From: Candidatus Margulisiibacteriota bacterium
GTDB lineage: Bacteria > Margulisbacteria > WOR-1 > JAHJIW01
Direction of reading: 5' to 3'
NCBI GenBank assembly: GCA_018823125.1
Contig: JAHJIW010000009.1
Coordinates: forward strand, 4,170 to 68,169
Length of the DNA stretch: 64,000 nucleotides
This document shows, one piece after another, positions 1 to 64,000 of this stretch (position 1 is the first letter of the stretch; each line of letters opens with the position of its first letter). The notes under the pieces were generated by a model. That model was not told the origin of the DNA, made no database searches, and was given only the letters and a program-made list of their open reading frames with translations. The position numbers and the translations under genes were made by a program.

Positions 1-1069
1 AATTGGTAAATCTACGCTCATGCTTCAGGTAGCGCACAGTATTGCTAAAGTCGGTAAAGTTTTATACGTAACTGGTGAAGAATCTGCAGCGCAGATTAAA
101 ATGAGAGCCCAAAGATTAGGCGCACTTTCAAAAGAGTTATTGGTTTATCCAGAAACCAGTGTTTTTGCCGTGGAAAATGAAGTTAATAATTTAAAGCCCG
201 CATTTTTGATTATTGATTCTGCCCAAACTATGCACCGCGATGATATTGCGTCGGCCCCGGGATCGATTTCTCAAGTCCGGGAAAGTTCAAATTATATTAT
301 TAAAATTGCTAAATCTTTGGGGATGCCAACTTTTATCGTAGGACACGTTACCAAAGAGGGAAATATTGCCGGACCCCGGCTTTTAGAGCACATGGTGGAT
401 ACGGTTTTATACTTCGAAGGCGACCGCCATAAATATTTCAGGCTGATCCGGGCTACGAAAAATAGATTTGGTTCAACCAATGAAGTTGGGGTCTTTGAAA
501 TGGGGGAGAAGGGACTGATTGAGGTTTCTAACCCTTCAAAATTATTCTTAGAAGAGCGCCAGGAAGGAACTTCAGGTTCTTCGGTCATGGCTACGGTCGA
601 AGGAACCCGCCCGCTCTTAGTTGAATTGCAGGCTTTGATCACGTCTACCTCATCTCCGGTTCCCCGCCGTGGGGTTACGGGGTTAGATTATAGTCGTACA
701 TCAATCATTTTAGCGGTAATCGAAAAACGACTAGGTTTAAAACTAGGCGACAAGGATGTATACGTTAATGTTGCGGGTGGCGTTAAGGTTTCTGAACCAG
801 CCAGCGATCTGCCGTTAGCCATGGCAGTAGTTTCTTGTTATAAAAATAAACCTTTGCCGCAGGATTTAATGGTGGTAGGGGAGGTTGGCTTGGGTGGAGA
901 AATTCGAGCGGTTAATCATATTAGTCAGCGTCTCGGTGAAGCAGCTAAACTGGGCTTTAAAACCGCGCTCATTCCTAAAGGAAACGCTAAAGAAGCCGCA
1001 AAAGTTAAAGGGATTCAAGTGCAGGCGATTGGCAATTTGAAGGAAGCGGTTACTTTCGTCCTATCTTAA
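1..1069 (+). CDS. radA: DNA repair protein RadA/Sms (5' end outside window)
   Basis: Frame open from the window edge (IGKSTL Walker A at 2-19), KNRFG motif, C-terminal Lon-like domain. Confidence 0.96.
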   Translation, partial: IGKSTLMLQVAHSIAKVGKVLYVTGEESAAQIKMRAQRLGALSKELLVYPETSVFAVENEVNNLKPAFLIIDSAQTMHRDDIASAPGSISQVRESSNYIIKIAKSLGMPTFIVGHVTKEGNIAGPRLLEHMVDTVLYFEGDRHKYFRLIRATKNRFGSTNEVGVFEMGEKGLIEVSNPSKLFLEERQEGTSGSSVMATVEGTRPLLVELQALITSTSSPVPRRGVTGLDYSRTSIILAVIEKRLGLKLGDKDVYVNVAGGVKVSEPASDLPLAMAVVSCYKNKPLPQDLMVVGEVGLGGEIRAVNHISQRLGEAAKLGFKTALIPKGNAKEAAKVKGIQVQAIGNLKEAVTFVLS

Positions 1070-1570
1070 AAATCCTATCTTTTTTGGTTTATCTTTTGGT
1101 GGAGAAAGCAACTTTTTTATTAATTTGAAAACCGTTTGTATTTCACCATCATGTTTTTCGTATTTTTGTTCGAGTTGGTTTAGTTTTTCAGCAAGCTTAT
1201 GGTGGGTGGATAATATATTTTTTAATCTTATAAATACACGCATAATTGCAATGTTAACCCGAATGGCTTTTTTGCTTCTCAGGACGCTTGAGAGCATAGC
1301 TATCCCTGGCTCTGTAAAGGCAAAAGGTAGAGTTCTTCGTCCGCCCCAACTTGAAATCACAATTTGTGATTTCAAGATTTCAACTTCTTGCTTGGTTAAC
1401 TGAAACATGAAATCCTTCGGAAACCTTTCGATGTTTCTTTTTACGGCTTGGTTTAATACAAATGTTTTGACCCCATAGAGATTAGCCAAATCTGCATCGA
1501 TCATTACTTTATGTCCTCTAATTAAGTATATTTTATTTTCGATCCTTTCAATCGGTATTAAATTAATCAT
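1061..1570 (-). CDS. ORF6N-domain DNA-binding protein (copy 1)
   Basis: IRGHKVMIDADLANLYGV..NQAVKRNIERFPKDFMFQLT..FTEPGIAMLSSVLRS..C-terminal KKIGF, typical of the ORF6N family. Confidence 0.9.
   Translation of the reverse strand: MINLIPIERIENKIYLIRGHKVMIDADLANLYGVKTFVLNQAVKRNIERFPKDFMFQLTKQEVEILKSQIVISSWGGRRTLPFAFTEPGIAMLSSVLRSKKAIRVNIAIMRVFIRLKNILSTHHKLAEKLNQLEQKYEKHDGEIQTVFKLIKKLLSPPKDKPKKIGFLR
1350..1376. repeat. Perfect 27-bp palindrome inside ORF6N copy 1
   Basis: CTTGAAATCACAA-T-TTGTGATTTCAAG; encodes LKSQIVISS. Confidence 0.95.
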
Positions 1571-1581
1571 TTAATTTTCTC

Positions 1582-1608
1582 CTTGAGGTCACAATTTGTG
1601 ACCTCAAG
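1582..1608. promoter_or_regulatory. Perfect 27-bp palindrome (putative operator) over the TSS/RBS of ORF6N copy 1
   Basis: CTTGAGGTCACAA-T-TTGTGACCTCAAG; identical core at 4037-4061. Confidence 0.8.
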
Positions 1609-1614
1609 ATACAT

Positions 1615-1632
1615 AAGCAACTTTTTTGCCAA
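1615..1632 (-). promoter_or_regulatory. sigma54-type -24/-12 promoter
   Basis: Minus strand TTGGCAAAAAAGTTGCTT = GG-N10-GC; conserved at the same position upstream of copy 2. Confidence 0.7.
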
Positions 1633-1703
1633 CGTTGTTGAGCGTGGAAGTGACGGAAATATCATCAAGGTGTTGAAATTATGACAGCGCGGGGTAACTA
1701 GCG

Positions 1704-2429
1704 CTAAAAACTTTCTTTTAGCATACTCTCGATCTTACTTCTTACTTTGTGAATGGTTTTTTCCATGTCTTTATCGTTAACCGGAATGGGCTCTCCTATG
1801 GTGAGCTTAACTTTACTGGGATGAATAATGAAGGTTCCTCTGGGCATGATATCAAAACTTCCCGAAATAGCAATCGGGAGCACCGGAACCCCCGACTGCT
1901 TAGCAATTACTAAACTGCCGCGCTTAAATTGACCGAGGCTGCCGTCTCGAGTGCGGGTTCCTTCCGGGAAAATAAGGATAGTTTCTCCGCGCCGAATTTG
2001 TTTGGAAGTATCATATAGCGTTTTATGGGCTTTTAAGGTCTTGAAACGGTCGATCGGGATGTAGCCGGCCAGTCTTAAATAAGTTCCGAAAATAGGAACT
2101 TTAAAAAGCTCTCTTTTAATGACAAATTTAAAGAAAAGCGGGATGTTAGCCAAAAGGATTAGTATGTCGGCGGCGCTTTGATGGTTGGCCGCTAAGACCA
2201 GCGGTTGGTCTGCCGGAATATTTTCGATTCCCTCAACCTTAACTTTGGTTCGAGATACAGCGATAATAATTTTAGCCCAAATATTGGCAGCTTTTTGAAA
2301 AACGTGTTGTTTATTGGAAGCAAAAAGGGCTACGATGGTGGTGATCATTGTTCCGACGATAAAAGTAATTACCACGAAAATATAAATGAATATGGTATGC
2401 AATAAATTAACTATAAAACTCATGTTCAC
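1704..2429 (-). CDS. plsC: 1-acyl-sn-glycerol-3-phosphate acyltransferase
   Basis: NHQSAAD (HX4D) and FPEGTR motifs. Confidence 0.92.
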   Translation of the reverse strand: MNMSFIVNLLHTIFIYIFVVITFIVGTMITTIVALFASNKQHVFQKAANIWAKIIIAVSRTKVKVEGIENIPADQPLVLAANHQSAADILILLANIPLFFKFVIKRELFKVPIFGTYLRLAGYIPIDRFKTLKAHKTLYDTSKQIRRGETILIFPEGTRTRDGSLGQFKRGSLVIAKQSGVPVLPIAISGSFDIMPRGTFIIHPSKVKLTIGEPIPVNDKDMEKTIHKVRSKIESMLKESF

Positions 2430-2464
2430 CGTAAATATAACATAACTTGGAGGAAACTCAAAAT

Positions 2465-3502
2465 TTATTCACTCATAACTCTTAGTATTTCTTCTTTAGT
2501 CGTAATTCCTGACGCAACTAATTGCAATCCATTTTCTAGTAAAGTATGCATCCCTTTTAATTTTGCATGATTCAATAAAACATCTTTTGCTGCAGCAGAA
2601 GATATCAGCCGGCTCAATTCTTCATCAATGGTTAACACTTCAAATACCGCCTGGCGGCCTTTGTAGGTTTCTCCTGAAATCTTTCGGGTTAACCGCTGGG
2701 AGATTAGTCCAATTAGTGCTCCGGAAATTAAATAAGGTTCGATTCCCATGTCGATCAGGCGTCCTACCGTTGATACGCAGTCATTAGTATGAATAGTAGA
2801 TAGTACTAAATGCCCGGTCATGGCAGCCGTGATCGCAATTTTGGCGGTTTCTTTATCTCTGATTTCTCCAACCATGATGATATCCGGATCCTGTCTTAAA
2901 ACCGCGCGCAGCCCGCGCTCAAAAGTCATGCCGATTTTTTCGTTGACCTGAATTTGGTTGATCTGTTCAAAAGAATATTCCACCGGATCTTCTATGGTAA
3001 TAATATTAACTTCAGCTTGATTGAGTTTTTGCAGGGCGGCGTAAAGGGTGGTGGTTTTCCCGGATCCGGTAGGGCCTGAAACCAGGATTATTCCGTGCTT
3101 CTTAGATAGCATTTTTTTAAATTCTGCCAGTTCTTTCGGAAACATATCTAATTTTTCCAGGGATTTTATGGAAGCCTCCTTATTGAGGATCCGAATTACC
3201 GCTTTTTCTCCAAATACGGTGGGAATAGTGGAAATCCTAAGGTCGACCCTTTTTTCTTCTACTTTCATGAAAATCCTGCCGTCTTGCGGCAGCCTTTTTT
3301 CGGCGAGGTTAAGATGTGCTAATACTTTAATCCGGGAGATAAGCTGGATCAGTATTTCTTTTTTGGTTTTTAAGATTTCCTGCAGGAGGCCGTCCACCCG
3401 CATGCGTACCAGGGCATCCGATTTTTGCGGTTCAAAATGTAAATCGCTAGCTCCGTCCGCAATTGCTTTTTTGATTAGGTCGTTTAAGGTGGAGATGATC
3501 AT
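2465..3502 (-). CDS. GspE/PilB/ComGA-family secretion ATPase (short form)
   Basis: ASDLHFEP, RLPQDGR, GPTGSGKTTT, LRQDPD, TGHLVLSTIH; no N-terminal domain and no tetra-Cys motif. Confidence 0.9.
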   Translation of the reverse strand: MIISTLNDLIKKAIADGASDLHFEPQKSDALVRMRVDGLLQEILKTKKEILIQLISRIKVLAHLNLAEKRLPQDGRIFMKVEEKRVDLRISTIPTVFGEKAVIRILNKEASIKSLEKLDMFPKELAEFKKMLSKKHGIILVSGPTGSGKTTTLYAALQKLNQAEVNIITIEDPVEYSFEQINQIQVNEKIGMTFERGLRAVLRQDPDIIMVGEIRDKETAKIAITAAMTGHLVLSTIHTNDCVSTVGRLIDMGIEPYLISGALIGLISQRLTRKISGETYKGRQAVFEVLTIDEELSRLISSAAAKDVLLNHAKLKGMHTLLENGLQLVASGITTKEEILRVMSE

Positions 3503-3504
3503 AT

Positions 3505-4023
3505 TTAGATAAAACCGATCTTTTTAGGTTTATGATTGGGAGGATTTAACAATTTTTCAATTGTTTCAAAGATTAGCCCAATTTCTTTGTCATGTTTGTG
3601 GTATCGTTTTTCAAATTTATTTTCTAGTTCTTTTAACTTTTGAGCAATTTTCTTATTTGAAGCAATGACTTGCCTAAGTCTTACAAAGGTGCGCATGATT
3701 ATGATGTTTACATAAATTGACCGGTCACTATTTAATACTGATGAAAGCATGGCGATGCCTTGTTCGGTAAAAACATAGGGTAAATAACGTCGACCGCCTC
3801 GTTTTGAGGTTCCAAAATGGAACCTCAAATTCCGTGCTTCTTTTCCATTTAATTGGAACATAAAATCTTTAGGGAAACGCTTGAAGTTTCTTTTAACTGC
3901 TTTATTAAGGCTTTTGGTTTTGACTCCATATAGTTCTGCTAGATCAGCATCTAACATTACCTTCTGGCCTTGAATTAGATAAATCCTATTTTCAATTACT
4001 TCTACTGGCACTAAATTACTCAT
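3505..4023 (-). CDS. ORF6N-domain DNA-binding protein (copy 2)
   Basis: Clear paralog of 1061-1570 (KVMLDADLAELYGV, RFPKDFMFQL, FTEQGIAMLSSVL, KKIGF). Confidence 0.9.
   Translation of the reverse strand: MSNLVPVEVIENRIYLIQGQKVMLDADLAELYGVKTKSLNKAVKRNFKRFPKDFMFQLNGKEARNLRFHFGTSKRGGRRYLPYVFTEQGIAMLSSVLNSDRSIYVNIIIMRTFVRLRQVIASNKKIAQKLKELENKFEKRYHKHDKEIGLIFETIEKLLNPPNHKPKKIGFI
3803..3829. repeat. 27-bp palindrome inside ORF6N copy 2
   Basis: TTTGAGGTTCCA-AAA-TGGAACCTCAAA; encodes LRFHFGTSK. Confidence 0.95.
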
Positions 4024-4036
4024 TGTCTATTCCTCT

Positions 4037-4061
4037 TTGAGGTCACAATTTGTGACCTCAA
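4037..4061. promoter_or_regulatory. Perfect 25-bp palindrome (putative operator) upstream of ORF6N copy 2
   Basis: TTGAGGTCACAA-T-TTGTGACCTCAA; 28 bp (4037-4064) identical to 1583-1610. Confidence 0.8.
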
Positions 4062-4069
4062 GATTAAAC

Positions 4070-4087
4070 AAGCAATTTTATTGCCAA
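4070..4087 (-). promoter_or_regulatory. sigma54-type -24/-12 promoter
   Basis: Minus strand TTGGCAATAAAATTGCTT = GG-N10-GC. Confidence 0.7.
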
Positions 4088-4120
4088 TGGAAATCGTGCT
4101 TGAGGGTGTTGATTAAATCG

Positions 4121-4975
4121 TCAGTGGAGGGCCTTTTGTGCTGCTTTTTCCATCACTTCAACTGGAGCATTTATGCCGGTGAAAACAGTGAAGGCCAGAG
4201 CACCTTGATAAACCAGCATGGATAGGCCGGTTGTAGCTTTGGCGCCGGAAGCTTTAGCTTGTTTGGCAAGTTGAGTTTCAGCCGGGTTATAAACCAAGTC
4301 ATATATATATGTATGGGGATTGATAATTGTATTAGGGGGCAGGGGAGACATATTTTCTTTGGGATGCATGCCGATTGGAGTTGCATTGACCAATAAATCG
4401 CAATCGGCAATGTATTCGTTTAAATCGTTATTCTTGGAAGGCAGACCGATTACCTTGGTTTCAAAGTTTGAGGTTATTTGTTCTGTCAGGTGGATGGTTT
4501 TGGTTTCATCAACATCATAGATGACAATTTGGGTTGCCTTGTTTTCAGCCAGGATCATGCCAACTGCTTTAGCCGCGCCGCCGGCGCCAAGCAAAACTAC
4601 CTTCTTGCCTTCCGGCGTAATTCCCAGCTTATTCTTAATCGCTTCCAAAAATCCGGGACCATCGGTGTTATAGCCGATTAATTTTCCGTCTTCATTTTTG
4701 ACCGTATTTACCGCACCTACGATTTTGGCGTATTGGGTGATTTCATCCAGGTGTTCCATAACGGTGACTTTATGCGGAATGGTAACGTTGATGCCTAAAT
4801 AACCTTTTTCTCTGACTTCCTGGAGGAACTTTCCGAGGTTTTTGGGCTTCACGTGAAAGGCCTTATACTCCATTTCCTGATCCATATTGAGGGCTTTTAG
4901 CGCCGCATTGTGCATAGCGGGGGAAATACTATGGGCAATGGGGTCTCCGATTACGCCTAAAATCTTCTTTTTCAT
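4121..4975 (-). CDS. aroE: Shikimate dehydrogenase
   Basis: HSISP, NVTIPHK, GAVNT, NTDG, GAGGAA motifs. Confidence 0.96.
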   Translation of the reverse strand: MKKKILGVIGDPIAHSISPAMHNAALKALNMDQEMEYKAFHVKPKNLGKFLQEVREKGYLGINVTIPHKVTVMEHLDEITQYAKIVGAVNTVKNEDGKLIGYNTDGPGFLEAIKNKLGITPEGKKVVLLGAGGAAKAVGMILAENKATQIVIYDVDETKTIHLTEQITSNFETKVIGLPSKNNDLNEYIADCDLLVNATPIGMHPKENMSPLPPNTIINPHTYIYDLVYNPAETQLAKQAKASGAKATTGLSMLVYQGALAFTVFTGINAPVEVMEKAAQKALH

Positions 4976-5044
4976 GAGTTAGATTATAGCACTTTTTGGG
5001 CTAGCTGTAATTTCATGATTTGGCCAACAATTACCGAATTCCAT

Positions 5045-5074
5045 GCAAGTTTTGGCCTTCTAACCACGATATAT
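5045..5074 (+). promoter_or_regulatory. sigma28-like promoter
   Basis: GCAAGTTT-N14-CGATATAT. Confidence 0.65.
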
Positions 5075-5167
5075 AAAGTGTAGAAGAGCGAATTTCGGTA
5101 TCCCTAAGGAACCCTCCGAAATTCACTCTTAAGAGGCTCAAAACCTAAATTGATGGGGAGAAGCCCG

Positions 5168-7684
5168 ATGGTAAATAGACTCAAAAACTTTATATTTCTA
5201 CTCTTAATTTTTACATTTATTGTATCTTTTGCTGGATCTGCTTGTGCAATTAATATCACGCAAACACCGCCGAACCAAAATGACCTAGTTGAAGATTCTC
5301 TCATCAATTCCTATCATGAAAAGATCATAGTTGACGAACAAGCTGTTTTTACATTGGTCAAAGCGCCGGTTGGATTTACCTTAACTCCTGATGTGCTTGG
5401 AACCGGGGCTAATTTAGATTGGACCCCTACCAATAAATATGTTACCCACGGACACTGGGGAGGTGGACCAGATAATGAAATTGTTATCGAGGCAACCGGA
5501 GTAATTACCGGTACCACTGTTCAACATACGATCCTTTTGGGTGTATATAACAATAATCCTGTTTTTTATTCTACTAATCCATATTTAGTTCAAGACTGGC
5601 CAACGGGAGTGCCTTTGACGATTAACAGTTTTGATAATGATGATGAAGGTGACCTGGCTGAAAGACAAACTGATCCGGCTAACAGCCCCTTTTATAAGGC
5701 AGACCCATTTATTGGATCACCATCCAGTGCCTGGTCTACCGTAATTGATAAAGAAATTGGAATAGTCAAACTTGGATGTGATGTGGTTGGGTCAGTAAAA
5801 TATAATATCGTTGCTTTTGACGGTGTTGGAAGCGAAGCAACCTTTGATCCATGGACTACCTATACTGAATATACTTTAAAAGTTGAATTTGCGCAAAACC
5901 AACCGCCGGTGGCAGACAATCAAACGGTAACTATTAATGAAGGCGATACCAACATTCAAATAACTTTAACCGGTTATGACGTTTGGCCTTTTGGTATTCC
6001 GATCACTTTCTATTCCCAGGTTTTAAATTTACCTTCTGGAGCAACTTTAACTCCGGATGCTAACTTTAAAGATAACGGAATTATCTACTATGATCCTCCA
6101 AACACGGATTGGAACGGAACCGATACCTTTAACTTTAAAGTTTTTGATGGCGGGCTTTTTTCTCAGCCGGGGATAGTAACGGTTCAGGTCCTTCCGATCA
6201 ATGATGCTCCGGTAGCGGTGGATGATACATATGCTGTAGATGAGGGTGCTACCATAACGGTTTTCCCGATAAATGGTGTTCTAAGTAATGATACCGATGT
6301 TGACAATAATATTATTCAACTAAATGCAGTTTTAGTGGACGATGTTGACCATGGCTTATTGAATTTTAACTCTAACAATGGATCTTTTGTTTACGAACAC
6401 GATGGTTCCGAAACTTTGAGTGATACCTTTACTTACAAAGCCAATGATGGCCAGGATGACTCAAACGTTGCAACGGTTACCATAACCATTAATCCTATTA
6501 ACGATGCCCCGACTGCCGACGCCGGCCCGGATCAAAATTCATATTCTGCTTCTTTGGTAACCCTGGATGGTTCCGGATCTTCCGACGTTGATGGAGATCC
6601 GTTAAGTTATATTTGGATCAATGCGCATGGGATTACCTTAGATGATATATATGCGGTTAATCCAACCTTTACTGCTCCGGAAGTTACTGCTCCGACCACT
6701 TATACCTTTACTTTAACGGTCACCGATCCTTCAGGATTAATTGATAGTGATGAGGTAGATATCACCATCAGCGAAGCTCCGGATTCGATTGCTCCAATTA
6801 TTAACGCTACGGTCAATGGTACTTTAGGTGATAATAATTGGTACGTAAGCGAAATTACAATCGATATGGAAGCCGAAGATCCTGATTCAGGAATTGCTAA
6901 GATTGTGTACTGGGCAAATTCTGATGCTCCTACCGAAGTTTATACCACTACTGCCTCTGACGTAATTGCAGTGGATGGATCACATACCTTTAGTTGTTAT
7001 GCCGTGGATAACGTTGGCAATACCAGTGCCACGGTTCTGATCGAAGATCTTCATATTGACACTGCTCCGCCTGAAATTACGGATGTAAAGTTAGAGGATA
7101 CTTATTTAGCAGAAAGCGGTACCGTTGACTTTGGTGCCGTGATCCCCGGTGTGTATCCTCAGCTTTCCGCCAGTGTTTCTGACGTTATGTCTGGTGTAGC
7201 CGAAGACGAAATTTGTATTAGTTTCAACGGCAGCGATCTTTCACTGAGCGCGAGCGAAGTTACTGGTATCGTTGGCATGGGAACCGCCTATGAGCTTAGT
7301 TCTACTTCTTCAGGCTTAGGTGTTGGAACTAATGAATTTGAAATTGTAGCGCGAGACTTAGCTGGAAATGAAACAACCTATAACGCCCGGGTTAATGCCG
7401 AAGCGCTGATTACTTACGGATACATTTATCCTAACCCATGGCATTTAGACATACCGTTGAGCATTACTTTTGGAATATCCGAAGCTAAGGACGTTACCGT
7501 ACATATATATGATGAGGTTTCCAGATTACGTAAAGTATTGAACTACAGCGCAGTAGCTGGAAACAACACCTTTACCTGGAGCGACGATGTTGGGTTAGGC
7601 AATGGATTATATCCATTTAAGGTATTTACTACCGCGGATAAGCAAATTTTGTTTACCGGTAAATTAGTTGTGGTGAGGAGATAA
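5168..7684 (+). CDS. Secreted Ig/cadherin-like repeat + PKD surface protein with C-terminal T9SS-CTD/FlgD-Ig-like domain
   Basis: Signal peptide; NQPPVA/NDAPVAVDD/NDAPTADAG repeats; C-terminal YIYPNPW..VHIYD..FTW..GNGLYPFKV..GKLVVVR; start moved to ATG 5168 after GGGGAG. Confidence 0.8.
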   Translation: MVNRLKNFIFLLLIFTFIVSFAGSACAINITQTPPNQNDLVEDSLINSYHEKIIVDEQAVFTLVKAPVGFTLTPDVLGTGANLDWTPTNKYVTHGHWGGGPDNEIVIEATGVITGTTVQHTILLGVYNNNPVFYSTNPYLVQDWPTGVPLTINSFDNDDEGDLAERQTDPANSPFYKADPFIGSPSSAWSTVIDKEIGIVKLGCDVVGSVKYNIVAFDGVGSEATFDPWTTYTEYTLKVEFAQNQPPVADNQTVTINEGDTNIQITLTGYDVWPFGIPITFYSQVLNLPSGATLTPDANFKDNGIIYYDPPNTDWNGTDTFNFKVFDGGLFSQPGIVTVQVLPINDAPVAVDDTYAVDEGATITVFPINGVLSNDTDVDNNIIQLNAVLVDDVDHGLLNFNSNNGSFVYEHDGSETLSDTFTYKANDGQDDSNVATVTITINPINDAPTADAGPDQNSYSASLVTLDGSGSSDVDGDPLSYIWINAHGITLDDIYAVNPTFTAPEVTAPTTYTFTLTVTDPSGLIDSDEVDITISEAPDSIAPIINATVNGTLGDNNWYVSEITIDMEAEDPDSGIAKIVYWANSDAPTEVYTTTASDVIAVDGSHTFSCYAVDNVGNTSATVLIEDLHIDTAPPEITDVKLEDTYLAESGTVDFGAVIPGVYPQLSASVSDVMSGVAEDEICISFNGSDLSLSASEVTGIVGMGTAYELSSTSSGLGVGTNEFEIVARDLAGNETTYNARVNAEALITYGYIYPNPWHLDIPLSITFGISEAKDVTVHIYDEVSRLRKVLNYSAVAGNNTFTWSDDVGLGNGLYPFKVFTTADKQILFTGKLVVVRR

Positions 7685-7687
7685 TAC

Positions 7688-9916
7688 GTGAAAACTAAGT
7701 TATTTAAAATTTTATTAACTACTTTAATCTTCGGAATCCTGTTTGCGGCTGCTTCTTTTGCCGTGATTGATCCGATGTACATTGGGGTAGGAGCCAGACC
7801 GTTAGGCATGGGTAAAGCTTATGTTGGTTATGCCGAAGATGGTAACGCTATGTTCATGAACCCGGCTGGATTAGGCCGCATCGACCGCATTAAGTTTAAC
7901 AGTATGTCGGCTACCATGATGGGTGACATTAACTATCTGGTATTAGGCGGAGTTTACCCATTAGCCGAAGGACAATCGGTAGGCGTAGGTTATGTTGGAC
8001 TGGGTTCTGGCGGAATTGACCTAAGAGATAACAGCGGAAACTCAGTTGGAACTGGTGATTACAACAGTGCAGTTTTCTTTCTTTCTTATGGTCTTAAAGC
8101 TAATAATTTAATCTCAACTGCTCCCGAGAATTTATACTTAGGCGCTAACTTAAAATACTTCAGCCGTGCTTTAGCTGGTTCTTCTGACATGGAAGAGGGC
8201 AGTGGATCCGGTTTTGATGTGGACGTCAGTTTACTTTATCAAGCTAAACCATGGTTAAGACTAGGTTATACTCAGCAAAATACGTTACCTTCAAGTTTAG
8301 GGGCAAAAATCAATTTTGCTAATGGATATTCCGAAGGAATTCCTTTAGTTTCTAAAGTTGGCGGTAGAGTTCAGGTTTTAGGTGAAAAGGAAACCGCGCT
8401 ACGCGAAGCTAATTTTGATTTATCAATTGGTTTAGACGCTGATATTTACGTTACCGAAAAATTACCAACTGCTTTTCACTTAGGAACCGAAATTTGGCCA
8501 AATGAAATATTAGCGATCAGAATGGGGCTTGACCAAGATCCGAGTGTTAATGGCCTAGTCACTAACATTTGTGCTGGAATGGGTGTTCGTTACCGCGGAT
8601 TCGAATTTAATTATGCTTACCATCCTTACACCGAGTTTTCACAGGATACTACTCACTATTTCTCTATTGCCTATGTTGGTGAATCAATTGTTCCTTTTGT
8701 ACTAACTGTTGATGCTCCTTCAGATAAAGTGATCACTAAAGACGAAAAAGTAAGAGTTTCGGGTAAAGTAGAAGGATTAAAGAGAGATAAACTACGCACC
8801 TTAAAAATCAATGGCACTTCCATTGCTTTAAATGACGATAAAACCTTTGAAGCTGACGTTACTTTAGAAGTTGGTAAAAACTTAATCAAAGTTGAAGCCG
8901 AAAGAAACGACGGGGCTGCGGATCAAGCTAAAAAGCGCATCCTTAGAATTAAGGAATTTGCTGATATCAACGAAGATACCTTAGCTCACCAAGAAATCGA
9001 ATACTTTGGCACCATCGGATTAATCGAAGGCTATCCGGGCGGAAAATTTGATCCGGAAAAAGTTTTATCCAGAGTTGAATTATCTACCATTTTAGTTAGA
9101 ACTACTAACTTAGAAACGCCAAAAGTTTACGGACAGGTATTTGGCGATATTTCTTCCAGCCACTGGGCCAATCAATACCTCAAAGTAGCTAAAGACTATT
9201 ATTTAGTTGAAGGATATCCGGACGGATCGTTTAAAGCAGATAAAGAAATTAATCGTATCGAAGGCGCGGTGGTGGTTACTCGTTTCGATAATGATATCGA
9301 ATATCCGGAAGTAGTGGTTTCTAATCCTTATGATGATATTACTACTTCTCACTGGGCGGCACCGCACGTAACCGAAGCTAAGGATGCAGGCATGCTGGAT
9401 TATGTTATTACTGATTCGCTAAACGGACCAATTGGCGTTGATCGTTCGCAGTTTGTATCCATGCTGGCTAAAACTGGTATTGGACAACTATTGATTGATC
9501 AACTATTAGACTTCGAAACTGGTTATGAAACCCCGGATGAAAAGATCGTTTATATTCCTAATAAGATTATTGAACGTAGTGTCGCTGAAAAAGCTATCGA
9601 GAAATCTAAAAAATCCAGTTCAGTTAAATCTAAAAGTACAACTAAAGTTACTCAGCAAAAATCCACCAAATCATATGCAAAAAGCACCAAGAAATCTCAA
9701 AAAGTTGATATGGCTAAGCTGCGCAAATACCTGCAAACCTATGAGAAAACTGATATTGTTGGTACCGCCAACAGCAAAGGCACCGACGGCATGGTTTATA
9801 TCTTAGGTAACGGTAAGTTCTTGCACGTGATCGGATTAGGCGTAAGTATTTATGACGCTAAAGATGGTTCGTGGAAGAAAATTGACTACAATTTAGTGGC
9901 CTCAATCGTCAATTAA
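7688..9916 (+). CDS. PorV/FadL-like outer-membrane barrel fused to Ig-like and SLH domains
   Basis: GVGARPLGMGKAYV..NPAGL plug motif, alternating beta-strands, IEGYPGGKF/VEGYPDGSF SLH repeats, Lys/Ser-rich linker. Confidence 0.8.
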   Translation: MKTKLFKILLTTLIFGILFAAASFAVIDPMYIGVGARPLGMGKAYVGYAEDGNAMFMNPAGLGRIDRIKFNSMSATMMGDINYLVLGGVYPLAEGQSVGVGYVGLGSGGIDLRDNSGNSVGTGDYNSAVFFLSYGLKANNLISTAPENLYLGANLKYFSRALAGSSDMEEGSGSGFDVDVSLLYQAKPWLRLGYTQQNTLPSSLGAKINFANGYSEGIPLVSKVGGRVQVLGEKETALREANFDLSIGLDADIYVTEKLPTAFHLGTEIWPNEILAIRMGLDQDPSVNGLVTNICAGMGVRYRGFEFNYAYHPYTEFSQDTTHYFSIAYVGESIVPFVLTVDAPSDKVITKDEKVRVSGKVEGLKRDKLRTLKINGTSIALNDDKTFEADVTLEVGKNLIKVEAERNDGAADQAKKRILRIKEFADINEDTLAHQEIEYFGTIGLIEGYPGGKFDPEKVLSRVELSTILVRTTNLETPKVYGQVFGDISSSHWANQYLKVAKDYYLVEGYPDGSFKADKEINRIEGAVVVTRFDNDIEYPEVVVSNPYDDITTSHWAAPHVTEAKDAGMLDYVITDSLNGPIGVDRSQFVSMLAKTGIGQLLIDQLLDFETGYETPDEKIVYIPNKIIERSVAEKAIEKSKKSSSVKSKSTTKVTQQKSTKSYAKSTKKSQKVDMAKLRKYLQTYEKTDIVGTANSKGTDGMVYILGNGKFLHVIGLGVSIYDAKDGSWKKIDYNLVASIVN

Positions 9917-10546
9917 AGGTACAAAAACACATCCGATGCTTTCCGTGGTTACAATTTCCCCTTTGATTTTTTCTATGATGGTTAAAGTTTGAAAATATGG
10001 ATTTCCCACCGGAATAATTAGTTTCCCGCCCTCCTTAAGTTGATCAATTAAGCTTTGTGGAATTTTATCTGCTGCCGCAGTTACTAATATGCGATCGTAA
10101 GGGGCCTGCTTTTTGTATCCTTTAGCTCCGTTGCCAACTACAACCTCAAAATTTTGATAACCTAGTTCTTTGAGCTTATTGCTGGCACGATCTGCCAGGG
10201 TTTTAACTCTTTCAACGGAGATGACCTTTCTGGCTAATTCACAAAGGATGGCCGCTTGATACCCGGATCCGGCGCCGATTTCTAATATGGTTTCTTTGCC
10301 GGTTAGCTCTAATAGTTCAGTCATAATGGCCACCATATAGGGCTGGGAAATGGTTTGGCCTTCGCCGATGGGAAGGGCGCAGTCATCATAAGCCGCATCT
10401 TGAATGTTAGCCGGAACACACAAATGTCGGGGGACCTTACGGAAAGCTTTTAGTACTTTGGGATCGCGGATACCGCGGGCGATCAGCTGGGTATCCACCA
10501 TCTCATCTCTTAAAAATCCGGAGCGATCTTCCTGCATATTATTCAT
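9902..10546 (-). CDS. pcm: Protein-L-isoaspartate O-methyltransferase
   Basis: GQTISQPYMVA, LEIGAGSGYQAA. Confidence 0.96.
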   Translation of the reverse strand: MNNMQEDRSGFLRDEMVDTQLIARGIRDPKVLKAFRKVPRHLCVPANIQDAAYDDCALPIGEGQTISQPYMVAIMTELLELTGKETILEIGAGSGYQAAILCELARKVISVERVKTLADRASNKLKELGYQNFEVVVGNGAKGYKKQAPYDRILVTAAADKIPQSLIDQLKEGGKLIIPVGNPYFQTLTIIEKIKGEIVTTESIGCVFVPLIDD

Positions 10547-10652
10547 TATCGCTAAATCCCTCTCTAAAGTAAATAGAAAAATACCTTGACAATTGCTCAG
10601 ACTTCTTTAAAATGAAAATGAAAGTCAGTTTTTTATTGAGGAGTGTGTATTT

Positions 10653-11120
10653 TTGCTGCAAGAGGGGAAGGTTGAATACGGTTTCGGTCCCCATTTAATG
10701 CTGGATTGTTATGGTTGTCCTACCGAAAAACTAGGGGATGTTGACTTCATTTTTGAAACCCTCGATAAATTCCCGGATAAGATCGAAATGACCAAGCTTA
10801 TGCCTCCCTACGTGTTTAAGTACAAAGGAAAAGTTAAAGACGATTGGGGAGTTTCGGGTGTAGTGCTAATTGCGGAGTCCCACATTACCATCCACACTTT
10901 CCCGGAAAAACAACATGCTTTTGTTGACATTTTTTCCTGCAAAGAATTTGATGCCGCCCAGGCCGCCGCTTATTTAATTAAATTGTTCGAAGCCAAAAAA
11001 CATGATATCCAGCTTTTAAACCGGGGAATGGATTTTCAAAGAGACGTAAGACAAAGTGTTGATATTGTGGGAGGCGACCGCCGAGCCTTTTTTGAAAGGC
11101 CCCGTTTAACTATTAATTAG
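10653..11120 (+). CDS. speD: S-adenosylmethionine decarboxylase proenzyme (SpeD/SpeH family)
   Basis: GVSGVVLIAESHITIHTFPE self-cleavage motif; adjacent to speB; sigma70 promoter TTGACA 10586/TAAAAT 10608. Confidence 0.85.
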   Translation: MLQEGKVEYGFGPHLMLDCYGCPTEKLGDVDFIFETLDKFPDKIEMTKLMPPYVFKYKGKVKDDWGVSGVVLIAESHITIHTFPEKQHAFVDIFSCKEFDAAQAAAYLIKLFEAKKHDIQLLNRGMDFQRDVRQSVDIVGGDRRAFFERPRLTIN

Positions 11121-11128
11121 GACAAAAT

Positions 11129-11953
11129 ATGTCTTCATTTGCCGAAGCTAAGTTTGTAATTCTTCCGGTTCCCTACGAAGCAACCACCTCATATGGCCAG
11201 GGTACTAAAGCTGGACCAGCCGCAATTCTCAAAGCCCTTGATCAAGTTGAAGAATTTAATCACGAGTTTCAGTTTGATGCCTGGAGAAAAGACGGTATTT
11301 ATATCCAAAAGGCGCTTTCGGTTGCAAATACCAAGCGTCTTCCGGTAAATCAAATTAAAACGGGCATCCAAAAGATTTTGTCCAAAGGTAAAATCCCCAT
11401 CATGTTGGGTGGAGAGCATTCAATTGCGATGCCTGCAGTAGAAATTGCTAAAAAGCATTATCCAAAGCTCACGGTATTACAAATTGATTCACATGCCGAT
11501 TTAAGAAGTAAGTATATGGGGGATAAAGACAGCCATGCCACCGTCATGCGAAAAATATTAGATATTTGTCCGGCGGTGCAGGTTGGGATCCGCAATATTT
11601 CTGAAGAAGGTTATCAATTTGCCAAAGAATCCGGCCAGCTAAAAAAGATTCACTTTGCCGAAAAGAAATTGAATATCCGAAAAGTTTTGCGACAGCTTTC
11701 CAGGGATGTTTATATCACTTTCGATGTAGATGCCTTGGATTCTGCGGAGATGCCATCCACGGGCACACCTGAACCTGGTGGATTTTATTATCGACAAGTG
11801 CTTGAGCTTATCAAAGCCGTGGCTAAAAAGAAAAATATTGTTGGGATGGACGTTGTAGAGCTAATGCCGATTAAAGGATTACATGCCCCTGATTTTCTGG
11901 TTGCCAAGCTTATTTATCAGGCTATCTGTTATATTTCATATTTCTCCAAATAG
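11129..11953 (+). CDS. speB: Agmatinase
   Basis: GGEHS, DSHADL, DVDALD, TGTPEPGG ureohydrolase motifs. Confidence 0.92.
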   Translation: MSSFAEAKFVILPVPYEATTSYGQGTKAGPAAILKALDQVEEFNHEFQFDAWRKDGIYIQKALSVANTKRLPVNQIKTGIQKILSKGKIPIMLGGEHSIAMPAVEIAKKHYPKLTVLQIDSHADLRSKYMGDKDSHATVMRKILDICPAVQVGIRNISEEGYQFAKESGQLKKIHFAEKKLNIRKVLRQLSRDVYITFDVDALDSAEMPSTGTPEPGGFYYRQVLELIKAVAKKKNIVGMDVVELMPIKGLHAPDFLVAKLIYQAICYISYFSK

Positions 11954-11983
11954 TGAAATTTCCTCCCTAAATTTTCGATAATT
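11954..11983 (+). promoter_or_regulatory. sigma28-like promoter
   Basis: TGAAATTT-N14-CGATAATT, starting immediately after the speB stop. Confidence 0.7.
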
Positions 11984-12001
11984 ATATAAGAGGGAATAAG
12001 T

Positions 12002-12814
12002 ATGCCTACTGGAATATCAAAAATGAGAGTTTATGCAAAAGATGGCCAACGCCGTAGCGGCCGAATTGCGGTTGCCCGACAAATATCACCTCGTCCTGAA
12101 ATGGACGTGGCACAAAAAGCCAGATTAGTTGAATTAAAAGAGCGTGCAACAACCATTGGCAACGATATTGTTGGTGGTAAGGCTTTATGGTCTTGGGCGA
12201 TTTTTGATTTTGGGGGAGAATTGCCTAGGGAAGGGGAAGACGTCGCCTATTGGCGTGGCTATTTTCAGGTAGACCCCGATCAGGTGGCCAGAGCCGGAGA
12301 AATTATCCATCAAGTAGCAGAAGAGCGAACGGAGCAAGACTTATTAACCCATTTTAAAGTTTTAATTGCTTGTGTGCCGGTGCGATCTCTTGTTCATGAG
12401 CTGGCGGGGCCGCCAAGTATGAAAACGTGGCCGGATGATAAGTACGTAGGAGATTTCAGGGCACATGAGGCGGGTTTGCCGATAAGCGCAATTTATGGGA
12501 TGAGGCAGGAAGATATGCTGGGGGTTTTAGCTTCTCTTTTTAGACAGGATGCGTGGAGAACAGAAATTGAGGCCGAAAGAATTGCCAGAGGACACTTTGA
12601 TTTTCGGCAGGGAACTAACCGTTTTAGAGATCCCAATTCCGGAGAACTTTCGATCTGCCTTTCTCACAATAAATTTCCCGGTCACACTAACGTGTTTTTA
12701 AAACGTTTGCATGCCGAAGGAAAAAACTGGAGAGAAGAAGTAGACGGGCCGACCACCAAAGAATTAGAGGCAGCGTGGAGAGCCGGAACGATAGCAGAAC
12801 TAGTTAACCCATAA
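12002..12814 (+). CDS. Orphan hypothetical protein, basic N-terminus
   Basis: 270-aa ORF with GAGGGA RBS; no recognisable domain. Confidence 0.75.
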   Translation: MPTGISKMRVYAKDGQRRSGRIAVARQISPRPEMDVAQKARLVELKERATTIGNDIVGGKALWSWAIFDFGGELPREGEDVAYWRGYFQVDPDQVARAGEIIHQVAEERTEQDLLTHFKVLIACVPVRSLVHELAGPPSMKTWPDDKYVGDFRAHEAGLPISAIYGMRQEDMLGVLASLFRQDAWRTEIEAERIARGHFDFRQGTNRFRDPNSGELSICLSHNKFPGHTNVFLKRLHAEGKNWREEVDGPTTKELEAAWRAGTIAELVNP

Positions 12815-14291
12815 ATTTAATGGCCTTTTCCAACCGCTCAATTACTTTTTCTTTACCCAAAACCTCAATTACATCATACATTCCAGGAGTAACTGCTCTT
12901 CCGGTTAATGCTAACCTCGCCGGATGAATGACCCCTCCTAATTTTACTTTTAATTTTTCAGCTAAGCCTTTAAAAACGTCTTCAATGCTTGGTTTATCAA
13001 AAGTTTTAAGTTCGGATAGAGATCGTTTTAAATCTTCCAGGATTTTTGTAGTTTCTTCGCCTTTAAAATGTTTAGCGGCGGCTTTTTCGTCATAGGAGGT
13101 AATGTCTTTAAAGAAATATTCGGAGGCCGGAACAATATCGGTAATTAATCTAAGTCGTTCTTGCAGTACGGTGATAACTTTTTTAAGATAAGCGATGCCG
13201 GCGGCATCTTTATCATCGAGTTTTAGCTTGGGATAGGCTTTTTCCAGGTAGGGTAGAGCCAGATCAAAGATTCTTTCGGGGAGTGATTCTTTAATGTAAT
13301 GGCTGTTGAGCCAGGTTAACTTATCCGAATCGAAAACCGCGGGGCTATTAGTAACTTTATCCAGAGTAAATAGTTCAATCAATTCTTTCCTGGAGAAAAT
13401 TTCCTGATCTTTGTGTCCCCATCCCAGACGCGCCAAAAAATTCACCATGGCTTCGGGTAAAAAACCTTCCTTTGCGTATTCGGTTACCGATTGAGCCCCG
13501 TGTCTTTTGGATAAACGGGCTTTATCTTTACCTAAAATCATGGGGATGTGGCCAAAGTGCGGTGGATTCCAACCAAAAGCCTGATAGATCTGGATTTGGC
13601 GGGGTGTATTAGACAAATGATCATCGCCGCGGATCACGTGCGATATTTCCATGAGGTGATCATCCACGACCGCAGCGAAATTATAAGTTGGAAAGCCATC
13701 TGATTTCATGATAATGAAGTCGTCGAGGAGTTCATTTTCAAATTTTACTTCACCGCGGCATAAATCGTTAAATATGGTTTTTCCTTCTTCCGGCATTTTA
13801 AAACGCAGCACTTTATTGCGGCGGCTTACGTGTAGTTCCTTAGCATCTTCGGCGTTGAGGAAGCGGCATTTCTTATTATATTTTGGAGCGGCTTTATTTT
13901 TAGCCGCTTTTTCTCTTTCCTTTTTTAATTCATCAGTAGTACAGTAACAATAATAGGCTTTGCCTTCTTTAATTAATTGCTCAGCATATTTTTTGTAGAT
14001 ATGCAGGCGCTGGGTTTGAAAATAGGGTTCAAAGGGGCCGCCGTCGCGAGGGCCTTCTTCCCAGTAAATACCCAACCAACTTAGACCTTTCAAAATAGTT
14101 TCAACTGCTTCCTGGGTGGAGCGTTCCTGGTCGGTATCTTCAATCCTTAAGACAAACGTGCCGTCAAAATGTTTAGCAAAAAGCCAGTTAAAAAGCGCGG
14201 TGCGGGCTCCGCCCAGGTGCAAGGCTCCGGTGGGACTGGGCGCAAACCTGACCCTTACTGCTCCGTTGACGATTGTTTCTCGACTAGACAT
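12804..14291 (-). CDS. gltX: Glutamate--tRNA ligase
   Basis: RFAPSPTG, HLGG (HIGH), RLSKR (KMSKS). Confidence 0.97.
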   Translation of the reverse strand: MSSRETIVNGAVRVRFAPSPTGALHLGGARTALFNWLFAKHFDGTFVLRIEDTDQERSTQEAVETILKGLSWLGIYWEEGPRDGGPFEPYFQTQRLHIYKKYAEQLIKEGKAYYCYCTTDELKKEREKAAKNKAAPKYNKKCRFLNAEDAKELHVSRRNKVLRFKMPEEGKTIFNDLCRGEVKFENELLDDFIIMKSDGFPTYNFAAVVDDHLMEISHVIRGDDHLSNTPRQIQIYQAFGWNPPHFGHIPMILGKDKARLSKRHGAQSVTEYAKEGFLPEAMVNFLARLGWGHKDQEIFSRKELIELFTLDKVTNSPAVFDSDKLTWLNSHYIKESLPERIFDLALPYLEKAYPKLKLDDKDAAGIAYLKKVITVLQERLRLITDIVPASEYFFKDITSYDEKAAAKHFKGEETTKILEDLKRSLSELKTFDKPSIEDVFKGLAEKLKVKLGGVIHPARLALTGRAVTPGMYDVIEVLGKEKVIERLEKAIKFMG

Positions 14292-14390
14292 ATATATAAT
14301 TCCTTGTTCCCGGTTTCACGATAAAGTATAATCAGTTTAGTCAGTATCAGTATACATTTTTAGGCTCTATCTCATCAAGTGAGGAGCAGC

Positions 14391-15206
14391 GTGTTGAAGA
14401 AGATTGTATTAAGTTTAGGTTTTCTCCTTTTGTTTTCCACGGTTTCTTTTGCGGCTAACGACGGATTAATCTCAATTTTAAAAGACGGGGTGGGTGTCCG
14501 CTCTCTGGCGATGGGCGGAGCTTTTACCGCGATCGCCAATGATCCTTCCACCGTATTTTATAATCCGGCCGGATTAGCTTATCAAAGTTTAGGGTTGATT
14601 CAGGGCTACGATGATATTAATCATCAGCAAAGTTCCGATTATGATCATACGTTTATTCTTTTTCACTCGATTGCATTTGGACACTGGCTAAAGAAAGATC
14701 TTAACGGAAACCTAAATGAAATTTATGCCTATAGTATTGGACGCCGTGCTTCGCCAGACATCAGTTACGGAATTACACTCAAAAATGCTCAGTCTAATCA
14801 AGCGGGCGGCCAGATATTAGGGTACAGTTATGATATTGGAATTTTGGGGGTCATTTCACCGCAATTTAGATGGGGTATTTTGGTGCAGGATATAATTGAA
14901 ACTTTAGACGTTCCGGCCAGTTTTAGGGCCGGAGTGGCTTACGCCGTTTTTCCCACCATTATGCTGGCTTCGGATATCGAATTTAGAAATTTAAGAGCAG
15001 CGGCGGGCCCTGATATTTATGGTCATTTTGGCGTAGAAAATAAAATAACCGATGGTTTTGTAATTCGCGGCGGCTACGACCGCAATCATTTTACCGGCGG
15101 AGCATCGGTTGGGTTAGGTCCGGTAACAATCGAATACGGTCTGATTACGGCGACCGAAGGCAATACGTCTTCGGTGCAGATGTTAGGAATGAAGTACGGT
15201 CAATAA
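14391..15206 (+). CDS. PorV/FadL-like outer-membrane beta-barrel protein
   Basis: Signal peptide, GVGVRSLAMGGAFTAIANDPSTVFYNPAGL motif; start GTG after GAGGAG. Confidence 0.75.
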   Translation: MLKKIVLSLGFLLLFSTVSFAANDGLISILKDGVGVRSLAMGGAFTAIANDPSTVFYNPAGLAYQSLGLIQGYDDINHQQSSDYDHTFILFHSIAFGHWLKKDLNGNLNEIYAYSIGRRASPDISYGITLKNAQSNQAGGQILGYSYDIGILGVISPQFRWGILVQDIIETLDVPASFRAGVAYAVFPTIMLASDIEFRNLRAAAGPDIYGHFGVENKITDGFVIRGGYDRNHFTGGASVGLGPVTIEYGLITATEGNTSSVQMLGMKYGQ

Positions 15207-15218
15207 ATGGAGGTTTAT

Positions 15219-17636
15219 ATGCTCAAAAAGTTTATTTATTTACTGATTTTAATTTTAATATTTTCCGGTGCCGCTTTTGCGGATCTTACTGATGATCTTT
15301 TTAGGCAGGGGATGGGGATCAGGGCGATGGGGATGGGGGGAGCAGCTACCGCGGTGGGCGGCGATGCCAGCTCCATTTTTTATAATCCGGCCGGCCTTTC
15401 CGATTTGATATTTGAGTATGCGGTAGGCGCCACCGATTTAGATCAAGCCGATTATACCGCCAGTCGATACGACCTTTTAAGTATTGGCCCCTTTGCCTAT
15501 GGAAATTTCGGTTTATCTACATCGCAAGAATCGGCGTCAACCGTAATGTACGGTTTTGGCGCCAAGGGGATGGGAGGTTTTAACTGGGGAGTTGCCTACA
15601 AAACAGCCCGTTGGAATTTGCTGACCGGAAACGGTGAAGGCTGGTCCGCAGATTTGGGAATCCTCTTAAAGATTACGCCGGCGCTTTCGCTTGGTGTGGT
15701 GGGACAGGAAATTGCTTTTCAGCGCGGGTTTCTTGCTCCATCTGCTACGCGAGTTGGCATGGCCCTGATGCCGCTGCTTGATCGTATGCTTTTTGCGGCA
15801 GACGTGGAGATTGACGAAGGCCGCCGCAGGGAAAATTTATCCCATTTCGGGATGGAACTTGAAATTACCAAAGGATTAATCGGTCGGGTAGGCAGTGACC
15901 GCGGGCTAATGACGGCGGGAGCCACCTTTCAATTCCCGCTGATTGCATTTGAATACGGCATGAAAAATCGCGGCGGATCCCAGGGGTTAATCCAGCGTTT
16001 TGGCGGAACCATCCGTTTTGTAAAAAAGCGCGAAAGAAGCTTTTCTATCTTTGGACCGAAAGAATATGTAGAAATTGATCTGCGGGGAGCAGTTTCGGGT
16101 GGAACGGATAGTTACAGTATTTTAGGCGGCTATTGTCGCGGATTAGATAGTATTCTTTCAACCCTGCGCCAGGCCAGTCGCGATCCTGGATTGCAGGGTA
16201 TTTTTATTAAGATATCTGACTTTCAATCCGGGTTGGGTGGTCAGGCTGTGGTGCAGGAAATCCGGGGTGAACTTGAGGCGGCCAAAGAGTCGGGCAAGAA
16301 GATTGTAGTTTATATTGAAAGCTCCGCTTTGGGAGATGGATATTATTTAGCCAGCGTCGGCGACAAAATTATTGCACCCCAGGGAGCCTCGCTGGGTGGC
16401 CTAGCCAAAAAAGTTGAAATAACCCGCATCAAAGAACTTTACGAAAAATTAGGCATTGAATGGCAGCTTTTTGCTGAGGGTAAAAACAAAACTACCTTCT
16501 CCGGACTAACCGAGGGATTGACCCCGGGACAAAGAGAAATTTTAAAAGGCGTAGTGGATGACTTATACCGCCAAATGCTAACCGACATTTCTGAAGACCG
16601 TGAAATTGAACTGGCCCGGCTGAAAGAAATTGGCGACGGCCGGGTTTTGACCGCCAAGGAAGCCCAGGAACTTGGTTTAATTGATGAAATTGGTTACTTA
16701 GATACCGCAAAAAAGATTGCCGCCGAACTAATTGATACTAAAGAAGAGATTCAGCTGGTTAAGCCCCAAAACTTAATGCCCGAAAAAGACATGCAGGATT
16801 ATCTTTTCTCGTATTTTAATAAGGTAGCGGTGATCGAAGTTGATGGCGAAATTACCATCGGAGGCAGCGGTGATAATTTATTATTTGGAGGCCGTTATAT
16901 CGGAGCCGACACCGTTTCCGAAAACATCCGCAAAGCCACCGAAGATACCCAGGTTAAAGCGATCATTTTAAGAGTAAACAGCCCAGGTGGTTCGGCCATT
17001 GCTTCGGGACAAATCTACGAAGAAATAAAAAGGGCCAGAGAAAAAGGAAAAATTGTGGTGACTTCCATGGGAGATGTCGGAGCTTCCGGAGGATATTATA
17101 TTGCCTGCGCCTCCAATTATATTGTGGCTAATCCGGGAACCATAACCGGAAGCATCGGCGTGATCGGAGCCTTGCCCATCATGTCCGGTTTTTACGAAAA
17201 GTTTGGTATTAAAAAAGAAGTGGTCAAAGAGGGAAAATATGCGGACATGTTTTCGGGTCTGCGTAAGTTAACTCCGGAGGAAATCGAATCGATCCGCGTT
17301 TTACAAAAAGATACTTATGACGAATTTTTAGCTAAAGTAATCGCAGGCAGAGAGCTGCCTACGGCAGAAGTAAAAGCCATTGCCGACGGCCGCATCTTAA
17401 CCGGACATCAGGCTTATGAATTAGGCCTGGTGGATGAATTAGGTGGTTTTCAAACCGCAATTAACCTGGCTAAGCAGGAAGCCCATATCCGCGGAGAGCC
17501 GGTTTTAGTTTATTATGGCCGTCAACCGGGCTTATTTGTTCAGGTTGGCTCCACGATGCTGCAAATGATGGGACTGGAGAACGGAATTTTACCTGAGGTA
17601 AATAAGGGCGAACTGACCGAACTGAAGCTTTATTGA
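15219..17636 (+). CDS. sppA: PorV-like barrel fused to tandem-domain signal peptide peptidase SppA (S49)
   Basis: N-terminal GIRAMGMGGA..YNPAGL barrel; C-terminal RVNSPGGS, ASGGYYIA, TGSIGV. Confidence 0.85.
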   Translation: MLKKFIYLLILILIFSGAAFADLTDDLFRQGMGIRAMGMGGAATAVGGDASSIFYNPAGLSDLIFEYAVGATDLDQADYTASRYDLLSIGPFAYGNFGLSTSQESASTVMYGFGAKGMGGFNWGVAYKTARWNLLTGNGEGWSADLGILLKITPALSLGVVGQEIAFQRGFLAPSATRVGMALMPLLDRMLFAADVEIDEGRRRENLSHFGMELEITKGLIGRVGSDRGLMTAGATFQFPLIAFEYGMKNRGGSQGLIQRFGGTIRFVKKRERSFSIFGPKEYVEIDLRGAVSGGTDSYSILGGYCRGLDSILSTLRQASRDPGLQGIFIKISDFQSGLGGQAVVQEIRGELEAAKESGKKIVVYIESSALGDGYYLASVGDKIIAPQGASLGGLAKKVEITRIKELYEKLGIEWQLFAEGKNKTTFSGLTEGLTPGQREILKGVVDDLYRQMLTDISEDREIELARLKEIGDGRVLTAKEAQELGLIDEIGYLDTAKKIAAELIDTKEEIQLVKPQNLMPEKDMQDYLFSYFNKVAVIEVDGEITIGGSGDNLLFGGRYIGADTVSENIRKATEDTQVKAIILRVNSPGGSAIASGQIYEEIKRAREKGKIVVTSMGDVGASGGYYIACASNYIVANPGTITGSIGVIGALPIMSGFYEKFGIKKEVVKEGKYADMFSGLRKLTPEEIESIRVLQKDTYDEFLAKVIAGRELPTAEVKAIADGRILTGHQAYELGLVDELGGFQTAINLAKQEAHIRGEPVLVYYGRQPGLFVQVGSTMLQMMGLENGILPEVNKGELTELKLY

Positions 17637-17639
17637 GGA

Positions 17640-17906
17640 TTATTTTTCGGCGCGCTTTAGGTAATTGATGTTATTGGGATAAACCATGTCTAGTTCTTCT
17701 CTGGCGATTGCGGCAACCCGTTCGAGCGAGCTTTTTTCCGAAACTTTGGCTGCCAGCGACAGGTTTTCGGCGTGCATTTTATCAAATTCGATTTTTATTT
17801 CTTCAATCTGATATTTAATTTCCATGCTTTTGGTAAAAATTCCCAGGTGGATGACTGCCAGGGTTACTAAAAATATTAAAATGATAATGGCTTGGCCGAT
17901 TTTCAT
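17640..17906 (-). CDS. ftsL: Cell division protein FtsL-like
   Basis: TM segment + coiled coil + ERVAAIAREELDM; directly downstream of rsmH. Confidence 0.75.
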   Translation of the reverse strand: MKIGQAIIILIFLVTLAVIHLGIFTKSMEIKYQIEEIKIEFDKMHAENLSLAAKVSEKSSLERVAAIAREELDMVYPNNINYLKRAEK

Positions 17907-18823
17907 AATTTTTCTGCCGCGCGTAACTTCGCGCTCTTAGCTCTGGGATTTAATTTTACCTCTTCGTCAGAGGCCGTGCTGGGTTTTTTGGTTAATATTT
18001 TCAGGCTTTTTTTGTGTTTGCAAAGACAAGCTGGAATTTTTGGATCACAAATACAATCTTTAGCTTCGGTTTTGAAAAATTCTTTTACAATTTTATCTTC
18101 CAGTGAATGATAGGCAATTACTACCAGGCGCCCCTTAGGTTTTAGGGTGCTTAATGCTTTGGGGAGGGCGGCGGCTAAATTATCCAGCTCCATATTGACT
18201 GCAATACGCAGGGCCTGAAAAACCCGGGCTTGAGAGTGGCGTACGTGTGCGGGATTGTTATCAGGAATTGCGGCTTTAACGATGCGGGCCAGATCCTCGG
18301 TAGTGCCGATATAATTTTGTTTGCGGGCGATGATGATTTTTTTGGCAATTTTTGCCGCAAACCGTTCTCCCCCGTAGTTTCTTATAATGTCGCTGAGATC
18401 TTCAAGCGCAATATTGTTGATGATTCCCTTTGCGGTAGCCGAAATGCCTTTATTCATCCGCATGTCTAAGGGACCCGCCTTGGAAAAGCTGAAACCACGC
18501 TCTCCCGTATCAATTTGATGCGAAGAAACGCCCAGATCCAGGAGGATTCCATTAACTTTACCGGCTATGCATTCATCGATCCGGGCAAAATTACCGTGCA
18601 TCAGCTTAAGGTTTTTTCCGTCTAAGGCGGATTTGAATTTTATTTTACAAAATTCAATCGCTTCCGGATCACGGTCTAAGCCAATAACTTTGGCGCCGGC
18701 TTTTAACAGCGCTGCGGTGTGGCCGCCGCCCCCCAGGGTACCATCGATAAAAATTTTTCCTTTTTTGGGCTTAAGGATGGCGAGTGTTTCTTTTAGTAGG
18801 GCAGGGATATGATAAGTAGTCAT
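17903..18823 (-). CDS. rsmH: 16S rRNA m4C1402 methyltransferase
   Basis: DGTLGGGGH, DLGVSS, FQALRIAVN, NPRAKSAKLR. Confidence 0.97.
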   Translation of the reverse strand: MTTYHIPALLKETLAILKPKKGKIFIDGTLGGGGHTAALLKAGAKVIGLDRDPEAIEFCKIKFKSALDGKNLKLMHGNFARIDECIAGKVNGILLDLGVSSHQIDTGERGFSFSKAGPLDMRMNKGISATAKGIINNIALEDLSDIIRNYGGERFAAKIAKKIIIARKQNYIGTTEDLARIVKAAIPDNNPAHVRHSQARVFQALRIAVNMELDNLAAALPKALSTLKPKGRLVVIAYHSLEDKIVKEFFKTEAKDCICDPKIPACLCKHKKSLKILTKKPSTASDEEVKLNPRAKSAKLRAAEKL

Positions 18824-18886
18824 GCCCTTAGATTATACCTTAAATATTTGCTATTTTTCTAGAGTTATCCAAGCTATAATGCCTTT

Positions 18887-19645
18887 ATGATTTTAGATGA
18901 TATCCTTAAGGTAAAAGAACAAGAAGTTAAGAACCTCCCGCTGGCTATGTTGAAAGCGGCGGTAAAAAATGTTTCACCCGCTAACGCTTTTCCCGCCAAA
19001 AAAGATGGCTTCATGATCATTGCCGAAATTAAAAAAGCTTCTCCATCCAAAGGGGTGCTTAAGGAAGATCTTGATCCGGTGGTATTGGCGAAGCAATATC
19101 TGGCGGGCGGAGCCAAAGCGGTTTCCGTTCTGACTGACCGGCAATTTTTTCAGGGGCACCTGGATTATATCCGCCGGATTAAAACCGAAGTTGATATTCC
19201 CATCCTCCGCAAAGATTTTATTATTTCCGAGGCCCAAATCTACGAATCACGCATTGCCGGCGCCGATGCCATTTTGCTGATTGCCAGAATATTAGACGAA
19301 GATCAATTATCTAAATTTGTTGATCTTTCAAAATCTTTGGGAATGAGCTGCGTAGTTGAGGTTCATGACGATGCGGATGTGGTTAAGGCGCTCAAGACTA
19401 ACGCGGATATTATTGGCATCAACAACCGCGACCTCAATAATTTCGAAGTAGATATCCGAACTACGCTGGGCATCTTAAAAAACTTTCCACAACTCAAAGA
19501 AAAAACCCTGATCGCAGAAAGCGGCATCAAAAGCAAACAAGAAATTGACGTTTTAAAAACTAACGGGGTAGCGGGGGCGCTGATCGGGGAATCTTTAATT
19601 AAAGCTGCGGATCCCGCGGCTAAATTGAAAGAGTTTTTAGCATAA
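18887..19645 (+). CDS. trpC: Indole-3-glycerol phosphate synthase
   Basis: IAEIKKASPSKG, LRKDFI, GINNRDL, AESGI. Confidence 0.97.
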   Translation: MILDDILKVKEQEVKNLPLAMLKAAVKNVSPANAFPAKKDGFMIIAEIKKASPSKGVLKEDLDPVVLAKQYLAGGAKAVSVLTDRQFFQGHLDYIRRIKTEVDIPILRKDFIISEAQIYESRIAGADAILLIARILDEDQLSKFVDLSKSLGMSCVVEVHDDADVVKALKTNADIIGINNRDLNNFEVDIRTTLGILKNFPQLKEKTLIAESGIKSKQEIDVLKTNGVAGALIGESLIKAADPAAKLKEFLA

Positions 19646-19646
19646 C

Positions 19647-20258
19647 ATGAAGATTAAAATCTGTGGAATAACTAGCCTGGCGGATGCCAAAGCCGCCGCC
19701 TCACTGCAAGCCGACTTTTTAGGTTTCATTTTTGCCAAAAGCCCGCGTAAGATATCAGTGGCGCGGGCCGAGCGCATCATTTATCGTTTGCCCATCGATG
19801 TAAAAGCAGTCGGGGTGTTTGTGAATGAAGATGCGGATAAAGTAAATCAGGTGGTCTGCCGCCTGGCACTGCCTTACGTGCAGTTGCACGGTGATGAATC
19901 ACCGGAGTATTGTGCAAAAATTAAGACCCGGGTGATCAAAGTTATCCGTCCCCGCTCTCGAAAAGATCTTGAAGAAATAAAAAAGTATAAAGATGTTTTT
20001 GCGGTTTTGCTGGATACCTACTCTAAAACCAAACGCGGCGGTACCGGGAAAACTTTAGACTGGAAATTGGCCAAAGAAGCTAAAAAATATCATCCACACA
20101 TCATGCTTTCGGGTGGTTTGACCCCGGAAAATGTGGCCGAGGCAGTTAAAAAAGTTAAACCTTTTGCGGTCGATGTCTCTTCCGGAGTAGAAAAGAGCCC
20201 CGGCAAAAAAAATATTCAAGGTTTGCGCAAATTTATCCATAATGCTAGAATCGGTTAG
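19647..20258 (+). CDS. trpF: Phosphoribosylanthranilate isomerase
   Basis: KICGIT, QLHGDE, GGTG, DVSSGVE. Confidence 0.96.
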   Translation: MKIKICGITSLADAKAAASLQADFLGFIFAKSPRKISVARAERIIYRLPIDVKAVGVFVNEDADKVNQVVCRLALPYVQLHGDESPEYCAKIKTRVIKVIRPRSRKDLEEIKKYKDVFAVLLDTYSKTKRGGTGKTLDWKLAKEAKKYHPHIMLSGGLTPENVAEAVKKVKPFAVDVSSGVEKSPGKKNIQGLRKFIHNARIG

Positions 20259-20260
20259 TC

Positions 20261-20725
20261 ATGGAAGAAAAAGATAAAAATAAATTACAAATAATCATCA
20301 ACGACGGCATTGTTTATAAGAAGAAAGACATGCTGATCCTTTTGCGCGACCTGGGAAAAGTTTCTTATTATGAAATCACCGGGGATGGAGTAAAAGCTTT
20401 AGGTAAAGGCTACATTATGCGGCTGTGCAGCAATAGTGAAGAACCCTCGCTTTTCTTACACGGTAGAATTTACATTAATGTTTCTGCTTTTGATTTTCTC
20501 AAATTAAAAAGTGATAAAAGCAAAAAAAACACGATCTTCGAATTACATAGTGCTAGCCGCATCATGCGCTTAGTTCCCGAAGAAATCCTCAAACCTTTTC
20601 CTTCACTCGAAAAAGATTTCTTTGGCGAAAAAACTGTCGGTGGTTTTGTCGACGATCTTTTCCCCCCGGATGACTTAAGCGGCCCCCCTGATTTTATGGG
20701 CGGCGGCGGTTTTATCGGCAACTAA
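20261..20725 (+). CDS. Conserved hypothetical protein (resembles a cyanobacterial family, from recollection)
   Basis: 154-aa ORF; LLRDLGKV..YINVSAFDFL..RLVP pattern. Confidence 0.7.
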   Translation: MEEKDKNKLQIIINDGIVYKKKDMLILLRDLGKVSYYEITGDGVKALGKGYIMRLCSNSEEPSLFLHGRIYINVSAFDFLKLKSDKSKKNTIFELHSASRIMRLVPEEILKPFPSLEKDFFGEKTVGGFVDDLFPPDDLSGPPDFMGGGGFIGN

Positions 20726-20746
20726 CGAAATATTTTCCCCAAAAAG

Positions 20747-20776
20747 TGAAATTTTCATAACGACATCGCGATAAAT
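20747..20776 (+). promoter_or_regulatory. sigma28-like promoter
   Basis: TGAAATTT-N14-CGATAAAT. Confidence 0.7.
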
Positions 20777-20805
20777 AATTAACATTCATATTAAAGGAGT
20801 TAATT

Positions 20806-21591
20806 ATGCCATCCAGAAAAGTAGTTGTTCACGATAGAAGTGCCTCCATGCAAAAGTGGGGAAATTGGTTTCAACAGATGGATCAGGTTAAAAGACACAC
20901 GATACCGCAAGAAAGAGCTCGTGGTAAAGGTGCTATTGGTGATATGTTGGCCTGCCAGGCGGACGGCCAAGTAGTTTTTGGGGCTGCAGCTTACGGCGAG
21001 AATGAATTAAGCGGAGGGCCTAAGCTTAGCGCTCGCGGGCTTTCTATTAAGGATGCCAGAAAACAAAGAGCAGAATTTGAAACGGCTTTTGACGCATTGG
21101 CCGGATATATTGAATTAGAAGATCGAAGAGGAGGAAGGGAAGCCGTTGATTACTTTGGCGTTAGGAAAAGTGGGGATCTTCTCGAAGTGTGGAGGGGAAG
21201 ACAAAATGGCGGTGGTACCGTACCTACCTTTACCTTTACTGCATATGGCGAAAATCAGTTTAATGTTTGGATGCGTAATTTTGTCGGCGAGTTACCTGAA
21301 GATGTATTACATACTAACTTAGAATGGGTTACTCAAGGCCGTGTTATGTGCCGGATGTTAGGGGCTTTGCCTTGTGCGATTATTAGAGATGGAACAGAGA
21401 CGACCGACAGGAGAAACACAACTGTATTTTGGAGTACTATGCATACCAGGGCGGGCGAGCTTAGCTCATTTCTACAAACCTGGGAGCCGCGAAAAGGCTT
21501 TGGCGCCGCAGCTTCATTTTGGTCTAGAGTTGGTGATTATTTTGATCACTGGGGATCCAAACCGATTGAAATATTTACCTTTAATGAATAA
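20806..21591 (+). CDS. Orphan hypothetical protein
   Basis: 261-aa ORF with AAGGAG RBS. Confidence 0.75.
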   Translation: MPSRKVVVHDRSASMQKWGNWFQQMDQVKRHTIPQERARGKGAIGDMLACQADGQVVFGAAAYGENELSGGPKLSARGLSIKDARKQRAEFETAFDALAGYIELEDRRGGREAVDYFGVRKSGDLLEVWRGRQNGGGTVPTFTFTAYGENQFNVWMRNFVGELPEDVLHTNLEWVTQGRVMCRMLGALPCAIIRDGTETTDRRNTTVFWSTMHTRAGELSSFLQTWEPRKGFGAAASFWSRVGDYFDHWGSKPIEIFTFNE

Positions 21592-21609
21592 AAATTACTA
21601 GCTATAATC

Positions 21610-21639
21610 TGAAATTTCCCTCCATTTTTGACGATATAT
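21610..21639 (+). promoter_or_regulatory. sigma28-like promoter
   Basis: TGAAATTT-N14-CGATATAT. Confidence 0.7.
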
Positions 21640-21676
21640 ATACAGAGAGAGTTGAGCTTAAAAATTCCTAAGAGGA

Positions 21677-21973
21677 GTGAGAGCCATGGAAACTATAAAT
21701 ATACAATTAGACCGAGAGTTTTTCAAACAAGCCATTGATCAGTTAACCCATCAGAACAAAGCCGAAAACTTTTTTGATTTTGAAGACCGCTTAATTAACG
21801 AAATTGTAGAAATCTGCAAAAAGTATCCTGCACACGTTGCCCGCAAGTTTGTAATTAAAATCCGCGATGTTGTTAACGAAGAAATTGAAGCGGCCATCCA
21901 TGTTGAACCTTATCTGAAAAGTTTGAGGAACAGCATCAACGGAGCGGTTTCTTCAGTTTTGAGATTTATCTAA
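21677..21973 (+). CDS. Small helical hypothetical protein
   Basis: GAGGAG RBS; likely start ATG 21686. Confidence 0.7.
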   Translation: MRAMETINIQLDREFFKQAIDQLTHQNKAENFFDFEDRLINEIVEICKKYPAHVARKFVIKIRDVVNEEIEAAIHVEPYLKSLRNSINGAVSSVLRFI

Positions 21974-22468
21974 AGCTTCCTTAACCCCGTCACAAACCGC
22001 TTGAGTGGTAATCGTTGCCCCGGTTAATGCATCGATATCTTCTTTAGCCTGTAGTTTGTCTTCTTTTATTTTTCCGATGAATTGTTTTAAAAAGGTGGGA
22101 TTAGTGGCGCTTAACCCTAAGCCGGGGGTTTCAGTTAATGCAATTATTTTCACTCCGGTTACCACTAATTGTTTACTGACGCCAACTAATATACTAATCG
22201 GTCCACTGTAACCTACTGGTGCTACCATGTAAACTTTACCAACCAACTCTTTCCCTTTTTCGCCCAGGTAAAGTTCGTCGGTTATCTTTACAAAATGAGT
22301 AGCTTTGGGTAAAACTTGTTCTAATGCCTGGGTTATTTCCAGTTGCTTTTGCGCTTCAATGCGCGGTTTGGTAAAAACATAAATGGAAGCCAGGGCGGCA
22401 GCCGCAATCGCGGCTACCAGCATTAAAAATATTCCTAATTTAATGAATTCTTGCGTTTTCTTTATCAT
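21953..22468 (-). CDS. rnfG: Rnf complex subunit G
   Basis: GYSGPI, ETPGLG, DALTGATIT FMN-attachment motif. Confidence 0.93.
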   Translation of the reverse strand: MIKKTQEFIKLGIFLMLVAAIAAAALASIYVFTKPRIEAQKQLEITQALEQVLPKATHFVKITDELYLGEKGKELVGKVYMVAPVGYSGPISILVGVSKQLVVTGVKIIALTETPGLGLSATNPTFLKQFIGKIKEDKLQAKEDIDALTGATITTQAVCDGVKEALDKSQN

Positions 22469-23370
22469 TTGTAACCAAAAATCCTTCCGCGAGCGTAACG
22501 ATCAAGCAATGGAGTAGTGGCATTCATTAAAAGTATTGAGTAACAAACTCCTTCCGGATAGCCGGCGCCCATTCTTAATACCATAGTTATGATACCGCAC
22601 CCGATTCCAAATATGAGACGGCCCGGTTTAGTAACCGGAGTGGTAACCGGATCGGTAGCCATAAAGAAGGCGCCGATCATTAATCCGCCGGATAATAATT
22701 GAAAAACCGGGTCTACGCGAAAAATTAAGGAAATTACTACCACGGTTCCCAGGTAAGCGAAAGGAAGTCTCCATTCGATTGCCTGGCGATAAAACAGATA
22801 AGCGGCGCCGATGAGTAATGCCAGGGCTGATGTTTCTCCCATGGATCCGCCTACATTTCCTAAAAAGAGCTGCAGATAAGTGGCCGGAGCCGGGTTTACA
22901 GTTGCCAGCGGGGTAGCGGTGGCTATGGCATCAAAAGGTTTAAGCCAGGCAGTCATAAGTATTGGCCAGGAAGCAACCATAAAAGCTCTGCCGATCAGGG
23001 CCGGATTAAAGATGTTGTGTCCTAAACCGCCAAAAGCATGTTTAGCGATAAAAATGGCAATGAAAGTTCCTACCACGACCATCCACCATGGAACCGAAGG
23101 TGCAATAATCAGGGCCAGTAATAATCCGGTGATAGAAGCGCTGCGCAGGTCTGCCCTGGTAACCGGAGCTTTTTTGAGTTTTAGTGCAATTAATTCAAAA
23201 ATCCAGGCAGAAATCAATCCGGTCAAAATAATGATCACGGCATTGAAACCAAAAAAGAATAAGGCAGCTACGGTGGCCGGAAGCAAGGCAATCAAAACAT
23301 CCAGCATGACACGTGCGTTAGTATCTTTGCTTTTCATGTGCGGTGCCGGGGTTACTAATAATGGTTTCAT
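22465..23370 (-). CDS. rnfD: Rnf complex subunit D
   Basis: FGGLGHNIFNPAL, ATATPL, FMATDPVT. Confidence 0.95.
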   Translation of the reverse strand: MKPLLVTPAPHMKSKDTNARVMLDVLIALLPATVAALFFFGFNAVIIILTGLISAWIFELIALKLKKAPVTRADLRSASITGLLLALIIAPSVPWWMVVVGTFIAIFIAKHAFGGLGHNIFNPALIGRAFMVASWPILMTAWLKPFDAIATATPLATVNPAPATYLQLFLGNVGGSMGETSALALLIGAAYLFYRQAIEWRLPFAYLGTVVVISLIFRVDPVFQLLSGGLMIGAFFMATDPVTTPVTKPGRLIFGIGCGIITMVLRMGAGYPEGVCYSILLMNATTPLLDRYARGRIFGYK

Positions 23371-24686
23371 TTTTTCCTCAATAATTCATTTTTCGATAAC
23401 TTAATTAATTGTACTAGGTTTCGTTTAGCCGGACAAACGTAGGAGCAGACTCCGCATTCGATGCAGTCCAGCGCACCGTAAGATTTTGAAAGATCAAAGC
23501 GATCATTTTCTGAAGCATCGCCCAAAAGATTAGGTAAAAGATATTGCGGGCAAGAGTCTACGCATTTAGCACAACGGATACAGGGTTCGGGCTCAAGATC
23601 ATCTAATTCTTTTTTCGAAGGAACTAAAATTCCACTGGTGGCTTTGATTACCGGGACATCGATTGAAGGAACGGAGATCCCCATCAAAGGTCCGCCCATA
23701 ATAATTTTGGTGGGCTCCTCTAAGAACCCACCACACTGTTCAACTAATTCACTAAAAGGAGTTCCGATGCGTACTAAAAGATTGGAAGGTTCACTGATGC
23801 TACCGCCGGTAACGGTTACTATTCTTTCGATCAGCGGCATGCCGGTGGTTAGTGCCTTAGCGATTGCGACTGCAGTTCCCACGTTATTTACTATACAGTG
23901 TACGTCGGCAGGTAATCCCCCCGACGGCACTTCTCTTTTAGTGATGGCCTTAATCAATTGTTTTTCGGCGCCTTGCGGATACTTGGTTTTTAATACTGCT
24001 ACTCTAAGATTATGGTGGCTAACTTCTTCGTCGATTGCCTTTTGAATGGCGGTTATTGCCTCTGGTTTGTTATCTTCAATGGCAATAATTCCTTCTAAGG
24101 CATCGGTAGGTTTCATAATTGCTTTCAGTCCAAGAATTACTTTTTTAGGCTGTTCTATTAGAAGTCGGTAATCACAGGTAAGATAAGGCTCGCATTCGGC
24201 GCCGTTAATGATAATGGTTTTGATGACTTTATCGGGTGGGGGCTGTAGTTTTACCCGGGTAGGAAAAGCGGCGCCGCCTAAGCCTACAATTCCGGCCCCG
24301 CGAATTATTTTTCGGATATCGGTTTTAGATAAGTCTTTAAAATTTGGATAGGGACGAACGGAAGGATGTACATCTTGATCGCCGTTATTTTCGATTACCA
24401 CGGATAAAACCTTGGCTCCAAAGGGAGTCAAGCGGGGTTCAATCGCGATTATTTTGCCGCCGATAGATGCATGGACGGCAGCAGAAACGTATCTTTCGCT
24501 GTCTCCCAGGGGTTGTCCGATTTTTACGATGTCTCCAACGTTAACTAAAGGCTCGGCCGGAGTGCCGATGTGCTGACAGAGAGGGATAACTGCAATTTTA
24601 GGGTCAGCGGCTTTTCTGATTTGCTCTTTTTTGCTGCGTTTTTTGTGTTCGCTTGGATGAATTCCACCAGGGAAAGTCTTTGACAT
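23367..24686 (-). CDS. rnfC: Rnf complex subunit C
   Basis: GLGGAAFPT, NGAECEPYLT, two 4Fe-4S motifs; start moved to MSKTFPGG. Confidence 0.95.
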   Translation of the reverse strand: MSKTFPGGIHPSEHKKRSKKEQIRKAADPKIAVIPLCQHIGTPAEPLVNVGDIVKIGQPLGDSERYVSAAVHASIGGKIIAIEPRLTPFGAKVLSVVIENNGDQDVHPSVRPYPNFKDLSKTDIRKIIRGAGIVGLGGAAFPTRVKLQPPPDKVIKTIIINGAECEPYLTCDYRLLIEQPKKVILGLKAIMKPTDALEGIIAIEDNKPEAITAIQKAIDEEVSHHNLRVAVLKTKYPQGAEKQLIKAITKREVPSGGLPADVHCIVNNVGTAVAIAKALTTGMPLIERIVTVTGGSISEPSNLLVRIGTPFSELVEQCGGFLEEPTKIIMGGPLMGISVPSIDVPVIKATSGILVPSKKELDDLEPEPCIRCAKCVDSCPQYLLPNLLGDASENDRFDLSKSYGALDCIECGVCSYVCPAKRNLVQLIKLSKNELLRKK

Positions 24687-24742
24687 AACGCGGGAAAGTA
24701 TAACATTTTGGGGTAGTGAGTTCAATGAGGTATAATACCCCT

Positions 24743-25216
24743 ATGATCATCTTGGGAATCGACCCCGGAACCGCCACCACCGGCTTTGGGGTAATCAGAA
24801 AACTGAAGAATTCTATCGAATATATCGCATGCGGATGTATTCGTACTTCATCTAAACTTTCTGACGAAAAACGCCTCAGTATTATTAATCAAGAATTCAG
24901 AAAGCTGATTAAACAGTACAAACCTAATCAAGTAGCGGTTGAGAAGTTGTTTTTTGGCGATAATGCCAAAACTGCGATGGTGGTGGGGCAGGCGCGGGGT
25001 GTAATTTTATTGGGTGCGGCGGATTCAAATCTTCCGTTAGCCGAATACACTCCACTGCAGGTAAAAATTGCCATTACTGGCTACGGACGTGCAGTAAAAA
25101 GCCAAATCCAGCAAATGGTAAAGGTTTTACTAAAACTGGATAAAATTCCCAAGCCCGATGATGCGGCGGATGCCCTGGCAATTGCAATTTGTCATGCGCA
25201 TACCCTGCGAGTATAA
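24743..25216 (+). CDS. ruvC: Holliday junction resolvase RuvC
   Basis: ILGIDPG, DDAADALAIAICH. Confidence 0.97.
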   Translation: MIILGIDPGTATTGFGVIRKLKNSIEYIACGCIRTSSKLSDEKRLSIINQEFRKLIKQYKPNQVAVEKLFFGDNAKTAMVVGQARGVILLGAADSNLPLAEYTPLQVKIAITGYGRAVKSQIQQMVKVLLKLDKIPKPDDAADALAIAICHAHTLRV

Positions 25217-25224
25217 TAATCAGT

Positions 25225-25833
25225 ATGATATCTCACCTTAGCGGAAAACTTGAACATAAAGAAGCCGATCACGTCGTAGTTGACGTTGGCAATATTGGTT
25301 ATCACGTCACGGTTCCGGCCTCCACCATTCCACGCCTGCCCGAAATTGATCAGGAAATAAAACTTTTTACCCTGCAGATAGTACGCGAAGATGATATTTC
25401 GCTGTATGGGTTTTTAACCAAAGAAGAAAGAAACTTATTCAAAATTTTATTGAAAGTTAACGGAGTAGGACCCAAAGCCGCCACTGCGATTATTGGTGCC
25501 TTTAATTTAGATAAGCTGGTTACGGCCATCACCAAAGGAAATGTTGATTTAATTACCTCTGTCCCGGGGATTGGCAAGAAAACTGCCCAAAAGATTGTCA
25601 TTGAGTTAAAAGAAAAGGTTAGCAAGGCCTTTGGTGGAATGGAAGCTTCGGGTGGAGGCAGCGTTGATCTATTTAAAGGTGAAAGCCAGGAGGTTTTGGA
25701 TGCCGTTTCAGCCCTGGTGGCGCTGGGTTATTCTGCTAAAGAAGCCAAAGAGATGATTTTAAAGCTGGAGCCAAAAGTTTTGGGAGCCGGCACCGAAATT
25801 ATCATCAAGAACGCACTGCAAAAGGTTAGTTAA
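25225..25833 (+). CDS. ruvA: Holliday junction branch migration protein RuvA
   Basis: MISHLSG, LYGF, GVGPK, PGIGKKTAQKIVIELK. Confidence 0.96.
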   Translation: MISHLSGKLEHKEADHVVVDVGNIGYHVTVPASTIPRLPEIDQEIKLFTLQIVREDDISLYGFLTKEERNLFKILLKVNGVGPKAATAIIGAFNLDKLVTAITKGNVDLITSVPGIGKKTAQKIVIELKEKVSKAFGGMEASGGGSVDLFKGESQEVLDAVSALVALGYSAKEAKEMILKLEPKVLGAGTEIIIKNALQKVS

Positions 25834-25835
25834 GC

Positions 25836-26384
25836 TTACTTCAGGTTCAGGAAAAACTTTTCCGCTCTCCGCATAATTTGTCTTAGCAGATTCGTTTCTC
25901 CCGTGATCGGCATAACCATAATGGTATGAATCCCAAAGAGATTCCCGCCCAAAATGTCGGTAAAAAGCTGATCGCCGATGATGGCGGTTTCTTTCTTTTT
26001 AGATCCTAAAAGTTCCAGGGCTTTTTTAAAGGGCTGGGGGAGGGGTTTAAAAGCCAAAGACATGTAGGGTAGTTCTAATTCCCGGGAGATAAACGCTACG
26101 CGTTTGGGAAAGCGGTTATTGGAAGAAATGCAGACTTTAAATCCGGCCATTTTTAAGCCTTCAATAAATTCAAAAAGCTTGGGAGTAATATCCGAGGAAG
26201 TTTTTGGAAGCAGGGTATCATCGAGGTCCAGAATTAATGCTTTGATTCCTTTGTCCTTTAATTGGATTAAATTTATATTATAAATGGTCTTTTCTCTTTG
26301 CTTAGGCTGCACGGAAACTTTAATCTTTTCCTTAAGATTAGTTAAAAATTTATTGGATTCTTGTTTTACTTCACTAAAGTCCAT
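25836..26384 (-). CDS. YqeG-family HAD IIIA phosphatase
   Basis: DLDDTL, KP, IGDQLFTDILGGN. Confidence 0.9.
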   Translation of the reverse strand: MDFSEVKQESNKFLTNLKEKIKVSVQPKQREKTIYNINLIQLKDKGIKALILDLDDTLLPKTSSDITPKLFEFIEGLKMAGFKVCISSNNRFPKRVAFISRELELPYMSLAFKPLPQPFKKALELLGSKKKETAIIGDQLFTDILGGNLFGIHTIMVMPITGETNLLRQIMRRAEKFFLNLK

Positions 26385-26590
26385 GGTGATCGCGCCTGGA
26401 GCCTTTCCATTAAATATTCAAACTCTTTTCGGTAATCTTCGGAAACCATGATCTGTAAATTGGCAAATTCCCCGGGTTCCGGAGACGGGGTGCGGATCGC
26501 CGCCATTCCTTCGAAGTATTCGAAAAAGGTGCAAATATCCCGCACGTGTTCTTTTTTAATTCGAATCAGTAAATCAAATGTTTTGTTCAT
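26366..26590 (-). CDS. Small hypothetical protein (DUF4911-like)
   Basis: FEYFEGMAAIRT pattern; coupled to neighbouring genes. Confidence 0.6.
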   Translation of the reverse strand: MNKTFDLLIRIKKEHVRDICTFFEYFEGMAAIRTPSPEPGEFANLQIMVSEDYRKEFEYLMERLQARSPWTLVK

Positions 26591-27588
26591 AATTTAGTGA
26601 TATAAAAAAGCGGAATTGACGGCAACTCTTTGCAGAGAAGGGTATTAATTTCTTTAAATTTTTCTCCGCGTTCATGTACCAGTGAAGTATCCATAATCGA
26701 AATCTGGTCTAAAAGATTATCGACGCGGATGTTTCTGAAAAAAGTAAAATTTGCGGATCCTCCGGTATGGAAGAGCGGCTCAACCAACTCATAGGTATTG
26801 GTGGGTGGTTCAGGCTGCGGATTGCATTTTTTGCAGGGAGCAAATCCTTGCTTGATCGCTTCTTCATAACTAGAGAGAAACACCTGGTTTTTGGGGTCCG
26901 GCATATCTTCGCAGTCTACCTTATGGAAAAGTTTGGTTTTTTTGTCGCCGATAAAAAGGGTGCCAAAGTCAGCTGCTTTGTAGCCCATCAAAAACATGTG
27001 GAATTTTCCGCTTTCCAGCGCTTCCTGCCACTTACCTTCTTCCCTAAAACTTACTTGGACCAGGTCCACTTTGACGCCGATCGCGGATAGATTTTGTTTG
27101 ATCAGTTTGGCAATTTTGATGGTTTTATCGCCGTCAGTATGCAAAAGTGCTAAACCTTTTATACGTTGGTCATTCATCGGGAAGCCGGCTTCTATCATTA
27201 AGGCTTTAGCTTGTTTAGCATCATAGGGTAAATCCAAAGAATCAGCCTGATAACCATTCATGGTTTTAGGGATCACACTATCCGGAACCATAGTTCCGCC
27301 GATAATTTTGTTAGCAATTTCATCGCGATTGATGGACAGCCCAATTGCTTTTTTTACTTTTAATCCGTTTTCGCCGTCAAAAATATCTTTGTGAAGATTG
27401 AAGCCTAAAAACCAGAGACCGTCGTACAGTCTTTCGGTTTCTGTGGTTTCCTCAATGATGGTGACTTCTTCAACCGCGACCTTGGCTTCTTCAGTGGTAG
27501 GTTGACTCTGTCCCATGGCTGCCGCCACACTTAAACTGGCAAAAAGAATTACAAAGACTACTGCAAGAACGGATATAGTTTTTTTCAT
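26587..27588 (-). CDS. Truncated family-5 solute-binding-like protein with inserted Ada-type Zn-binding domain
   Basis: Signal peptide; KKAIGLSINRDEI..YDAKQAKALM SBP5 segment; FHKVDC..GFAPCKKCNP. Confidence 0.75.
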   Translation of the reverse strand: MKKTISVLAVVFVILFASLSVAAAMGQSQPTTEEAKVAVEEVTIIEETTETERLYDGLWFLGFNLHKDIFDGENGLKVKKAIGLSINRDEIANKIIGGTMVPDSVIPKTMNGYQADSLDLPYDAKQAKALMIEAGFPMNDQRIKGLALLHTDGDKTIKIAKLIKQNLSAIGVKVDLVQVSFREEGKWQEALESGKFHMFLMGYKAADFGTLFIGDKKTKLFHKVDCEDMPDPKNQVFLSSYEEAIKQGFAPCKKCNPQPEPPTNTYELVEPLFHTGGSANFTFFRNIRVDNLLDQISIMDTSLVHERGEKFKEINTLLCKELPSIPLFYITKL

Positions 27589-28118
27589 TTTTTCACCTCA
27601 AAAATATAGTGACCTTTAGTATCAATCGCGACTACGGCGGGGAAATTAGAAATCTCAAGTTCCCGGATGGCTTCGGTGCCCAGCTCACCGTAAGCCACTA
27701 TTTTAGCAGATTTAATATGTTTCGAAAGGAGGGCGCCTGCTCCTCCGGTGGCAACTAAGTAAATCGATTGATTGGCTTTGCAGCTTTTGATTACGGTTTG
27801 ATCGCGATAGCCTTTGCCAATGGTGATTTTTACTCCTGCTTTGTATAAAGCGGGGGCGAAACCATCCATGCGTGAAGCGGTCGTTGGTCCAGCCGCACCG
27901 ATAACTTTTCCGGGACGCGCCGGCGATGGTCCTACGTAATAAATGACCTGGCCTTTTAGATTGACGGGTAACTTTTTACCTTTTTTGATGGTTTCAACTA
28001 ACTTTTTATGCGCCTGATCCCGCGCGGTAATGATAGTTCCGGTTAAAAGAACTTTATCTCCAACTTTAAGCTGGGCGAGTTCTTTTACATCGTTGATTGG
28101 TACTTGGATTGTTTTCAT
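27585..28118 (-). CDS. Fe-S fumarate/tartrate hydratase beta subunit
   Basis: TARDQAH, AGPTTASRMD; ATGA overlap with the alpha subunit. Confidence 0.93.
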   Translation of the reverse strand: MKTIQVPINDVKELAQLKVGDKVLLTGTIITARDQAHKKLVETIKKGKKLPVNLKGQVIYYVGPSPARPGKVIGAAGPTTASRMDGFAPALYKAGVKITIGKGYRDQTVIKSCKANQSIYLVATGGAGALLSKHIKSAKIVAYGELGTEAIRELEISNFPAVVAIDTKGHYIFEVKK

Positions 28119-28957
28119 ATAATAGCTTCTTTTACCCGGTGGGCATGACATTCAATATTTACTGCTACCGGCAGGCTGGCAATGTGACAAGGAAAGGGTT
28201 CAATAAATACGGCAAGGGCAGTAGTGTTGCCGCCGAGTCCAGCTGGTCCGATTCCGGTCTTATTAATCTCGGCCAAAAGTTCTTTTTCGAGGCGTGCAGA
28301 GATTTTATCCCTATTTTTTGATCCGATTTTCCTGAAAAGAGATTTTTTTGCCAGAAAAACAGCTTTATCAAACGTTCCGCCTTTGCCGATGCCAATTATC
28401 AGTGGAGGGCAGGCGGATGCGCCGGCTTGCTTAACTACGTCAACTATAAATGCTTTGATTTCTTTTTCGGAAGCGGTAGGTTTAAATAATTTAATTTGGC
28501 TGCAATTTTCGGCTCCGCCGCCTTTAGCCATAAATTTAATTTTTATTTTATTCCCTGGTACATGATCGATATGAATATGAGCAGGGATGTTAGTTTTAGT
28601 ATTTTTGCGATCGAGCGGGTGAGCGACGATAGATTTCCTTAGGTATCCTTTTTTATATCCCAGTTTTACGCCGTCGTTAATGGCTTTTTCGAGTGTCCCG
28701 CCCGCAATTTTTACATCTTGACCGAGTTCAACCAGAACTACCGCAAAACCAGTATCCTGACAAATTGGAATTCTTTCGCGACGCGCAATGCTCGCATTTT
28801 CGATTAATTGTTTTAGAATATCCTTGGCAGTGGAATTAGTTTCTTTGCGAAGTGCCGATTTAAGGGCGCAAAGTACATCGCTGCTTAGTTCATAATTTGC
28901 TCGAATGCATAAATCGGCGATGGTTTTGGTAATTTGGGCTGTTTTTACTGTCCGCAT
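28115..28957 (-). CDS. Fe-S fumarate/tartrate hydratase alpha subunit
   Basis: PICQDTG, KGGGAEN, ACPP, CHAHR. Confidence 0.93.
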   Translation of the reverse strand: MRTVKTAQITKTIADLCIRANYELSSDVLCALKSALRKETNSTAKDILKQLIENASIARRERIPICQDTGFAVVLVELGQDVKIAGGTLEKAINDGVKLGYKKGYLRKSIVAHPLDRKNTKTNIPAHIHIDHVPGNKIKIKFMAKGGGAENCSQIKLFKPTASEKEIKAFIVDVVKQAGASACPPLIIGIGKGGTFDKAVFLAKKSLFRKIGSKNRDKISARLEKELLAEINKTGIGPAGLGGNTTALAVFIEPFPCHIASLPVAVNIECHAHRVKEAII

Positions 28958-28962
28958 GGAGG

Positions 28963-29886
28963 CTATTTTATCAGTTTTTCGATGTTTTTCCTAATTGATG
29001 CGGCCGATTTTTGGAGTGCCGCTTTTTCCTCAGCGGTTAACTCCAGTTCAACAATTTCTTCTACGCCACCCTTACCCAAAACGGCCGGAACGCCGATGTA
29101 AATATCATTTAATCCGTATTTTCCTTCGACATAAGCGCAGGTTAAGATGCTTTCTTTTTTATCTTTGATAATGGCTTCGGCCATGTAAGCCGAACAGGCG
29201 CCCGGAGCGTAATAGGCACTGCCGGTTTTTAAGTGTTTTACGATTTCGGCTCCGCCTTGAGCGGTACGTTTAACGATGGCCTCGATTTTTTCTTTGGATA
29301 ATAATTCGGTGATGGGTTTTCCCGCCGCAGTGGTGAGCCGGGGTATCGGAACCATTAAATCTCCGTGAGTGCCGAGAACCATGGCTTTCACTTCGCGTCT
29401 TGAAATATTAAGTTCCATTGCCAGAAAAGTTGCCATCCGCGATGCGTCTAATAGTGGTGCCATTCCTAATACCCGTTTGGAGGGAAAACCGCTGGTTTTA
29501 AGTGCTAAATAGACCATGGCATCCAGCGGATTAGTTACTAATAGTAAAATACAATTGGGAGATTCTTTTACGGCGCCTTTAACGCAGGATTTTATGATTT
29601 CTGCATTTTTTGCGAGCAGATCATCGCGGCTCATGCCGGGCTTGCGAGCCAGTCCTGCGGTAATAATTACTAAATCCGAATTTTTGGTGTCTTTATAATC
29701 ATTGGTGCCGACAATATTTGAATCAAATCCACAAACCGGACCGGATTGCATCATGTCTAAAGCTTTACCCTGGGGAATTCCTTCTACGATGTCTAATAAA
29801 ACGATTTCTCCTAAGTTTTTTGAAGCCAGTTGTCTTGCACATTCAGCGCCTACATTGCCGGCGCCGATAACTGTGATTTTAGCCAT
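28963..29886 (-). CDS. mdh: Malate dehydrogenase
   Basis: [16 protein letters not shown]. Confidence 0.95.
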
Positions 29887-29897
29887 GATGATTCCTC

Positions 29898-30722
29898 CTA
29901 TTTTTGAACCCCGTGATTATAACATGCGGCGGCGATTCCGATAAATTCTTCCAGGCTTAACGTTTCGGGGCGGCGCATCGGGTCCACCGGCCAGTTTTGG
30001 ATGTTAAATTCCTTCAGCGAATTAGAAAGTGTTTTTCTTCTTTGCTGAAAAGCGGCGTGCATGACATCAAAGAATTTTTCTTTTGCCGCTCCGGTTAAGA
30101 AGGGCTTGGTATGGGGAGTAATTTTTACGATGGCCGAGCTGACCTCCGGCTGCGGAAAGAAAGCAAACTTTTGGATTAAAGAAATTAATTTCACTTCACC
30201 GTAAAACTGGCAGAAAACCGAAAACGAACCATAAATTTTGGAGCCCGGTTTAGACGCCATTCTTTCTACCACTTCTTTTTGTACGGTTAAAACGGCTAGT
30301 GCGGGCGGATTATCCACATCTAATATTTTTTCCATGATGGGGGCAGTGATGTAATAGGGGAGATTAGCCACGATTTTATAATTTTTGAGCCCTTGAATAA
30401 CTTTTTGATAATCAATCTTTAAAATGTCGCCTAAAATATAATCAATATTATTGTATTTAGCCAAAATTTCTTTTGAAAGCTTTAATAATTCCTGATCAAT
30501 CTCAATGGTAATTACTTTTTTGGCGCGATCGGCCAATTCTTTGGTTAAAATCGCGAGTCCGGTCCCAATTTCGATAATGGTGTCCTCTGGCTTGATATCT
30601 GCGGTATCTACGATGCGCCTTAATATTGTAGGATCAATTAAAAAGTTTTGCCCCAGGCGTTTTTGCGGGCGCCGGTTGATGGAAGCTAAAAGTTCCTGGG
30701 TTATTTGTTTAAGTGATGGCAT
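29898..30722 (-). CDS. rsmA: 16S rRNA dimethyladenosine transferase
   Basis: [13 protein letters not shown]. Confidence 0.96.
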
Positions 30723-30728
30723 AAATAA

Positions 30729-31715
30729 TTATTTACAGAAAAGCGCCGCTGCCTTGATGGCTTCAATCAAACTTGAAGGATTAGCATATCCCCGCCAGGC
30801 AATATCAAAACCGGTGCCGTGGTCAACTGAAGTTCTGACAAAGGGAAGGCCGGCCGTCACATTAACTGACTTATTAAATGCGGCGAGCTTCAATGGAATT
30901 AATCCTTGATCGTGATACATGGCAATTACAATATCAAATAAGTTAGCTTTGGCTAAATTAAAGATGGCGTCTGGAGAAATTGGCCCCTCAACTTTGATCC
31001 CTTGTTTTTTTGCTTTTTCGATGGCAGGTTTAATGATTTTTATTTCTTCTTTGCCAAAAATTCCGGATTCGCCGGCGTGCGGGTTTAATCCGGCTACGCC
31101 AATTTTAGGTTTTTGTTTTTTTACTTTCTGCAGGAAGTCATGCGCCAGTTTTATTTTTTCAAAAATCTTATCTTTACTCAGTGCTTTGCTAACCGAATGT
31201 AAGGGCAGATGGGTAGTAACCAGCATGACCCAAAAAGCCGGCGAAACAAACAGCATCCCGTAGTTTTTAGTTTTCGTTTCCCTGGCTAAAATCTCGGTGT
31301 GACCCTGATATTTGAAACCAGCTTTGTGCATGGCTTCTTTATTAATGGGAGCGGTGGTAATGGCGTCAATTTTTTTATTTTTAGCCAGCTCAATCGCTTT
31401 AAAAACATATTCAACCGCGGCTTTCCCGGCGGCTTTGCTGACTTGTCCTTTTTTGAGGCTAGCGGGCACATTATTTAAATCCAGTACGTTAATGATCCAG
31501 TTTTTGTAAACCGCATCTTCAATTTTTGAGATGGTGTTGATTTTAGATTTATTTTTTAAAATGCGGCAGGCTTCTTCAATAGTTTTGGCGTCGCCGATAA
31601 TTACCGGGTTAGCAATTTTATTGACCTCAGAAGATGAGAGTGCTTTAACGCAGACTTCGGGGCCGATGCCGGCGGGATCCCCCATGGTGATGCCGATAGT
31701 GGGTTTCTTACTCAT
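30729..31715 (-). CDS. pdxA: 4-hydroxythreonine-4-phosphate dehydrogenase
   Basis: GDPAGIGPE, GHTE, NPHAGE, YHDQG, RTSVDHGT. Confidence 0.95.
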   Translation of the reverse strand: MSKKPTIGITMGDPAGIGPEVCVKALSSSEVNKIANPVIIGDAKTIEEACRILKNKSKINTISKIEDAVYKNWIINVLDLNNVPASLKKGQVSKAAGKAAVEYVFKAIELAKNKKIDAITTAPINKEAMHKAGFKYQGHTEILARETKTKNYGMLFVSPAFWVMLVTTHLPLHSVSKALSKDKIFEKIKLAHDFLQKVKKQKPKIGVAGLNPHAGESGIFGKEEIKIIKPAIEKAKKQGIKVEGPISPDAIFNLAKANLFDIVIAMYHDQGLIPLKLAAFNKSVNVTAGLPFVRTSVDHGTGFDIAWRGYANPSSLIEAIKAAALFCK

Positions 31716-31720
31716 GAAAT

Positions 31721-32911
31721 TTACGCAAACCTTATGTTAGCTTTTTTGAGGCGTTCCACGGCTTCGATGATGCGCTCTTTGGTATCCACCAAAGCTATCC
31801 GGACATAACCTTCTCCCTCGTCGCCAAAAGCCGTGCCAGGAGCTACTACTACTCCGGTTTTTTCCAGAAGCAGAGTTGAGAACTCAGCGCAGTTGTATCC
31901 CTTAGGGACCGGAGCCCATACATACATAGTTCCTTTTGGCTTTTCAATCTTCCAGCCAAGGGAATTTAACCCGTCCACTAATATATCGCGGCGTTCTTTG
32001 TAGGTTTTGCGCATTTTTTCCATATATTCGTCTTCGTGCGCTAAAGCTTTAGCGGCCGCTTTCTGTGCACCCATAAATAATCCATAATCAAGATTGGTTT
32101 TTATCTGCCTTAAGGCTCCGATCAATTCACGATTGCCAACCGCAAAACCAACTCTCCAACCCGCCATGCCGAATGTTTTAGAGCAGGTATGAAACTCAAT
32201 GCAAACATCTTTAGCCTCAGGAATTTCAAGCATGCTGATTGGTTTATTGCCTTCAAAGTATAATTCAGCATAAGCAAAATCATGCAGCAGAATTAATTTA
32301 TACTTTTTAGCGAAAGCTACGGCTTTTTTAAAATATTCTTTAGTTGCAAAAGCGGTCGTCGGATTAGTTGGATAAGAAAGAATTAACATTTTTGCTTTTT
32401 TAGCGACATCGGGATTAATATCATCCAAATCCGGCATGTAGCCATTGGATTCGGTTGCCGGTAGTGATATAGGTGTTCCTCCGGCTAAAATAGTTCCGTT
32501 AAAATGAGCAGGGTAAGCGGGCATTGGGACTAATGTGGTGTCTCCCGGATTGATAAAAGCAAAGGCAAAGTGGATTAATCCTTCTTTGGACCCAATTAAA
32601 ACGATGGTTTCCAGGTCGGGATCAACTTTAAAGCCGTATTCTCTTTTGCACCAGTTAGCAATGGCGACCCTTAAATCATGGGTTCCGGGAAAGCTGGGGT
32701 AGCGGTGGGTTTCGGGATCCTTTAAAGCCTCGATGACTTCGTCAATTACATCCTGAGGAGGGAAAATATTAGGATTTCCCATTCCTAAGTCGATGAGGTC
32801 CACACCTTTTCTACGTTCGCGGGCTTTGAGTTCGTCTAGTTTAGCAAAAACGTAGGTTGGTAGTTTTTTTAGTCTTTCTGCTTTTTCCATTATGATCTCG
32901 CTTTTTGCCAT
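31721..32911 (-). CDS. PLP-dependent aminotransferase class I (LL-diaminopimelate aminotransferase-like)
   Basis: GSKEGL, YPTNPT, SKTFGMAGWRVG. Confidence 0.85.
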   Translation of the reverse strand: MAKSEIIMEKAERLKKLPTYVFAKLDELKARERRKGVDLIDLGMGNPNIFPPQDVIDEVIEALKDPETHRYPSFPGTHDLRVAIANWCKREYGFKVDPDLETIVLIGSKEGLIHFAFAFINPGDTTLVPMPAYPAHFNGTILAGGTPISLPATESNGYMPDLDDINPDVAKKAKMLILSYPTNPTTAFATKEYFKKAVAFAKKYKLILLHDFAYAELYFEGNKPISMLEIPEAKDVCIEFHTCSKTFGMAGWRVGFAVGNRELIGALRQIKTNLDYGLFMGAQKAAAKALAHEDEYMEKMRKTYKERRDILVDGLNSLGWKIEKPKGTMYVWAPVPKGYNCAEFSTLLLEKTGVVVAPGTAFGDEGEGYVRIALVDTKERIIEAVERLKKANIRFA

Positions 32912-33747
32912 GTAAAGTGAGCCTGATATGAACTCCGGACAAAGGGTCCGGCTTCGACCTGCAAAAATCCCATCTTTTCGGCCTTAGCTTTGTACTGACT
33001 AAAGATTTCCGGATTTACGTACTCTCTAACCGGAAGATGGGATTTGGATGGAGGAAGATACTGTCCTAACGTTACGATATCTACTTCCGCCCACCGCAGG
33101 TAACTTAAAAGCTCAATTACCTCGCATTCTTCTTCGCCTAATCCTACCATAAAGCCAGATTTTGTGTAAATGTCCTTTTTGAGTTCCTTGGCAGCTTTTA
33201 AAAGTTTAAGTGATCTTTTGAAATCGGCCTGGGGGCGGACCGCGCGATATAAGCGCGAGATAGTTTCAACGTTGTGATTTAGCACATCCGGCTTGGCGTC
33301 CAGTATGGTTTTTAAATCTTTAGTATTTCCTTGTAAATCAGGAATTAAAACTTCTACTTTTGCCTCAGGTAGTTGTTTCCGAATTTCAGCAATACAGGCC
33401 GAAAAGTGCCCGGCGCCGCCGTCCGGCAGATCATCTCTGGTTACAGAAGTAATGACCACATATTTAAGCCCTAGTTTTTTTGCGGCTTTGGCTATGTTTT
33501 GCGGTTCTTTCCGATCCAGGGTTAGGGGCCTGCCGCTTGAAACCGCGCAGAATGTACAATTTCTGGAGCAAACGTTTCCCAGTATCATAAAAGTCAGCGT
33601 GTTTTTTGAAAAACATTCTCCGATATTGGGACACAGCGCGGATTGGCAGACGGTACAAAGTAAAGTATCGCCCAGTAATTCTTGAATCTTATTGATGTTT
33701 CTTTGTTTGGGCGTTTTCTTGATGAGCCATTTGGGTAAATTTGACAT
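32890..33747 (-). CDS. lipA: Lipoyl synthase
   Basis: CX4CX5C plus CX3CX2C, VRSSY. Confidence 0.96.
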   Translation of the reverse strand: MSNLPKWLIKKTPKQRNINKIQELLGDTLLCTVCQSALCPNIGECFSKNTLTFMILGNVCSRNCTFCAVSSGRPLTLDRKEPQNIAKAAKKLGLKYVVITSVTRDDLPDGGAGHFSACIAEIRKQLPEAKVEVLIPDLQGNTKDLKTILDAKPDVLNHNVETISRLYRAVRPQADFKRSLKLLKAAKELKKDIYTKSGFMVGLGEEECEVIELLSYLRWAEVDIVTLGQYLPPSKSHLPVREYVNPEIFSQYKAKAEKMGFLQVEAGPFVRSSYQAHFTWQKARS

Positions 33748-33782
33748 TAGCTAATTGTACCTAAAAAAAATCAGATTGAAAG

Positions 33783-33812
33783 TGAAATTTTTGGGGGGAG
33801 ATTACGATAATA
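33783..33812 (+). promoter_or_regulatory. sigma28-like promoter
   Basis: TGAAATTT-N14-CGATAATA. Confidence 0.7.
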
Positions 33813-33841
33813 AATTAGTGAATTATCTTTAGGTGAATTAT

Positions 33842-34747
33842 ATGGGCAAAATGTCGGTAAGTAGATATTTAAAAACACCTGCGCATCCTTTAAGGATGAG
33901 CAGAAGCTTTGGGGACCGGCTGAGGCATGCGCTCTTTTTATATCCGCAAAAGGCAGAAATGGTTTTTTCTTCAGGCAGAGAAGATCAAGGGCGGGCCAGA
34001 TTTGCAGCGCAATGCTTTACTGCCGCGATGCAGGCACAGGATGTGAAGCTAGCTAAGACCTTAGGAGATTTGTTTGCAGAAGATTTGTCGCTTTTAGATC
34101 GATTAATTTTAGTTGGCAATGGTAAGGCTGGGGGAGATTTAATTATAAGGCCCAGTCAAACAATTTCGCTTGAAGATGCAGATAAGCTTTTTGCCGCTTC
34201 CTGGAGGTATTTGAGTTTTAGGACTGAGGTGGAAGGTCAGTATCTGCCGGATCATGATCCAAATGCCTTATATCAAGTTTTATTTTCACGCGTATTTACG
34301 CCAGACGCCACGGCACAACTTTTAAGAAGTAAAGACGGCCCCTATGATTTTAGCGAAGGGTTCATGTTTAGATTTAAAGTTGCCTATAATTTGCTGGGTC
34401 CGTCAGCCTCGATTGGAACCGCTTTCGGTTTTGCGCTGGATCCGAGTAATGAATGGTTAATAGGAAAAATATCAGCGGCATTTACTGCAAATCGTGAGTT
34501 GTGTTCTGCTCTGGAAAGCTATTCGGGCCGGTCAGCGGTTGATACGATTCAAGCCAGAGGGATGCTTTCTCATGAGATTTCTAAGCTTATGCAGGTTACC
34601 TATCCGCTGCTCAGTGAAATGCGGGTCCGTGGAGATCGCATAATTTCAGGTAGATTTTTAGGCTTTGACGAAATCTTCGCCCGCAGACTAATTGACCCCC
34701 GCGAGTTTAAATCCGAAGCAGAAATTGTTGGGCTAACGGAGGAATAA
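33842..34747 (+). CDS. Orphan hypothetical protein (paralog A)
   Basis: About 300 aa; shares blocks with the downstream gene (AFGFALDP/AVAFAVDP, DTIQA, FARRL/FLRRL). Confidence 0.75.
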   Translation: MGKMSVSRYLKTPAHPLRMSRSFGDRLRHALFLYPQKAEMVFSSGREDQGRARFAAQCFTAAMQAQDVKLAKTLGDLFAEDLSLLDRLILVGNGKAGGDLIIRPSQTISLEDADKLFAASWRYLSFRTEVEGQYLPDHDPNALYQVLFSRVFTPDATAQLLRSKDGPYDFSEGFMFRFKVAYNLLGPSASIGTAFGFALDPSNEWLIGKISAAFTANRELCSALESYSGRSAVDTIQARGMLSHEISKLMQVTYPLLSEMRVRGDRIISGRFLGFDEIFARRLIDPREFKSEAEIVGLTEE

Positions 34748-34749
34748 AT

Positions 34750-35605
34750 ATGAGTAAGCTACTTATTGAATCGTACATAGCCAACCCTAACCAAAGAATG
34801 TTTCGTTTAAATCCAAATTTACGCAGAACTACAGCAAAATGGATGCGTAAAGCTTGGGGGGGGGGCGGCGCAGCAAAGTCCGGCCATGGTCGGGGTAGGA
34901 GCGGCCTATGCTTTGCAGCCGGGAAGTATGGATTTGGCGCTTAAATTAATGCATAGATTTGTAGAAAAACCGCAATTTTGTCAAAGTTTTGCTACCTCGA
35001 TCGCAGGGACGGCAGACGGTGCGCTAGGATTTATTGGGATTGACGCTATCCAAGCACTCTTGAAAGTTTCTGCTCCGGAAATAGTTTTAAGAGATGAGTC
35101 TAGATATGGCATTAACGGCCAAACCGAATCGGAAATAAGTGAACAAGTCATGTTGGCGCGCATGTTTGACTGTCAATATGGTTACCATTTTAATGAGCGC
35201 TCTGCCTTGAGCGAGGCCTTTATCAGGCGATTTGGACAAGCACTGGTGGTAGCGGGTAATCCTCCGAATGTTATGGAAGGTAATATTGAGATGATAGGGT
35301 GGGCGGTGGCCTTTGCGGTAGACCCAGGTCACGAAGGTTTAAAAGACCAGGTGAGGGCCGTTTTCCGCGAAAAACCGTTATTGATGGGTGAATTTGCAGC
35401 GCTGCAGCCTATGATTATGATGGATACGATTCAGGCGATGCCTTTTCAATCTCAAGGTAATGATTTTAAAGGATTGTTATACCATTTAAAACGTCGAAAT
35501 GTAATTTTACAAAGTCGGCAAAACCCATCTGGAAAAATGACCCGAACCGAAGTTTTTCTGAGAAGACTTTTACATCAAGATGAACTTAATCAAATAATCT
35601 CTTGA
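34750..35605 (+). pseudogene. Orphan paralog B, frameshifted at a G10 tract (possibly phase-variable)
   Basis: Removing one G joins ORF 34750 to ORF 34886 in one 284-aa frame (..KAWGGAAQQSPAMVGVG..). Confidence 0.75.
34856..34865 (+). repeat. G10 homopolymer
   Basis: gcttGGGGGGGGGGcggcg. Confidence 0.95.
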
Positions 35606-35649
35606 CAGCCCTCCTTGAATAGGTATAATCGGTATAGCTAATACCTATT
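35602..35649 (+). promoter_or_regulatory. sigma70 promoter with overlapping inverted repeat (putative Rrf2 operator)
   Basis: TTGACA 35602, TATAAT 35624; AATAGGTAT-N14-ATACCTATT at 35618-35649. Confidence 0.7.
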
Positions 35650-35661
35650 ATGGAGGATGAC

Positions 35662-36060
35662 ATGAAAATTACACGAGCTTCAGATTACACCATCCGACTT
35701 TTGATTCACTTGGCATCACAGGGTGGGGTCGGTACCAGCGAAGCGTTAGCCAAAGAACTGGACATTCCTTTTAATCACCTCGCTAAACTAGTTCAAACTT
35801 TATCCCGCCGCGGTTATTTAATTACCCGTAAAGGCAAAGGCGGAGGCCTTCGGCTAGCCTTGGATCCACGCAAAATAAATTTGGCTTCCATTATTGAAAT
35901 GATGGATGGTCCCATGATTTTAAACGAATGTATCCTGCACCGCGAAAACTGCCGCTTTAGCGGTAAGTGTAAATTTAGAAGATATTTATCGCAAGTTCGC
36001 AATCAAATGCTAACCATGTTTGAAAACAAATCAATTTATGATTTAGTTCCCGCAAAATAA
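35662..36060 (+). CDS. Rrf2-family transcriptional regulator (3 Cys)
   Basis: MKITRASDY, KGKGGGLRLA, C-X6-C-X5-C. Confidence 0.92.
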   Translation: MKITRASDYTIRLLIHLASQGGVGTSEALAKELDIPFNHLAKLVQTLSRRGYLITRKGKGGGLRLALDPRKINLASIIEMMDGPMILNECILHRENCRFSGKCKFRRYLSQVRNQMLTMFENKSIYDLVPAK

Positions 36061-36080
36061 ATAATGAAAGGGGGTGAAAT

Positions 36081-36374
36081 ATGACACTCGATGAATTAAA
36101 TGGTTATCTAGTGAACAATAGTCAAGTTGAATGGGCACAGGACGATGATGGAAATTTGTATCTACGTCATGCTATTTTTGACGGAGAACACGAAAAGCTA
36201 AAGATAGAACCGCGTGCGCTAAAGGATCTGACGGTAGAAAAGTTGGAAAAACTTCTGGTAGGTGGTCGCAACATTGACCACATTACCCGGGTAACTGGTT
36301 ATTTTTCCAGAGTTTCGGGTTGGAATAAAGGTAAGCGGGCAGAGTTGGTTGATCGACAGAGAGTGCAAATTTAA
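36081..36374 (+). CDS. Stand-alone NrdD-like glycyl-radical domain protein
   Basis: C-terminal ITRVTGYFSRVSGWNKGKRAELVDR = class III RNR terminus. Confidence 0.8.
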   Translation: MTLDELNGYLVNNSQVEWAQDDDGNLYLRHAIFDGEHEKLKIEPRALKDLTVEKLEKLLVGGRNIDHITRVTGYFSRVSGWNKGKRAELVDRQRVQI

Positions 36375-36386
36375 TCTATGATTTTA

Positions 36387-36447
36387 ATGTTCGTTTTACG
36401 GGGTGCTCTTTAGATTGATCGCCTAAGGAGTGCCCTTAAGCGGACGT
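36387..36447 (+). other. Long GU-rich intergenic stem-loop
   Basis: ATGTTCGTTT..GGGTGCTCTTTAG pairs with CTAAGGAGTGCCC..AAGCGGACGT. Confidence 0.6.
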
Positions 36448-36459
36448 CCCGCCCAAATT

Positions 36460-36492
36460 GATATTGATTTTCATTCTCAATTACATTATAAT
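36460..36492 (+). promoter_or_regulatory. Fur box overlapping the fur-feoAB promoter
   Basis: GATATTGATTTTCATTCTC (15/19 to consensus); TTGATT-N17-TATAAT. Confidence 0.8.
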
Positions 36493-36498
36493 GCCTAC

Positions 36499-36936
36499 AT
36501 GCCCAGTCCTCAGCAGATATTCAATGATTTCATCAAACAACAGGGATTAAAAACCACTGCGCAGCGACAAATTGTTCTGGATACCTTTTTAACTACCGAA
36601 AAACACCTCAGCGCTGAAGATCTATATAAACTGGCCTGCAAAAAAGATCCCTGCATCGGTTTAGCAACCGTGCACCGCACTTTAAAATTAATGAAAGAGG
36701 CGGGAGTAGCCCGCGAAGTTAATTTTGGTGATGGTATCCGGCGCTTTGAGCATTTATTGGGTCATCCGCACCATGATCATTTTATCTGTGAAGTATGCGG
36801 AAAAGTTATTGAATTTGTCGATCCCGAAATTGAAAAGAAACAGGAAAAACTTTGTAATAAACATAAATTTGAAGGCAAAAGCCACTTGATGCAAATTTTT
36901 GGTGTCTGTAAAGCTTGTCGGAAACGAGGGAAATAA
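36499..36936 (+). CDS. fur: Ferric uptake regulator
   Basis: HLSAEDL, IGLATVHRTL, HHDHFIC..C, CKAC. Confidence 0.93.
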   Translation: MPSPQQIFNDFIKQQGLKTTAQRQIVLDTFLTTEKHLSAEDLYKLACKKDPCIGLATVHRTLKLMKEAGVAREVNFGDGIRRFEHLLGHPHHDHFICEVCGKVIEFVDPEIEKKQEKLCNKHKFEGKSHLMQIFGVCKACRKRGK

Positions 36937-36937
36937 T

Positions 36938-37180
36938 ATGAATCCAAAAGAAGTTTCGGTTACCAGCATGCGGTCGGGTCAGAGTGGGGTGGTGACCGGG
37001 ATTGCCGGTGGACACGAAGTGTCCCGCCGCCTGCAAGCAATGGGAGTCAAAACCGGAAAACCAATAACTAAGGTAAGCGGCATGTTCTTTTGGGGACCGG
37101 TAACGGTTAGAGTTGGACATACTCAGCTTAGTATCGGTCATGGGATGGCTTCTAAGATAATGGTTGAGGTAGCAGAATGA
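36938..37180 (+). CDS. feoA: Ferrous iron transport protein A
   Basis: RRLQAMGV..GPV SH3-like domain; upstream of feoB. Confidence 0.92.
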   Translation: MNPKEVSVTSMRSGQSGVVTGIAGGHEVSRRLQAMGVKTGKPITKVSGMFFWGPVTVRVGHTQLSIGHGMASKIMVEVAE

Positions 37181-38910
37181 AAAAAGTTTTGTTAATGGGC
37201 AATCCCAACGTCGGGAAAAGTGCTTTCTTTTCTCGATTAACCGGCGTGCATGTAATTACTTCAAATTATCCGGGAACTACGGTCGAATTTACCAAAGGCT
37301 ACATGTTATTTGCCGGAGAAAAAGCAGAAGTAATCGATGTGCCGGGAACCTATACGTTAGAGCCAACCTGCAAAGCCGAAGAAGTTGCCTGTGAAATGTT
37401 AAAGTTGGCCACTAAAGAAGTGGTCCAAGAAGGCGACGTAATTATCAATGTAGTGGATGCCACAAACCTTGAAAGAAATTTATATCTCACCCTGGAATTG
37501 ATGGAACAGAAGATTCCAATTATTGTGGCGCTAAATATGTGGGATGATACCAAACACAAGGGTATCCACATCGATGTTGAAAAATTAGCGGAATGGTTAG
37601 GGGTGCCAGTCGTTCCAACTGTTGCCGTAACCGGAGAAGGTTTTGCCAAGTTAATTGGCGAAATTTATAAAGCCCGCGCTCCCTGGGTAAGAAAACACAC
37701 TCTTGAAGAACGCTGGAAAGATGTTGGTAAAGTAGTTACTAGAGTGCAACGTTTAGAGCATCGGCATCATACATTATTAGAAAGATTTCAGGATTTAACC
37801 ATCAAACCGTTAACCGGTTTGCCGATCGCGGCGGCCATTGCTTATTTGGCTTTTAAAGTTATCCGTTTTATCGGTGAAGGATTGATCGGTTATGTTTTTG
37901 AGCCGCTCTTTAATAATTTTTATACCCCTTTGATTATGAAATTAAGTGCCTTACTTGGTTCAACCGGCTTCTGGCATGATATTTTGGTAGGAAAACTAAT
38001 CAATGGTCAAATCGATTATCTGCAGTCGATGGGAGTTTTAACTACGGGATTTTTTATCCCGATCGGGGCGGTCCTGCCTTACGTCCTTTCATTTTATTTT
38101 GTGCTGGGTTTACTGGAAGATTCAGGATATTTACCCAGGCTGGCGGTTCTGATGGATAATTTGATGCACCGTATTGGCCTGCACGGTTTTGCGATTGTAC
38201 CTACACTTTTAAGTTTTGGTTGTAATGTTCCCGGAATTTTGGCCACCCGAATTTTAGAGAGTAAGCGTGAAAGATTTATTGCTTCAACTTTAATTTCGGT
38301 AGGCGTTCCTTGTGCGGCTTTGCAGGCCATGATTATTGGTGTGTTAGGATACTACGGCGCCCGTCCGGTAGCGATAGTTTATGGAACATTATTTTTAGTT
38401 TGGTTAACTTTAGGATACGTTTTAAATAAGTTGCTGCCCGGTTTTTCTCCGGAGCTTTTGCTCGAGATTCCACCGTATCGTTTTCCGCCGCTAACCATTA
38501 TTTATAAAAAACTTTGGTGGAGGATGAAGGCCTTTCTAAAAGAAGCGGTTCCGATTGTGTTAATCGGTGTTTTTGTGGTTAATATTCTTTATGTTTTGGG
38601 CGTGTTTAATTTTATTGCTGATATTTCGGCTCCAATTGTAACTGGACTATTGGGGTTACCTAAAGAGGCGGTAACCGCCATTGTAATTGGTTTCTTGAGA
38701 AAAGATGTTGCGGTAGGAATGTTAGTTCCGCTGGGACTTTCGGTTTCACAATTGATTGTAGCTTGCGTGGTGCTGTCCATGTTTTTCCCCTGCGTGGCTA
38801 CTTTTGTAGTGCTAATCCAGGAATTAGGATGGAAAGACATGCTTAAGGCAACTGCCATTATGATTGTTGCCGCACTTTTGGCGGGGAGTCTGTTGAATTT
38901 TATTTTATAA
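37177..38910 (+). CDS. feoB: Ferrous iron transporter FeoB
   Basis: GNPNVGKS, NYPGTTVE, DVPG, membrane gate domains. Confidence 0.96.
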   Translation: MKKVLLMGNPNVGKSAFFSRLTGVHVITSNYPGTTVEFTKGYMLFAGEKAEVIDVPGTYTLEPTCKAEEVACEMLKLATKEVVQEGDVIINVVDATNLERNLYLTLELMEQKIPIIVALNMWDDTKHKGIHIDVEKLAEWLGVPVVPTVAVTGEGFAKLIGEIYKARAPWVRKHTLEERWKDVGKVVTRVQRLEHRHHTLLERFQDLTIKPLTGLPIAAAIAYLAFKVIRFIGEGLIGYVFEPLFNNFYTPLIMKLSALLGSTGFWHDILVGKLINGQIDYLQSMGVLTTGFFIPIGAVLPYVLSFYFVLGLLEDSGYLPRLAVLMDNLMHRIGLHGFAIVPTLLSFGCNVPGILATRILESKRERFIASTLISVGVPCAALQAMIIGVLGYYGARPVAIVYGTLFLVWLTLGYVLNKLLPGFSPELLLEIPPYRFPPLTIIYKKLWWRMKAFLKEAVPIVLIGVFVVNILYVLGVFNFIADISAPIVTGLLGLPKEAVTAIVIGFLRKDVAVGMLVPLGLSVSQLIVACVVLSMFFPCVATFVVLIQELGWKDMLKATAIMIVAALLAGSLLNFIL

Positions 38911-38923
38911 AGGAAGAAATTTT

Positions 38924-39466
38924 GTGAATAAGAAACTAGCTTTACTAAGCGTAATATTATTGTTGCCTTTGATGGTTTTGGTGATGGGGATGGGGGAGAC
39001 GGTTAAAGTTGGTGGAGGTGCGCTGCGCAATTCAATTGACGTTGGGGACCGGGCGATTGATTTTACTTTAAACGATTTATTTGGTAATCCGGTAACCTTA
39101 TCTGACTATAAAGGGAAAGTGGTGTTTTTAAATTTTTGGGCAACCTGGTGCCCGCCGTGCCGCGATGAAATGCCCGGCATGGAATCATTATATACCGCGC
39201 TTAAGGGAGAAGATTTTGAAATGTTAGCGGTTAGTACCGATCGTGCTTCAAAATCAACGGTTAGCCAGTTTATATCTAACCGGGGGTTTACTTTTCCGGT
39301 TTTGTTAGATCCCAGCGGTAAAGCCTCAATCCCTTATGGTATATCCGGCATTCCTACTACTTTCATCATTGATAAAAGAGGAATAATTACGCAAAAAATT
39401 ATTGGGGCGCGTAATTGGGGTGACGTTTCGGTAATGAATCAGCTTAGGGAGCTAATTAGAAAATAA
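38924..39466 (+). CDS. TlpA/ResA thiol-disulfide oxidoreductase
   Basis: NFWATWCPPCRDEMP. Confidence 0.92.
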   Translation: MNKKLALLSVILLLPLMVLVMGMGETVKVGGGALRNSIDVGDRAIDFTLNDLFGNPVTLSDYKGKVVFLNFWATWCPPCRDEMPGMESLYTALKGEDFEMLAVSTDRASKSTVSQFISNRGFTFPVLLDPSGKASIPYGISGIPTTFIIDKRGIITQKIIGARNWGDVSVMNQLRELIRK

Positions 39467-40183
39467 ATGACTAATCTGTCCGTAACCATAGCTTTTGTCG
39501 CAGGGATTCTTTCCTTTTTTTCGCCCTGCGTTTTTCCGTTGATTCCTTCTTATATTTTATTGATTTCGGGGCTTTCGTTTAAGGAAATTACCGACGCGGC
39601 GCAAACCGAACGCACCCGTTGGGTAATCATTATTAACTCGCTCTTCTTTATTTTGGGGTTCTCTTTAGTTTTTATTATTTTGGGAGCTACTGCCAGTTTA
39701 CTCGGACAAATATTTTTCATATATAAAGATGTCATCAGGATTGTGGGCGGAATCATTGTTGTGATGCTGGGCCTTTATGTGATGGGATTATTTCAAATTG
39801 GTTTTCTGAATGTTGAAAAAAGAATTAATCTGCCGGTGAAAACAACCGGATATCTAGGATCATTATTAGCGGGCATTACCTTTGGCGCGGCCTGGACGCC
39901 TTGTATTGGTCCAATTTTAGGGGCAATTTTACTGCTCGCCAGCTCTTCGAAAACCGTAACCACTGGAATTTTATATCTGGTAGTGTTTTCCTTAGGCTTA
40001 GCCATTCCATTTTTAATTACGGCGGCACTTTTACAAACCGTGATCAAATATATTACCAAGATTAATCGCTATATGGGTATTATCAAGGTGATAAGCGGCC
40101 TGCTTTTGGTTATAATTGGGCTGCTGCTACTTACTAATTGGTTTCAGTTGTTGGTCAACTTTATGCCACCCATAGGCATATAA
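39467..40183 (+). CDS. ccdA: Cytochrome c biogenesis protein CcdA
   Basis: SFFSPCVFPLIP, WTPCIGPILG. Confidence 0.93.
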   Translation: MTNLSVTIAFVAGILSFFSPCVFPLIPSYILLISGLSFKEITDAAQTERTRWVIIINSLFFILGFSLVFIILGATASLLGQIFFIYKDVIRIVGGIIVVMLGLYVMGLFQIGFLNVEKRINLPVKTTGYLGSLLAGITFGAAWTPCIGPILGAILLLASSSKTVTTGILYLVVFSLGLAIPFLITAALLQTVIKYITKINRYMGIIKVISGLLLVIIGLLLLTNWFQLLVNFMPPIGI

Positions 40184-40199
40184 ATAAAGGAGGGTTACC

Positions 40200-40436
40200 A
40201 TGGCAAAAAAAGTTACTATCTATTCAACTCCGCCGTGCCCTTACTGCAAAATGGCCAAAAGTTTCTTAAAAGAAAACAATATTGAATTCACCGATATTGA
40301 TATTTCGGCGGAGCAAGCTGCGGCCGAAAAAATGGTCGAAAAATCGGGACAAATGGCGGTGCCCGTACTAGATATTGACGGCCAAATTATCGTAGGTTTT
40401 GCCAAAGACGAAATTAAAAAAGCTTTAGGGATATAA
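40200..40436 (+). CDS. Glutaredoxin/NrdH-like protein
   Basis: CPYC, GQMAVPV. Confidence 0.92.
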   Translation: MAKKVTIYSTPPCPYCKMAKSFLKENNIEFTDIDISAEQAAAEKMVEKSGQMAVPVLDIDGQIIVGFAKDEIKKALGI

Positions 40437-40449
40437 AGGGGGCGAAATA

Positions 40450-40992
40450 ATGGATAAAAAGATATTAGGGGATTTATGCCAGGCGCTCAAGGCCGCGCAT
40501 GACATGGAGAAAAGTGGGTACGATATATATATGAAAGCAGCCGAAAAAACTTCCAATAAACTGGGAAAAAGCACGCTGGAAGCCATTGCCAAAAAAGAGC
40601 TGGATCATATCAAGGCGATTGATGAATTTACTAAAAAGGCTACCCAGGGAGATTTAAATTTAGCGATGGCCATCTCCAGTATCAACGTCTTGGATAAAAA
40701 GGATTATGTTCGTCCGATTATGGATAAACTGGCGAAAGAACTGGACGAAAAGGTAAAATCTGATTCTGATCTGGAAAAAGCGTATGAGGTTGCTATGCAG
40801 CTTGAGAGAGAGTCATATGATTTTTATAAAGATCTGGCTGATCAATCTGCCGATCCGCAAGTTAAAAAGTTTTTTGAATTTTTAATGAGTGAAGAAAACA
40901 CGCATTACGAACTACTGCAGGAATCTTTAGAATATCTTAATCATCCCGGTGACTGGTTTAAAGAACAAGAACGCTGGATTATGGAAGGATAA
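40450..40992 (+). CDS. Ferritin-like (rubrerythrin-domain) protein
   Basis: Two E..Y / ExxH di-iron half motifs. Confidence 0.85.
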   Translation: MDKKILGDLCQALKAAHDMEKSGYDIYMKAAEKTSNKLGKSTLEAIAKKELDHIKAIDEFTKKATQGDLNLAMAISSINVLDKKDYVRPIMDKLAKELDEKVKSDSDLEKAYEVAMQLERESYDFYKDLADQSADPQVKKFFEFLMSEENTHYELLQESLEYLNHPGDWFKEQERWIMEG

Positions 40993-40996
40993 AATA

Positions 40997-41527
40997 ATGA
41001 AAATCTTTAATGAAGGCGAAAATATTGTTATCGGCGATTTTGACGAAATTGAAGCTTTAAGAGTTGCGGTAAAGCTTGAAAATGACGGCATGAAATTTTA
41101 TTTAAAATCCAGTGAATTGGCTCCGGATGAAGAAACCAAACAGATGTTTAAAAATCTGGTTAAAGAAGAAGCAAAGCACATTCAGCGCTTTGAAAAACGA
41201 GCCGAGGAGATCGGTAAAGCCAAAAATATCGAAGTTGATCTTTCCCGCGGAGGAGAAGAGGAATTTTTTGATTTTATTGATCCGGGGGTCTTTGGAGATA
41301 CGTTAAATATCGAAAAAGTAATTGCCGGAGTTAATAATTGTTTGGATGCACTTACCATCGGAGAGCAATCGGAGGTAAATGCCATTAATTTTTATAAAGC
41401 GATTTTGAAGCACAATGATTCGGAAGCCGGCAAAGCGGTGATTAAAGATATTATTAAAGAAGAGCAAAAGCACCTAAAAACCCTGATTAAATATAAAGAA
41501 TTATTAGAAAAAAAAGGAGGAAAATAA
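40997..41527 (+). CDS. Ferritin-like (rubrerythrin-domain) protein
   Basis: ENDGMKFY..EEAKH; EVNAINFY..EEQKH. Confidence 0.85.
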   Translation: MKIFNEGENIVIGDFDEIEALRVAVKLENDGMKFYLKSSELAPDEETKQMFKNLVKEEAKHIQRFEKRAEEIGKAKNIEVDLSRGGEEEFFDFIDPGVFGDTLNIEKVIAGVNNCLDALTIGEQSEVNAINFYKAILKHNDSEAGKAVIKDIIKEEQKHLKTLIKYKELLEKKGGK

Positions 41528-41958
41528 TGCCTAGTATTGAAGATGTAAAACCACTCTTGATTGCATTGAAAGGTGAACAGGAAGCATTGGAGTTGTATAC
41601 CCGCATGAAGCAGCGCAGTACTAATCCTACCGGGAAAGAAATGTTTGAAAATCTGATTGCAGAAGAGAAAAAACATGCCCGGATTATTGAGGAAAGGCTG
41701 TCTACCATAAAAGCTCCGGTGGATACCTCGCAAATCAGCGAAAAAGTTTCATCATTATCTGAGGTTGATTTTGAGGATCCGGCCCTGAGCGATCTTGAAA
41801 TCATTAAATTGGCTATCGAAGACGAGAATGCGGCCTTTGCCTTTTATATGAAAGCTTCCGAAGAATCTACCGATCCGGAAGAAATTGCCATCTTTACGCT
41901 TTTGGCTAGAGACGAAAAAGGGCATATCGAGCTTTTGAAAAAAAGGCTGCAAGGGTAA
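41527..41958 (+). CDS. Ferritin-like (rubrerythrin-domain) protein
   Basis: EQEALELY..EEKKH; ENAAFAFY..DEKGH. Confidence 0.85.
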   Translation: MPSIEDVKPLLIALKGEQEALELYTRMKQRSTNPTGKEMFENLIAEEKKHARIIEERLSTIKAPVDTSQISEKVSSLSEVDFEDPALSDLEIIKLAIEDENAAFAFYMKASEESTDPEEIAIFTLLARDEKGHIELLKKRLQG

Positions 41959-41962
41959 TTCC

Positions 41963-42874
41963 ATGGCTGAAGTAAAAGATCTAATTATCATTGGAGCCGG
42001 TCCGGCCGGCATCACCGCTGCGGTTTACGCCGCCCGCAAAAAAATGGACTTCACGGTAATTTCTCGAGATATTGGCGGCCAGGCCGCCTGGTCGGGGGAT
42101 ATCGAAAATTATACCGGCTATCAGTTTATTTCCGGGCCCGATTTGGCCATCAAATTTAAGGAGCATATGGAAAAGTATGAATTTGATCTTAAGGAAGGGG
42201 GAGAGGTGTTAAAGGTTGAACAGGAAGGAAAAAACTTTAAGGTTAAAACTTCCAAAGATGAGGAGTTAGTAGCTAAAACATTGGTGATTGCTTCGGGAAA
42301 ACGGTCACGCCTGCTTAACATTCCGGGAGAAGTAAAATTTAAAAATCGGGGAGTCACTTATTGTGCAACTTGCGATGGTCCAATTTTTCAAGGTAAGACC
42401 GTGGCCGTAATTGGAGGCGGCAATTCAGCCTTGGATGCAGTCCTGCAAATGATTAAAATCGCCGAAAAGGTGTATCTCATCAACATTAACGAGGCGTTGG
42501 GTGGCGATGCGGTCATGATCGAAAAAGTAATGTCATCGGATAAGGCTGAGGTGCTAAATAAAACAAAAATGCTTGAAATCATGGGGGACAAGTTTGTTAA
42601 AGGTATCCGGGTTGATCAAGCCGGCAAAATCCGAGAAATTCCTTTGCAGGGAATTTTTGTGGAAATTGGGCTGCTGCCGAACAGTAACATTATTGATTTT
42701 GTAAAGAAAAATAAAAATGATGAAATTATGATCAATTGTTCGGCCGAAACCTCGGTGCCCGGGGTTTTTGCGGCGGGGGATGTCACCGATGTTCCGGAAA
42801 AGCAGATTATTGTGGCGGCGGGGGATGGGGCTAAGGCAACACTGGCGGCATTTAAGTATTTAGTAAAATTATAA
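41963..42874 (+). CDS. trxB: Thioredoxin reductase-like FAD disulfide oxidoreductase
   Basis: GAGPAG, CATCDG, GGGNSA, FAAGD. Confidence 0.85.
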   Translation: MAEVKDLIIIGAGPAGITAAVYAARKKMDFTVISRDIGGQAAWSGDIENYTGYQFISGPDLAIKFKEHMEKYEFDLKEGGEVLKVEQEGKNFKVKTSKDEELVAKTLVIASGKRSRLLNIPGEVKFKNRGVTYCATCDGPIFQGKTVAVIGGGNSALDAVLQMIKIAEKVYLININEALGGDAVMIEKVMSSDKAEVLNKTKMLEIMGDKFVKGIRVDQAGKIREIPLQGIFVEIGLLPNSNIIDFVKKNKNDEIMINCSAETSVPGVFAAGDVTDVPEKQIIVAAGDGAKATLAAFKYLVKL

Positions 42875-42887
42875 AGGAGGGTAAAAA

Positions 42888-43268
42888 ATGACAAAATTAT
42901 TAGAAGTTTATAAATGTGAGATTTGTGGAAATATTGTTGAGCTTTTACATGCGGGGGCGGGAGAGTTAGTTTGTTGTGGTCAGCCGATGAAGTTAATGGC
43001 TGCTAAAACAGAAGATCAAGGAAAAGAAAAACACGTTCCGGTTATCGAAAAGACGGCCAAGGGAATATTAGTAAAAGTTGGAGCAGTCCCACACCCCATG
43101 GAAGATAAACACTACATAGAATGGGTTGCTGTGGAAAAGGATGGTAAAGTTTTACGTGCATTCTTGAAACCGGGCGATAAACCGGAAGCTGAATTTCCAG
43201 TTTCTGCGGATGGAGGCATAGCTAGAGAATATTGCAGCGTCCATGGCCTATGGTCAGCGGGCAATTAA
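42888..43268 (+). CDS. dfx: Desulfoferrodoxin (superoxide reductase)
   Basis: CEICGN..CCG, EKHVP, HPM..HYIEW, CSVHG. Confidence 0.95.
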
Positions 43269-43284
43269 ATAAAGGAGGAAAATA

Positions 43285-43860
43285 ATGAAAAGTTTAAAAG
43301 GGACCAAGACTGAAAATAATTTATTGAAGGCGTTTGCGGGTGAATCTCAGGCTCGAAATCGTTATACCTATTTTGCTTCCAAAGCCAAAAAAGAAGGGTA
43401 TGAGCAGATTTCGGCGATTTTTACCGAAACCGCGGAAAACGAAAAAGAACATGCCAAAAGATTCTTTAATTTTTTGGAAGGTGGCCTGGTTGAAATTCAG
43501 GCTTCTTTTCCGGCCGGGGTAGTTGGCAGCACGGCAGAAAATCTTAAGGCTGGGGCGGGGGGAGAAAACGAAGAATATTCAATCTTATATCCTACTTTTG
43601 CCAAGGAAGCGGATGCGGAAGGCTTCAAGGAAATTGCGGATGTTTTTAGGGCAGTTTCCATTGCCGAAAAACAGCACGAAAAAAGGTATTTAGATCTTAT
43701 GGCCAATATTGAAAAAGGCCGTGTATTTAAACGCGAAAAAAATACTAAATGGCGCTGCCGAAATTGCGGCTATATCCATACTGGGGCGGAGGCTTTGGAT
43801 AAGTGCCCAGCTTGTAATCATCCCCAGGCTTATTTTGAGCTTTTAGGGGAAAATTGGTAG
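43285..43860 (+). CDS. rbr: Rubrerythrin
   Basis: AFAGESQARNRY, C-terminal CRNC..CPAC. Confidence 0.96.
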   Translation: MKSLKGTKTENNLLKAFAGESQARNRYTYFASKAKKEGYEQISAIFTETAENEKEHAKRFFNFLEGGLVEIQASFPAGVVGSTAENLKAGAGGENEEYSILYPTFAKEADAEGFKEIADVFRAVSIAEKQHEKRYLDLMANIEKGRVFKREKNTKWRCRNCGYIHTGAEALDKCPACNHPQAYFELLGENW

Positions 43861-43869
43861 GCAAAACGC

Positions 43870-43899
43870 GCAAGTTTTAGGTCTAAAGAACCGATATAT
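43870..43899 (+). promoter_or_regulatory. sigma28-like promoter
   Basis: GCAAGTTT-N14-CGATATAT. Confidence 0.7.
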
Positions 43900-43936
43900 A
43901 TAGTAGAGAGAGCACTAAGCTCGAGGAGTGATTTAA

Positions 43937-43999
43937 GTGCCATATATTGGTTTTATAGCATTAGGTTATTTATTCATACTTTACACCATGGTAAAGTAG
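43937..43999 (+). CDS. Putative 20-aa hydrophobic small protein MPYIGFIALGYLFILYTMVK
   Basis: GAGGAG 8 nt before GTG; downstream of the sigma28-like promoter; single TM character. Confidence 0.5.
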   Translation: MPYIGFIALGYLFILYTMVK

Positions 44000-44098
44000 T
44001 TTTTCTGATGCGTTTACCTTCTTGGTTGACCTCTAATATCTGATAAAAATTCTTGTTAATTTCCTGCAATATTTCTGCATTATTGTCGATAGGTAAAT

Positions 44099-46243
44099 AT
44101 GACAGTCTTATCTGGCGTTGATATTTACAATAAAGTTAACCGGTTCTTCGGGTGGCCTCCGGTTACCGCTGCCGAAACTTTATACTGTAATGATGCTAGT
44201 TCGCAGAGCGAAGCGCATCTTCAGAAAGTATGTGATCTCGCTGATTTCCCCTTTTGTAATTGTGATTCTTTTGGCACCTATGATTTTATAGCTGACCCCG
44301 CTAAAGCCATCGAGCTATCAGAACTTTTATCTGAAAACGGTGAAGATGAATTTGCCGCTGAATTGTTAACTGATTCAATTTTCGGATTATATTCGATGTT
44401 AGAAGATGATCCGACTAATGCAGAAGCTGCGTATTCTCTGGCAAAACTGATGCACTATTTAGGGAACCCCGCACTGGCCAGAGATATCTACTTTGATTTT
44501 ATGATTGAATTATGTCTAATCGAAGAACCAACTAGTGATGATATTGATAATCTGCAATTTGCGGTGCAGCTTATCGATGAGTGTGACTTGATTGAAGAAG
44601 ATGAAGCGCAAGTAATTCTTAGTCGGTTGGGGGAGGAAGATATTAAGGATGCGGCGGTGGCAATGAGGATAAAGTTATATCAGGCAATTTTAGCGGGCGA
44701 GCCGGACCAGTATAGTAATACCTATCTTGATGCACAGTTCGGGTTATTTAATGAATATTATCTGGGACGACAGTTTGATCTGGCGCGAATTGAATATGAC
44801 GCGTTGCTGCGGATACTTGAAGGGGTGGTTCCTTATCTGGCAGCTGAATATCGCTTTCGTATGTGTTATTTGGTTAGTGATTATGCCGGGGCGTTTGCTG
44901 CGATTCAGGACTTACCTGCCTTTTCACAGAACGGGGAACTAACTAAAGAGGAGGCTAAGCAAAAAGTAAGCGATGGTGGGGGGTTCCAAAGTTTTCGCCT
45001 TCCTCTTTCTGAGATCAAAGCCAAGAAATCTGAACGGTTAATTGAGATTGATCGCACCGGACAGGATTTTGAAGACCTGGTTGAAGGCGTTGCTTTGAGT
45101 ATAGATTTGGGGGATGAGGTGGCAGCCTGGCAAATGCTGGAAGCCGCGCAAGAAATTAATCCATATTCTTCATTTTTAAAAGGACTAGAGCTCGATTTAT
45201 TAATCTGGCTAGGAGATTATGATTTAGCAATGAGCTTGATAGAAACTTATCGAGGTAATTTTAGAATGGATTCTTATTACCACCGCGTATTTTTAAATAC
45301 CAGCGCGGCTCAAAACGGTGCCCGTGCCAAAAGACTAGCCGAAGGACGTTATGATCGTTTTATAAGACGAAAACTTAACGAGACGAAAGAAAAGGTTAAG
45401 TATTTCCCCCAAAGTTATTACGGATGGCTGTACATTTCGCAGGCATCTTTTATGCGGTTAGATCAGCTGGAAACGGCTCGAGCCGCTTTTGAAGAGGCCG
45501 AGGTGATTTTAGCTGATGCGATTGCTGCCGGAGCCGGTGAGATTGATGGAGCTAATAATGCCTATGATTTCCTGCAGGGTATGCTCAATCGGATCCGATT
45601 ATTTGGAAGAGAAAGAGCTCAGCTTGATGGAAAACCGGTCAGGTTGGTAGATTACCGTCCGGGCAGTGCCGGTTCTATGGATTCGACCGCCGAGCTTCCC
45701 GCGGGAGAAGAAATGCAACAACTTTTAGCATCAAATATGATTTGGTATTACGTGGAAAATGGTGCTCGCATGCGGGAAGCAATCGTAAGCTTTATCAATG
45801 CAACACGGGAGACCAATCCACGCTGGGGTTTTAGTGAAACCTCAGTTGAAAACTTAGCAATTTTAAGTTTAGATGAAGTAATTATGCTGGCTGCTCGGGT
45901 TACTGAATGTATGCTTGATTATGATTCTCTGAATCCCCGCGATGTTGTTAATAATCTTGATCCGATTGATCTTAAAGTTAGTTTAAATTTATATAGTTCT
46001 GGAGTTTGCGAAAACTATTTAGCATTATTTGCCGCCATTTTTGAAAGTATAAAAGAAATAAATCCAAACCTGGTTAACGCCTATGCTGATTTTAGTTTTG
46101 CCTCCAGTCGTGGCTGGAATACCGTTTTTGTAGTAAGAGAAAATGATATTATTGGATTTGTTTTAGATGTAACTCAGGATGACAATGATCACGTATTTGG
46201 AAATGATATGGGCGGTTTACGCAACTATCGTGTTTTTAGATAA
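44099..46243 (+). CDS. Large acidic TPR-like protein with C-terminal transglutaminase-like domain
   Basis: Helical repeats; GVCENY..RGWN..LDVTQDD. Confidence 0.7.
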   Translation: MTVLSGVDIYNKVNRFFGWPPVTAAETLYCNDASSQSEAHLQKVCDLADFPFCNCDSFGTYDFIADPAKAIELSELLSENGEDEFAAELLTDSIFGLYSMLEDDPTNAEAAYSLAKLMHYLGNPALARDIYFDFMIELCLIEEPTSDDIDNLQFAVQLIDECDLIEEDEAQVILSRLGEEDIKDAAVAMRIKLYQAILAGEPDQYSNTYLDAQFGLFNEYYLGRQFDLARIEYDALLRILEGVVPYLAAEYRFRMCYLVSDYAGAFAAIQDLPAFSQNGELTKEEAKQKVSDGGGFQSFRLPLSEIKAKKSERLIEIDRTGQDFEDLVEGVALSIDLGDEVAAWQMLEAAQEINPYSSFLKGLELDLLIWLGDYDLAMSLIETYRGNFRMDSYYHRVFLNTSAAQNGARAKRLAEGRYDRFIRRKLNETKEKVKYFPQSYYGWLYISQASFMRLDQLETARAAFEEAEVILADAIAAGAGEIDGANNAYDFLQGMLNRIRLFGRERAQLDGKPVRLVDYRPGSAGSMDSTAELPAGEEMQQLLASNMIWYYVENGARMREAIVSFINATRETNPRWGFSETSVENLAILSLDEVIMLAARVTECMLDYDSLNPRDVVNNLDPIDLKVSLNLYSSGVCENYLALFAAIFESIKEINPNLVNAYADFSFASSRGWNTVFVVRENDIIGFVLDVTQDDNDHVFGNDMGGLRNYRVFR

Positions 46244-46291
46244 TTAATTTTTCCTTCCTTGACACTGCATTCCCCTTCCGTTAACATTACC

Positions 46292-46392
46292 TTTGTCTCA
46301 CGGGGAGCTCTAAGTATGCCAGGGCTGAGAACTTCAAGGATTTGAAGGACCCAGAAATACCTGATCAGGGTAATGCCTGCGGAGGAAAAATG
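46292..46392 (+). ncRNA. TPP riboswitch
   Basis: GGGGAGC..GCTGAGA..GACCC..ACCTGATCAGGGTAATGCCTGCGGAGG upstream of thi genes; promoter TTGACA 46259-N17-TAACAT. Confidence 0.93.
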
Positions 46393-47037
46393 AACCCCAA
46401 AATTAATTCCCCCCTCGACAACTTCGAAGAAATCTTTTCAAGAAATGTTTCCGGCATTCGGGCTGCTTTACGCGGTAAGAAAATTGGCATTGCCGGATGC
46501 GGTGGATTAGGGTCTAACCTCGCGGTTAATCTGGTGCGTATGGGTGCAGATAACTTGGTATTAGTCGATTCAGACAAGATCGAGCCCAGCAATTTAAACC
46601 GTCAATACTATTTTTGGGATCAGATCGGCAGCTTAAAAGCAAAAGCGCTTGAAGAAAACTTAAAACGAATCCACCCCCTGATTACGTGTGAATGTCATTC
46701 TGTAAGAATAAATTCTTCAAATCTTCAATCTATCTTTTCAGGGTGCGAAGTGGTGGCCGAATGTTTTGACGGGGCGGGGGATAAGGCGCGGCTGGTGGAA
46801 GATTTGGTTAATAAAGGGATTCCTGTGGTGGCGGTTTCTGGTGTGGCGGGAAAGAATTCAGCGGAAGCGATTAAAATTAAAAGACCTATCAAAAACCTAA
46901 TTTTAATTGGTGATGATGCCTCTCCCGATTGTAGTGAGGGATTGATCTCGCCCCGGGTATCGATTGCGGCAGCACACCAAGCTTGGGCTATTATGAATTT
47001 TTTGTCAGAAGGAGAGAAAAATGAAAGTGATCGTTAA
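46390..47037 (+). CDS. thiF: Sulfur carrier protein ThiS adenylyltransferase
   Basis: GCGGLGS, SNLNRQ; true start ATG 46390 (the ORF-track extension is riboswitch sequence). Confidence 0.9.
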   Translation: MNPKINSPLDNFEEIFSRNVSGIRAALRGKKIGIAGCGGLGSNLAVNLVRMGADNLVLVDSDKIEPSNLNRQYYFWDQIGSLKAKALEENLKRIHPLITCECHSVRINSSNLQSIFSGCEVVAECFDGAGDKARLVEDLVNKGIPVVAVSGVAGKNSAEAIKIKRPIKNLILIGDDASPDCSEGLISPRVSIAAAHQAWAIMNFLSEGEKNESDR

Positions 47038-47212
47038 CGAAAAGGAACATCAGCTGACAGAGAAAGATCTGCACTCACTTTTTAAAGATTTAAAAATCAA
47101 TCCTGAAGTTGTGGTGGTAGAGAAAAATGGTGAAATTATTCCTCGCAAGAATAATTGTGAATTAAAAGATGGTGACCGTTTAGAAATTATTAAGTTTGTT
47201 GGAGGGGGCTGA
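47021..47212 (+). CDS. thiS: Sulfur carrier protein ThiS
   Basis: C-terminal FVGGG. Confidence 0.95.
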   Translation: MKVIVNEKEHQLTEKDLHSLFKDLKINPEVVVVEKNGEIIPRKNNCELKDGDRLEIIKFVGGG

Positions 47213-47214
47213 AA

Positions 47215-47985
47215 ATGAAAGATACTTTAAAAATTGCTGATAGAGAGTTTAATTCCAGGCTTTTTATCGGAACGGGTAAGTTTTCTTCGCCGGCGGTTAT
47301 GCAGGCAGCGGTTGAGGCGGCTGAGTCCGAAATAGTTACGGTCGCTTTACGGCGGGTTGATTTAGATAATCCGAACGATCAAATTTTAGAACATCTTGAC
47401 CCAAATAAAGTTTTAATTTTACCCAATACTTCCGGAGCGCGGGATCATACGGAAGCGGTAAGATTAGCAAAATTAGCGGCGGCGTCCGGTTTGCCTAAAT
47501 GGATAAAACTTGAGGTTACTCCTGAACCCCGGTTTTTACTGCCGGATCCGGTAGAGACGCTCAAGGCGGCAGAAATTTTAGTTAAAGATGGATTTAATGT
47601 GATGCCTTATATTAATGCCGATCCGATTCTGGCGAAACGATTAGAGGAAGTCGGCTGTGTTACGGTTATGCCGCTTGGTTCTCCAATCGGGAGTAATCAG
47701 GGCATAAAAACTTTGGAAAACATAAAAATTATTTTAGATTTGGTTAATATTCCGGTAGTGGTGGATGCGGGATTAGGAAAACCTTCCGATGCGGCGCTGG
47801 CGATGGAGCTGGGGGCATCTGCGGTATTGGTAAATACTGCCATTGCAACTGCGGGCAATCCAACTGAAATGGCTAAAGCCTTTAAATTAGCAGTAATTGC
47901 TGGAAGATGTGCCTATTTAAGTAAAATTCCCGAAACTAAAGATTTTGCGGAGGCTTCGAGTCCTCTTTCTGGGTTGTTAAGATGA
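47215..47985 (+). CDS. thiG: Thiazole synthase
   Basis: [27 protein letters not shown]. Confidence 0.97.
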
Positions 47986-49106
47986 GTTTCAAGAAAGTAT
48001 TAGAAAAATTTGATCCTTCTTTGACCAAACATAAGATTGACCAGGTTAGTGATGAGGAAATTGAGGTCCTGCTTTTTAAAGAAAAGTTTTCTCTGGATGA
48101 TTTGATTCCTCTGCTTTCTCCAGCTGCGGAAAAGAACTTATCAAAACTTTCAATTAAGGCGAAAAATAAAACCCTGCAGCATTTTGGCCGGACGATTAAG
48201 CTGTATGCGCCATTATATTTGTCGAGTTATTGCCGCAATAGTTGTGTGTATTGTAATTTTAATAAAAAAAATAAGACCGCCCGCCGGCGGCTTAGTTTAA
48301 AAGAAGCACAAAAAGAAGCGCAAATACTTTTTGATTATGGTTTCAGGCATATTTTATTAGTTGCGGGAGAAGACCCTGATTTTATTAACCGGGAGTATCT
48401 GGCTGAATTAATTAAAAATTTAAAAACAAAATTCTCCGGCGTTTCGGTTGAAATTGCTCCGCTGGAGGCGCAAGAGTATCTACAATTGGAAAATCTTGGT
48501 TTGGATGGTTTAACCATTTATCAAGAAACTTATGATCATAAAGTTTATCGGGAAGTGCATGCGGGCGGGAGCAAAAGTGATTTTTGGTGGAGATTAGCCA
48601 CTCCGGAGAGGGGAGGGCAGGCAAAGTTAAGGGAGCTGGGAATTGGATTTCTTTTGGGATTGGCAGATTGGCGGGTGGAAGGTTTTTATTTAGGAATGCA
48701 TGCGGCTTATTTAATGAAAAATTTCTGGCAAAGCCAAATCTCAATATCATTTCCTCGTATCCGGAATATCGAAGCGAGCTTTCGGCCTCCCCAGCGGGTG
48801 AGCGATAAAAATTTGCTCCAATTAATTACGGCGCTTAGATTAGTTTTTCCGCATGTGGATATGACTCTTTCAACCCGGGAGTGTCCGGCGCTGCGCGATG
48901 ATCTAATTGGAGTTGGAATCACCCGCATGAGTGCGGGATCCAAAACTTCGCCGGGTGGATATGCTAACGCCGGCCAAAACGAAAGTAAGCAGTTTTCACT
49001 TGAGGATCACCGCTCACCATTGGAAGTTTCTCAGTCGATTTCAAGTGCCGGATTTGACCCCGTTTTTAAGGACTGGGAAAGACTCTTTGATCGTGAAAAA
49101 CTTTAA
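47982..49106 (+). CDS. thiH: 2-iminoacetate synthase
   Basis: YAPLYLS, CX3CX2C, YQETY, SAGSKT. Confidence 0.95.
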   Translation: MSFKKVLEKFDPSLTKHKIDQVSDEEIEVLLFKEKFSLDDLIPLLSPAAEKNLSKLSIKAKNKTLQHFGRTIKLYAPLYLSSYCRNSCVYCNFNKKNKTARRRLSLKEAQKEAQILFDYGFRHILLVAGEDPDFINREYLAELIKNLKTKFSGVSVEIAPLEAQEYLQLENLGLDGLTIYQETYDHKVYREVHAGGSKSDFWWRLATPERGGQAKLRELGIGFLLGLADWRVEGFYLGMHAAYLMKNFWQSQISISFPRIRNIEASFRPPQRVSDKNLLQLITALRLVFPHVDMTLSTRECPALRDDLIGVGITRMSAGSKTSPGGYANAGQNESKQFSLEDHRSPLEVSQSISSAGFDPVFKDWERLFDREKL

Positions 49107-49164
49107 AACTAGCGTTGGAAAAGAATTGGCGTATGCTAGAATAACTTCTAAGGAGGAGACTTAA

Positions 49165-49593
49165 ATGGTAGAACAATACAATCCAACTGTAATGGATCAT
49201 TTTATGCACCCGCGTAACATGGGTGATATGGAAAATCCGGATGGGGTGGGGCATATCGGCAATCCCCAGTGTGGGGACATTATGGAAATGTACATTAAAG
49301 TAAAAGATAATGTCATTATCGATGTTAAATTTAAAACTTTTGGTTGTGGAGCCGCAATTGCTTCAAGTTCAATTGTAACTGAGTTGGTAAAAGGAAAAAC
49401 CATTGAAGAAGCGCTGAAAATAACCAATCAACAAGTGGTGGATGCTTTAGGCGGTCTTCCTCCGATCAAGCGCCATTGTTCGGTACTCGGTGAAGATGCG
49501 CTGAAAAGCGCCATTGATGATTATTTAAAAAAGACTACCGGCAAAGGGATCGAGGGCTGGCAGCCGCATGAGGAAGAAGAACATGCCCACTGA
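49165..49593 (+). CDS. iscU: Fe-S cluster scaffold IscU/NifU-N
   Basis: GNPQCGD, FGCGAAIAS, RHCS. Confidence 0.93.
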   Translation: MVEQYNPTVMDHFMHPRNMGDMENPDGVGHIGNPQCGDIMEMYIKVKDNVIIDVKFKTFGCGAAIASSSIVTELVKGKTIEEALKITNQQVVDALGGLPPIKRHCSVLGEDALKSAIDDYLKKTTGKGIEGWQPHEEEEHAH

Positions 49594-50773
49594 GGCCAAA
49601 CGCAAAGTTTACTTTGATAATATGGCCAATACCCCACCCGACCACCGCGTAATCGAAACCATGCTCCTGCAAACTAAAGAAGCCTTTGGAAATCCCCTTA
49701 ATATTCATGATTTTGGAGAAAAAACCGCCGAAGTTATAGAATCTTCACGGAAAAATGTAGCTGAATTAATTGGAGCTACCCCGGCAGAGATAATATTTAC
49801 TTCCTGTGGATCTGAATCAAATAATTTTGCGATTCGAGGGATAGCCAAAGCTTACGAAAAGAAAGGCAAGCATATAATTTCTTCCGCGATTGAACATTTT
49901 TCGGTGCTGCAGGTATTAAAGGCATTAGAAAAAGAAGGATTTAAAGTAACTTATCTGCCAGTTGATAAAAATGGGGTTATCAATTCCCAAGCTGTGGCGA
50001 AAGCCATAACCCCTGAGACAATTTTAGTTACTTTAACTCATGCCAGTAATGAAATTGGAACCATTGAGCCCATTGCTGAAATTGGAAAGATTGTAAAAGA
50101 CAAAGGGATCATCTTTCACGTAGATGCGGTGCAAACCGCAGGAACTATTCCATTAAATGTTGCCGAATTCCAGGTAGATGCTTTAACTCTTTCGGCTAAT
50201 CTGTTTTACGGGCCCACTGGAATTGCCGCTCTTTATCTGAAAAAGGGCACACGCATTGTTCCGTTTTTGGTTGGCGGAACCCAAGAAGAAGGAAAACGTG
50301 CCGGAACCCAAAATATCCCCGGAATTTCCGGGATGGGGAAGGCAGCTGAGTTAGCAAAACAAGAAATGAATGCACGCAGTGAAAAATTAATCCCACTGAG
50401 AGATAGGCTACTTAAAGGTCTTACCGAAAAAATTGATGACTTTTTTATTACCGGACATCCAACCAACCGATTGCCTGGACACGCGAGCGGGGTAGTTAAA
50501 TATATTGAAGGCGAATCGATGTCGATGCTGCTTAATATGGAAGGAATTGCGGTATCCACCGGATCAGCCTGTGTTTCAAAAGCGCTCAAAGCTTCACACG
50601 TTGTATTAGCACTCGGAGTTTCTCCCGAAGACGCACACGGTTCCCTTGTTTTTTCGATGGGAAAAGATGCTTCTGTAGAAGATGTAGACTATGTATTAGC
50701 AAAACTTCCGCCCATTGTTAAAAGACTTAGAGAAATGTCGCCGCTTTATCCTAAAAAGAAGGGGGCTAAGTAA
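49583..50773 (+). CDS. iscS: Cysteine desulfurase IscS/NifS family
   Basis: FTSCGSESNN, HVDAVQ, STGSAC; the usual PLP lysine motif (SxHK) reads SANL here. Confidence 0.85.
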   Translation: MPTEAKRKVYFDNMANTPPDHRVIETMLLQTKEAFGNPLNIHDFGEKTAEVIESSRKNVAELIGATPAEIIFTSCGSESNNFAIRGIAKAYEKKGKHIISSAIEHFSVLQVLKALEKEGFKVTYLPVDKNGVINSQAVAKAITPETILVTLTHASNEIGTIEPIAEIGKIVKDKGIIFHVDAVQTAGTIPLNVAEFQVDALTLSANLFYGPTGIAALYLKKGTRIVPFLVGGTQEEGKRAGTQNIPGISGMGKAAELAKQEMNARSEKLIPLRDRLLKGLTEKIDDFFITGHPTNRLPGHASGVVKYIEGESMSMLLNMEGIAVSTGSACVSKALKASHVVLALGVSPEDAHGSLVFSMGKDASVEDVDYVLAKLPPIVKRLREMSPLYPKKKGAK

Positions 50774-51249
50774 TGGAAAAGGAAAAGTTTAATATTGTAG
50801 TTTTCTCGGGTGATATGGATAAAGTTTTAGCCGCTTTCATTTTAGCGACTACGGCAGCTTCCATGGGAATGGAAACTAGTATGTTCTTTACCTTTTGGGG
50901 CCTAAATGTTTTGCGTAAAAAGAAACTTACCAGTGGGAAAAACATCTTGCAGAAAATGATGAATTTTATGAACCAGGGTGGGGCTAGTCGGCTTTCGCTT
51001 TCGAAGTTTAATATGCTGGGGATGGGACCGGCCATGATGAAGGTGCTGATGAAGCAAGCCAAAGTTCCCAGTATCGAAGAATTTATAAAAACGGCAAAAG
51101 GTTTGGGCGTGAAATTAATTGCCTGTACCACCACGTTTAGCTTTATGGGATTTGAAAAAGATGATTTTATCGACGGCATTGATTCTTATGCCGGTGCCGC
51201 TACGTTTATGGGAATGGCTTGCGAAGGAAAAGTTAGTTACTTTATATAA
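50773..51249 (+). CDS. DsrE/DsrF/DrsH-like sulfur relay protein
   Basis: MFFTFWGL, KLIAC. Confidence 0.88.
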   Translation: MEKEKFNIVVFSGDMDKVLAAFILATTAASMGMETSMFFTFWGLNVLRKKKLTSGKNILQKMMNFMNQGGASRLSLSKFNMLGMGPAMMKVLMKQAKVPSIEEFIKTAKGLGVKLIACTTTFSFMGFEKDDFIDGIDSYAGAATFMGMACEGKVSYFI

Positions 51250-51261
51250 GGAGGCATCTTC

Positions 51262-51495
51262 ATGAGAGCCGATGTGTCTCTCGATTGTTTTGGTCTTTTA
51301 TGTCCCATGCCCATTATTAAAACTGCAGAAAAGATTAAACTCCTTAAAACCGGAGAGGTATTAGAAGTTCTTTCGAATGACGAAGGAATAAAAACCGACA
51401 TGCCGGCCTGGTGTAAGGCTACCGGGCAGGAGTTTATAGGGGTGGAGGAGAGAGGCGGGGAATATCGCGCCTATGTGAAAAAAAGGGGTGAGTAG
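51262..51495 (+). CDS. TusA-family sulfurtransferase
   Basis: LDCFGLLCPMP. Confidence 0.92.
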   Translation: MRADVSLDCFGLLCPMPIIKTAEKIKLLKTGEVLEVLSNDEGIKTDMPAWCKATGQEFIGVEERGGEYRAYVKKRGE

Positions 51496-51498
51496 CCC

Positions 51499-53973
51499 AT
51501 GGTAAAAGACCCGGCGCATGCGCATCAACCTTCTAGTAAAACCGAAAAAATATTCATTTCCATTTCCGGCATGCATTGTGCTTCCTGTGTTACCTCAATT
51601 GAAAATGCCTTAAAAAGTTTTAAAGGGGTCATAGACGCAAAAGTTAATTTCGCTTCAGAAAAAGCCACAGTAGAATATGATCCCGCAGTTGCTGACGTTG
51701 AAAAAATTGAAAAAGTTATTGAAGCCACCGGCTATAAAGTTATCCGACCGAAAAAAGCAGCAGGTAATGTCTTGAGGCTTAAAGTTGTTGGTATGGATAA
51801 TCCTCATTGTGTGGGCACCGTTGGGGGAGCGGTCAAAAGTCTTCCGGGAATAATATCCCAGGATCTGCGGGTAAATGAGAAAGCCGTGATTCAATATGAT
51901 CCGGCTCAAGTCGATCCACAAAAAATCAAAGAGGTTATCAAAGCAGCCGGCTATACCCCGTTTGAAGAAGCAGAAGTAACGGTTGATGTTGAAAAAGAAG
52001 CGCGCGAGAAAGAAATCCAAAACTTTAAGAATAGATTTATGGGCGCTCTCGTTTTAAGTTTACCTTTACTCTACTACATGCTGGCGATGCTTTTTAACGT
52101 ACCGATCCCTAAATTTATGGTTCAGCATGCCGCGACCATCCAATTTATACTTACCACGCCAATCATGTTTATCGGCAGTATCTTTTTTACCAGAGGAATC
52201 GTTTCCCTGGTCAAAACCAGAACTGCCAATATGGACACCCTGGTTTCTCTCGGGGTGGGGGCGGCCTATCTCTACAGTTTATTTGTAACCGTAAATATTT
52301 GGATGGGCAATCCCGCTTACGGGATGGGAAACCTCTATTACGAAGTGGCGGGCTTCTTATTAACCTTTATCCTGCTTGGAAAATATTTTGAAGCGATGGC
52401 CAAAGGAAAAACATCTGAAGCAATCAAAAAATTGATGGGCCTGCAGCCCAAGACGGCGGTGGTAGAAAGAGATGGTAAGGAAATAGAGGTTGCAATTAAC
52501 CAGGTAGAGGTTGGAGATATTATAATCGTAAAACCGGGTGGAAAAATCCCGGTGGACGGAACCGTCATTGAAGGCCATTCCAGTGTGGATGAGTCTATGG
52601 TAACTGGAGAGAGTATTCCGGTTGAGAAAAAGGCGGGCGATAAAGTAGTGGGTGCCACTATCAATAAAACCGGTTCATTTAAGTTTAAAGCCGAAAAAAT
52701 TGGAAAAGATACGTTTCTAGCTCAGGTGATAAGACTGGTTGAAGAAGCTCAGGGAAGCAAAGCTCCAGTGGAAGAATTGGCGGATAAAATCTCAGCAGTT
52801 TTTGTGCCGGCGGTGGTTTTGATTGGATTAGTAGCATTTGTTATCTGGTTGGTGGCTGGACAGAGTTTTATTTTTGCGCTTACCGTTTTTATTACAGTCA
52901 TAATCATAGCGTGTCCCTGTGCTTTGGGATTAGCTACTCCCACCGCAGTGATGGTGGGGACTGGATTAGGAGCTGAACATGGAATTCTCATTAAAAGTGC
53001 AACCGCCCTGCAGCGTGCCGCTCAACTTAAAGTTATTGTTTTTGATAAAACTGGAACCTTAACTAAAGGTGAGCCGGAAGTCACAGATTTAATTCCCAAA
53101 GACGTATTATTATATGCAGCGGTTGCGGAAAAGCGGTCTGAACATCCGTTGGCAGAAGCAATTCTTAAGAAGGCGAAACTCGAAAAAATTGACGTCCCGG
53201 ATCCAGAAAATTTTAATGCTATTTCTGGTAAAGGCGTTGAGGCCAGTCTGAAGGGTGAATATATTTTGCTTGGCAACCGAAAGTTGATGCAAGAAAAAAA
53301 CATTCCAATTACAGAACAAGAAAATAAAATACAAGAGCTAGAGTCACAAGGAAAAACAGTCATGCTGGTTGCTAAAAATAATATTTTGATTGGATTGGTG
53401 GCGGTTGCGGATACTTTAAAAAAATATTCAAAGGAAGCCGTAGCTGAATTGCATCACATGGGAAGAGAAGTAGTCATGATTACCGGTGATAACCAAAGAA
53501 CCGGAGAAGCCATTGCTTCCCAGGTTGGTATTGATCGGGTTCTAGCTGAAGTGCTTCCACAAGATAAGGCGGATAATATCAAAAAACTTCAGGCCGGAGG
53601 AAAGCAAGTAGCGATGGTAGGGGATGGAATCAACGACGCCCCGGCACTGGCCCAAGCTGACATTGGTATCGCAATTGGGACCGGAACTGATGTTGCCATT
53701 GAAACTGGAGAAATTGTTTTAGTAAAAGATGATTTGCGGGATGTGGTAACCGCGATCGATTTAAGTGCTTATTCAATGCGCAAGATCAAACAAAATCTTT
53801 TCTGGGCTTTTATTTATAATTCTTTAGGAATTCCAATTGCTGCTGGAATTTTATATCCCTTTACCGGGTTTTTATTAAATCCGATTATCGCTGGTGCAGC
53901 GATGGCTTTCAGCTCGGTTTCGGTAGTGTCAAATTCGCTTTTAATGAAAAGATTCAAACCCAGAATAAAATAA
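51499..53973 (+). CDS. copA: Copper-translocating P1B-type ATPase
   Basis: [30 protein letters not shown]. Confidence 0.95.
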
Positions 53974-53990
53974 CAGGGAGGTGAAACATT

Positions 53991-54344
53991 ATGATGGGAG
54001 GATTAACTGGATTTCTTTGGGGATCATTAATTATTGTACTTTTACTTTTAGGTTTTGCGTACATAATTTGGGCGATTGCGAGTAAGGAAAAAGGAGCCGT
54101 AAAAAATATTGGTCAGGCAATTGCAATCGTGATTGCAGTTTTGGCGATCTTTATCTTTTTATATGGCAGCGTATACGGGGGAATGTTTGGAGGATGTGGT
54201 GGTAAAGGTTATATGATGGGTAAAGGGATGATGCGCTACAAGGAGGGAGCAGACGAAAGCAAAATGTATGAATATATGGAAAAAGTCATGAAAAAACCCG
54301 GTATGCATGAGTGGATGGAAAAATATATGGAGAAAAACAAGTAA
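53991..54344 (+). CDS. Two-TM protein with Met-rich C-terminus
   Basis: GGAGG RBS; downstream of copA. Confidence 0.7.
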   Translation: MMGGLTGFLWGSLIIVLLLLGFAYIIWAIASKEKGAVKNIGQAIAIVIAVLAIFIFLYGSVYGGMFGGCGGKGYMMGKGMMRYKEGADESKMYEYMEKVMKKPGMHEWMEKYMEKNK

Positions 54345-54350
54345 AGAGTT

Positions 54351-55238
54351 TTAATGTAGCGGTTTTATTTCGAATTTTTCTTCAAGTTTTTTGGGATGCC
54401 AGGACAGTTTAGCTTTACGCAGTCCTGGTATCCCTAAGTCCTGCTCCAGATTTATGTATTTAAATGAATTAAATGTTTTTTCACAAGCTTCTTTGATTAA
54501 CATCTGGAAAACACCTGCGGTTTGAGGCTTTCCGTACGAAAAATGGACCGAAATCATATTTGGATTCGCCGTGCCTAGGATAAAGCCTTTGACTGAATCC
54601 TCAGCAAAAAGCATGCCGCCTTTGCAGTTAAGCTTATCAAATTGTCCAAAAGCTTCTTCAATGGCCTTCTTTTGTGAGTTGTAGGAAAATTTGGTGAAAA
54701 AGCGGGTTTCTTTTTTATGGCCGGCCCATTCCTCAAATAATTTTAAGGCTTGTACTGCATGCTCCGCTTTTAACGGAACAAACTGATAATCTGGAAAATG
54801 CTTCAAGAATCGTTTTAAGTGATTGCGTTTGCCATCGAACTTCTTGCCTTCAAGATTTGCTAAGTCTTCGCGAAGATAAATATAATCAGATTGATTGCGT
54901 AAATATTTGCAGCGATACTCATCCTTAGATAGTGATTCGCAAAATCTTTTAGAAAGCCTCGAAAGTTTTCCAGTGAGATTTAAACAGGTCTCGATGGTGC
55001 TGGAAAGCTTATGCTGACTGAGTGGTTCAAGGAAGTAGGGGGCTTCGTGCATGGGGCTGATTAATAAACAAAGATTTTCATTGATCATAGTTAATTGGGC
55101 ACGGTCGAAGTTACGGTAAATAAATAAATTAGCCAAGTTTAATTCACAAATGGATCGTGGCGACGCATTTAAATATTTGGTAACTATTTCAAAGTCGGCT
55201 ATTTCCAGGTTTTTAAACTTTGGATATTCAGGAATCAT
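54351..55238 (-). CDS. DUF2156/phosphatidylglycerol lysyltransferase-domain GNAT protein
   Basis: LEGKKFDGKRNHL, YINLEQDLGIPGLRKAKLS. Confidence 0.85.
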   Translation of the reverse strand: MIPEYPKFKNLEIADFEIVTKYLNASPRSICELNLANLFIYRNFDRAQLTMINENLCLLISPMHEAPYFLEPLSQHKLSSTIETCLNLTGKLSRLSKRFCESLSKDEYRCKYLRNQSDYIYLREDLANLEGKKFDGKRNHLKRFLKHFPDYQFVPLKAEHAVQALKLFEEWAGHKKETRFFTKFSYNSQKKAIEEAFGQFDKLNCKGGMLFAEDSVKGFILGTANPNMISVHFSYGKPQTAGVFQMLIKEACEKTFNSFKYINLEQDLGIPGLRKAKLSWHPKKLEEKFEIKPLH

Positions 55239-55644
55239 GTTTTGATTTTACCATGCAGGTGCATTTTTCTGGAATGCATTCCTGGCACTCGACGGGATCT
55301 TTGGGTGGGAGGAAGGCAGGAGGGGAGACCGGCTTAAATCCTAATTTTTTAAAGAAATCGGGAATAATAGTGTATAAATAAATATCTTTAGCGGCTTTTG
55401 TAAATAATTCCTTAATTAGTTGGGATGCAATGCCGTGTTTTTGATAGCCGGGACGCACTCCAACCGAACTGAGAAAGAAAAAATTATCATATTCCTTTAA
55501 TCGGGCGGTGCCCACTACTTTTCCGTCTTTTTTAGCTACCCAAAAACCACCAAAAGCTTGATGAGTTGCAAGTAAATCCAGCTCTTCGAGGATTTTTACA
55601 ATTTGTGCCTTGTCTTTTTCTTGTGCGCGTTCAATCATTAGCAT
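55228..55644 (-). CDS. GNAT N-acetyltransferase
   Basis: VRPGYQKHGIA, FFKKLGF. Confidence 0.88.
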   Translation of the reverse strand: MLMIERAQEKDKAQIVKILEELDLLATHQAFGGFWVAKKDGKVVGTARLKEYDNFFFLSSVGVRPGYQKHGIASQLIKELFTKAAKDIYLYTIIPDFFKKLGFKPVSPPAFLPPKDPVECQECIPEKCTCMVKSKHDS

Positions 55645-55727
55645 AACTTTTATTATTTTACTATAAATACCAAAAATTCAGCAGTCTTCTTTTTTTTAGC
55701 GTTGGCTTATGTTACGATTACCTTGAT

Positions 55728-56177
55728 ATGACACTTCAAATTCAACCTCAATCCAAACGAGTTTTTATCGGTCGTTTTGAATGCGGCTATGATCTTTTAG
55801 CCGCACTAACCGGCTTTTGCAAGAAAAATGATATTAAGCTGGGAACTTTTAATGTCATTGGCGCAGTGAAAAAAGCCAAGCTCGGGTATTATAACCAGGA
55901 AGAAAAAAAGTATACTTACTGTATTGATTTAGAGAAAAAAATGGAAATTGCCGCCTGTATGGGAAATATTTCTCAAAAAGACGGAGAAATCATGGTGCAT
56001 GCCCATATCGTTTTATCAGATCTTGGAGGGAAAACCGTAGGGGGGCACCTCCTGCCCGATACCGAAATCTTTGCGGCTGAATTTCATATTCAAGAGTACA
56101 CGGGAGCCGAGCTAAATCGAATAAAAGATAGCGTGACCGGATTACCACTTTGGGGAAATAATAAATACAAGGAGTGA
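55728..56177 (+). CDS. PPC/DUF296-domain protein
   Basis: HAHIVL..GGHL. Confidence 0.88.
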   Translation: MTLQIQPQSKRVFIGRFECGYDLLAALTGFCKKNDIKLGTFNVIGAVKKAKLGYYNQEEKKYTYCIDLEKKMEIAACMGNISQKDGEIMVHAHIVLSDLGGKTVGGHLLPDTEIFAAEFHIQEYTGAELNRIKDSVTGLPLWGNNKYKE

Positions 56178-56182
56178 TTCAA

Positions 56183-56497
56183 ATGTCAAAAGCAATCAAT
56201 GATGCCGAGTTTTCAAAAGAAGTTGAACAAAATCAGGGAGTAGTATTTGTAGATTTTTGGGCGCCGTGGTGTGGTCCGTGCGTAATGATGGCGCCGCTTT
56301 ACGATAAAATGTCAAAAAAATATCCTTCAATTAAGTTTTGTAAAGTAGATACTACCCAAAGTTCCGAAAAAGCGATGCAATATGCCGTAACCGGTATTCC
56401 CTGCATCATTATTTTTAAGAATGGAAAAGAAGTGGAACGTATTATAGGGCTGCAGCCTGAGCCAAAGTTTGAGCAAACTATAAATAAGTACGCTTAG
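56183..56497 (+). CDS. trxA: Thioredoxin
   Basis: WCGPC. Confidence 0.93.
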
Positions 56498-56498
56498 C

Positions 56499-57191
56499 AT
56501 GATCAAGTTAGTTTTACTGCGCCACGGCGAAAGTATCTGGAACAAAGAAAATATCTTTACCGGCTGGACTGACGTGGATTTATCAGCCAAAGGGGTGGAG
56601 GAGGCGCGTGCCGCCGGAAAAATATTAAAAAAAGACGATTATACTTTTGATATTGCTTACTGTTCAGTCCTAATCCGAGCGATTCACACGCTGAAAATTG
56701 TTCTTAAAGAAATGGGATTAGAATCTTTGCCGGTAGAATACTCATGGCGGCTGAACGAACGCCATTACGGAGCGCTGCAGGGATTAAATAAAGCTGAAAC
56801 TGCAAAAAAGTATGGTGAAGAACAAGTTTTTAAATGGAGAAGGAGCTTTGCCATCCGGCCGCCTGCGCTAACCGAAACGGATGAACGTTATCCGGGCCAT
56901 GATCCAAAGTATAAGGATTTAACCAAAGATGAACTTCCGTTAACCGAATCTTTAAAGGATTCGATTGCCCGCTTTATGCCTTATTGGCACGCGGTTATTG
57001 TTCCAGCCATCCAATCCGGTAAAAAAGTTTTCATTTCAGCCCACGGCAACAGTTTAAGAGCTTTGATCAAACAGCTTGATAATATTTCGGATGAGGAAAT
57101 TCCAAATCTCAACCTACCGACCGGGATTCCTTTGATTTATGAATTAGACGAATCCTTAAAGCCCATACGGCATTATTACTTAGGAGACTAA
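56499..57191 (+). CDS. gpmA: 2,3-BPG-dependent phosphoglycerate mutase
   Basis: [20 protein letters not shown]. Confidence 0.96.
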
Positions 57192-57205
57192 GTGGCGCGA
57201 CAGGG

Positions 57206-57880
57206 TTATTTTGCCGGCTTCACATACTTTGGCAGCGTCAACATTATATATACAATAAATAACGATAATATTGCCGAGAAAAAGCACCATACCGAATCAA
57301 AAGCCGCTTTGTTAATAAACTCAGCCAAAAGGATCGAACCGATTAGTAAAAATCCAAAAATCTTCAATTTAACGTCGGATCCAATTAGGAACGGAGGTAC
57401 TACCGCCAATAAATAAAAGACAATATAGATTTCTTTTAAAATATTGGGTCGGGTGGTGGCATAGGCAATGGAGTGGCCGATAACTTTGGTGTCCAGTGTG
57501 ATCGCTCCGATCAGTAGCGGGGCGTAAGCCGCAACTCCAACTCCAAATCCGATGACCGTTAATACAAACAACAGTCTTTTAACCGGGCGATTAACTTCTT
57601 CTTTTTCAGCCATAAACACGGCTAGCGGTGAATAAAATGGCCAGAAGAAAAAGGCAAAGAACAGGAAAAGAAAGGAAAATATTTTAACCATGACCGGGAA
57701 TCCAAACCCCAGATTCAGCCACACAAACCCTTCCGTGATTTGTTGAAGTCCAAAAAACAGGGGTACCGCAGCAAACAGCAAGTAATCACGATCTTTTTGA
57801 GCTGCCTTGGTTATAGTAAGCGCGCTGGCAGCTACTAAAACGGAGCCGACACCGAAACTGGCGGGAGCAGAAAAACACAT
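57206..57880 (-). CDS. Multi-pass membrane protein (DUF6629-like)
   Basis: MCFSAPASF, QQITEG, SVWCFFSA. Confidence 0.8.
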   Translation of the reverse strand: MCFSAPASFGVGSVLVAASALTITKAAQKDRDYLLFAAVPLFFGLQQITEGFVWLNLGFGFPVMVKIFSFLFLFFAFFFWPFYSPLAVFMAEKEEVNRPVKRLLFVLTVIGFGVGVAAYAPLLIGAITLDTKVIGHSIAYATTRPNILKEIYIVFYLLAVVPPFLIGSDVKLKIFGFLLIGSILLAEFINKAAFDSVWCFFSAILSLFIVYIMLTLPKYVKPAK

Positions 57881-57893
57881 AATAATTACCTCC

Positions 57894-58919
57894 TTAAGGC
57901 TTTCTCAATTCAGTGTACAGTATTTTTATTATCCCCGCGATGGGTGCGGCAAAAAATAATCCCCAAACTCCGATAAGATGGCTAAGTATTAACATGGCTA
58001 AAATTACCGTAATCGGGTGAAGATTTAACCTTTCCCCCATAATGCGCGGTACCAAAATTGTATTTTCAACACTTTGAACCACGATATAGAGCACGATAAC
58101 CTTAGCGGCCAGGAGCGGCGAAGAAATAAAAGCAATGATTACCGCCGGAACTGCTCCGATGAAAGGTCCCATCACCGGAATAAATTCGGTAATGGCGGCA
58201 ATTAACCCCAGTATCAGGAAGTACTTTACCCCTAAAAGATAAAGACCGAAACCACAGAGCGTCCCGATTAAAATACATAGTAAGAATACTCCCCTAAAGT
58301 ATCGGTGGAGTAGTGAATTAATATCTAAAATAATGGTTTGGGTTTTTTTCTGGTGATCTTTGGGCAGCAGTGCAATGATCCCTTTGAGAATTGACTCTTT
58401 ATCTTTTAATAAATAGAACGTAATGATGGGAATAACAATTAAGTAAATGAATTGCGAAAGAAATCCCGCCAGCGTAGCCGCGCTTTGATTAACAAAATTA
58501 ACCATCACGTTTAAAATATTTTGCATGCTGTTAACAATCACGGCGTTAACTTGGTCCGGCAGGTGCGCACCCCGATACCATTTAGTAATTGAGTCTAACG
58601 TGCTTTGGGTCGAAGCGATAAACTGGGGCAGATTTTCGGCCAGCCGGTTAAATTCGCTGGCAAAGGGCGGGGCAATGAAGCTAATTAAGGTCACCAGTAT
58701 AATAATTAAAATAAGCGCTGATAATATTATCGAAAGCGTCCGGTTAAGCCCCAGCCCCTTTGGTCTTTGGTCAGAAAGCAATTTAACCGCGGGGTTTAAA
58801 ACATAAAATAGTATCAGTGCAATGATAATTGGAAAAAGCGCGTCCTGAATGAGGTAAAGGAAAGCAAGAAAAATAATTAAACCAATTACTCTGGTAATCT
58901 GTTTGTAATCAACCTTCAT
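57894..58919 (-). CDS. AI-2E family transporter
   Basis: FIPVMGPFIG, ENTILVPRIMG..LHP. Confidence 0.92.
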   Translation of the reverse strand: MKVDYKQITRVIGLIIFLAFLYLIQDALFPIIIALILFYVLNPAVKLLSDQRPKGLGLNRTLSIILSALILIIILVTLISFIAPPFASEFNRLAENLPQFIASTQSTLDSITKWYRGAHLPDQVNAVIVNSMQNILNVMVNFVNQSAATLAGFLSQFIYLIVIPIITFYLLKDKESILKGIIALLPKDHQKKTQTIILDINSLLHRYFRGVFLLCILIGTLCGFGLYLLGVKYFLILGLIAAITEFIPVMGPFIGAVPAVIIAFISSPLLAAKVIVLYIVVQSVENTILVPRIMGERLNLHPITVILAMLILSHLIGVWGLFFAAPIAGIIKILYTELRKP

Positions 58920-59034
58920 GTTTATATTTTCGCACCAGTGTAGTCAAAAGTCAAAATAAAAAGACCCGATTTGAGTTGATCATTTGATGTTGCGTTGTTA
59001 GAATTCAGACAACTTATTACAAAGGAGACTAACT

Positions 59035-60126
59035 ATGAATTTTAGGAAAATGTTTTTAGCTTTATTGATCGTATGTGTTGTTACGACCGGAACGGCTTAT
59101 GCTTGCACGGTATTCAAGGTTACGGCTAAAGACGGGACCATGGTCAGTCCGCGAACCATGGAGTTTGGCTATGACTTAAAATCATCGGTAGACGTAGTGC
59201 CCCGTGGTATGGATTTTGCCAGTCCCGCACCAGATAATAAAGCCGGCCTTAAATGGGAAAATAAATACGGCTATGTTGGCATTAACGCTTTTGGCGAGTT
59301 TGGTATGGCTTTAGATGGTTTAAACGAGTCCGGGCTGGCTTACAGCGCGCTCTGGTACGAAACGGATACAAAATGGCAGACGGTTGGTCCAGGAGAAAAC
59401 GATGTTGCGTTGGCGCATATTTTGCTGGGTCCCTGGATTTTGGGAAATTTTGCTAATGTTCAAGAAGTTAGAGAAGGGTTAAAAAAGATTAAAGTTTTTG
59501 GAGAGATGATTCCGGAAATGGGGATGGCGCCTCCTCTGCATTCGGCAGTTTACGATGCTAAAGGCGGCTGCATTGTGATTGAGTATGATGACGGGGAGCT
59601 CAATGTTTATGATAATCCAATTGGAGTGATGACTAATGCGCCGCGCTTTCCCTGGCACGTGACCAACCTGCGGAATTATGTCGGCATGTCGTCGGGGCAG
59701 GCTACTCCGGTGGATTATAGTGGCATCAATCTTAAGCAAATGGGGCACGGCAGCGGTATGTTTGGCTTGCCGGGCGATATCACGCCGCCCAACCGTTTCG
59801 TAAAGATGGCAGTGCTGACTCATTTTGCTGACCAGGTAGAAGATGCCAAAGGCGCACTCAACCTGTCACGGCACATCATGAATAATGTAGATATTGTCAA
59901 AGGAACGGCGGTAGATAAAGATAAAAACGGAAAGATCACCGGCAGCGAAACTACCCAATGGACCAGTTTTCGTGACTTAACTAATCTAGTGTTCTATTTT
60001 AATACTTATGATAATTTGACGTTAAGAAAAATTAATCTTAAGCAGTTTGATTTTACATCTAAGAAAACGTTTGCTATGACGGGCGATGAAGAGCAAATTA
60101 TTGATATAACCGATCGGAGTAAATAA
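59035..60126 (+). CDS. Secreted linear amide C-N hydrolase (choloylglycine hydrolase family)
   Basis: Signal peptide then N-terminal nucleophile CT; DGLNE, MTNAP, LPGD..RF. Confidence 0.9.
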   Translation: MNFRKMFLALLIVCVVTTGTAYACTVFKVTAKDGTMVSPRTMEFGYDLKSSVDVVPRGMDFASPAPDNKAGLKWENKYGYVGINAFGEFGMALDGLNESGLAYSALWYETDTKWQTVGPGENDVALAHILLGPWILGNFANVQEVREGLKKIKVFGEMIPEMGMAPPLHSAVYDAKGGCIVIEYDDGELNVYDNPIGVMTNAPRFPWHVTNLRNYVGMSSGQATPVDYSGINLKQMGHGSGMFGLPGDITPPNRFVKMAVLTHFADQVEDAKGALNLSRHIMNNVDIVKGTAVDKDKNGKITGSETTQWTSFRDLTNLVFYFNTYDNLTLRKINLKQFDFTSKKTFAMTGDEEQIIDITDRSK

Positions 60127-60137
60127 AAAACTATTTC

Positions 60138-61397
60138 ATGAGAAGTTTTATCGTTTTATTTTTATGCGTGGTGCTGTCGCTTCCGGTTTTTGCTATGAAG
60201 GTCTACTTTGATGATCCACAGTATTCATTTCAGCTCCTGCGTGCTTTGGGAGATACTGCAGCCGGGGCCGCGGATATCGGCGAATGCCTTAAGACCGCAT
60301 ACCGCATCAAAGAAGGAGATGGGGAGAGCTGGTACCGTGAGTGGTATAAAACTGCGGAAGAGTTAGAGGCGGACGGGAATGAATTTCTTTCCCGGGGACA
60401 TAAACTGAGCGCGTCAGAAGCTTTCATGAGAGCTTCTAATTATTACCGTTCCGCAGAATTTTTTCTTCACGGAAATCCCGATGATCCCCGCATTCTACAA
60501 TCCTGGGAAAAAAGCCGGGATATGTTTGTTAAGGCAGTGGGATTGATCGATCAACCAATTGTTAAAGCGGTCAATATCCATTTTGAAAAGACAACTTTAC
60601 CCGCTTATTACTGTCTGGTTGATGATTCCGGAAAAAAACGTCCGTTGATCATTATCCATAGCGGCTATGACGGTACCAAAGAGGAACTTTATTATACCGT
60701 CGGTCTTCCGGCATTAAGGCGTGGCTATAATTGTCTGTTGTTTGAGGGGCCGGGGCAGGGTGAGGTCATCCGGGCGCAAAAGATTCCGTTCCGACCAGAC
60801 TGGGAGACGGTTGTTACCCCGGTGGTTGATTTTGCTTTGGATCAGCCGGAGGTTGATCCGGAACGCATCGCGTTAATGGGGATCAGTTTTGGCGGCTATC
60901 TTGCGCCCAGAGCAGCGGCGTTCGAGCCCCGCATCAAAACCTGTATTGCTAACGGCGGGGTGTACGATTTTCACTCTAATTTTGTTGCGAACAATCCGCC
61001 CGATTTTGAAAAGGAGCTGGATGATCCGAAAGCGGCTAAAGAGATCGATCAGGCCATTTATGCTGAAATGAAAAAGGACCCGGGCCTGCGCTGGGTTTTT
61101 AATAATGGAATGTTTACTTTCCGGTCTAAAACCCCAAGTGAACTGATCAGAATGACCAGGCCCTATACCATGCAGGGAATTGCGGATAAGATAAAATGTA
61201 ACATGCTGGTGGTCAACTCGGAAGGGGATAAGGATATGCCGGGGCAAGCTATTAAGTTGTATGATTCTTTGCAAAGTCCTAAAACCTATATGGAATTTAC
61301 CAAAGAAGAAGGTGCCGAAGAGCACTGTCAGATGGGCGCGGCTTTTATTTCCAATGAGCGGATCTATAACTGGCTGGATGAGAATCTTCAAAAATAA
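60138..61397 (+). CDS. Secreted alpha/beta hydrolase
   Basis: GISFGG nucleophile elbow, EEHCQ. Confidence 0.88.
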   Translation: MRSFIVLFLCVVLSLPVFAMKVYFDDPQYSFQLLRALGDTAAGAADIGECLKTAYRIKEGDGESWYREWYKTAEELEADGNEFLSRGHKLSASEAFMRASNYYRSAEFFLHGNPDDPRILQSWEKSRDMFVKAVGLIDQPIVKAVNIHFEKTTLPAYYCLVDDSGKKRPLIIIHSGYDGTKEELYYTVGLPALRRGYNCLLFEGPGQGEVIRAQKIPFRPDWETVVTPVVDFALDQPEVDPERIALMGISFGGYLAPRAAAFEPRIKTCIANGGVYDFHSNFVANNPPDFEKELDDPKAAKEIDQAIYAEMKKDPGLRWVFNNGMFTFRSKTPSELIRMTRPYTMQGIADKIKCNMLVVNSEGDKDMPGQAIKLYDSLQSPKTYMEFTKEEGAEEHCQMGAAFISNERIYNWLDENLQK

Positions 61398-61410
61398 CTT
61401 ACCCAAAAAC

Positions 61411-61439
61411 TGAAACTTTTCCCCGATTTATCGATAATA
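61411..61439 (+). promoter_or_regulatory. sigma28-like promoter
   Basis: TGAAACTT-N13-CGATAATA. Confidence 0.6.
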
Positions 61440-61477
61440 ATGGTAGGAAGATTTAATTTAATCTGCAGGAGGAAAAA

Positions 61478-62140
61478 ATGTCACCTTCAAAAGTAGGCCC
61501 AAAGTTAACGCCTAAAAATCCAATGCGTAGCGGTAAAACAGGAAGACAAGATCCTCACTCTTTGCGTGGAATAGAGGTTCGAGATTCGAGAGGAAACGTG
61601 TTGAGCGCCTCTGGTGCGGTAGGTGGATTGCCAGCCGAGTTAGCCGCTAGGATTAATTTTCTTAAAACTGGATTGGATGCAGGTACCTCCCATATCAGAA
61701 TTCCTGAAATGGTTGCAATCCCTGGGATGCCAGGAAAATTTATTACAATCAGGGAAATAACTATTGGTTTTTGGCGGCAGGTAATGGGAGAATATTTGCC
61801 GACGGGAAATAACGCTAAGCAATTTAAAAGAATTCTTGCTAATAAGGGTGCCGCAGATCTTTCTTTAACTGAAATAACTTTAGAAGATAATAAACGGCTG
61901 GCGGATGTGCTAAATGCTTTAGTAATTCCTGGCCGGGGTGTTTTTCGTGTTCCGACAGAGGCGGAGTGGGAAGCTGCTCAAGATAGCTTAATAGGAGATA
62001 ATTGGACAATTACAGAAAGGCCAAATGCAGTACTTTATGTTCTTCGCCACTTGCGCAACAGTAAACGCGACTTAAACTTACCAGACTTCAGTTGTTTCTC
62101 CAGTGCTGTGGCTCGTCTGGTCGAGGACAAAACAGGTTAG
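61478..62140 (+). CDS. Protein with basic N-terminus and reduced FGE-sulfatase/CLec-fold domain
   Basis: PEMVAIPG..EIT..FRVPTEAEWE..RLVED. Confidence 0.75.
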   Translation: MSPSKVGPKLTPKNPMRSGKTGRQDPHSLRGIEVRDSRGNVLSASGAVGGLPAELAARINFLKTGLDAGTSHIRIPEMVAIPGMPGKFITIREITIGFWRQVMGEYLPTGNNAKQFKRILANKGAADLSLTEITLEDNKRLADVLNALVIPGRGVFRVPTEAEWEAAQDSLIGDNWTITERPNAVLYVLRHLRNSKRDLNLPDFSCFSSAVARLVEDKTG

Positions 62141-62198
62141 GCATTTATCTTACGGTTTTCTATTGATTTCTTGAAAAGCCGCGTAGTATTATATCAGC

Positions 62199-62687
62199 GT
62201 GAATTGGAACATTTTAAAATTACGGTTAGCAGTCTTGTTAATGCTGATTTTTACCCTGTTCTTACTGGTGGGATGTAAAAGCAGCTATCTTGTTCGCAAT
62301 GCTTCTGTAAGCAACATTATCTCTTCATTTAAGGATTACGCGGGGGTACACGGTTATCAGATTACATATCAAAACGATGCAACCGGATCCTATCGGTTGA
62401 ATATGGGAAATGTTTATGTTCCCGAGGTCAGTCGAACCGTAAAAACAACGACAGTTATCGCTACGCCGGCGAAGGATTCCTATCAGCCCATGACCGCTTA
62501 TGAAGAAACGACCTGGCTGACGGTAAGCAATCCCGGCCATTACGTGGTTGCAACCGCCATGGTTAGTATAACTCAGCAGGGTGACAATGTGTTGATCGTT
62601 TTGGATGGGAACGACGTTGCTGGGGTGCAGCTTAACGACGTATATGATTATTTTGAGGGGTTAGGTTATGTTATCGAAAAAAAATAG
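62199..62687 (+). CDS. Putative lipoprotein
   Basis: LLVGC lipobox. Confidence 0.75.
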   Translation: MNWNILKLRLAVLLMLIFTLFLLVGCKSSYLVRNASVSNIISSFKDYAGVHGYQITYQNDATGSYRLNMGNVYVPEVSRTVKTTTVIATPAKDSYQPMTAYEETTWLTVSNPGHYVVATAMVSITQQGDNVLIVLDGNDVAGVQLNDVYDYFEGLGYVIEKK

Positions 62688-63210
62688 TGTTATGAAAGAT
62701 ATGAGAGTGCGAATCGTTGGGGCAGGGATCGTGTGCCTGGTTCTTTTAAGCGGGATGGCCGGGGCGGAAACAGAGATCAGGACTTACCGGCAATTTAAAG
62801 ATGTTGCCGTAAAAGAGAATGGATCGGTGATGAAATCGGATCGCAAGGAAAATCTATTCGAGTGCACTTATACAATAGATATGGCGAAAAAAACCATTAC
62901 CAGGACAAAAATACGGCGGCTCGACGATCCTTCCGGTATTGAGGACCCGGTCGTCTACGAGATTAAACAGAAAACGAAATTGTGGGGAAGCGAAGCCGGA
63001 AACGGAGGAGAAGTGTTGATTGCTATCCGGGAAGACGGCGGAGAAATATTGGAAATGGGGCGTCGCTTTGCCTTTACCCAGAGAGTCAGCCCGTTCTCTA
63101 TGGTTATCACCGGCGTTTACCGCAGGGTCTTTAGTAAGGGAGAGGGCTGTCGTTCTTCTAAAGACGATAAGGATGCGGGCCACCGTCCGCAACGGACCGG
63201 AAGAAATTGA
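62668..63210 (+). CDS. Secreted hypothetical protein (start uncertain)
   Basis: Signal-peptide-like MRVRIVGAGIVCLVLLSGMAGA. Confidence 0.65.
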   Translation: MLSKKNSVMKDMRVRIVGAGIVCLVLLSGMAGAETEIRTYRQFKDVAVKENGSVMKSDRKENLFECTYTIDMAKKTITRTKIRRLDDPSGIEDPVVYEIKQKTKLWGSEAGNGGEVLIAIREDGGEILEMGRRFAFTQRVSPFSMVITGVYRRVFSKGEGCRSSKDDKDAGHRPQRTGRN

Positions 63211-63438
63211 AGTGCTGGGGTCTGATCCGCAGGCTGGCCATGCTGAAAACTCCGGACCAGTCTTTGCAGGTAATAATTTTGAGATATAAAGGGATTCCAT
63301 TTGAAACCATATATAATAAGGACACCTTGATTTTTATTCCTGCCGCGGAAGAAAAAACCGAAAAACATTTTAAGCTGCCGCCGGGCGCGGGACGGCTTGA
63401 TAAGGAAGATGTAAAGGATGATAATTTCCCTTATTAAC

Positions 63439-64000
63439 ATGGAATTTTGGATACAAGTCATAAAAGTGGCGACTGCCCTGTTCATCATAACCGATTCGCT
63501 TGGCAACCTGCCTTTCTATATCGGAATGACCGAAGACCGGTCAGATGAGGAACGCAGCAGGATTACCATGACCGCAATTATTACTGGCCTCCTCATGATG
63601 GCCTTCTTTGTTTTTGCCGGCAGCCTGGTTCTTGACCTCTTTGACCTGACGATTGATGATCTGCGCATTGCCGGCGGAGTGCTGCTTTTAGTTATTTCCG
63701 TTGAGGTGCTGATGCGAGGAAGGGTGGTGGCTGGGCACCGCGAGGATATCGGGGCCGTGCCACTAGGCACCCCGCTACTGGTTGGCCCGGGCGCCATTAC
63801 TACCGTGCTGGTCATGACCAAGCTTTATCAGTTGCCCGCAGTGGTACTCGGAGTTTTGATCTGTTTTGCCCTGATCTGGTTGGTTTTCCACTTTGCGGGG
63901 ATCATCTTTAAAGTTCTCGGCAGGAATGGCTCCCGAATTGTGACTAAGATCGCTGCCATCCTGATTGCCGCCATTGCGGTGCGCTTCATCCGCGTTGGCA
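63439..64000 (+). CDS. MarC family membrane protein (3' end outside window)
   Basis: Own translation: LFIITDSLGNLPF..RIAGGVLLL..AVPLGTPLLVGPGAITT. Confidence 0.92.
   Translation, partial: MEFWIQVIKVATALFIITDSLGNLPFYIGMTEDRSDEERSRITMTAIITGLLMMAFFVFAGSLVLDLFDLTIDDLRIAGGVLLLVISVEVLMRGRVVAGHREDIGAVPLGTPLLVGPGAITTVLVMTKLYQLPAVVLGVLICFALIWLVFHFAGIIFKVLGRNGSRIVTKIAAILIAAIAVRFIRVG

Follow-up and report, generated by a model that had tools for sequence, protein, structure and literature searches.

The classical class-3 flagellar promoters of FliA/SigD follow the consensus TAAA-N15-GCCGATAA, and sigma factors of the FliA/WhiG family are also involved in developmental or stage-specific programmes other than motility, such as the sigma-28 late genes of Chlamydia and WhiG in Streptomyces, whose regulons are small and comprise a handful of promoters. 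In Buchnera, basal bodies without filaments are found, and their export apparatus is used, or has been proposed to be used, for non-flagellar secretion. Co-option of FliA as a global regulator was reported for the attack phase of Bdellovibrio bacteriovorus, where TTAAG-N16-CCGATA was present in 92 of 140 mapped promoters and the targets included surface proteins, some sRNAs and many genes that were non-flagellar or uncharacterised (Karunker et al. 2013, PMC3627812). In Campylobacter jejuni, the non-flagellar Cia and Fed proteins carry N-terminal signals and leave the cell by flagellar type III export, and the genes of such exported proteins were described as co-expressed with flagellar genes under sigma-28 (PMC2764114, PMC5223770).

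The DNA analysed here, a stretch of 64,000 nucleotides referred to as the window, belongs to a 1.73 Mb MAG of Margulisiibacteriota/Saganbacteria (WOR-1) estimated to be 94% complete. Its closest precedent is the Bdellovibrio FliA attack-phase regulon, with which it shares a sigma-28-like motif and a promoter number of the same order. However, Bdellovibrio as portrayed in that study is motile, with a full flagellum, one FliA and experimentally mapped promoters, whereas the promoters proposed here are predicted from sequence. Moreover, two FliA-like sigma factors are encoded in this genome, the –35 elements fall into two discrete classes, and the target genes encode extreme ORFans whose N-termini are rich in Arg.

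Motif geometry and two predicted promoter classes

The eight sites of the window, with scores from a position weight matrix (PWM) built on the whole genome, and the genes downstream of them are the following, G and C being the two classes described below:

5046..5072, + strand: C-class site CAAGTTT-N14-CGATAT, exact match, 29 bits, in a divergent intergenic region, ATG immediately 5′
5150..7684, + strand: surface protein of 844 aa, Big_9/cadherin-like/PKD (Pfam), hydrophobic N-terminus
11955..11981, + strand: G-class site GAAATTT-N14-CGATAA, exact match, 38.8 bits
12002..12814, + strand: ORFan of 270 aa, Arg-rich N-terminus, no Pfam family
20748..20774, + strand: G-class site GAAATTT-N14-CGATAA, exact match, 37.5 bits
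20806..21591, + strand: ORFan of 261 aa, no Pfam family
21611..21637, + strand: G-class site GAAATTT-N14-CGATAT, exact match, 45.5 bits
21677..21973, + strand: small ORF of 98 aa, no Pfam family above cut-off
33784..33810, + strand: G-class site GAAATTT-N14-CGATAA, exact match, 42.7 bits, in a divergent intergenic region
33833..34747, + strand: ORFan of 304 aa, no Pfam family; the database gene call begins at residue 4
43871..43897, + strand: C-class site CAAGTTT-N14-CGATAT, exact match, 24.9 bits, 201 nt 5′ of the TPR gene
44066..44092, + strand: variant G-class site GCAATAT-N14-CGATAG, 27.7 bits, ending 6 nt before the ATG
44099..46243, + strand: TPR-repeat protein of 714 aa, Pfam TPR_19 at 27.4 bits (cut-off 25)
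61412..61438, + strand: variant site GAAACTT-N13-CGATAA, 24 bits, usual A-rich tract 5′
61478..62140, + strand: ORFan of 220 aa, Arg/Lys-rich N-terminus, no family above cut-off

The motif SAARTTT-N14-CGATAW had six matches in the window, all on the + strand and each one nucleotide to the right of the position originally predicted, against a mean of 0.09 in dinucleotide shuffles of the window, none of 100 shuffles reaching six. The weak site announced at 44066–44092 was recovered as a genuine PWM match. The N13 variant expected near 61411 was likewise a real PWM match, but the exact N13 form had no match in the window, because a C replaces a T in the heptamer of the 61412 site. In the whole genome, the pattern occurred 77 times with the N14 spacing and 3, 2, 4 and 2 times with N10 to N13, and 0, 3, 3 and 2 times with N15 to N18. 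The 21-nt offset from the first –35 base to CGATA coincides, as had been proposed, with that of sigma-28 promoters. PWM scores were bimodal and yielded 149 sites of at least 14 bits, or about one per 11.6 kb, which bears out the anticipated very large regulon.

A same-strand ORF followed 148 of the 149 sites, 137 of these 148 ORFs being independently called as genes, and the start codon lay a median of 32.5 nt beyond the –10 element, and within 100 nt of its end at 140 sites. An SD-like 4-mer preceded 66 of 111 predicted starts and 62 of 483 internal ATGs; some start codons are a few codons off, since a simple caller based on ORFs and codon usage was employed. The proximity of the motif to the preceding stop codon also held, as five of the eight window sites (11955, 20748, 21611, 43871 and 61412) begin 2–23 nt past a co-directional stop, that of an arginase-family gene lying 2 nt before site 11955. 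Two of the remaining sites (5046 and 33784) occupy divergent intergenic regions and 44066 shares its gap with 43871. Genome-wide, 88 sites have a co-directional gene before them, and at these the stop codon and the motif were separated by a median of 34.5 nt.

This adjacency to stop codons at some sites, together with a terminator-like hairpin after 8 of the 149, would suit a dispersed MITE- or REP-like repeat or a repressor operator devoid of promoter function. Such an origin is nevertheless highly improbable, as only two short blocks are conserved while the 14-nt spacer varies in sequence, the motif has no inverted-repeat symmetry, and both its orientation and its distance to the downstream start are fixed. 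Furthermore, the motif is conserved across the class and the genes downstream of it are not: it was detected in all 31 class genomes, with 7–77 matches each and 0–3 for a reversed control, and in 79 of 81 genomes of the phylum, where matches were fewer beyond the class.

The original prediction of a single regulon did not survive this analysis, as the promoters fall into two discrete classes and the genome offers two candidate sigma factors. The PWM sites divided into GTGAAATTT (n = 121, class G) and ATGCAAGTTT (n = 28, class C). In the G class an A-tract is followed by aaaGTGAAATTT-N14-CGATAW-atatatAG, and the C class reads ttCATGCAAGTTT-N14-(C)CGATAW-atWAAGTG. CGATAW dominates the PWM and is invariant by construction in the 77 exact matches, which comprised 60 GAAATTT and 17 CAAGTTT, the mixed forms GAAGTTT and CAAATTT being absent among them. 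The flanks were class-dependent too: CGATA is preceded by a C at 17 of the 28 C sites, compared with 27 of the 121 G sites. Relative to TAAA(GTTT), both –35 heptamers preserve the AA core and the run of T, and differ at positions 1 and 4. Compared with FliA/SigD promoters, the CGATA core, the 21-nt offset and the placement of the sigma genes in flagellar operons are shared, whereas the –35 element is GAAATTT or CAAGTTT in place of TAAAG, G-class sites lack the GC in front of CGATA, there are no late flagellar genes to drive, and the regulon is about ten times larger.

Two FliA-like sigma factors in a flagellar remnant

A search for sigma factors of the FliA/WhiG family, which the original prediction had called for, revealed two in the genome, conserved in 31 and 28 of the 31 class genomes. 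FliA/WhiG structures, WhiG itself included, were the best PDB matches of both, and TIGR02479 (NCBIfam FliA_WhiG) was the best specific model for both, although both fell short of its curated cut-off of 189.6 bits, with 137.8 bits for the 242-aa sigma and 72 bits for the 203-aa one. The former aligns over its full length to E. coli FliA (6pmi, residues 22–241), and its gene lies between flgI and flgB, inside a flgFGAHI/flgBC/fliEFG operon. The latter, encoded after flhA, consists of regions 2 and 4 only, without region 3, its region 4.2 being FliA-like.

The original prediction had also stated that flagellar genes were missing from the window. This stood, as none appeared among the 30 proteins scanned with Pfam out of 76 gene calls, but it was misleading for the genome, in which two flagellar clusters lie elsewhere. 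They make up a remnant composed of a basal body and a type III export apparatus, with both sigma genes in its context. Pfam matches were obtained for FlhA, FlhB, FliP, FliM, FliN, FliQ, FliR, FliH, FliI and FlgI, as well as FliF, FliE, FlgB, FlgC, FlgF, FlgG, FlgA and FlgH, with FliJ slightly below its cut-off (27.2 against 28.4), and the genome thereby has the components expected of a flagellar-type type III export apparatus, including C-ring, rod, and L and P rings. FliG has 186 aa and presents the N and M domains only. Pfam searches of the genome gave no match to PF00669, PF04316, PF02465, PF01618 or PF01706; neither flagellin, FliD, FlgM and MotA nor the C-domain of FliG was detected, and late flagellar genes were not among the motif targets, although one C site lies 5′ of the operon running from fliK to flhB. 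Within the class, FHIPEP was present in 29 of 31 genomes, FliG_C and MotA in three, and flagellin in one, where the protein is atypical, has 251 aa and carries a Sec signal. In a flagellated family of the same phylum, flagellin genes carry TAAAGAT-N14-CGATAA, which has the same 7+14 geometry.

These observations favour the view, to which a probability of roughly 0.8 was assigned, that the motif is a –35/–10 promoter pair recognised not by the housekeeping sigma but by alternative ones of the FliA/WhiG (sigma-28) type. Its abundance, with 149 sites for 527 upstream regions of at least 60 nt, and its presence before rpoD itself could instead indicate the main housekeeping promoter of the lineage, read by RpoD. 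This is very improbable, since the regions of RpoD are canonical, with its C-terminal model above cut-off, and TTGACA-N16-18-TATAAT-like sites are 24-fold enriched upstream of genes (0.97/kb against 0.04/kb within genes). The genome has sigma-70-like promoters besides the CGATA motif. Moreover, 17 of 20 random non-motif genes of the window encode ordinary enzymes with a Pfam family above cut-off, while most of the motif genes sampled are ORFans (such a family in 10 of 30 G targets taken at random; Fisher p = 4e-4).

It is inferred that the two sigma factors divide the classes between them, the 203-aa sigma most likely reading the G class and the 242-aa sigma the C class. Three indirect points, partly pulling in opposite ways, bear on this assignment, namely that a G site precedes one sigma operon, that region 4.2 resembles its counterpart in FliA (SESQVSRI versus SESRVSQL), and that the CCGATA of C sites is more FliA-like. 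The first concerns a three-gene operon encoding a 125-aa ORF, an ORF of about 70 aa and the 203-aa sigma, and the G site before it suggests positive autoregulation. Among 17 related loci, a G site was located upstream of this operon in eight, and in nine neither a G nor a C site was found there. In another family a G site precedes both rpoD and the sigma operon, and in a genome that retains the motor the sigma gene directly follows flhA, leaving no gap for a promoter. Structure modelling predicts binding of the 70-aa product to the N-terminus of the 203-aa sigma: the modelled complex reached an ipSAE of 0.80 (best control 0.00), with between-run contact agreement of at least 97% and partner pLDDT of at least 68, a mark that 58 of 80 solved complexes attained, compared with 2 of 110 mismatched pairs. 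In two relatives, this ORF is fused to the sigma gene (281/282-aa ORFs).

Alternatively, a single FliA-like sigma could read both classes, which would differ because an additional DNA-binding protein or a variant UP element uses the flanks, and the other sigma would control a different, unseen regulon. The CGATAW –10 element and the exact 14-nt spacer common to both classes are compatible with this, as is the tandem arrangement of a C site and a G variant before window gene 44099, of which site 44066 is possibly a second promoter. It is an unlikely arrangement, however, because the perfect covariation of heptamer positions 1 and 4 is the pattern expected from two recognition specificities, and the two sigma factors, conserved class-wide, differ in their region 4.2 helices.

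Regulon content and possible roles

In the window, the sites precede orphan or surface genes as had been claimed: no Pfam family passed its cut-off in the products of 12002, 20806, 21677, 33833 and 61478, 5150 encodes the surface protein and 44099 the TPR protein. The 12002 product had no match in a word search of 5.8 billion proteins and one marginal match among 30 class genomes; the 33833 product matched itself and two marginal sequences among 1.84 billion representatives; and the ESM Atlas held no usable match for the 20806 product, whose own model had a pLDDT of 0.32. Gene 5150 belongs to a cluster of four paralogues (blast), all with a C-class site. Genome-wide, the enrichment in lineage-specific ORFans is strong and surface proteins belong to one sub-class: C targets are often Sec-type surface proteins, and G targets are mostly ORFans or divergent extra paralogues. 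The absence of housekeeping genes held in the window but not in the whole genome, where rpoD (C10:158548), an Rrf2 regulator and some enzyme-like genes, together with paralogues of a kinase, RelA/SpoT and a tRNA synthetase, also carry the motif.

The G targets share a marked bias, as 82 of 108 have at least five Arg in their first 50 residues, against 112 of 1269 other proteins, and their composition is 7.4% Arg and 4.5% Lys, against 4.2% and 8.1%; their GC3 is lower, therefore the Arg bias is not a GC effect. The N-terminal extensions are Arg/Pro-rich, acid-poor and without a Sec signal, and a hydrophobic N-terminal segment was present in a single G target out of 111, compared with 27% of other proteins and 8 of 20 among the C targets. 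In three other families the Arg-rich N-terminus was much weaker (8 of 29 proteins with at least five Arg), with R/(R+K) still at 0.48 versus 0.36 (p = 7e-4).

A candidate function for the flagellar export apparatus is the secretion of these G-class ORFans. Compared with Campylobacter, which according to the reports cited above keeps a working flagellum and exports a few proteins, the putative substrate set would here comprise about 100 ORFans. A rival proposal, only slightly short of even odds, regards the G regulon as an internal developmental or stress programme of cytoplasmic proteins, whose Arg-rich tails would bind nucleic acid, polyphosphate or membrane, the basal body being an unrelated relic. 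Consistent with it, G sites precede rpoD, Rrf2, RelA/SpoT-like, PHP, radical-SAM-like and tRNA-synthetase-like genes, the want of a hydrophobic segment at the N-terminus in 110 of 111 G targets would suit cytoplasmic proteins as well, and, to our knowledge, Arg-rich export signals are no known feature of type III substrates. On the other hand, the enzyme-like targets represent additional, divergent paralogues that bear N-terminal extensions, canonical copies being located elsewhere in the genome, and the targets are extreme ORFans. In addition, one G-class operon includes a second FliK-like gene as well as a gene for an FlhB C-domain, and a relic is hard to reconcile with basal body and export genes that are intact and conserved in 29 of the 31 class genomes.

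Under the sigma-28-type reading, the roughly 150 predicted promoters, compared with the handful of Chlamydia sigma-28 and WhiG, would form two classes with one FliA-like sigma each, and expression may be stage-specific, with a possible role in host or prey interaction. Both sigma genes are part of a flagellar remnant with a basal body and a complete export apparatus, and without recognisable filament, cap, stator or torque domain. As they belong to this filament-less remnant, the switch for late flagellar genes would have been kept and greatly expanded, now driving roughly one tenth of the genes. An old flagellar control circuit thus seems to be reused for another purpose in a small uncultured bacterium.

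A two-class motif with promoter anatomy

The motif SAARTTT-N14-CGATAW, a sigma-28-like –35/–10 pair, had been proposed to occur at six sites of the window. Six exact matches were found, all of them on the plus strand, but each lies 1 nt to the right of the coordinate first given. Two weaker sites of the same proposal were borne out by their PWM scores.

Motif sites in the window
5046, plus strand, exact match to SAARTTT-N14-CGATAW
11955, plus strand, exact match to the same pattern
20748, plus strand, exact match to the same pattern
21611, plus strand, exact match to the same pattern
33784, plus strand, exact match to the same pattern
43871, plus strand, exact match to the same pattern
44066, weak site GCAATAT-N14-CGATAG, 27.7 bits with the genome-derived PWM
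61412, weak site GAAACTT-N13-CGATAA, 24 bits with the genome-derived PWM

The exact N13 pattern has no match in the window, the sole reason being the C in GAAACTT. Equal frequency in shuffled DNA, which the original prediction had named as evidence against itself, was not observed: shuffling gave a mean of 0.09 matches against the 6 observed, and none of 100 shuffles reached six. Rfam and tRNA scans of the window returned no match, and no RNA run was listed among the sequencing runs searched for window:11900-21899.

In the whole genome (an assembly of 1.73 Mb in 19 contigs, 94% complete, with the window at C8:4170-68169), the pattern was matched 77 times at N14, and 3, 2, 4, 2, 0, 3, 3 and 2 times at N10 to N13 and N15 to N18, respectively. 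A PWM iterated to convergence, with a cut-off of at least 14 bits, detected 149 sites, few others scoring between 8 and 14 bits. A same-strand ORF lies downstream of 148 of the 149 sites, and 137 of these 148 ORFs were also picked by an independent caller based on ORFs and codon usage. Start codons follow the end of CGATAW at a median of 32.5 nt, and within 100 nt at 140 sites; an A-rich tract is placed about 20 nt upstream of the –35 block, and Shine-Dalgarno-like 4-mers precede 66 of 111 predicted starts behind GAAATTT-type sites versus 62 of 483 internal ATGs. Judged on sequence, this anatomy is that of a promoter, neither a repeat nor a palindromic operator being built in this way. Pairs resembling TTGACA/TATAAT occur at 0.97 per kb upstream of genes versus 0.04 per kb inside them, a 24-fold enrichment, and the housekeeping sigma therefore has promoters of its own.

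The 77 exact matches are split into 60 GAAATTT (G class) and 17 CAAGTTT (C class), GAAGTTT and CAAATTT being absent (0 matches each), and the flanks also distinguish the two classes. The base directly before CGATA is C in 17 of 28 C sites versus 27 of 121 G sites.

Consensus of the two site classes
G class, 121 PWM sites: aaAAagTGAAATTTtt...CGATAa.tat.tag
C class, 28 PWM sites: TtCATGCAAGTTTt.gCc...cCCGATAaaatAaGTG

Several sites have distinctive leaders. Three C-class sites (C15:17427, C15:30968 and C16:15852) are followed by a common leader (…AAGCCATCTGCAA…), possibly an element conserved in the 5′ UTRs of genes for surface proteins. The top two G sites of the genome, C7:4018 and C7:4156 (59 and 55 bits; minus strand, outside the window), stand in tandem 138 nt apart, with near-identical sequence after both and a terminator-like hairpin after one; their products are candidate small RNAs or small-protein duplicates. 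Moreover, 8 of the 149 sites, including C9:129402 (plus strand), C9:136834 (minus strand) and six more, carry a GC-rich hairpin and T-run in the stretch that separates the –10 element from the start codon, and may therefore have attenuator-type leaders; the two C9 leaders share sequence, and one of them precedes an extra tRNA-synthetase paralogue.

The motif was found in all 31 genomes of the same class, in 7 to 77 copies each (0 to 3 for a reversed control pattern), and, across the phylum, in 79 of the 81 genomes sampled, the other classes mostly having 0 to 25 copies. Outside the window's class, two genomes of family f32 (G067 and G082) hold 55 and 26 exact copies with no flagellin match, and may represent a second, independent regulon expansion. 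In a genome of another family, G sites precede rpoD and the sigma operon (loci L054 and L048). A gene for a 71-aa zinc-ribbon protein (CxxC…CxxC) lies behind a G-class promoter in two different families (C17:15876 here and L070 in genome G003), so this promoter-gene pair is conserved.

Genes downstream of the G and C sites

Genes directly downstream of G sites (G targets) seldom belong to known families: a Pfam family above cut-off was found in 10 of 30 randomly drawn G targets versus 17 of 20 random non-motif genes of the window (Fisher p = 4e-4), and in none of the five G targets of the window. Two of the latter, starting at 12002 and 33833, are ORFans at the deepest search level; a word-indexed homologue search gave no match for 12002, and an ESM Atlas search no usable match for the ORFan at 20806. 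The families detected among G targets were HEAT repeats, Rrf2, SLT, PHP, a class II tRNA-synthetase fold, Pkinase, TPR (two proteins), RelA_SpoT/HD and metallo-beta-lactamase. The enzyme-like ones are extra paralogues with N-terminal extensions; for example, the synthetase-like target is 46% identical to a 504-aa copy elsewhere in the genome, and two RelA/SpoT-like targets share 24–27% identity with the canonical 732-aa copy.

The G targets also have a peculiar composition. At least five Arg occur among the first 50 residues of 82 of 108 G targets versus 112 of 1269 other proteins, and these N-termini hold 11.9% Arg, 6.5% Pro and 6.7% Asp plus Glu. Whole G-class proteins have 7.4% Arg and 4.5% Lys versus 4.2% and 8.1% in the others, despite their lower GC3 (0.359 versus 0.411). 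An artefact of start-codon choice or of a nucleotide signal was considered and rejected: SD-like motifs stand before the predicted starts, the usage of Arg codons does not differ between the N-termini and the rest of the genes, and the public gene call for 33833 starts only three codons later. A hydrophobic N-terminal 15-mer is present in 1 of 111 G targets versus 27% of other proteins. In three other families the N-terminal Arg bias is weaker (at least five Arg in 8 of 29 proteins), and R/(R+K) is 0.48 versus 0.36 in neighbouring genes (p = 7e-4).

Among the genes directly downstream of C sites, a hydrophobic N-terminus was observed in 8 of 20, and a family above cut-off in 7 of 21 scanned, namely a Big_9/cadherin/PKD surface protein, TPR (two proteins), YkuD, an alpha/beta hydrolase, FliK and a FlgD_ig-domain protein. 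This fliK gene heads the fliK-to-flhB operon.

Just upstream of the site at 43871, the window carries oxidative-stress genes (two rubrerythrins and a desulfoferrodoxin, 40949-43268), preceded by AhpC/TSA- and DsbD-like genes at 38924-40183. Rubrerythrin/desulfoferrodoxin-type genes are typical of anaerobes.

Flagellar genes and sigma factors

The genome encodes an export apparatus (FlhA, FlhB, FliP, FliQ, FliR, FliH and FliI, with FliJ narrowly missing its cut-off), rings and rod (FliF, FliE, FlgB, FlgC, FlgF, FlgG, FlgA, FlgH and FlgI), the C-ring proteins FliM and FliN, and the hook-related FliK, a weak FlgD-like protein and a short (279-aa) FlgE/F/G-family protein. FliG has only 186 aa, comprising the N and M domains. 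Flagellin_N, FlgM, FliD_N, MotA_ExbB and FliG_C had no match in this 94% complete genome, and the rod N-terminal domain matched only four genes, so FlgK is missing as well. As an alternative exporter, a contractile-injection system was discarded, no phage-sheath family being matched; two secretins are encoded, but not near the flagellar clusters. An operon headed by a G-class promoter (C3:3652) and an ORFan includes, at C3:5323-7005, another FliK-like gene (Flg_hook, 24 bits, under the cut-off) and a gene of 125 aa with the FlhB C-terminal domain only, which could be a second substrate-specificity switch.

Across the 31 class genomes, FHIPEP was detected in 29. FliG_C and MotA were found in the same three (G009, G013 and G025), which have the fewest motif copies (7, 7 and 8 versus 14–77 in the others), these relatives being not independent, two of the three belonging to one genus, and the fragments of G009 and G013 having about 50% GC versus 42% here. 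Flagellin_N was matched once, by an atypical 251-aa protein with a Sec signal (G019:C4:62178-62933, L136:3178-3933), whose gene adjoins one for an AAA-type ATPase and lacks an upstream sigma-28-like motif; flagellin promoters could not guide the choice of the –35 class that is the FliA class. In a flagellated family of the same phylum (f22), TAAAGAT-N14-CGATAA lies 113–115 nt upstream of flagellin genes, with the same 7+14 geometry but a classical –35 element. For the family f14 flagellins, no CGATA was found within 250 nt; the N-terminus regular expression caught only 8 flagellin ORFs in 24 loci.

Four sigma-70-family genes were identified: RpoD (385.9 with the RpoD_Cterm model, cut-off 354; regions 2.4 and 4.2 look canonical by eye), one ECF sigma and two FliA/WhiG-like sigmas. 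A search for FliA/WhiG-family sigmas had been recommended in the original prediction; these two score 137.8 and 72 bits, short of the 189.6 of the curated FliA_WhiG cut-off, and are therefore named FliA/WhiG-like and not members.

FliA/WhiG-like sigma genes
C3:12408-13136, 242-aa FliA-like sigma, between flgI and flgB, full-length alignment to E. coli FliA (6pmi)
C16:63761-64372, 203-aa FliA-like sigma, after flhA, regions 2 and 4 only

The top PDB matches of the 203-aa sigma are FliA and WhiG, and its region 4.2 helix (GLSESQVSRI) resembles that of FliA (GVSESRVSQL). The two sigmas were found in 31/31 and 28/31 class genomes at about 60–70% identity, and their presence or absence fails to separate the classes because both are near-universal.

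The 203-aa sigma is the last gene of a three-gene unit (125-aa ORF, 70-aa ORF, sigma) headed by a G site at C16:63082 (41 bits), an equivalent G-type site being present in 8 of 17 related loci. In G009 no promoter gap separates flhA from the sigma. The ORF of about 70 aa directly upstream (C16:63533-63745, outside the window) is conserved (alignment A1), matches no Pfam or NCBIfam family, and in two MAGs forms a single in-frame ORF with the sigma (281/282 aa, L018:1819-2664 and L022:2779-3627). A structure model places the C-terminal half of this small protein on the sigma N-terminal helices (residues 2-30 and 74-79), with an ipSAE of 0.80 versus 0.00 for the best control, contact agreement between runs of at least 97% and a partner pLDDT of at least 68; of 80 solved complexes, 58 reach the mark applied, as do 2 of 110 mismatched pairs. 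The model supports, as a prediction, binding of the small protein to the 203-aa sigma.

A putative motility-derived circuit with candidate new purposes

The evidence best supports a sigma-28-like promoter system of two classes that would be read by the two FliA/WhiG-like sigmas. We tentatively favour, by a modest margin, a G class read by the 203-aa sigma, because a G site precedes its own operon and its region 4.2 is FliA-like, and a C class read by the 242-aa sigma, with which the more FliA-like CCGATA of this class fits. On this best-supported reading, the system would be a holdover of the flagellar hierarchy that grew to about 150 transcription units, after or during the loss of filament and motor.

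It is also possible, with a probability of about 0.3, that the Saganbacteria flagellum is a non-rotating protein-export machine, with the roughly 110 G-class genes as its substrates and a regulon that expanded as motility was lost, the last point because the three class genomes that keep MotA and FliG_C have the fewest motif copies. Such a conversion from a flagellum would be independent of that of the injectisome, and would leave a basal body that keeps its L and P rings and carries a short hook-like rod but is devoid of filament, cap, stator and FliG torque domain. The substrates would be ORFans and divergent paralogues of kinases, RelA/SpoT, tRNA synthetase and lytic transglycosylase, all with an Arg/Pro-rich, acid-poor N-terminal tag, Arg over Lys and no Sec signal, and their expression would be coupled to the apparatus through the duplicated FliA-type sigma and its small bound partner. 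For the same proteins, a cytoplasmic stage-specific programme is at least as likely as a role as export substrates.

Saganbacteria (WOR-1) are uncultured relatives of Cyanobacteria, known only from genomes. Within the listings and abstracts of the full-text literature covered, which excludes most subscription journals, no paper treating the flagellar genes or the type III secretion of Saganbacteria/Margulisbacteria turned up, the terms being mentioned only in passing. The closest precedent in the accessible text is the attack-phase FliA regulon of Bdellovibrio, in which TTAAG-N16-CCGATA was reported in 92 of 140 mapped attack-phase promoters and FliA was proposed as a global regulator (PMC3627812). 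Relative to Bdellovibrio, four elements would be new: the lineage, a lack of recognisable genes for filament and motor, a sigma that is duplicated, with –35 elements in two discrete classes and a small partner that is predicted to bind it or is fused to it, and targets that are ORFan and Arg-rich.

After the Bdellovibrio example, this would rank as the second large "global FliA" regulon, and as the first from a lineage that lacks recognisable motility genes. One easily spotted promoter signature tags about 10% of the genes, providing a computable "regulon label" for many otherwise uninterpretable ORFans throughout the class. Together, the motif, the export apparatus lacking motor and filament, and the duplicated FliA-type sigma provide a case in which the rewiring of a motility circuit to a new purpose can be tested, with secretion, a life-cycle stage and interaction with other cells as the candidates.
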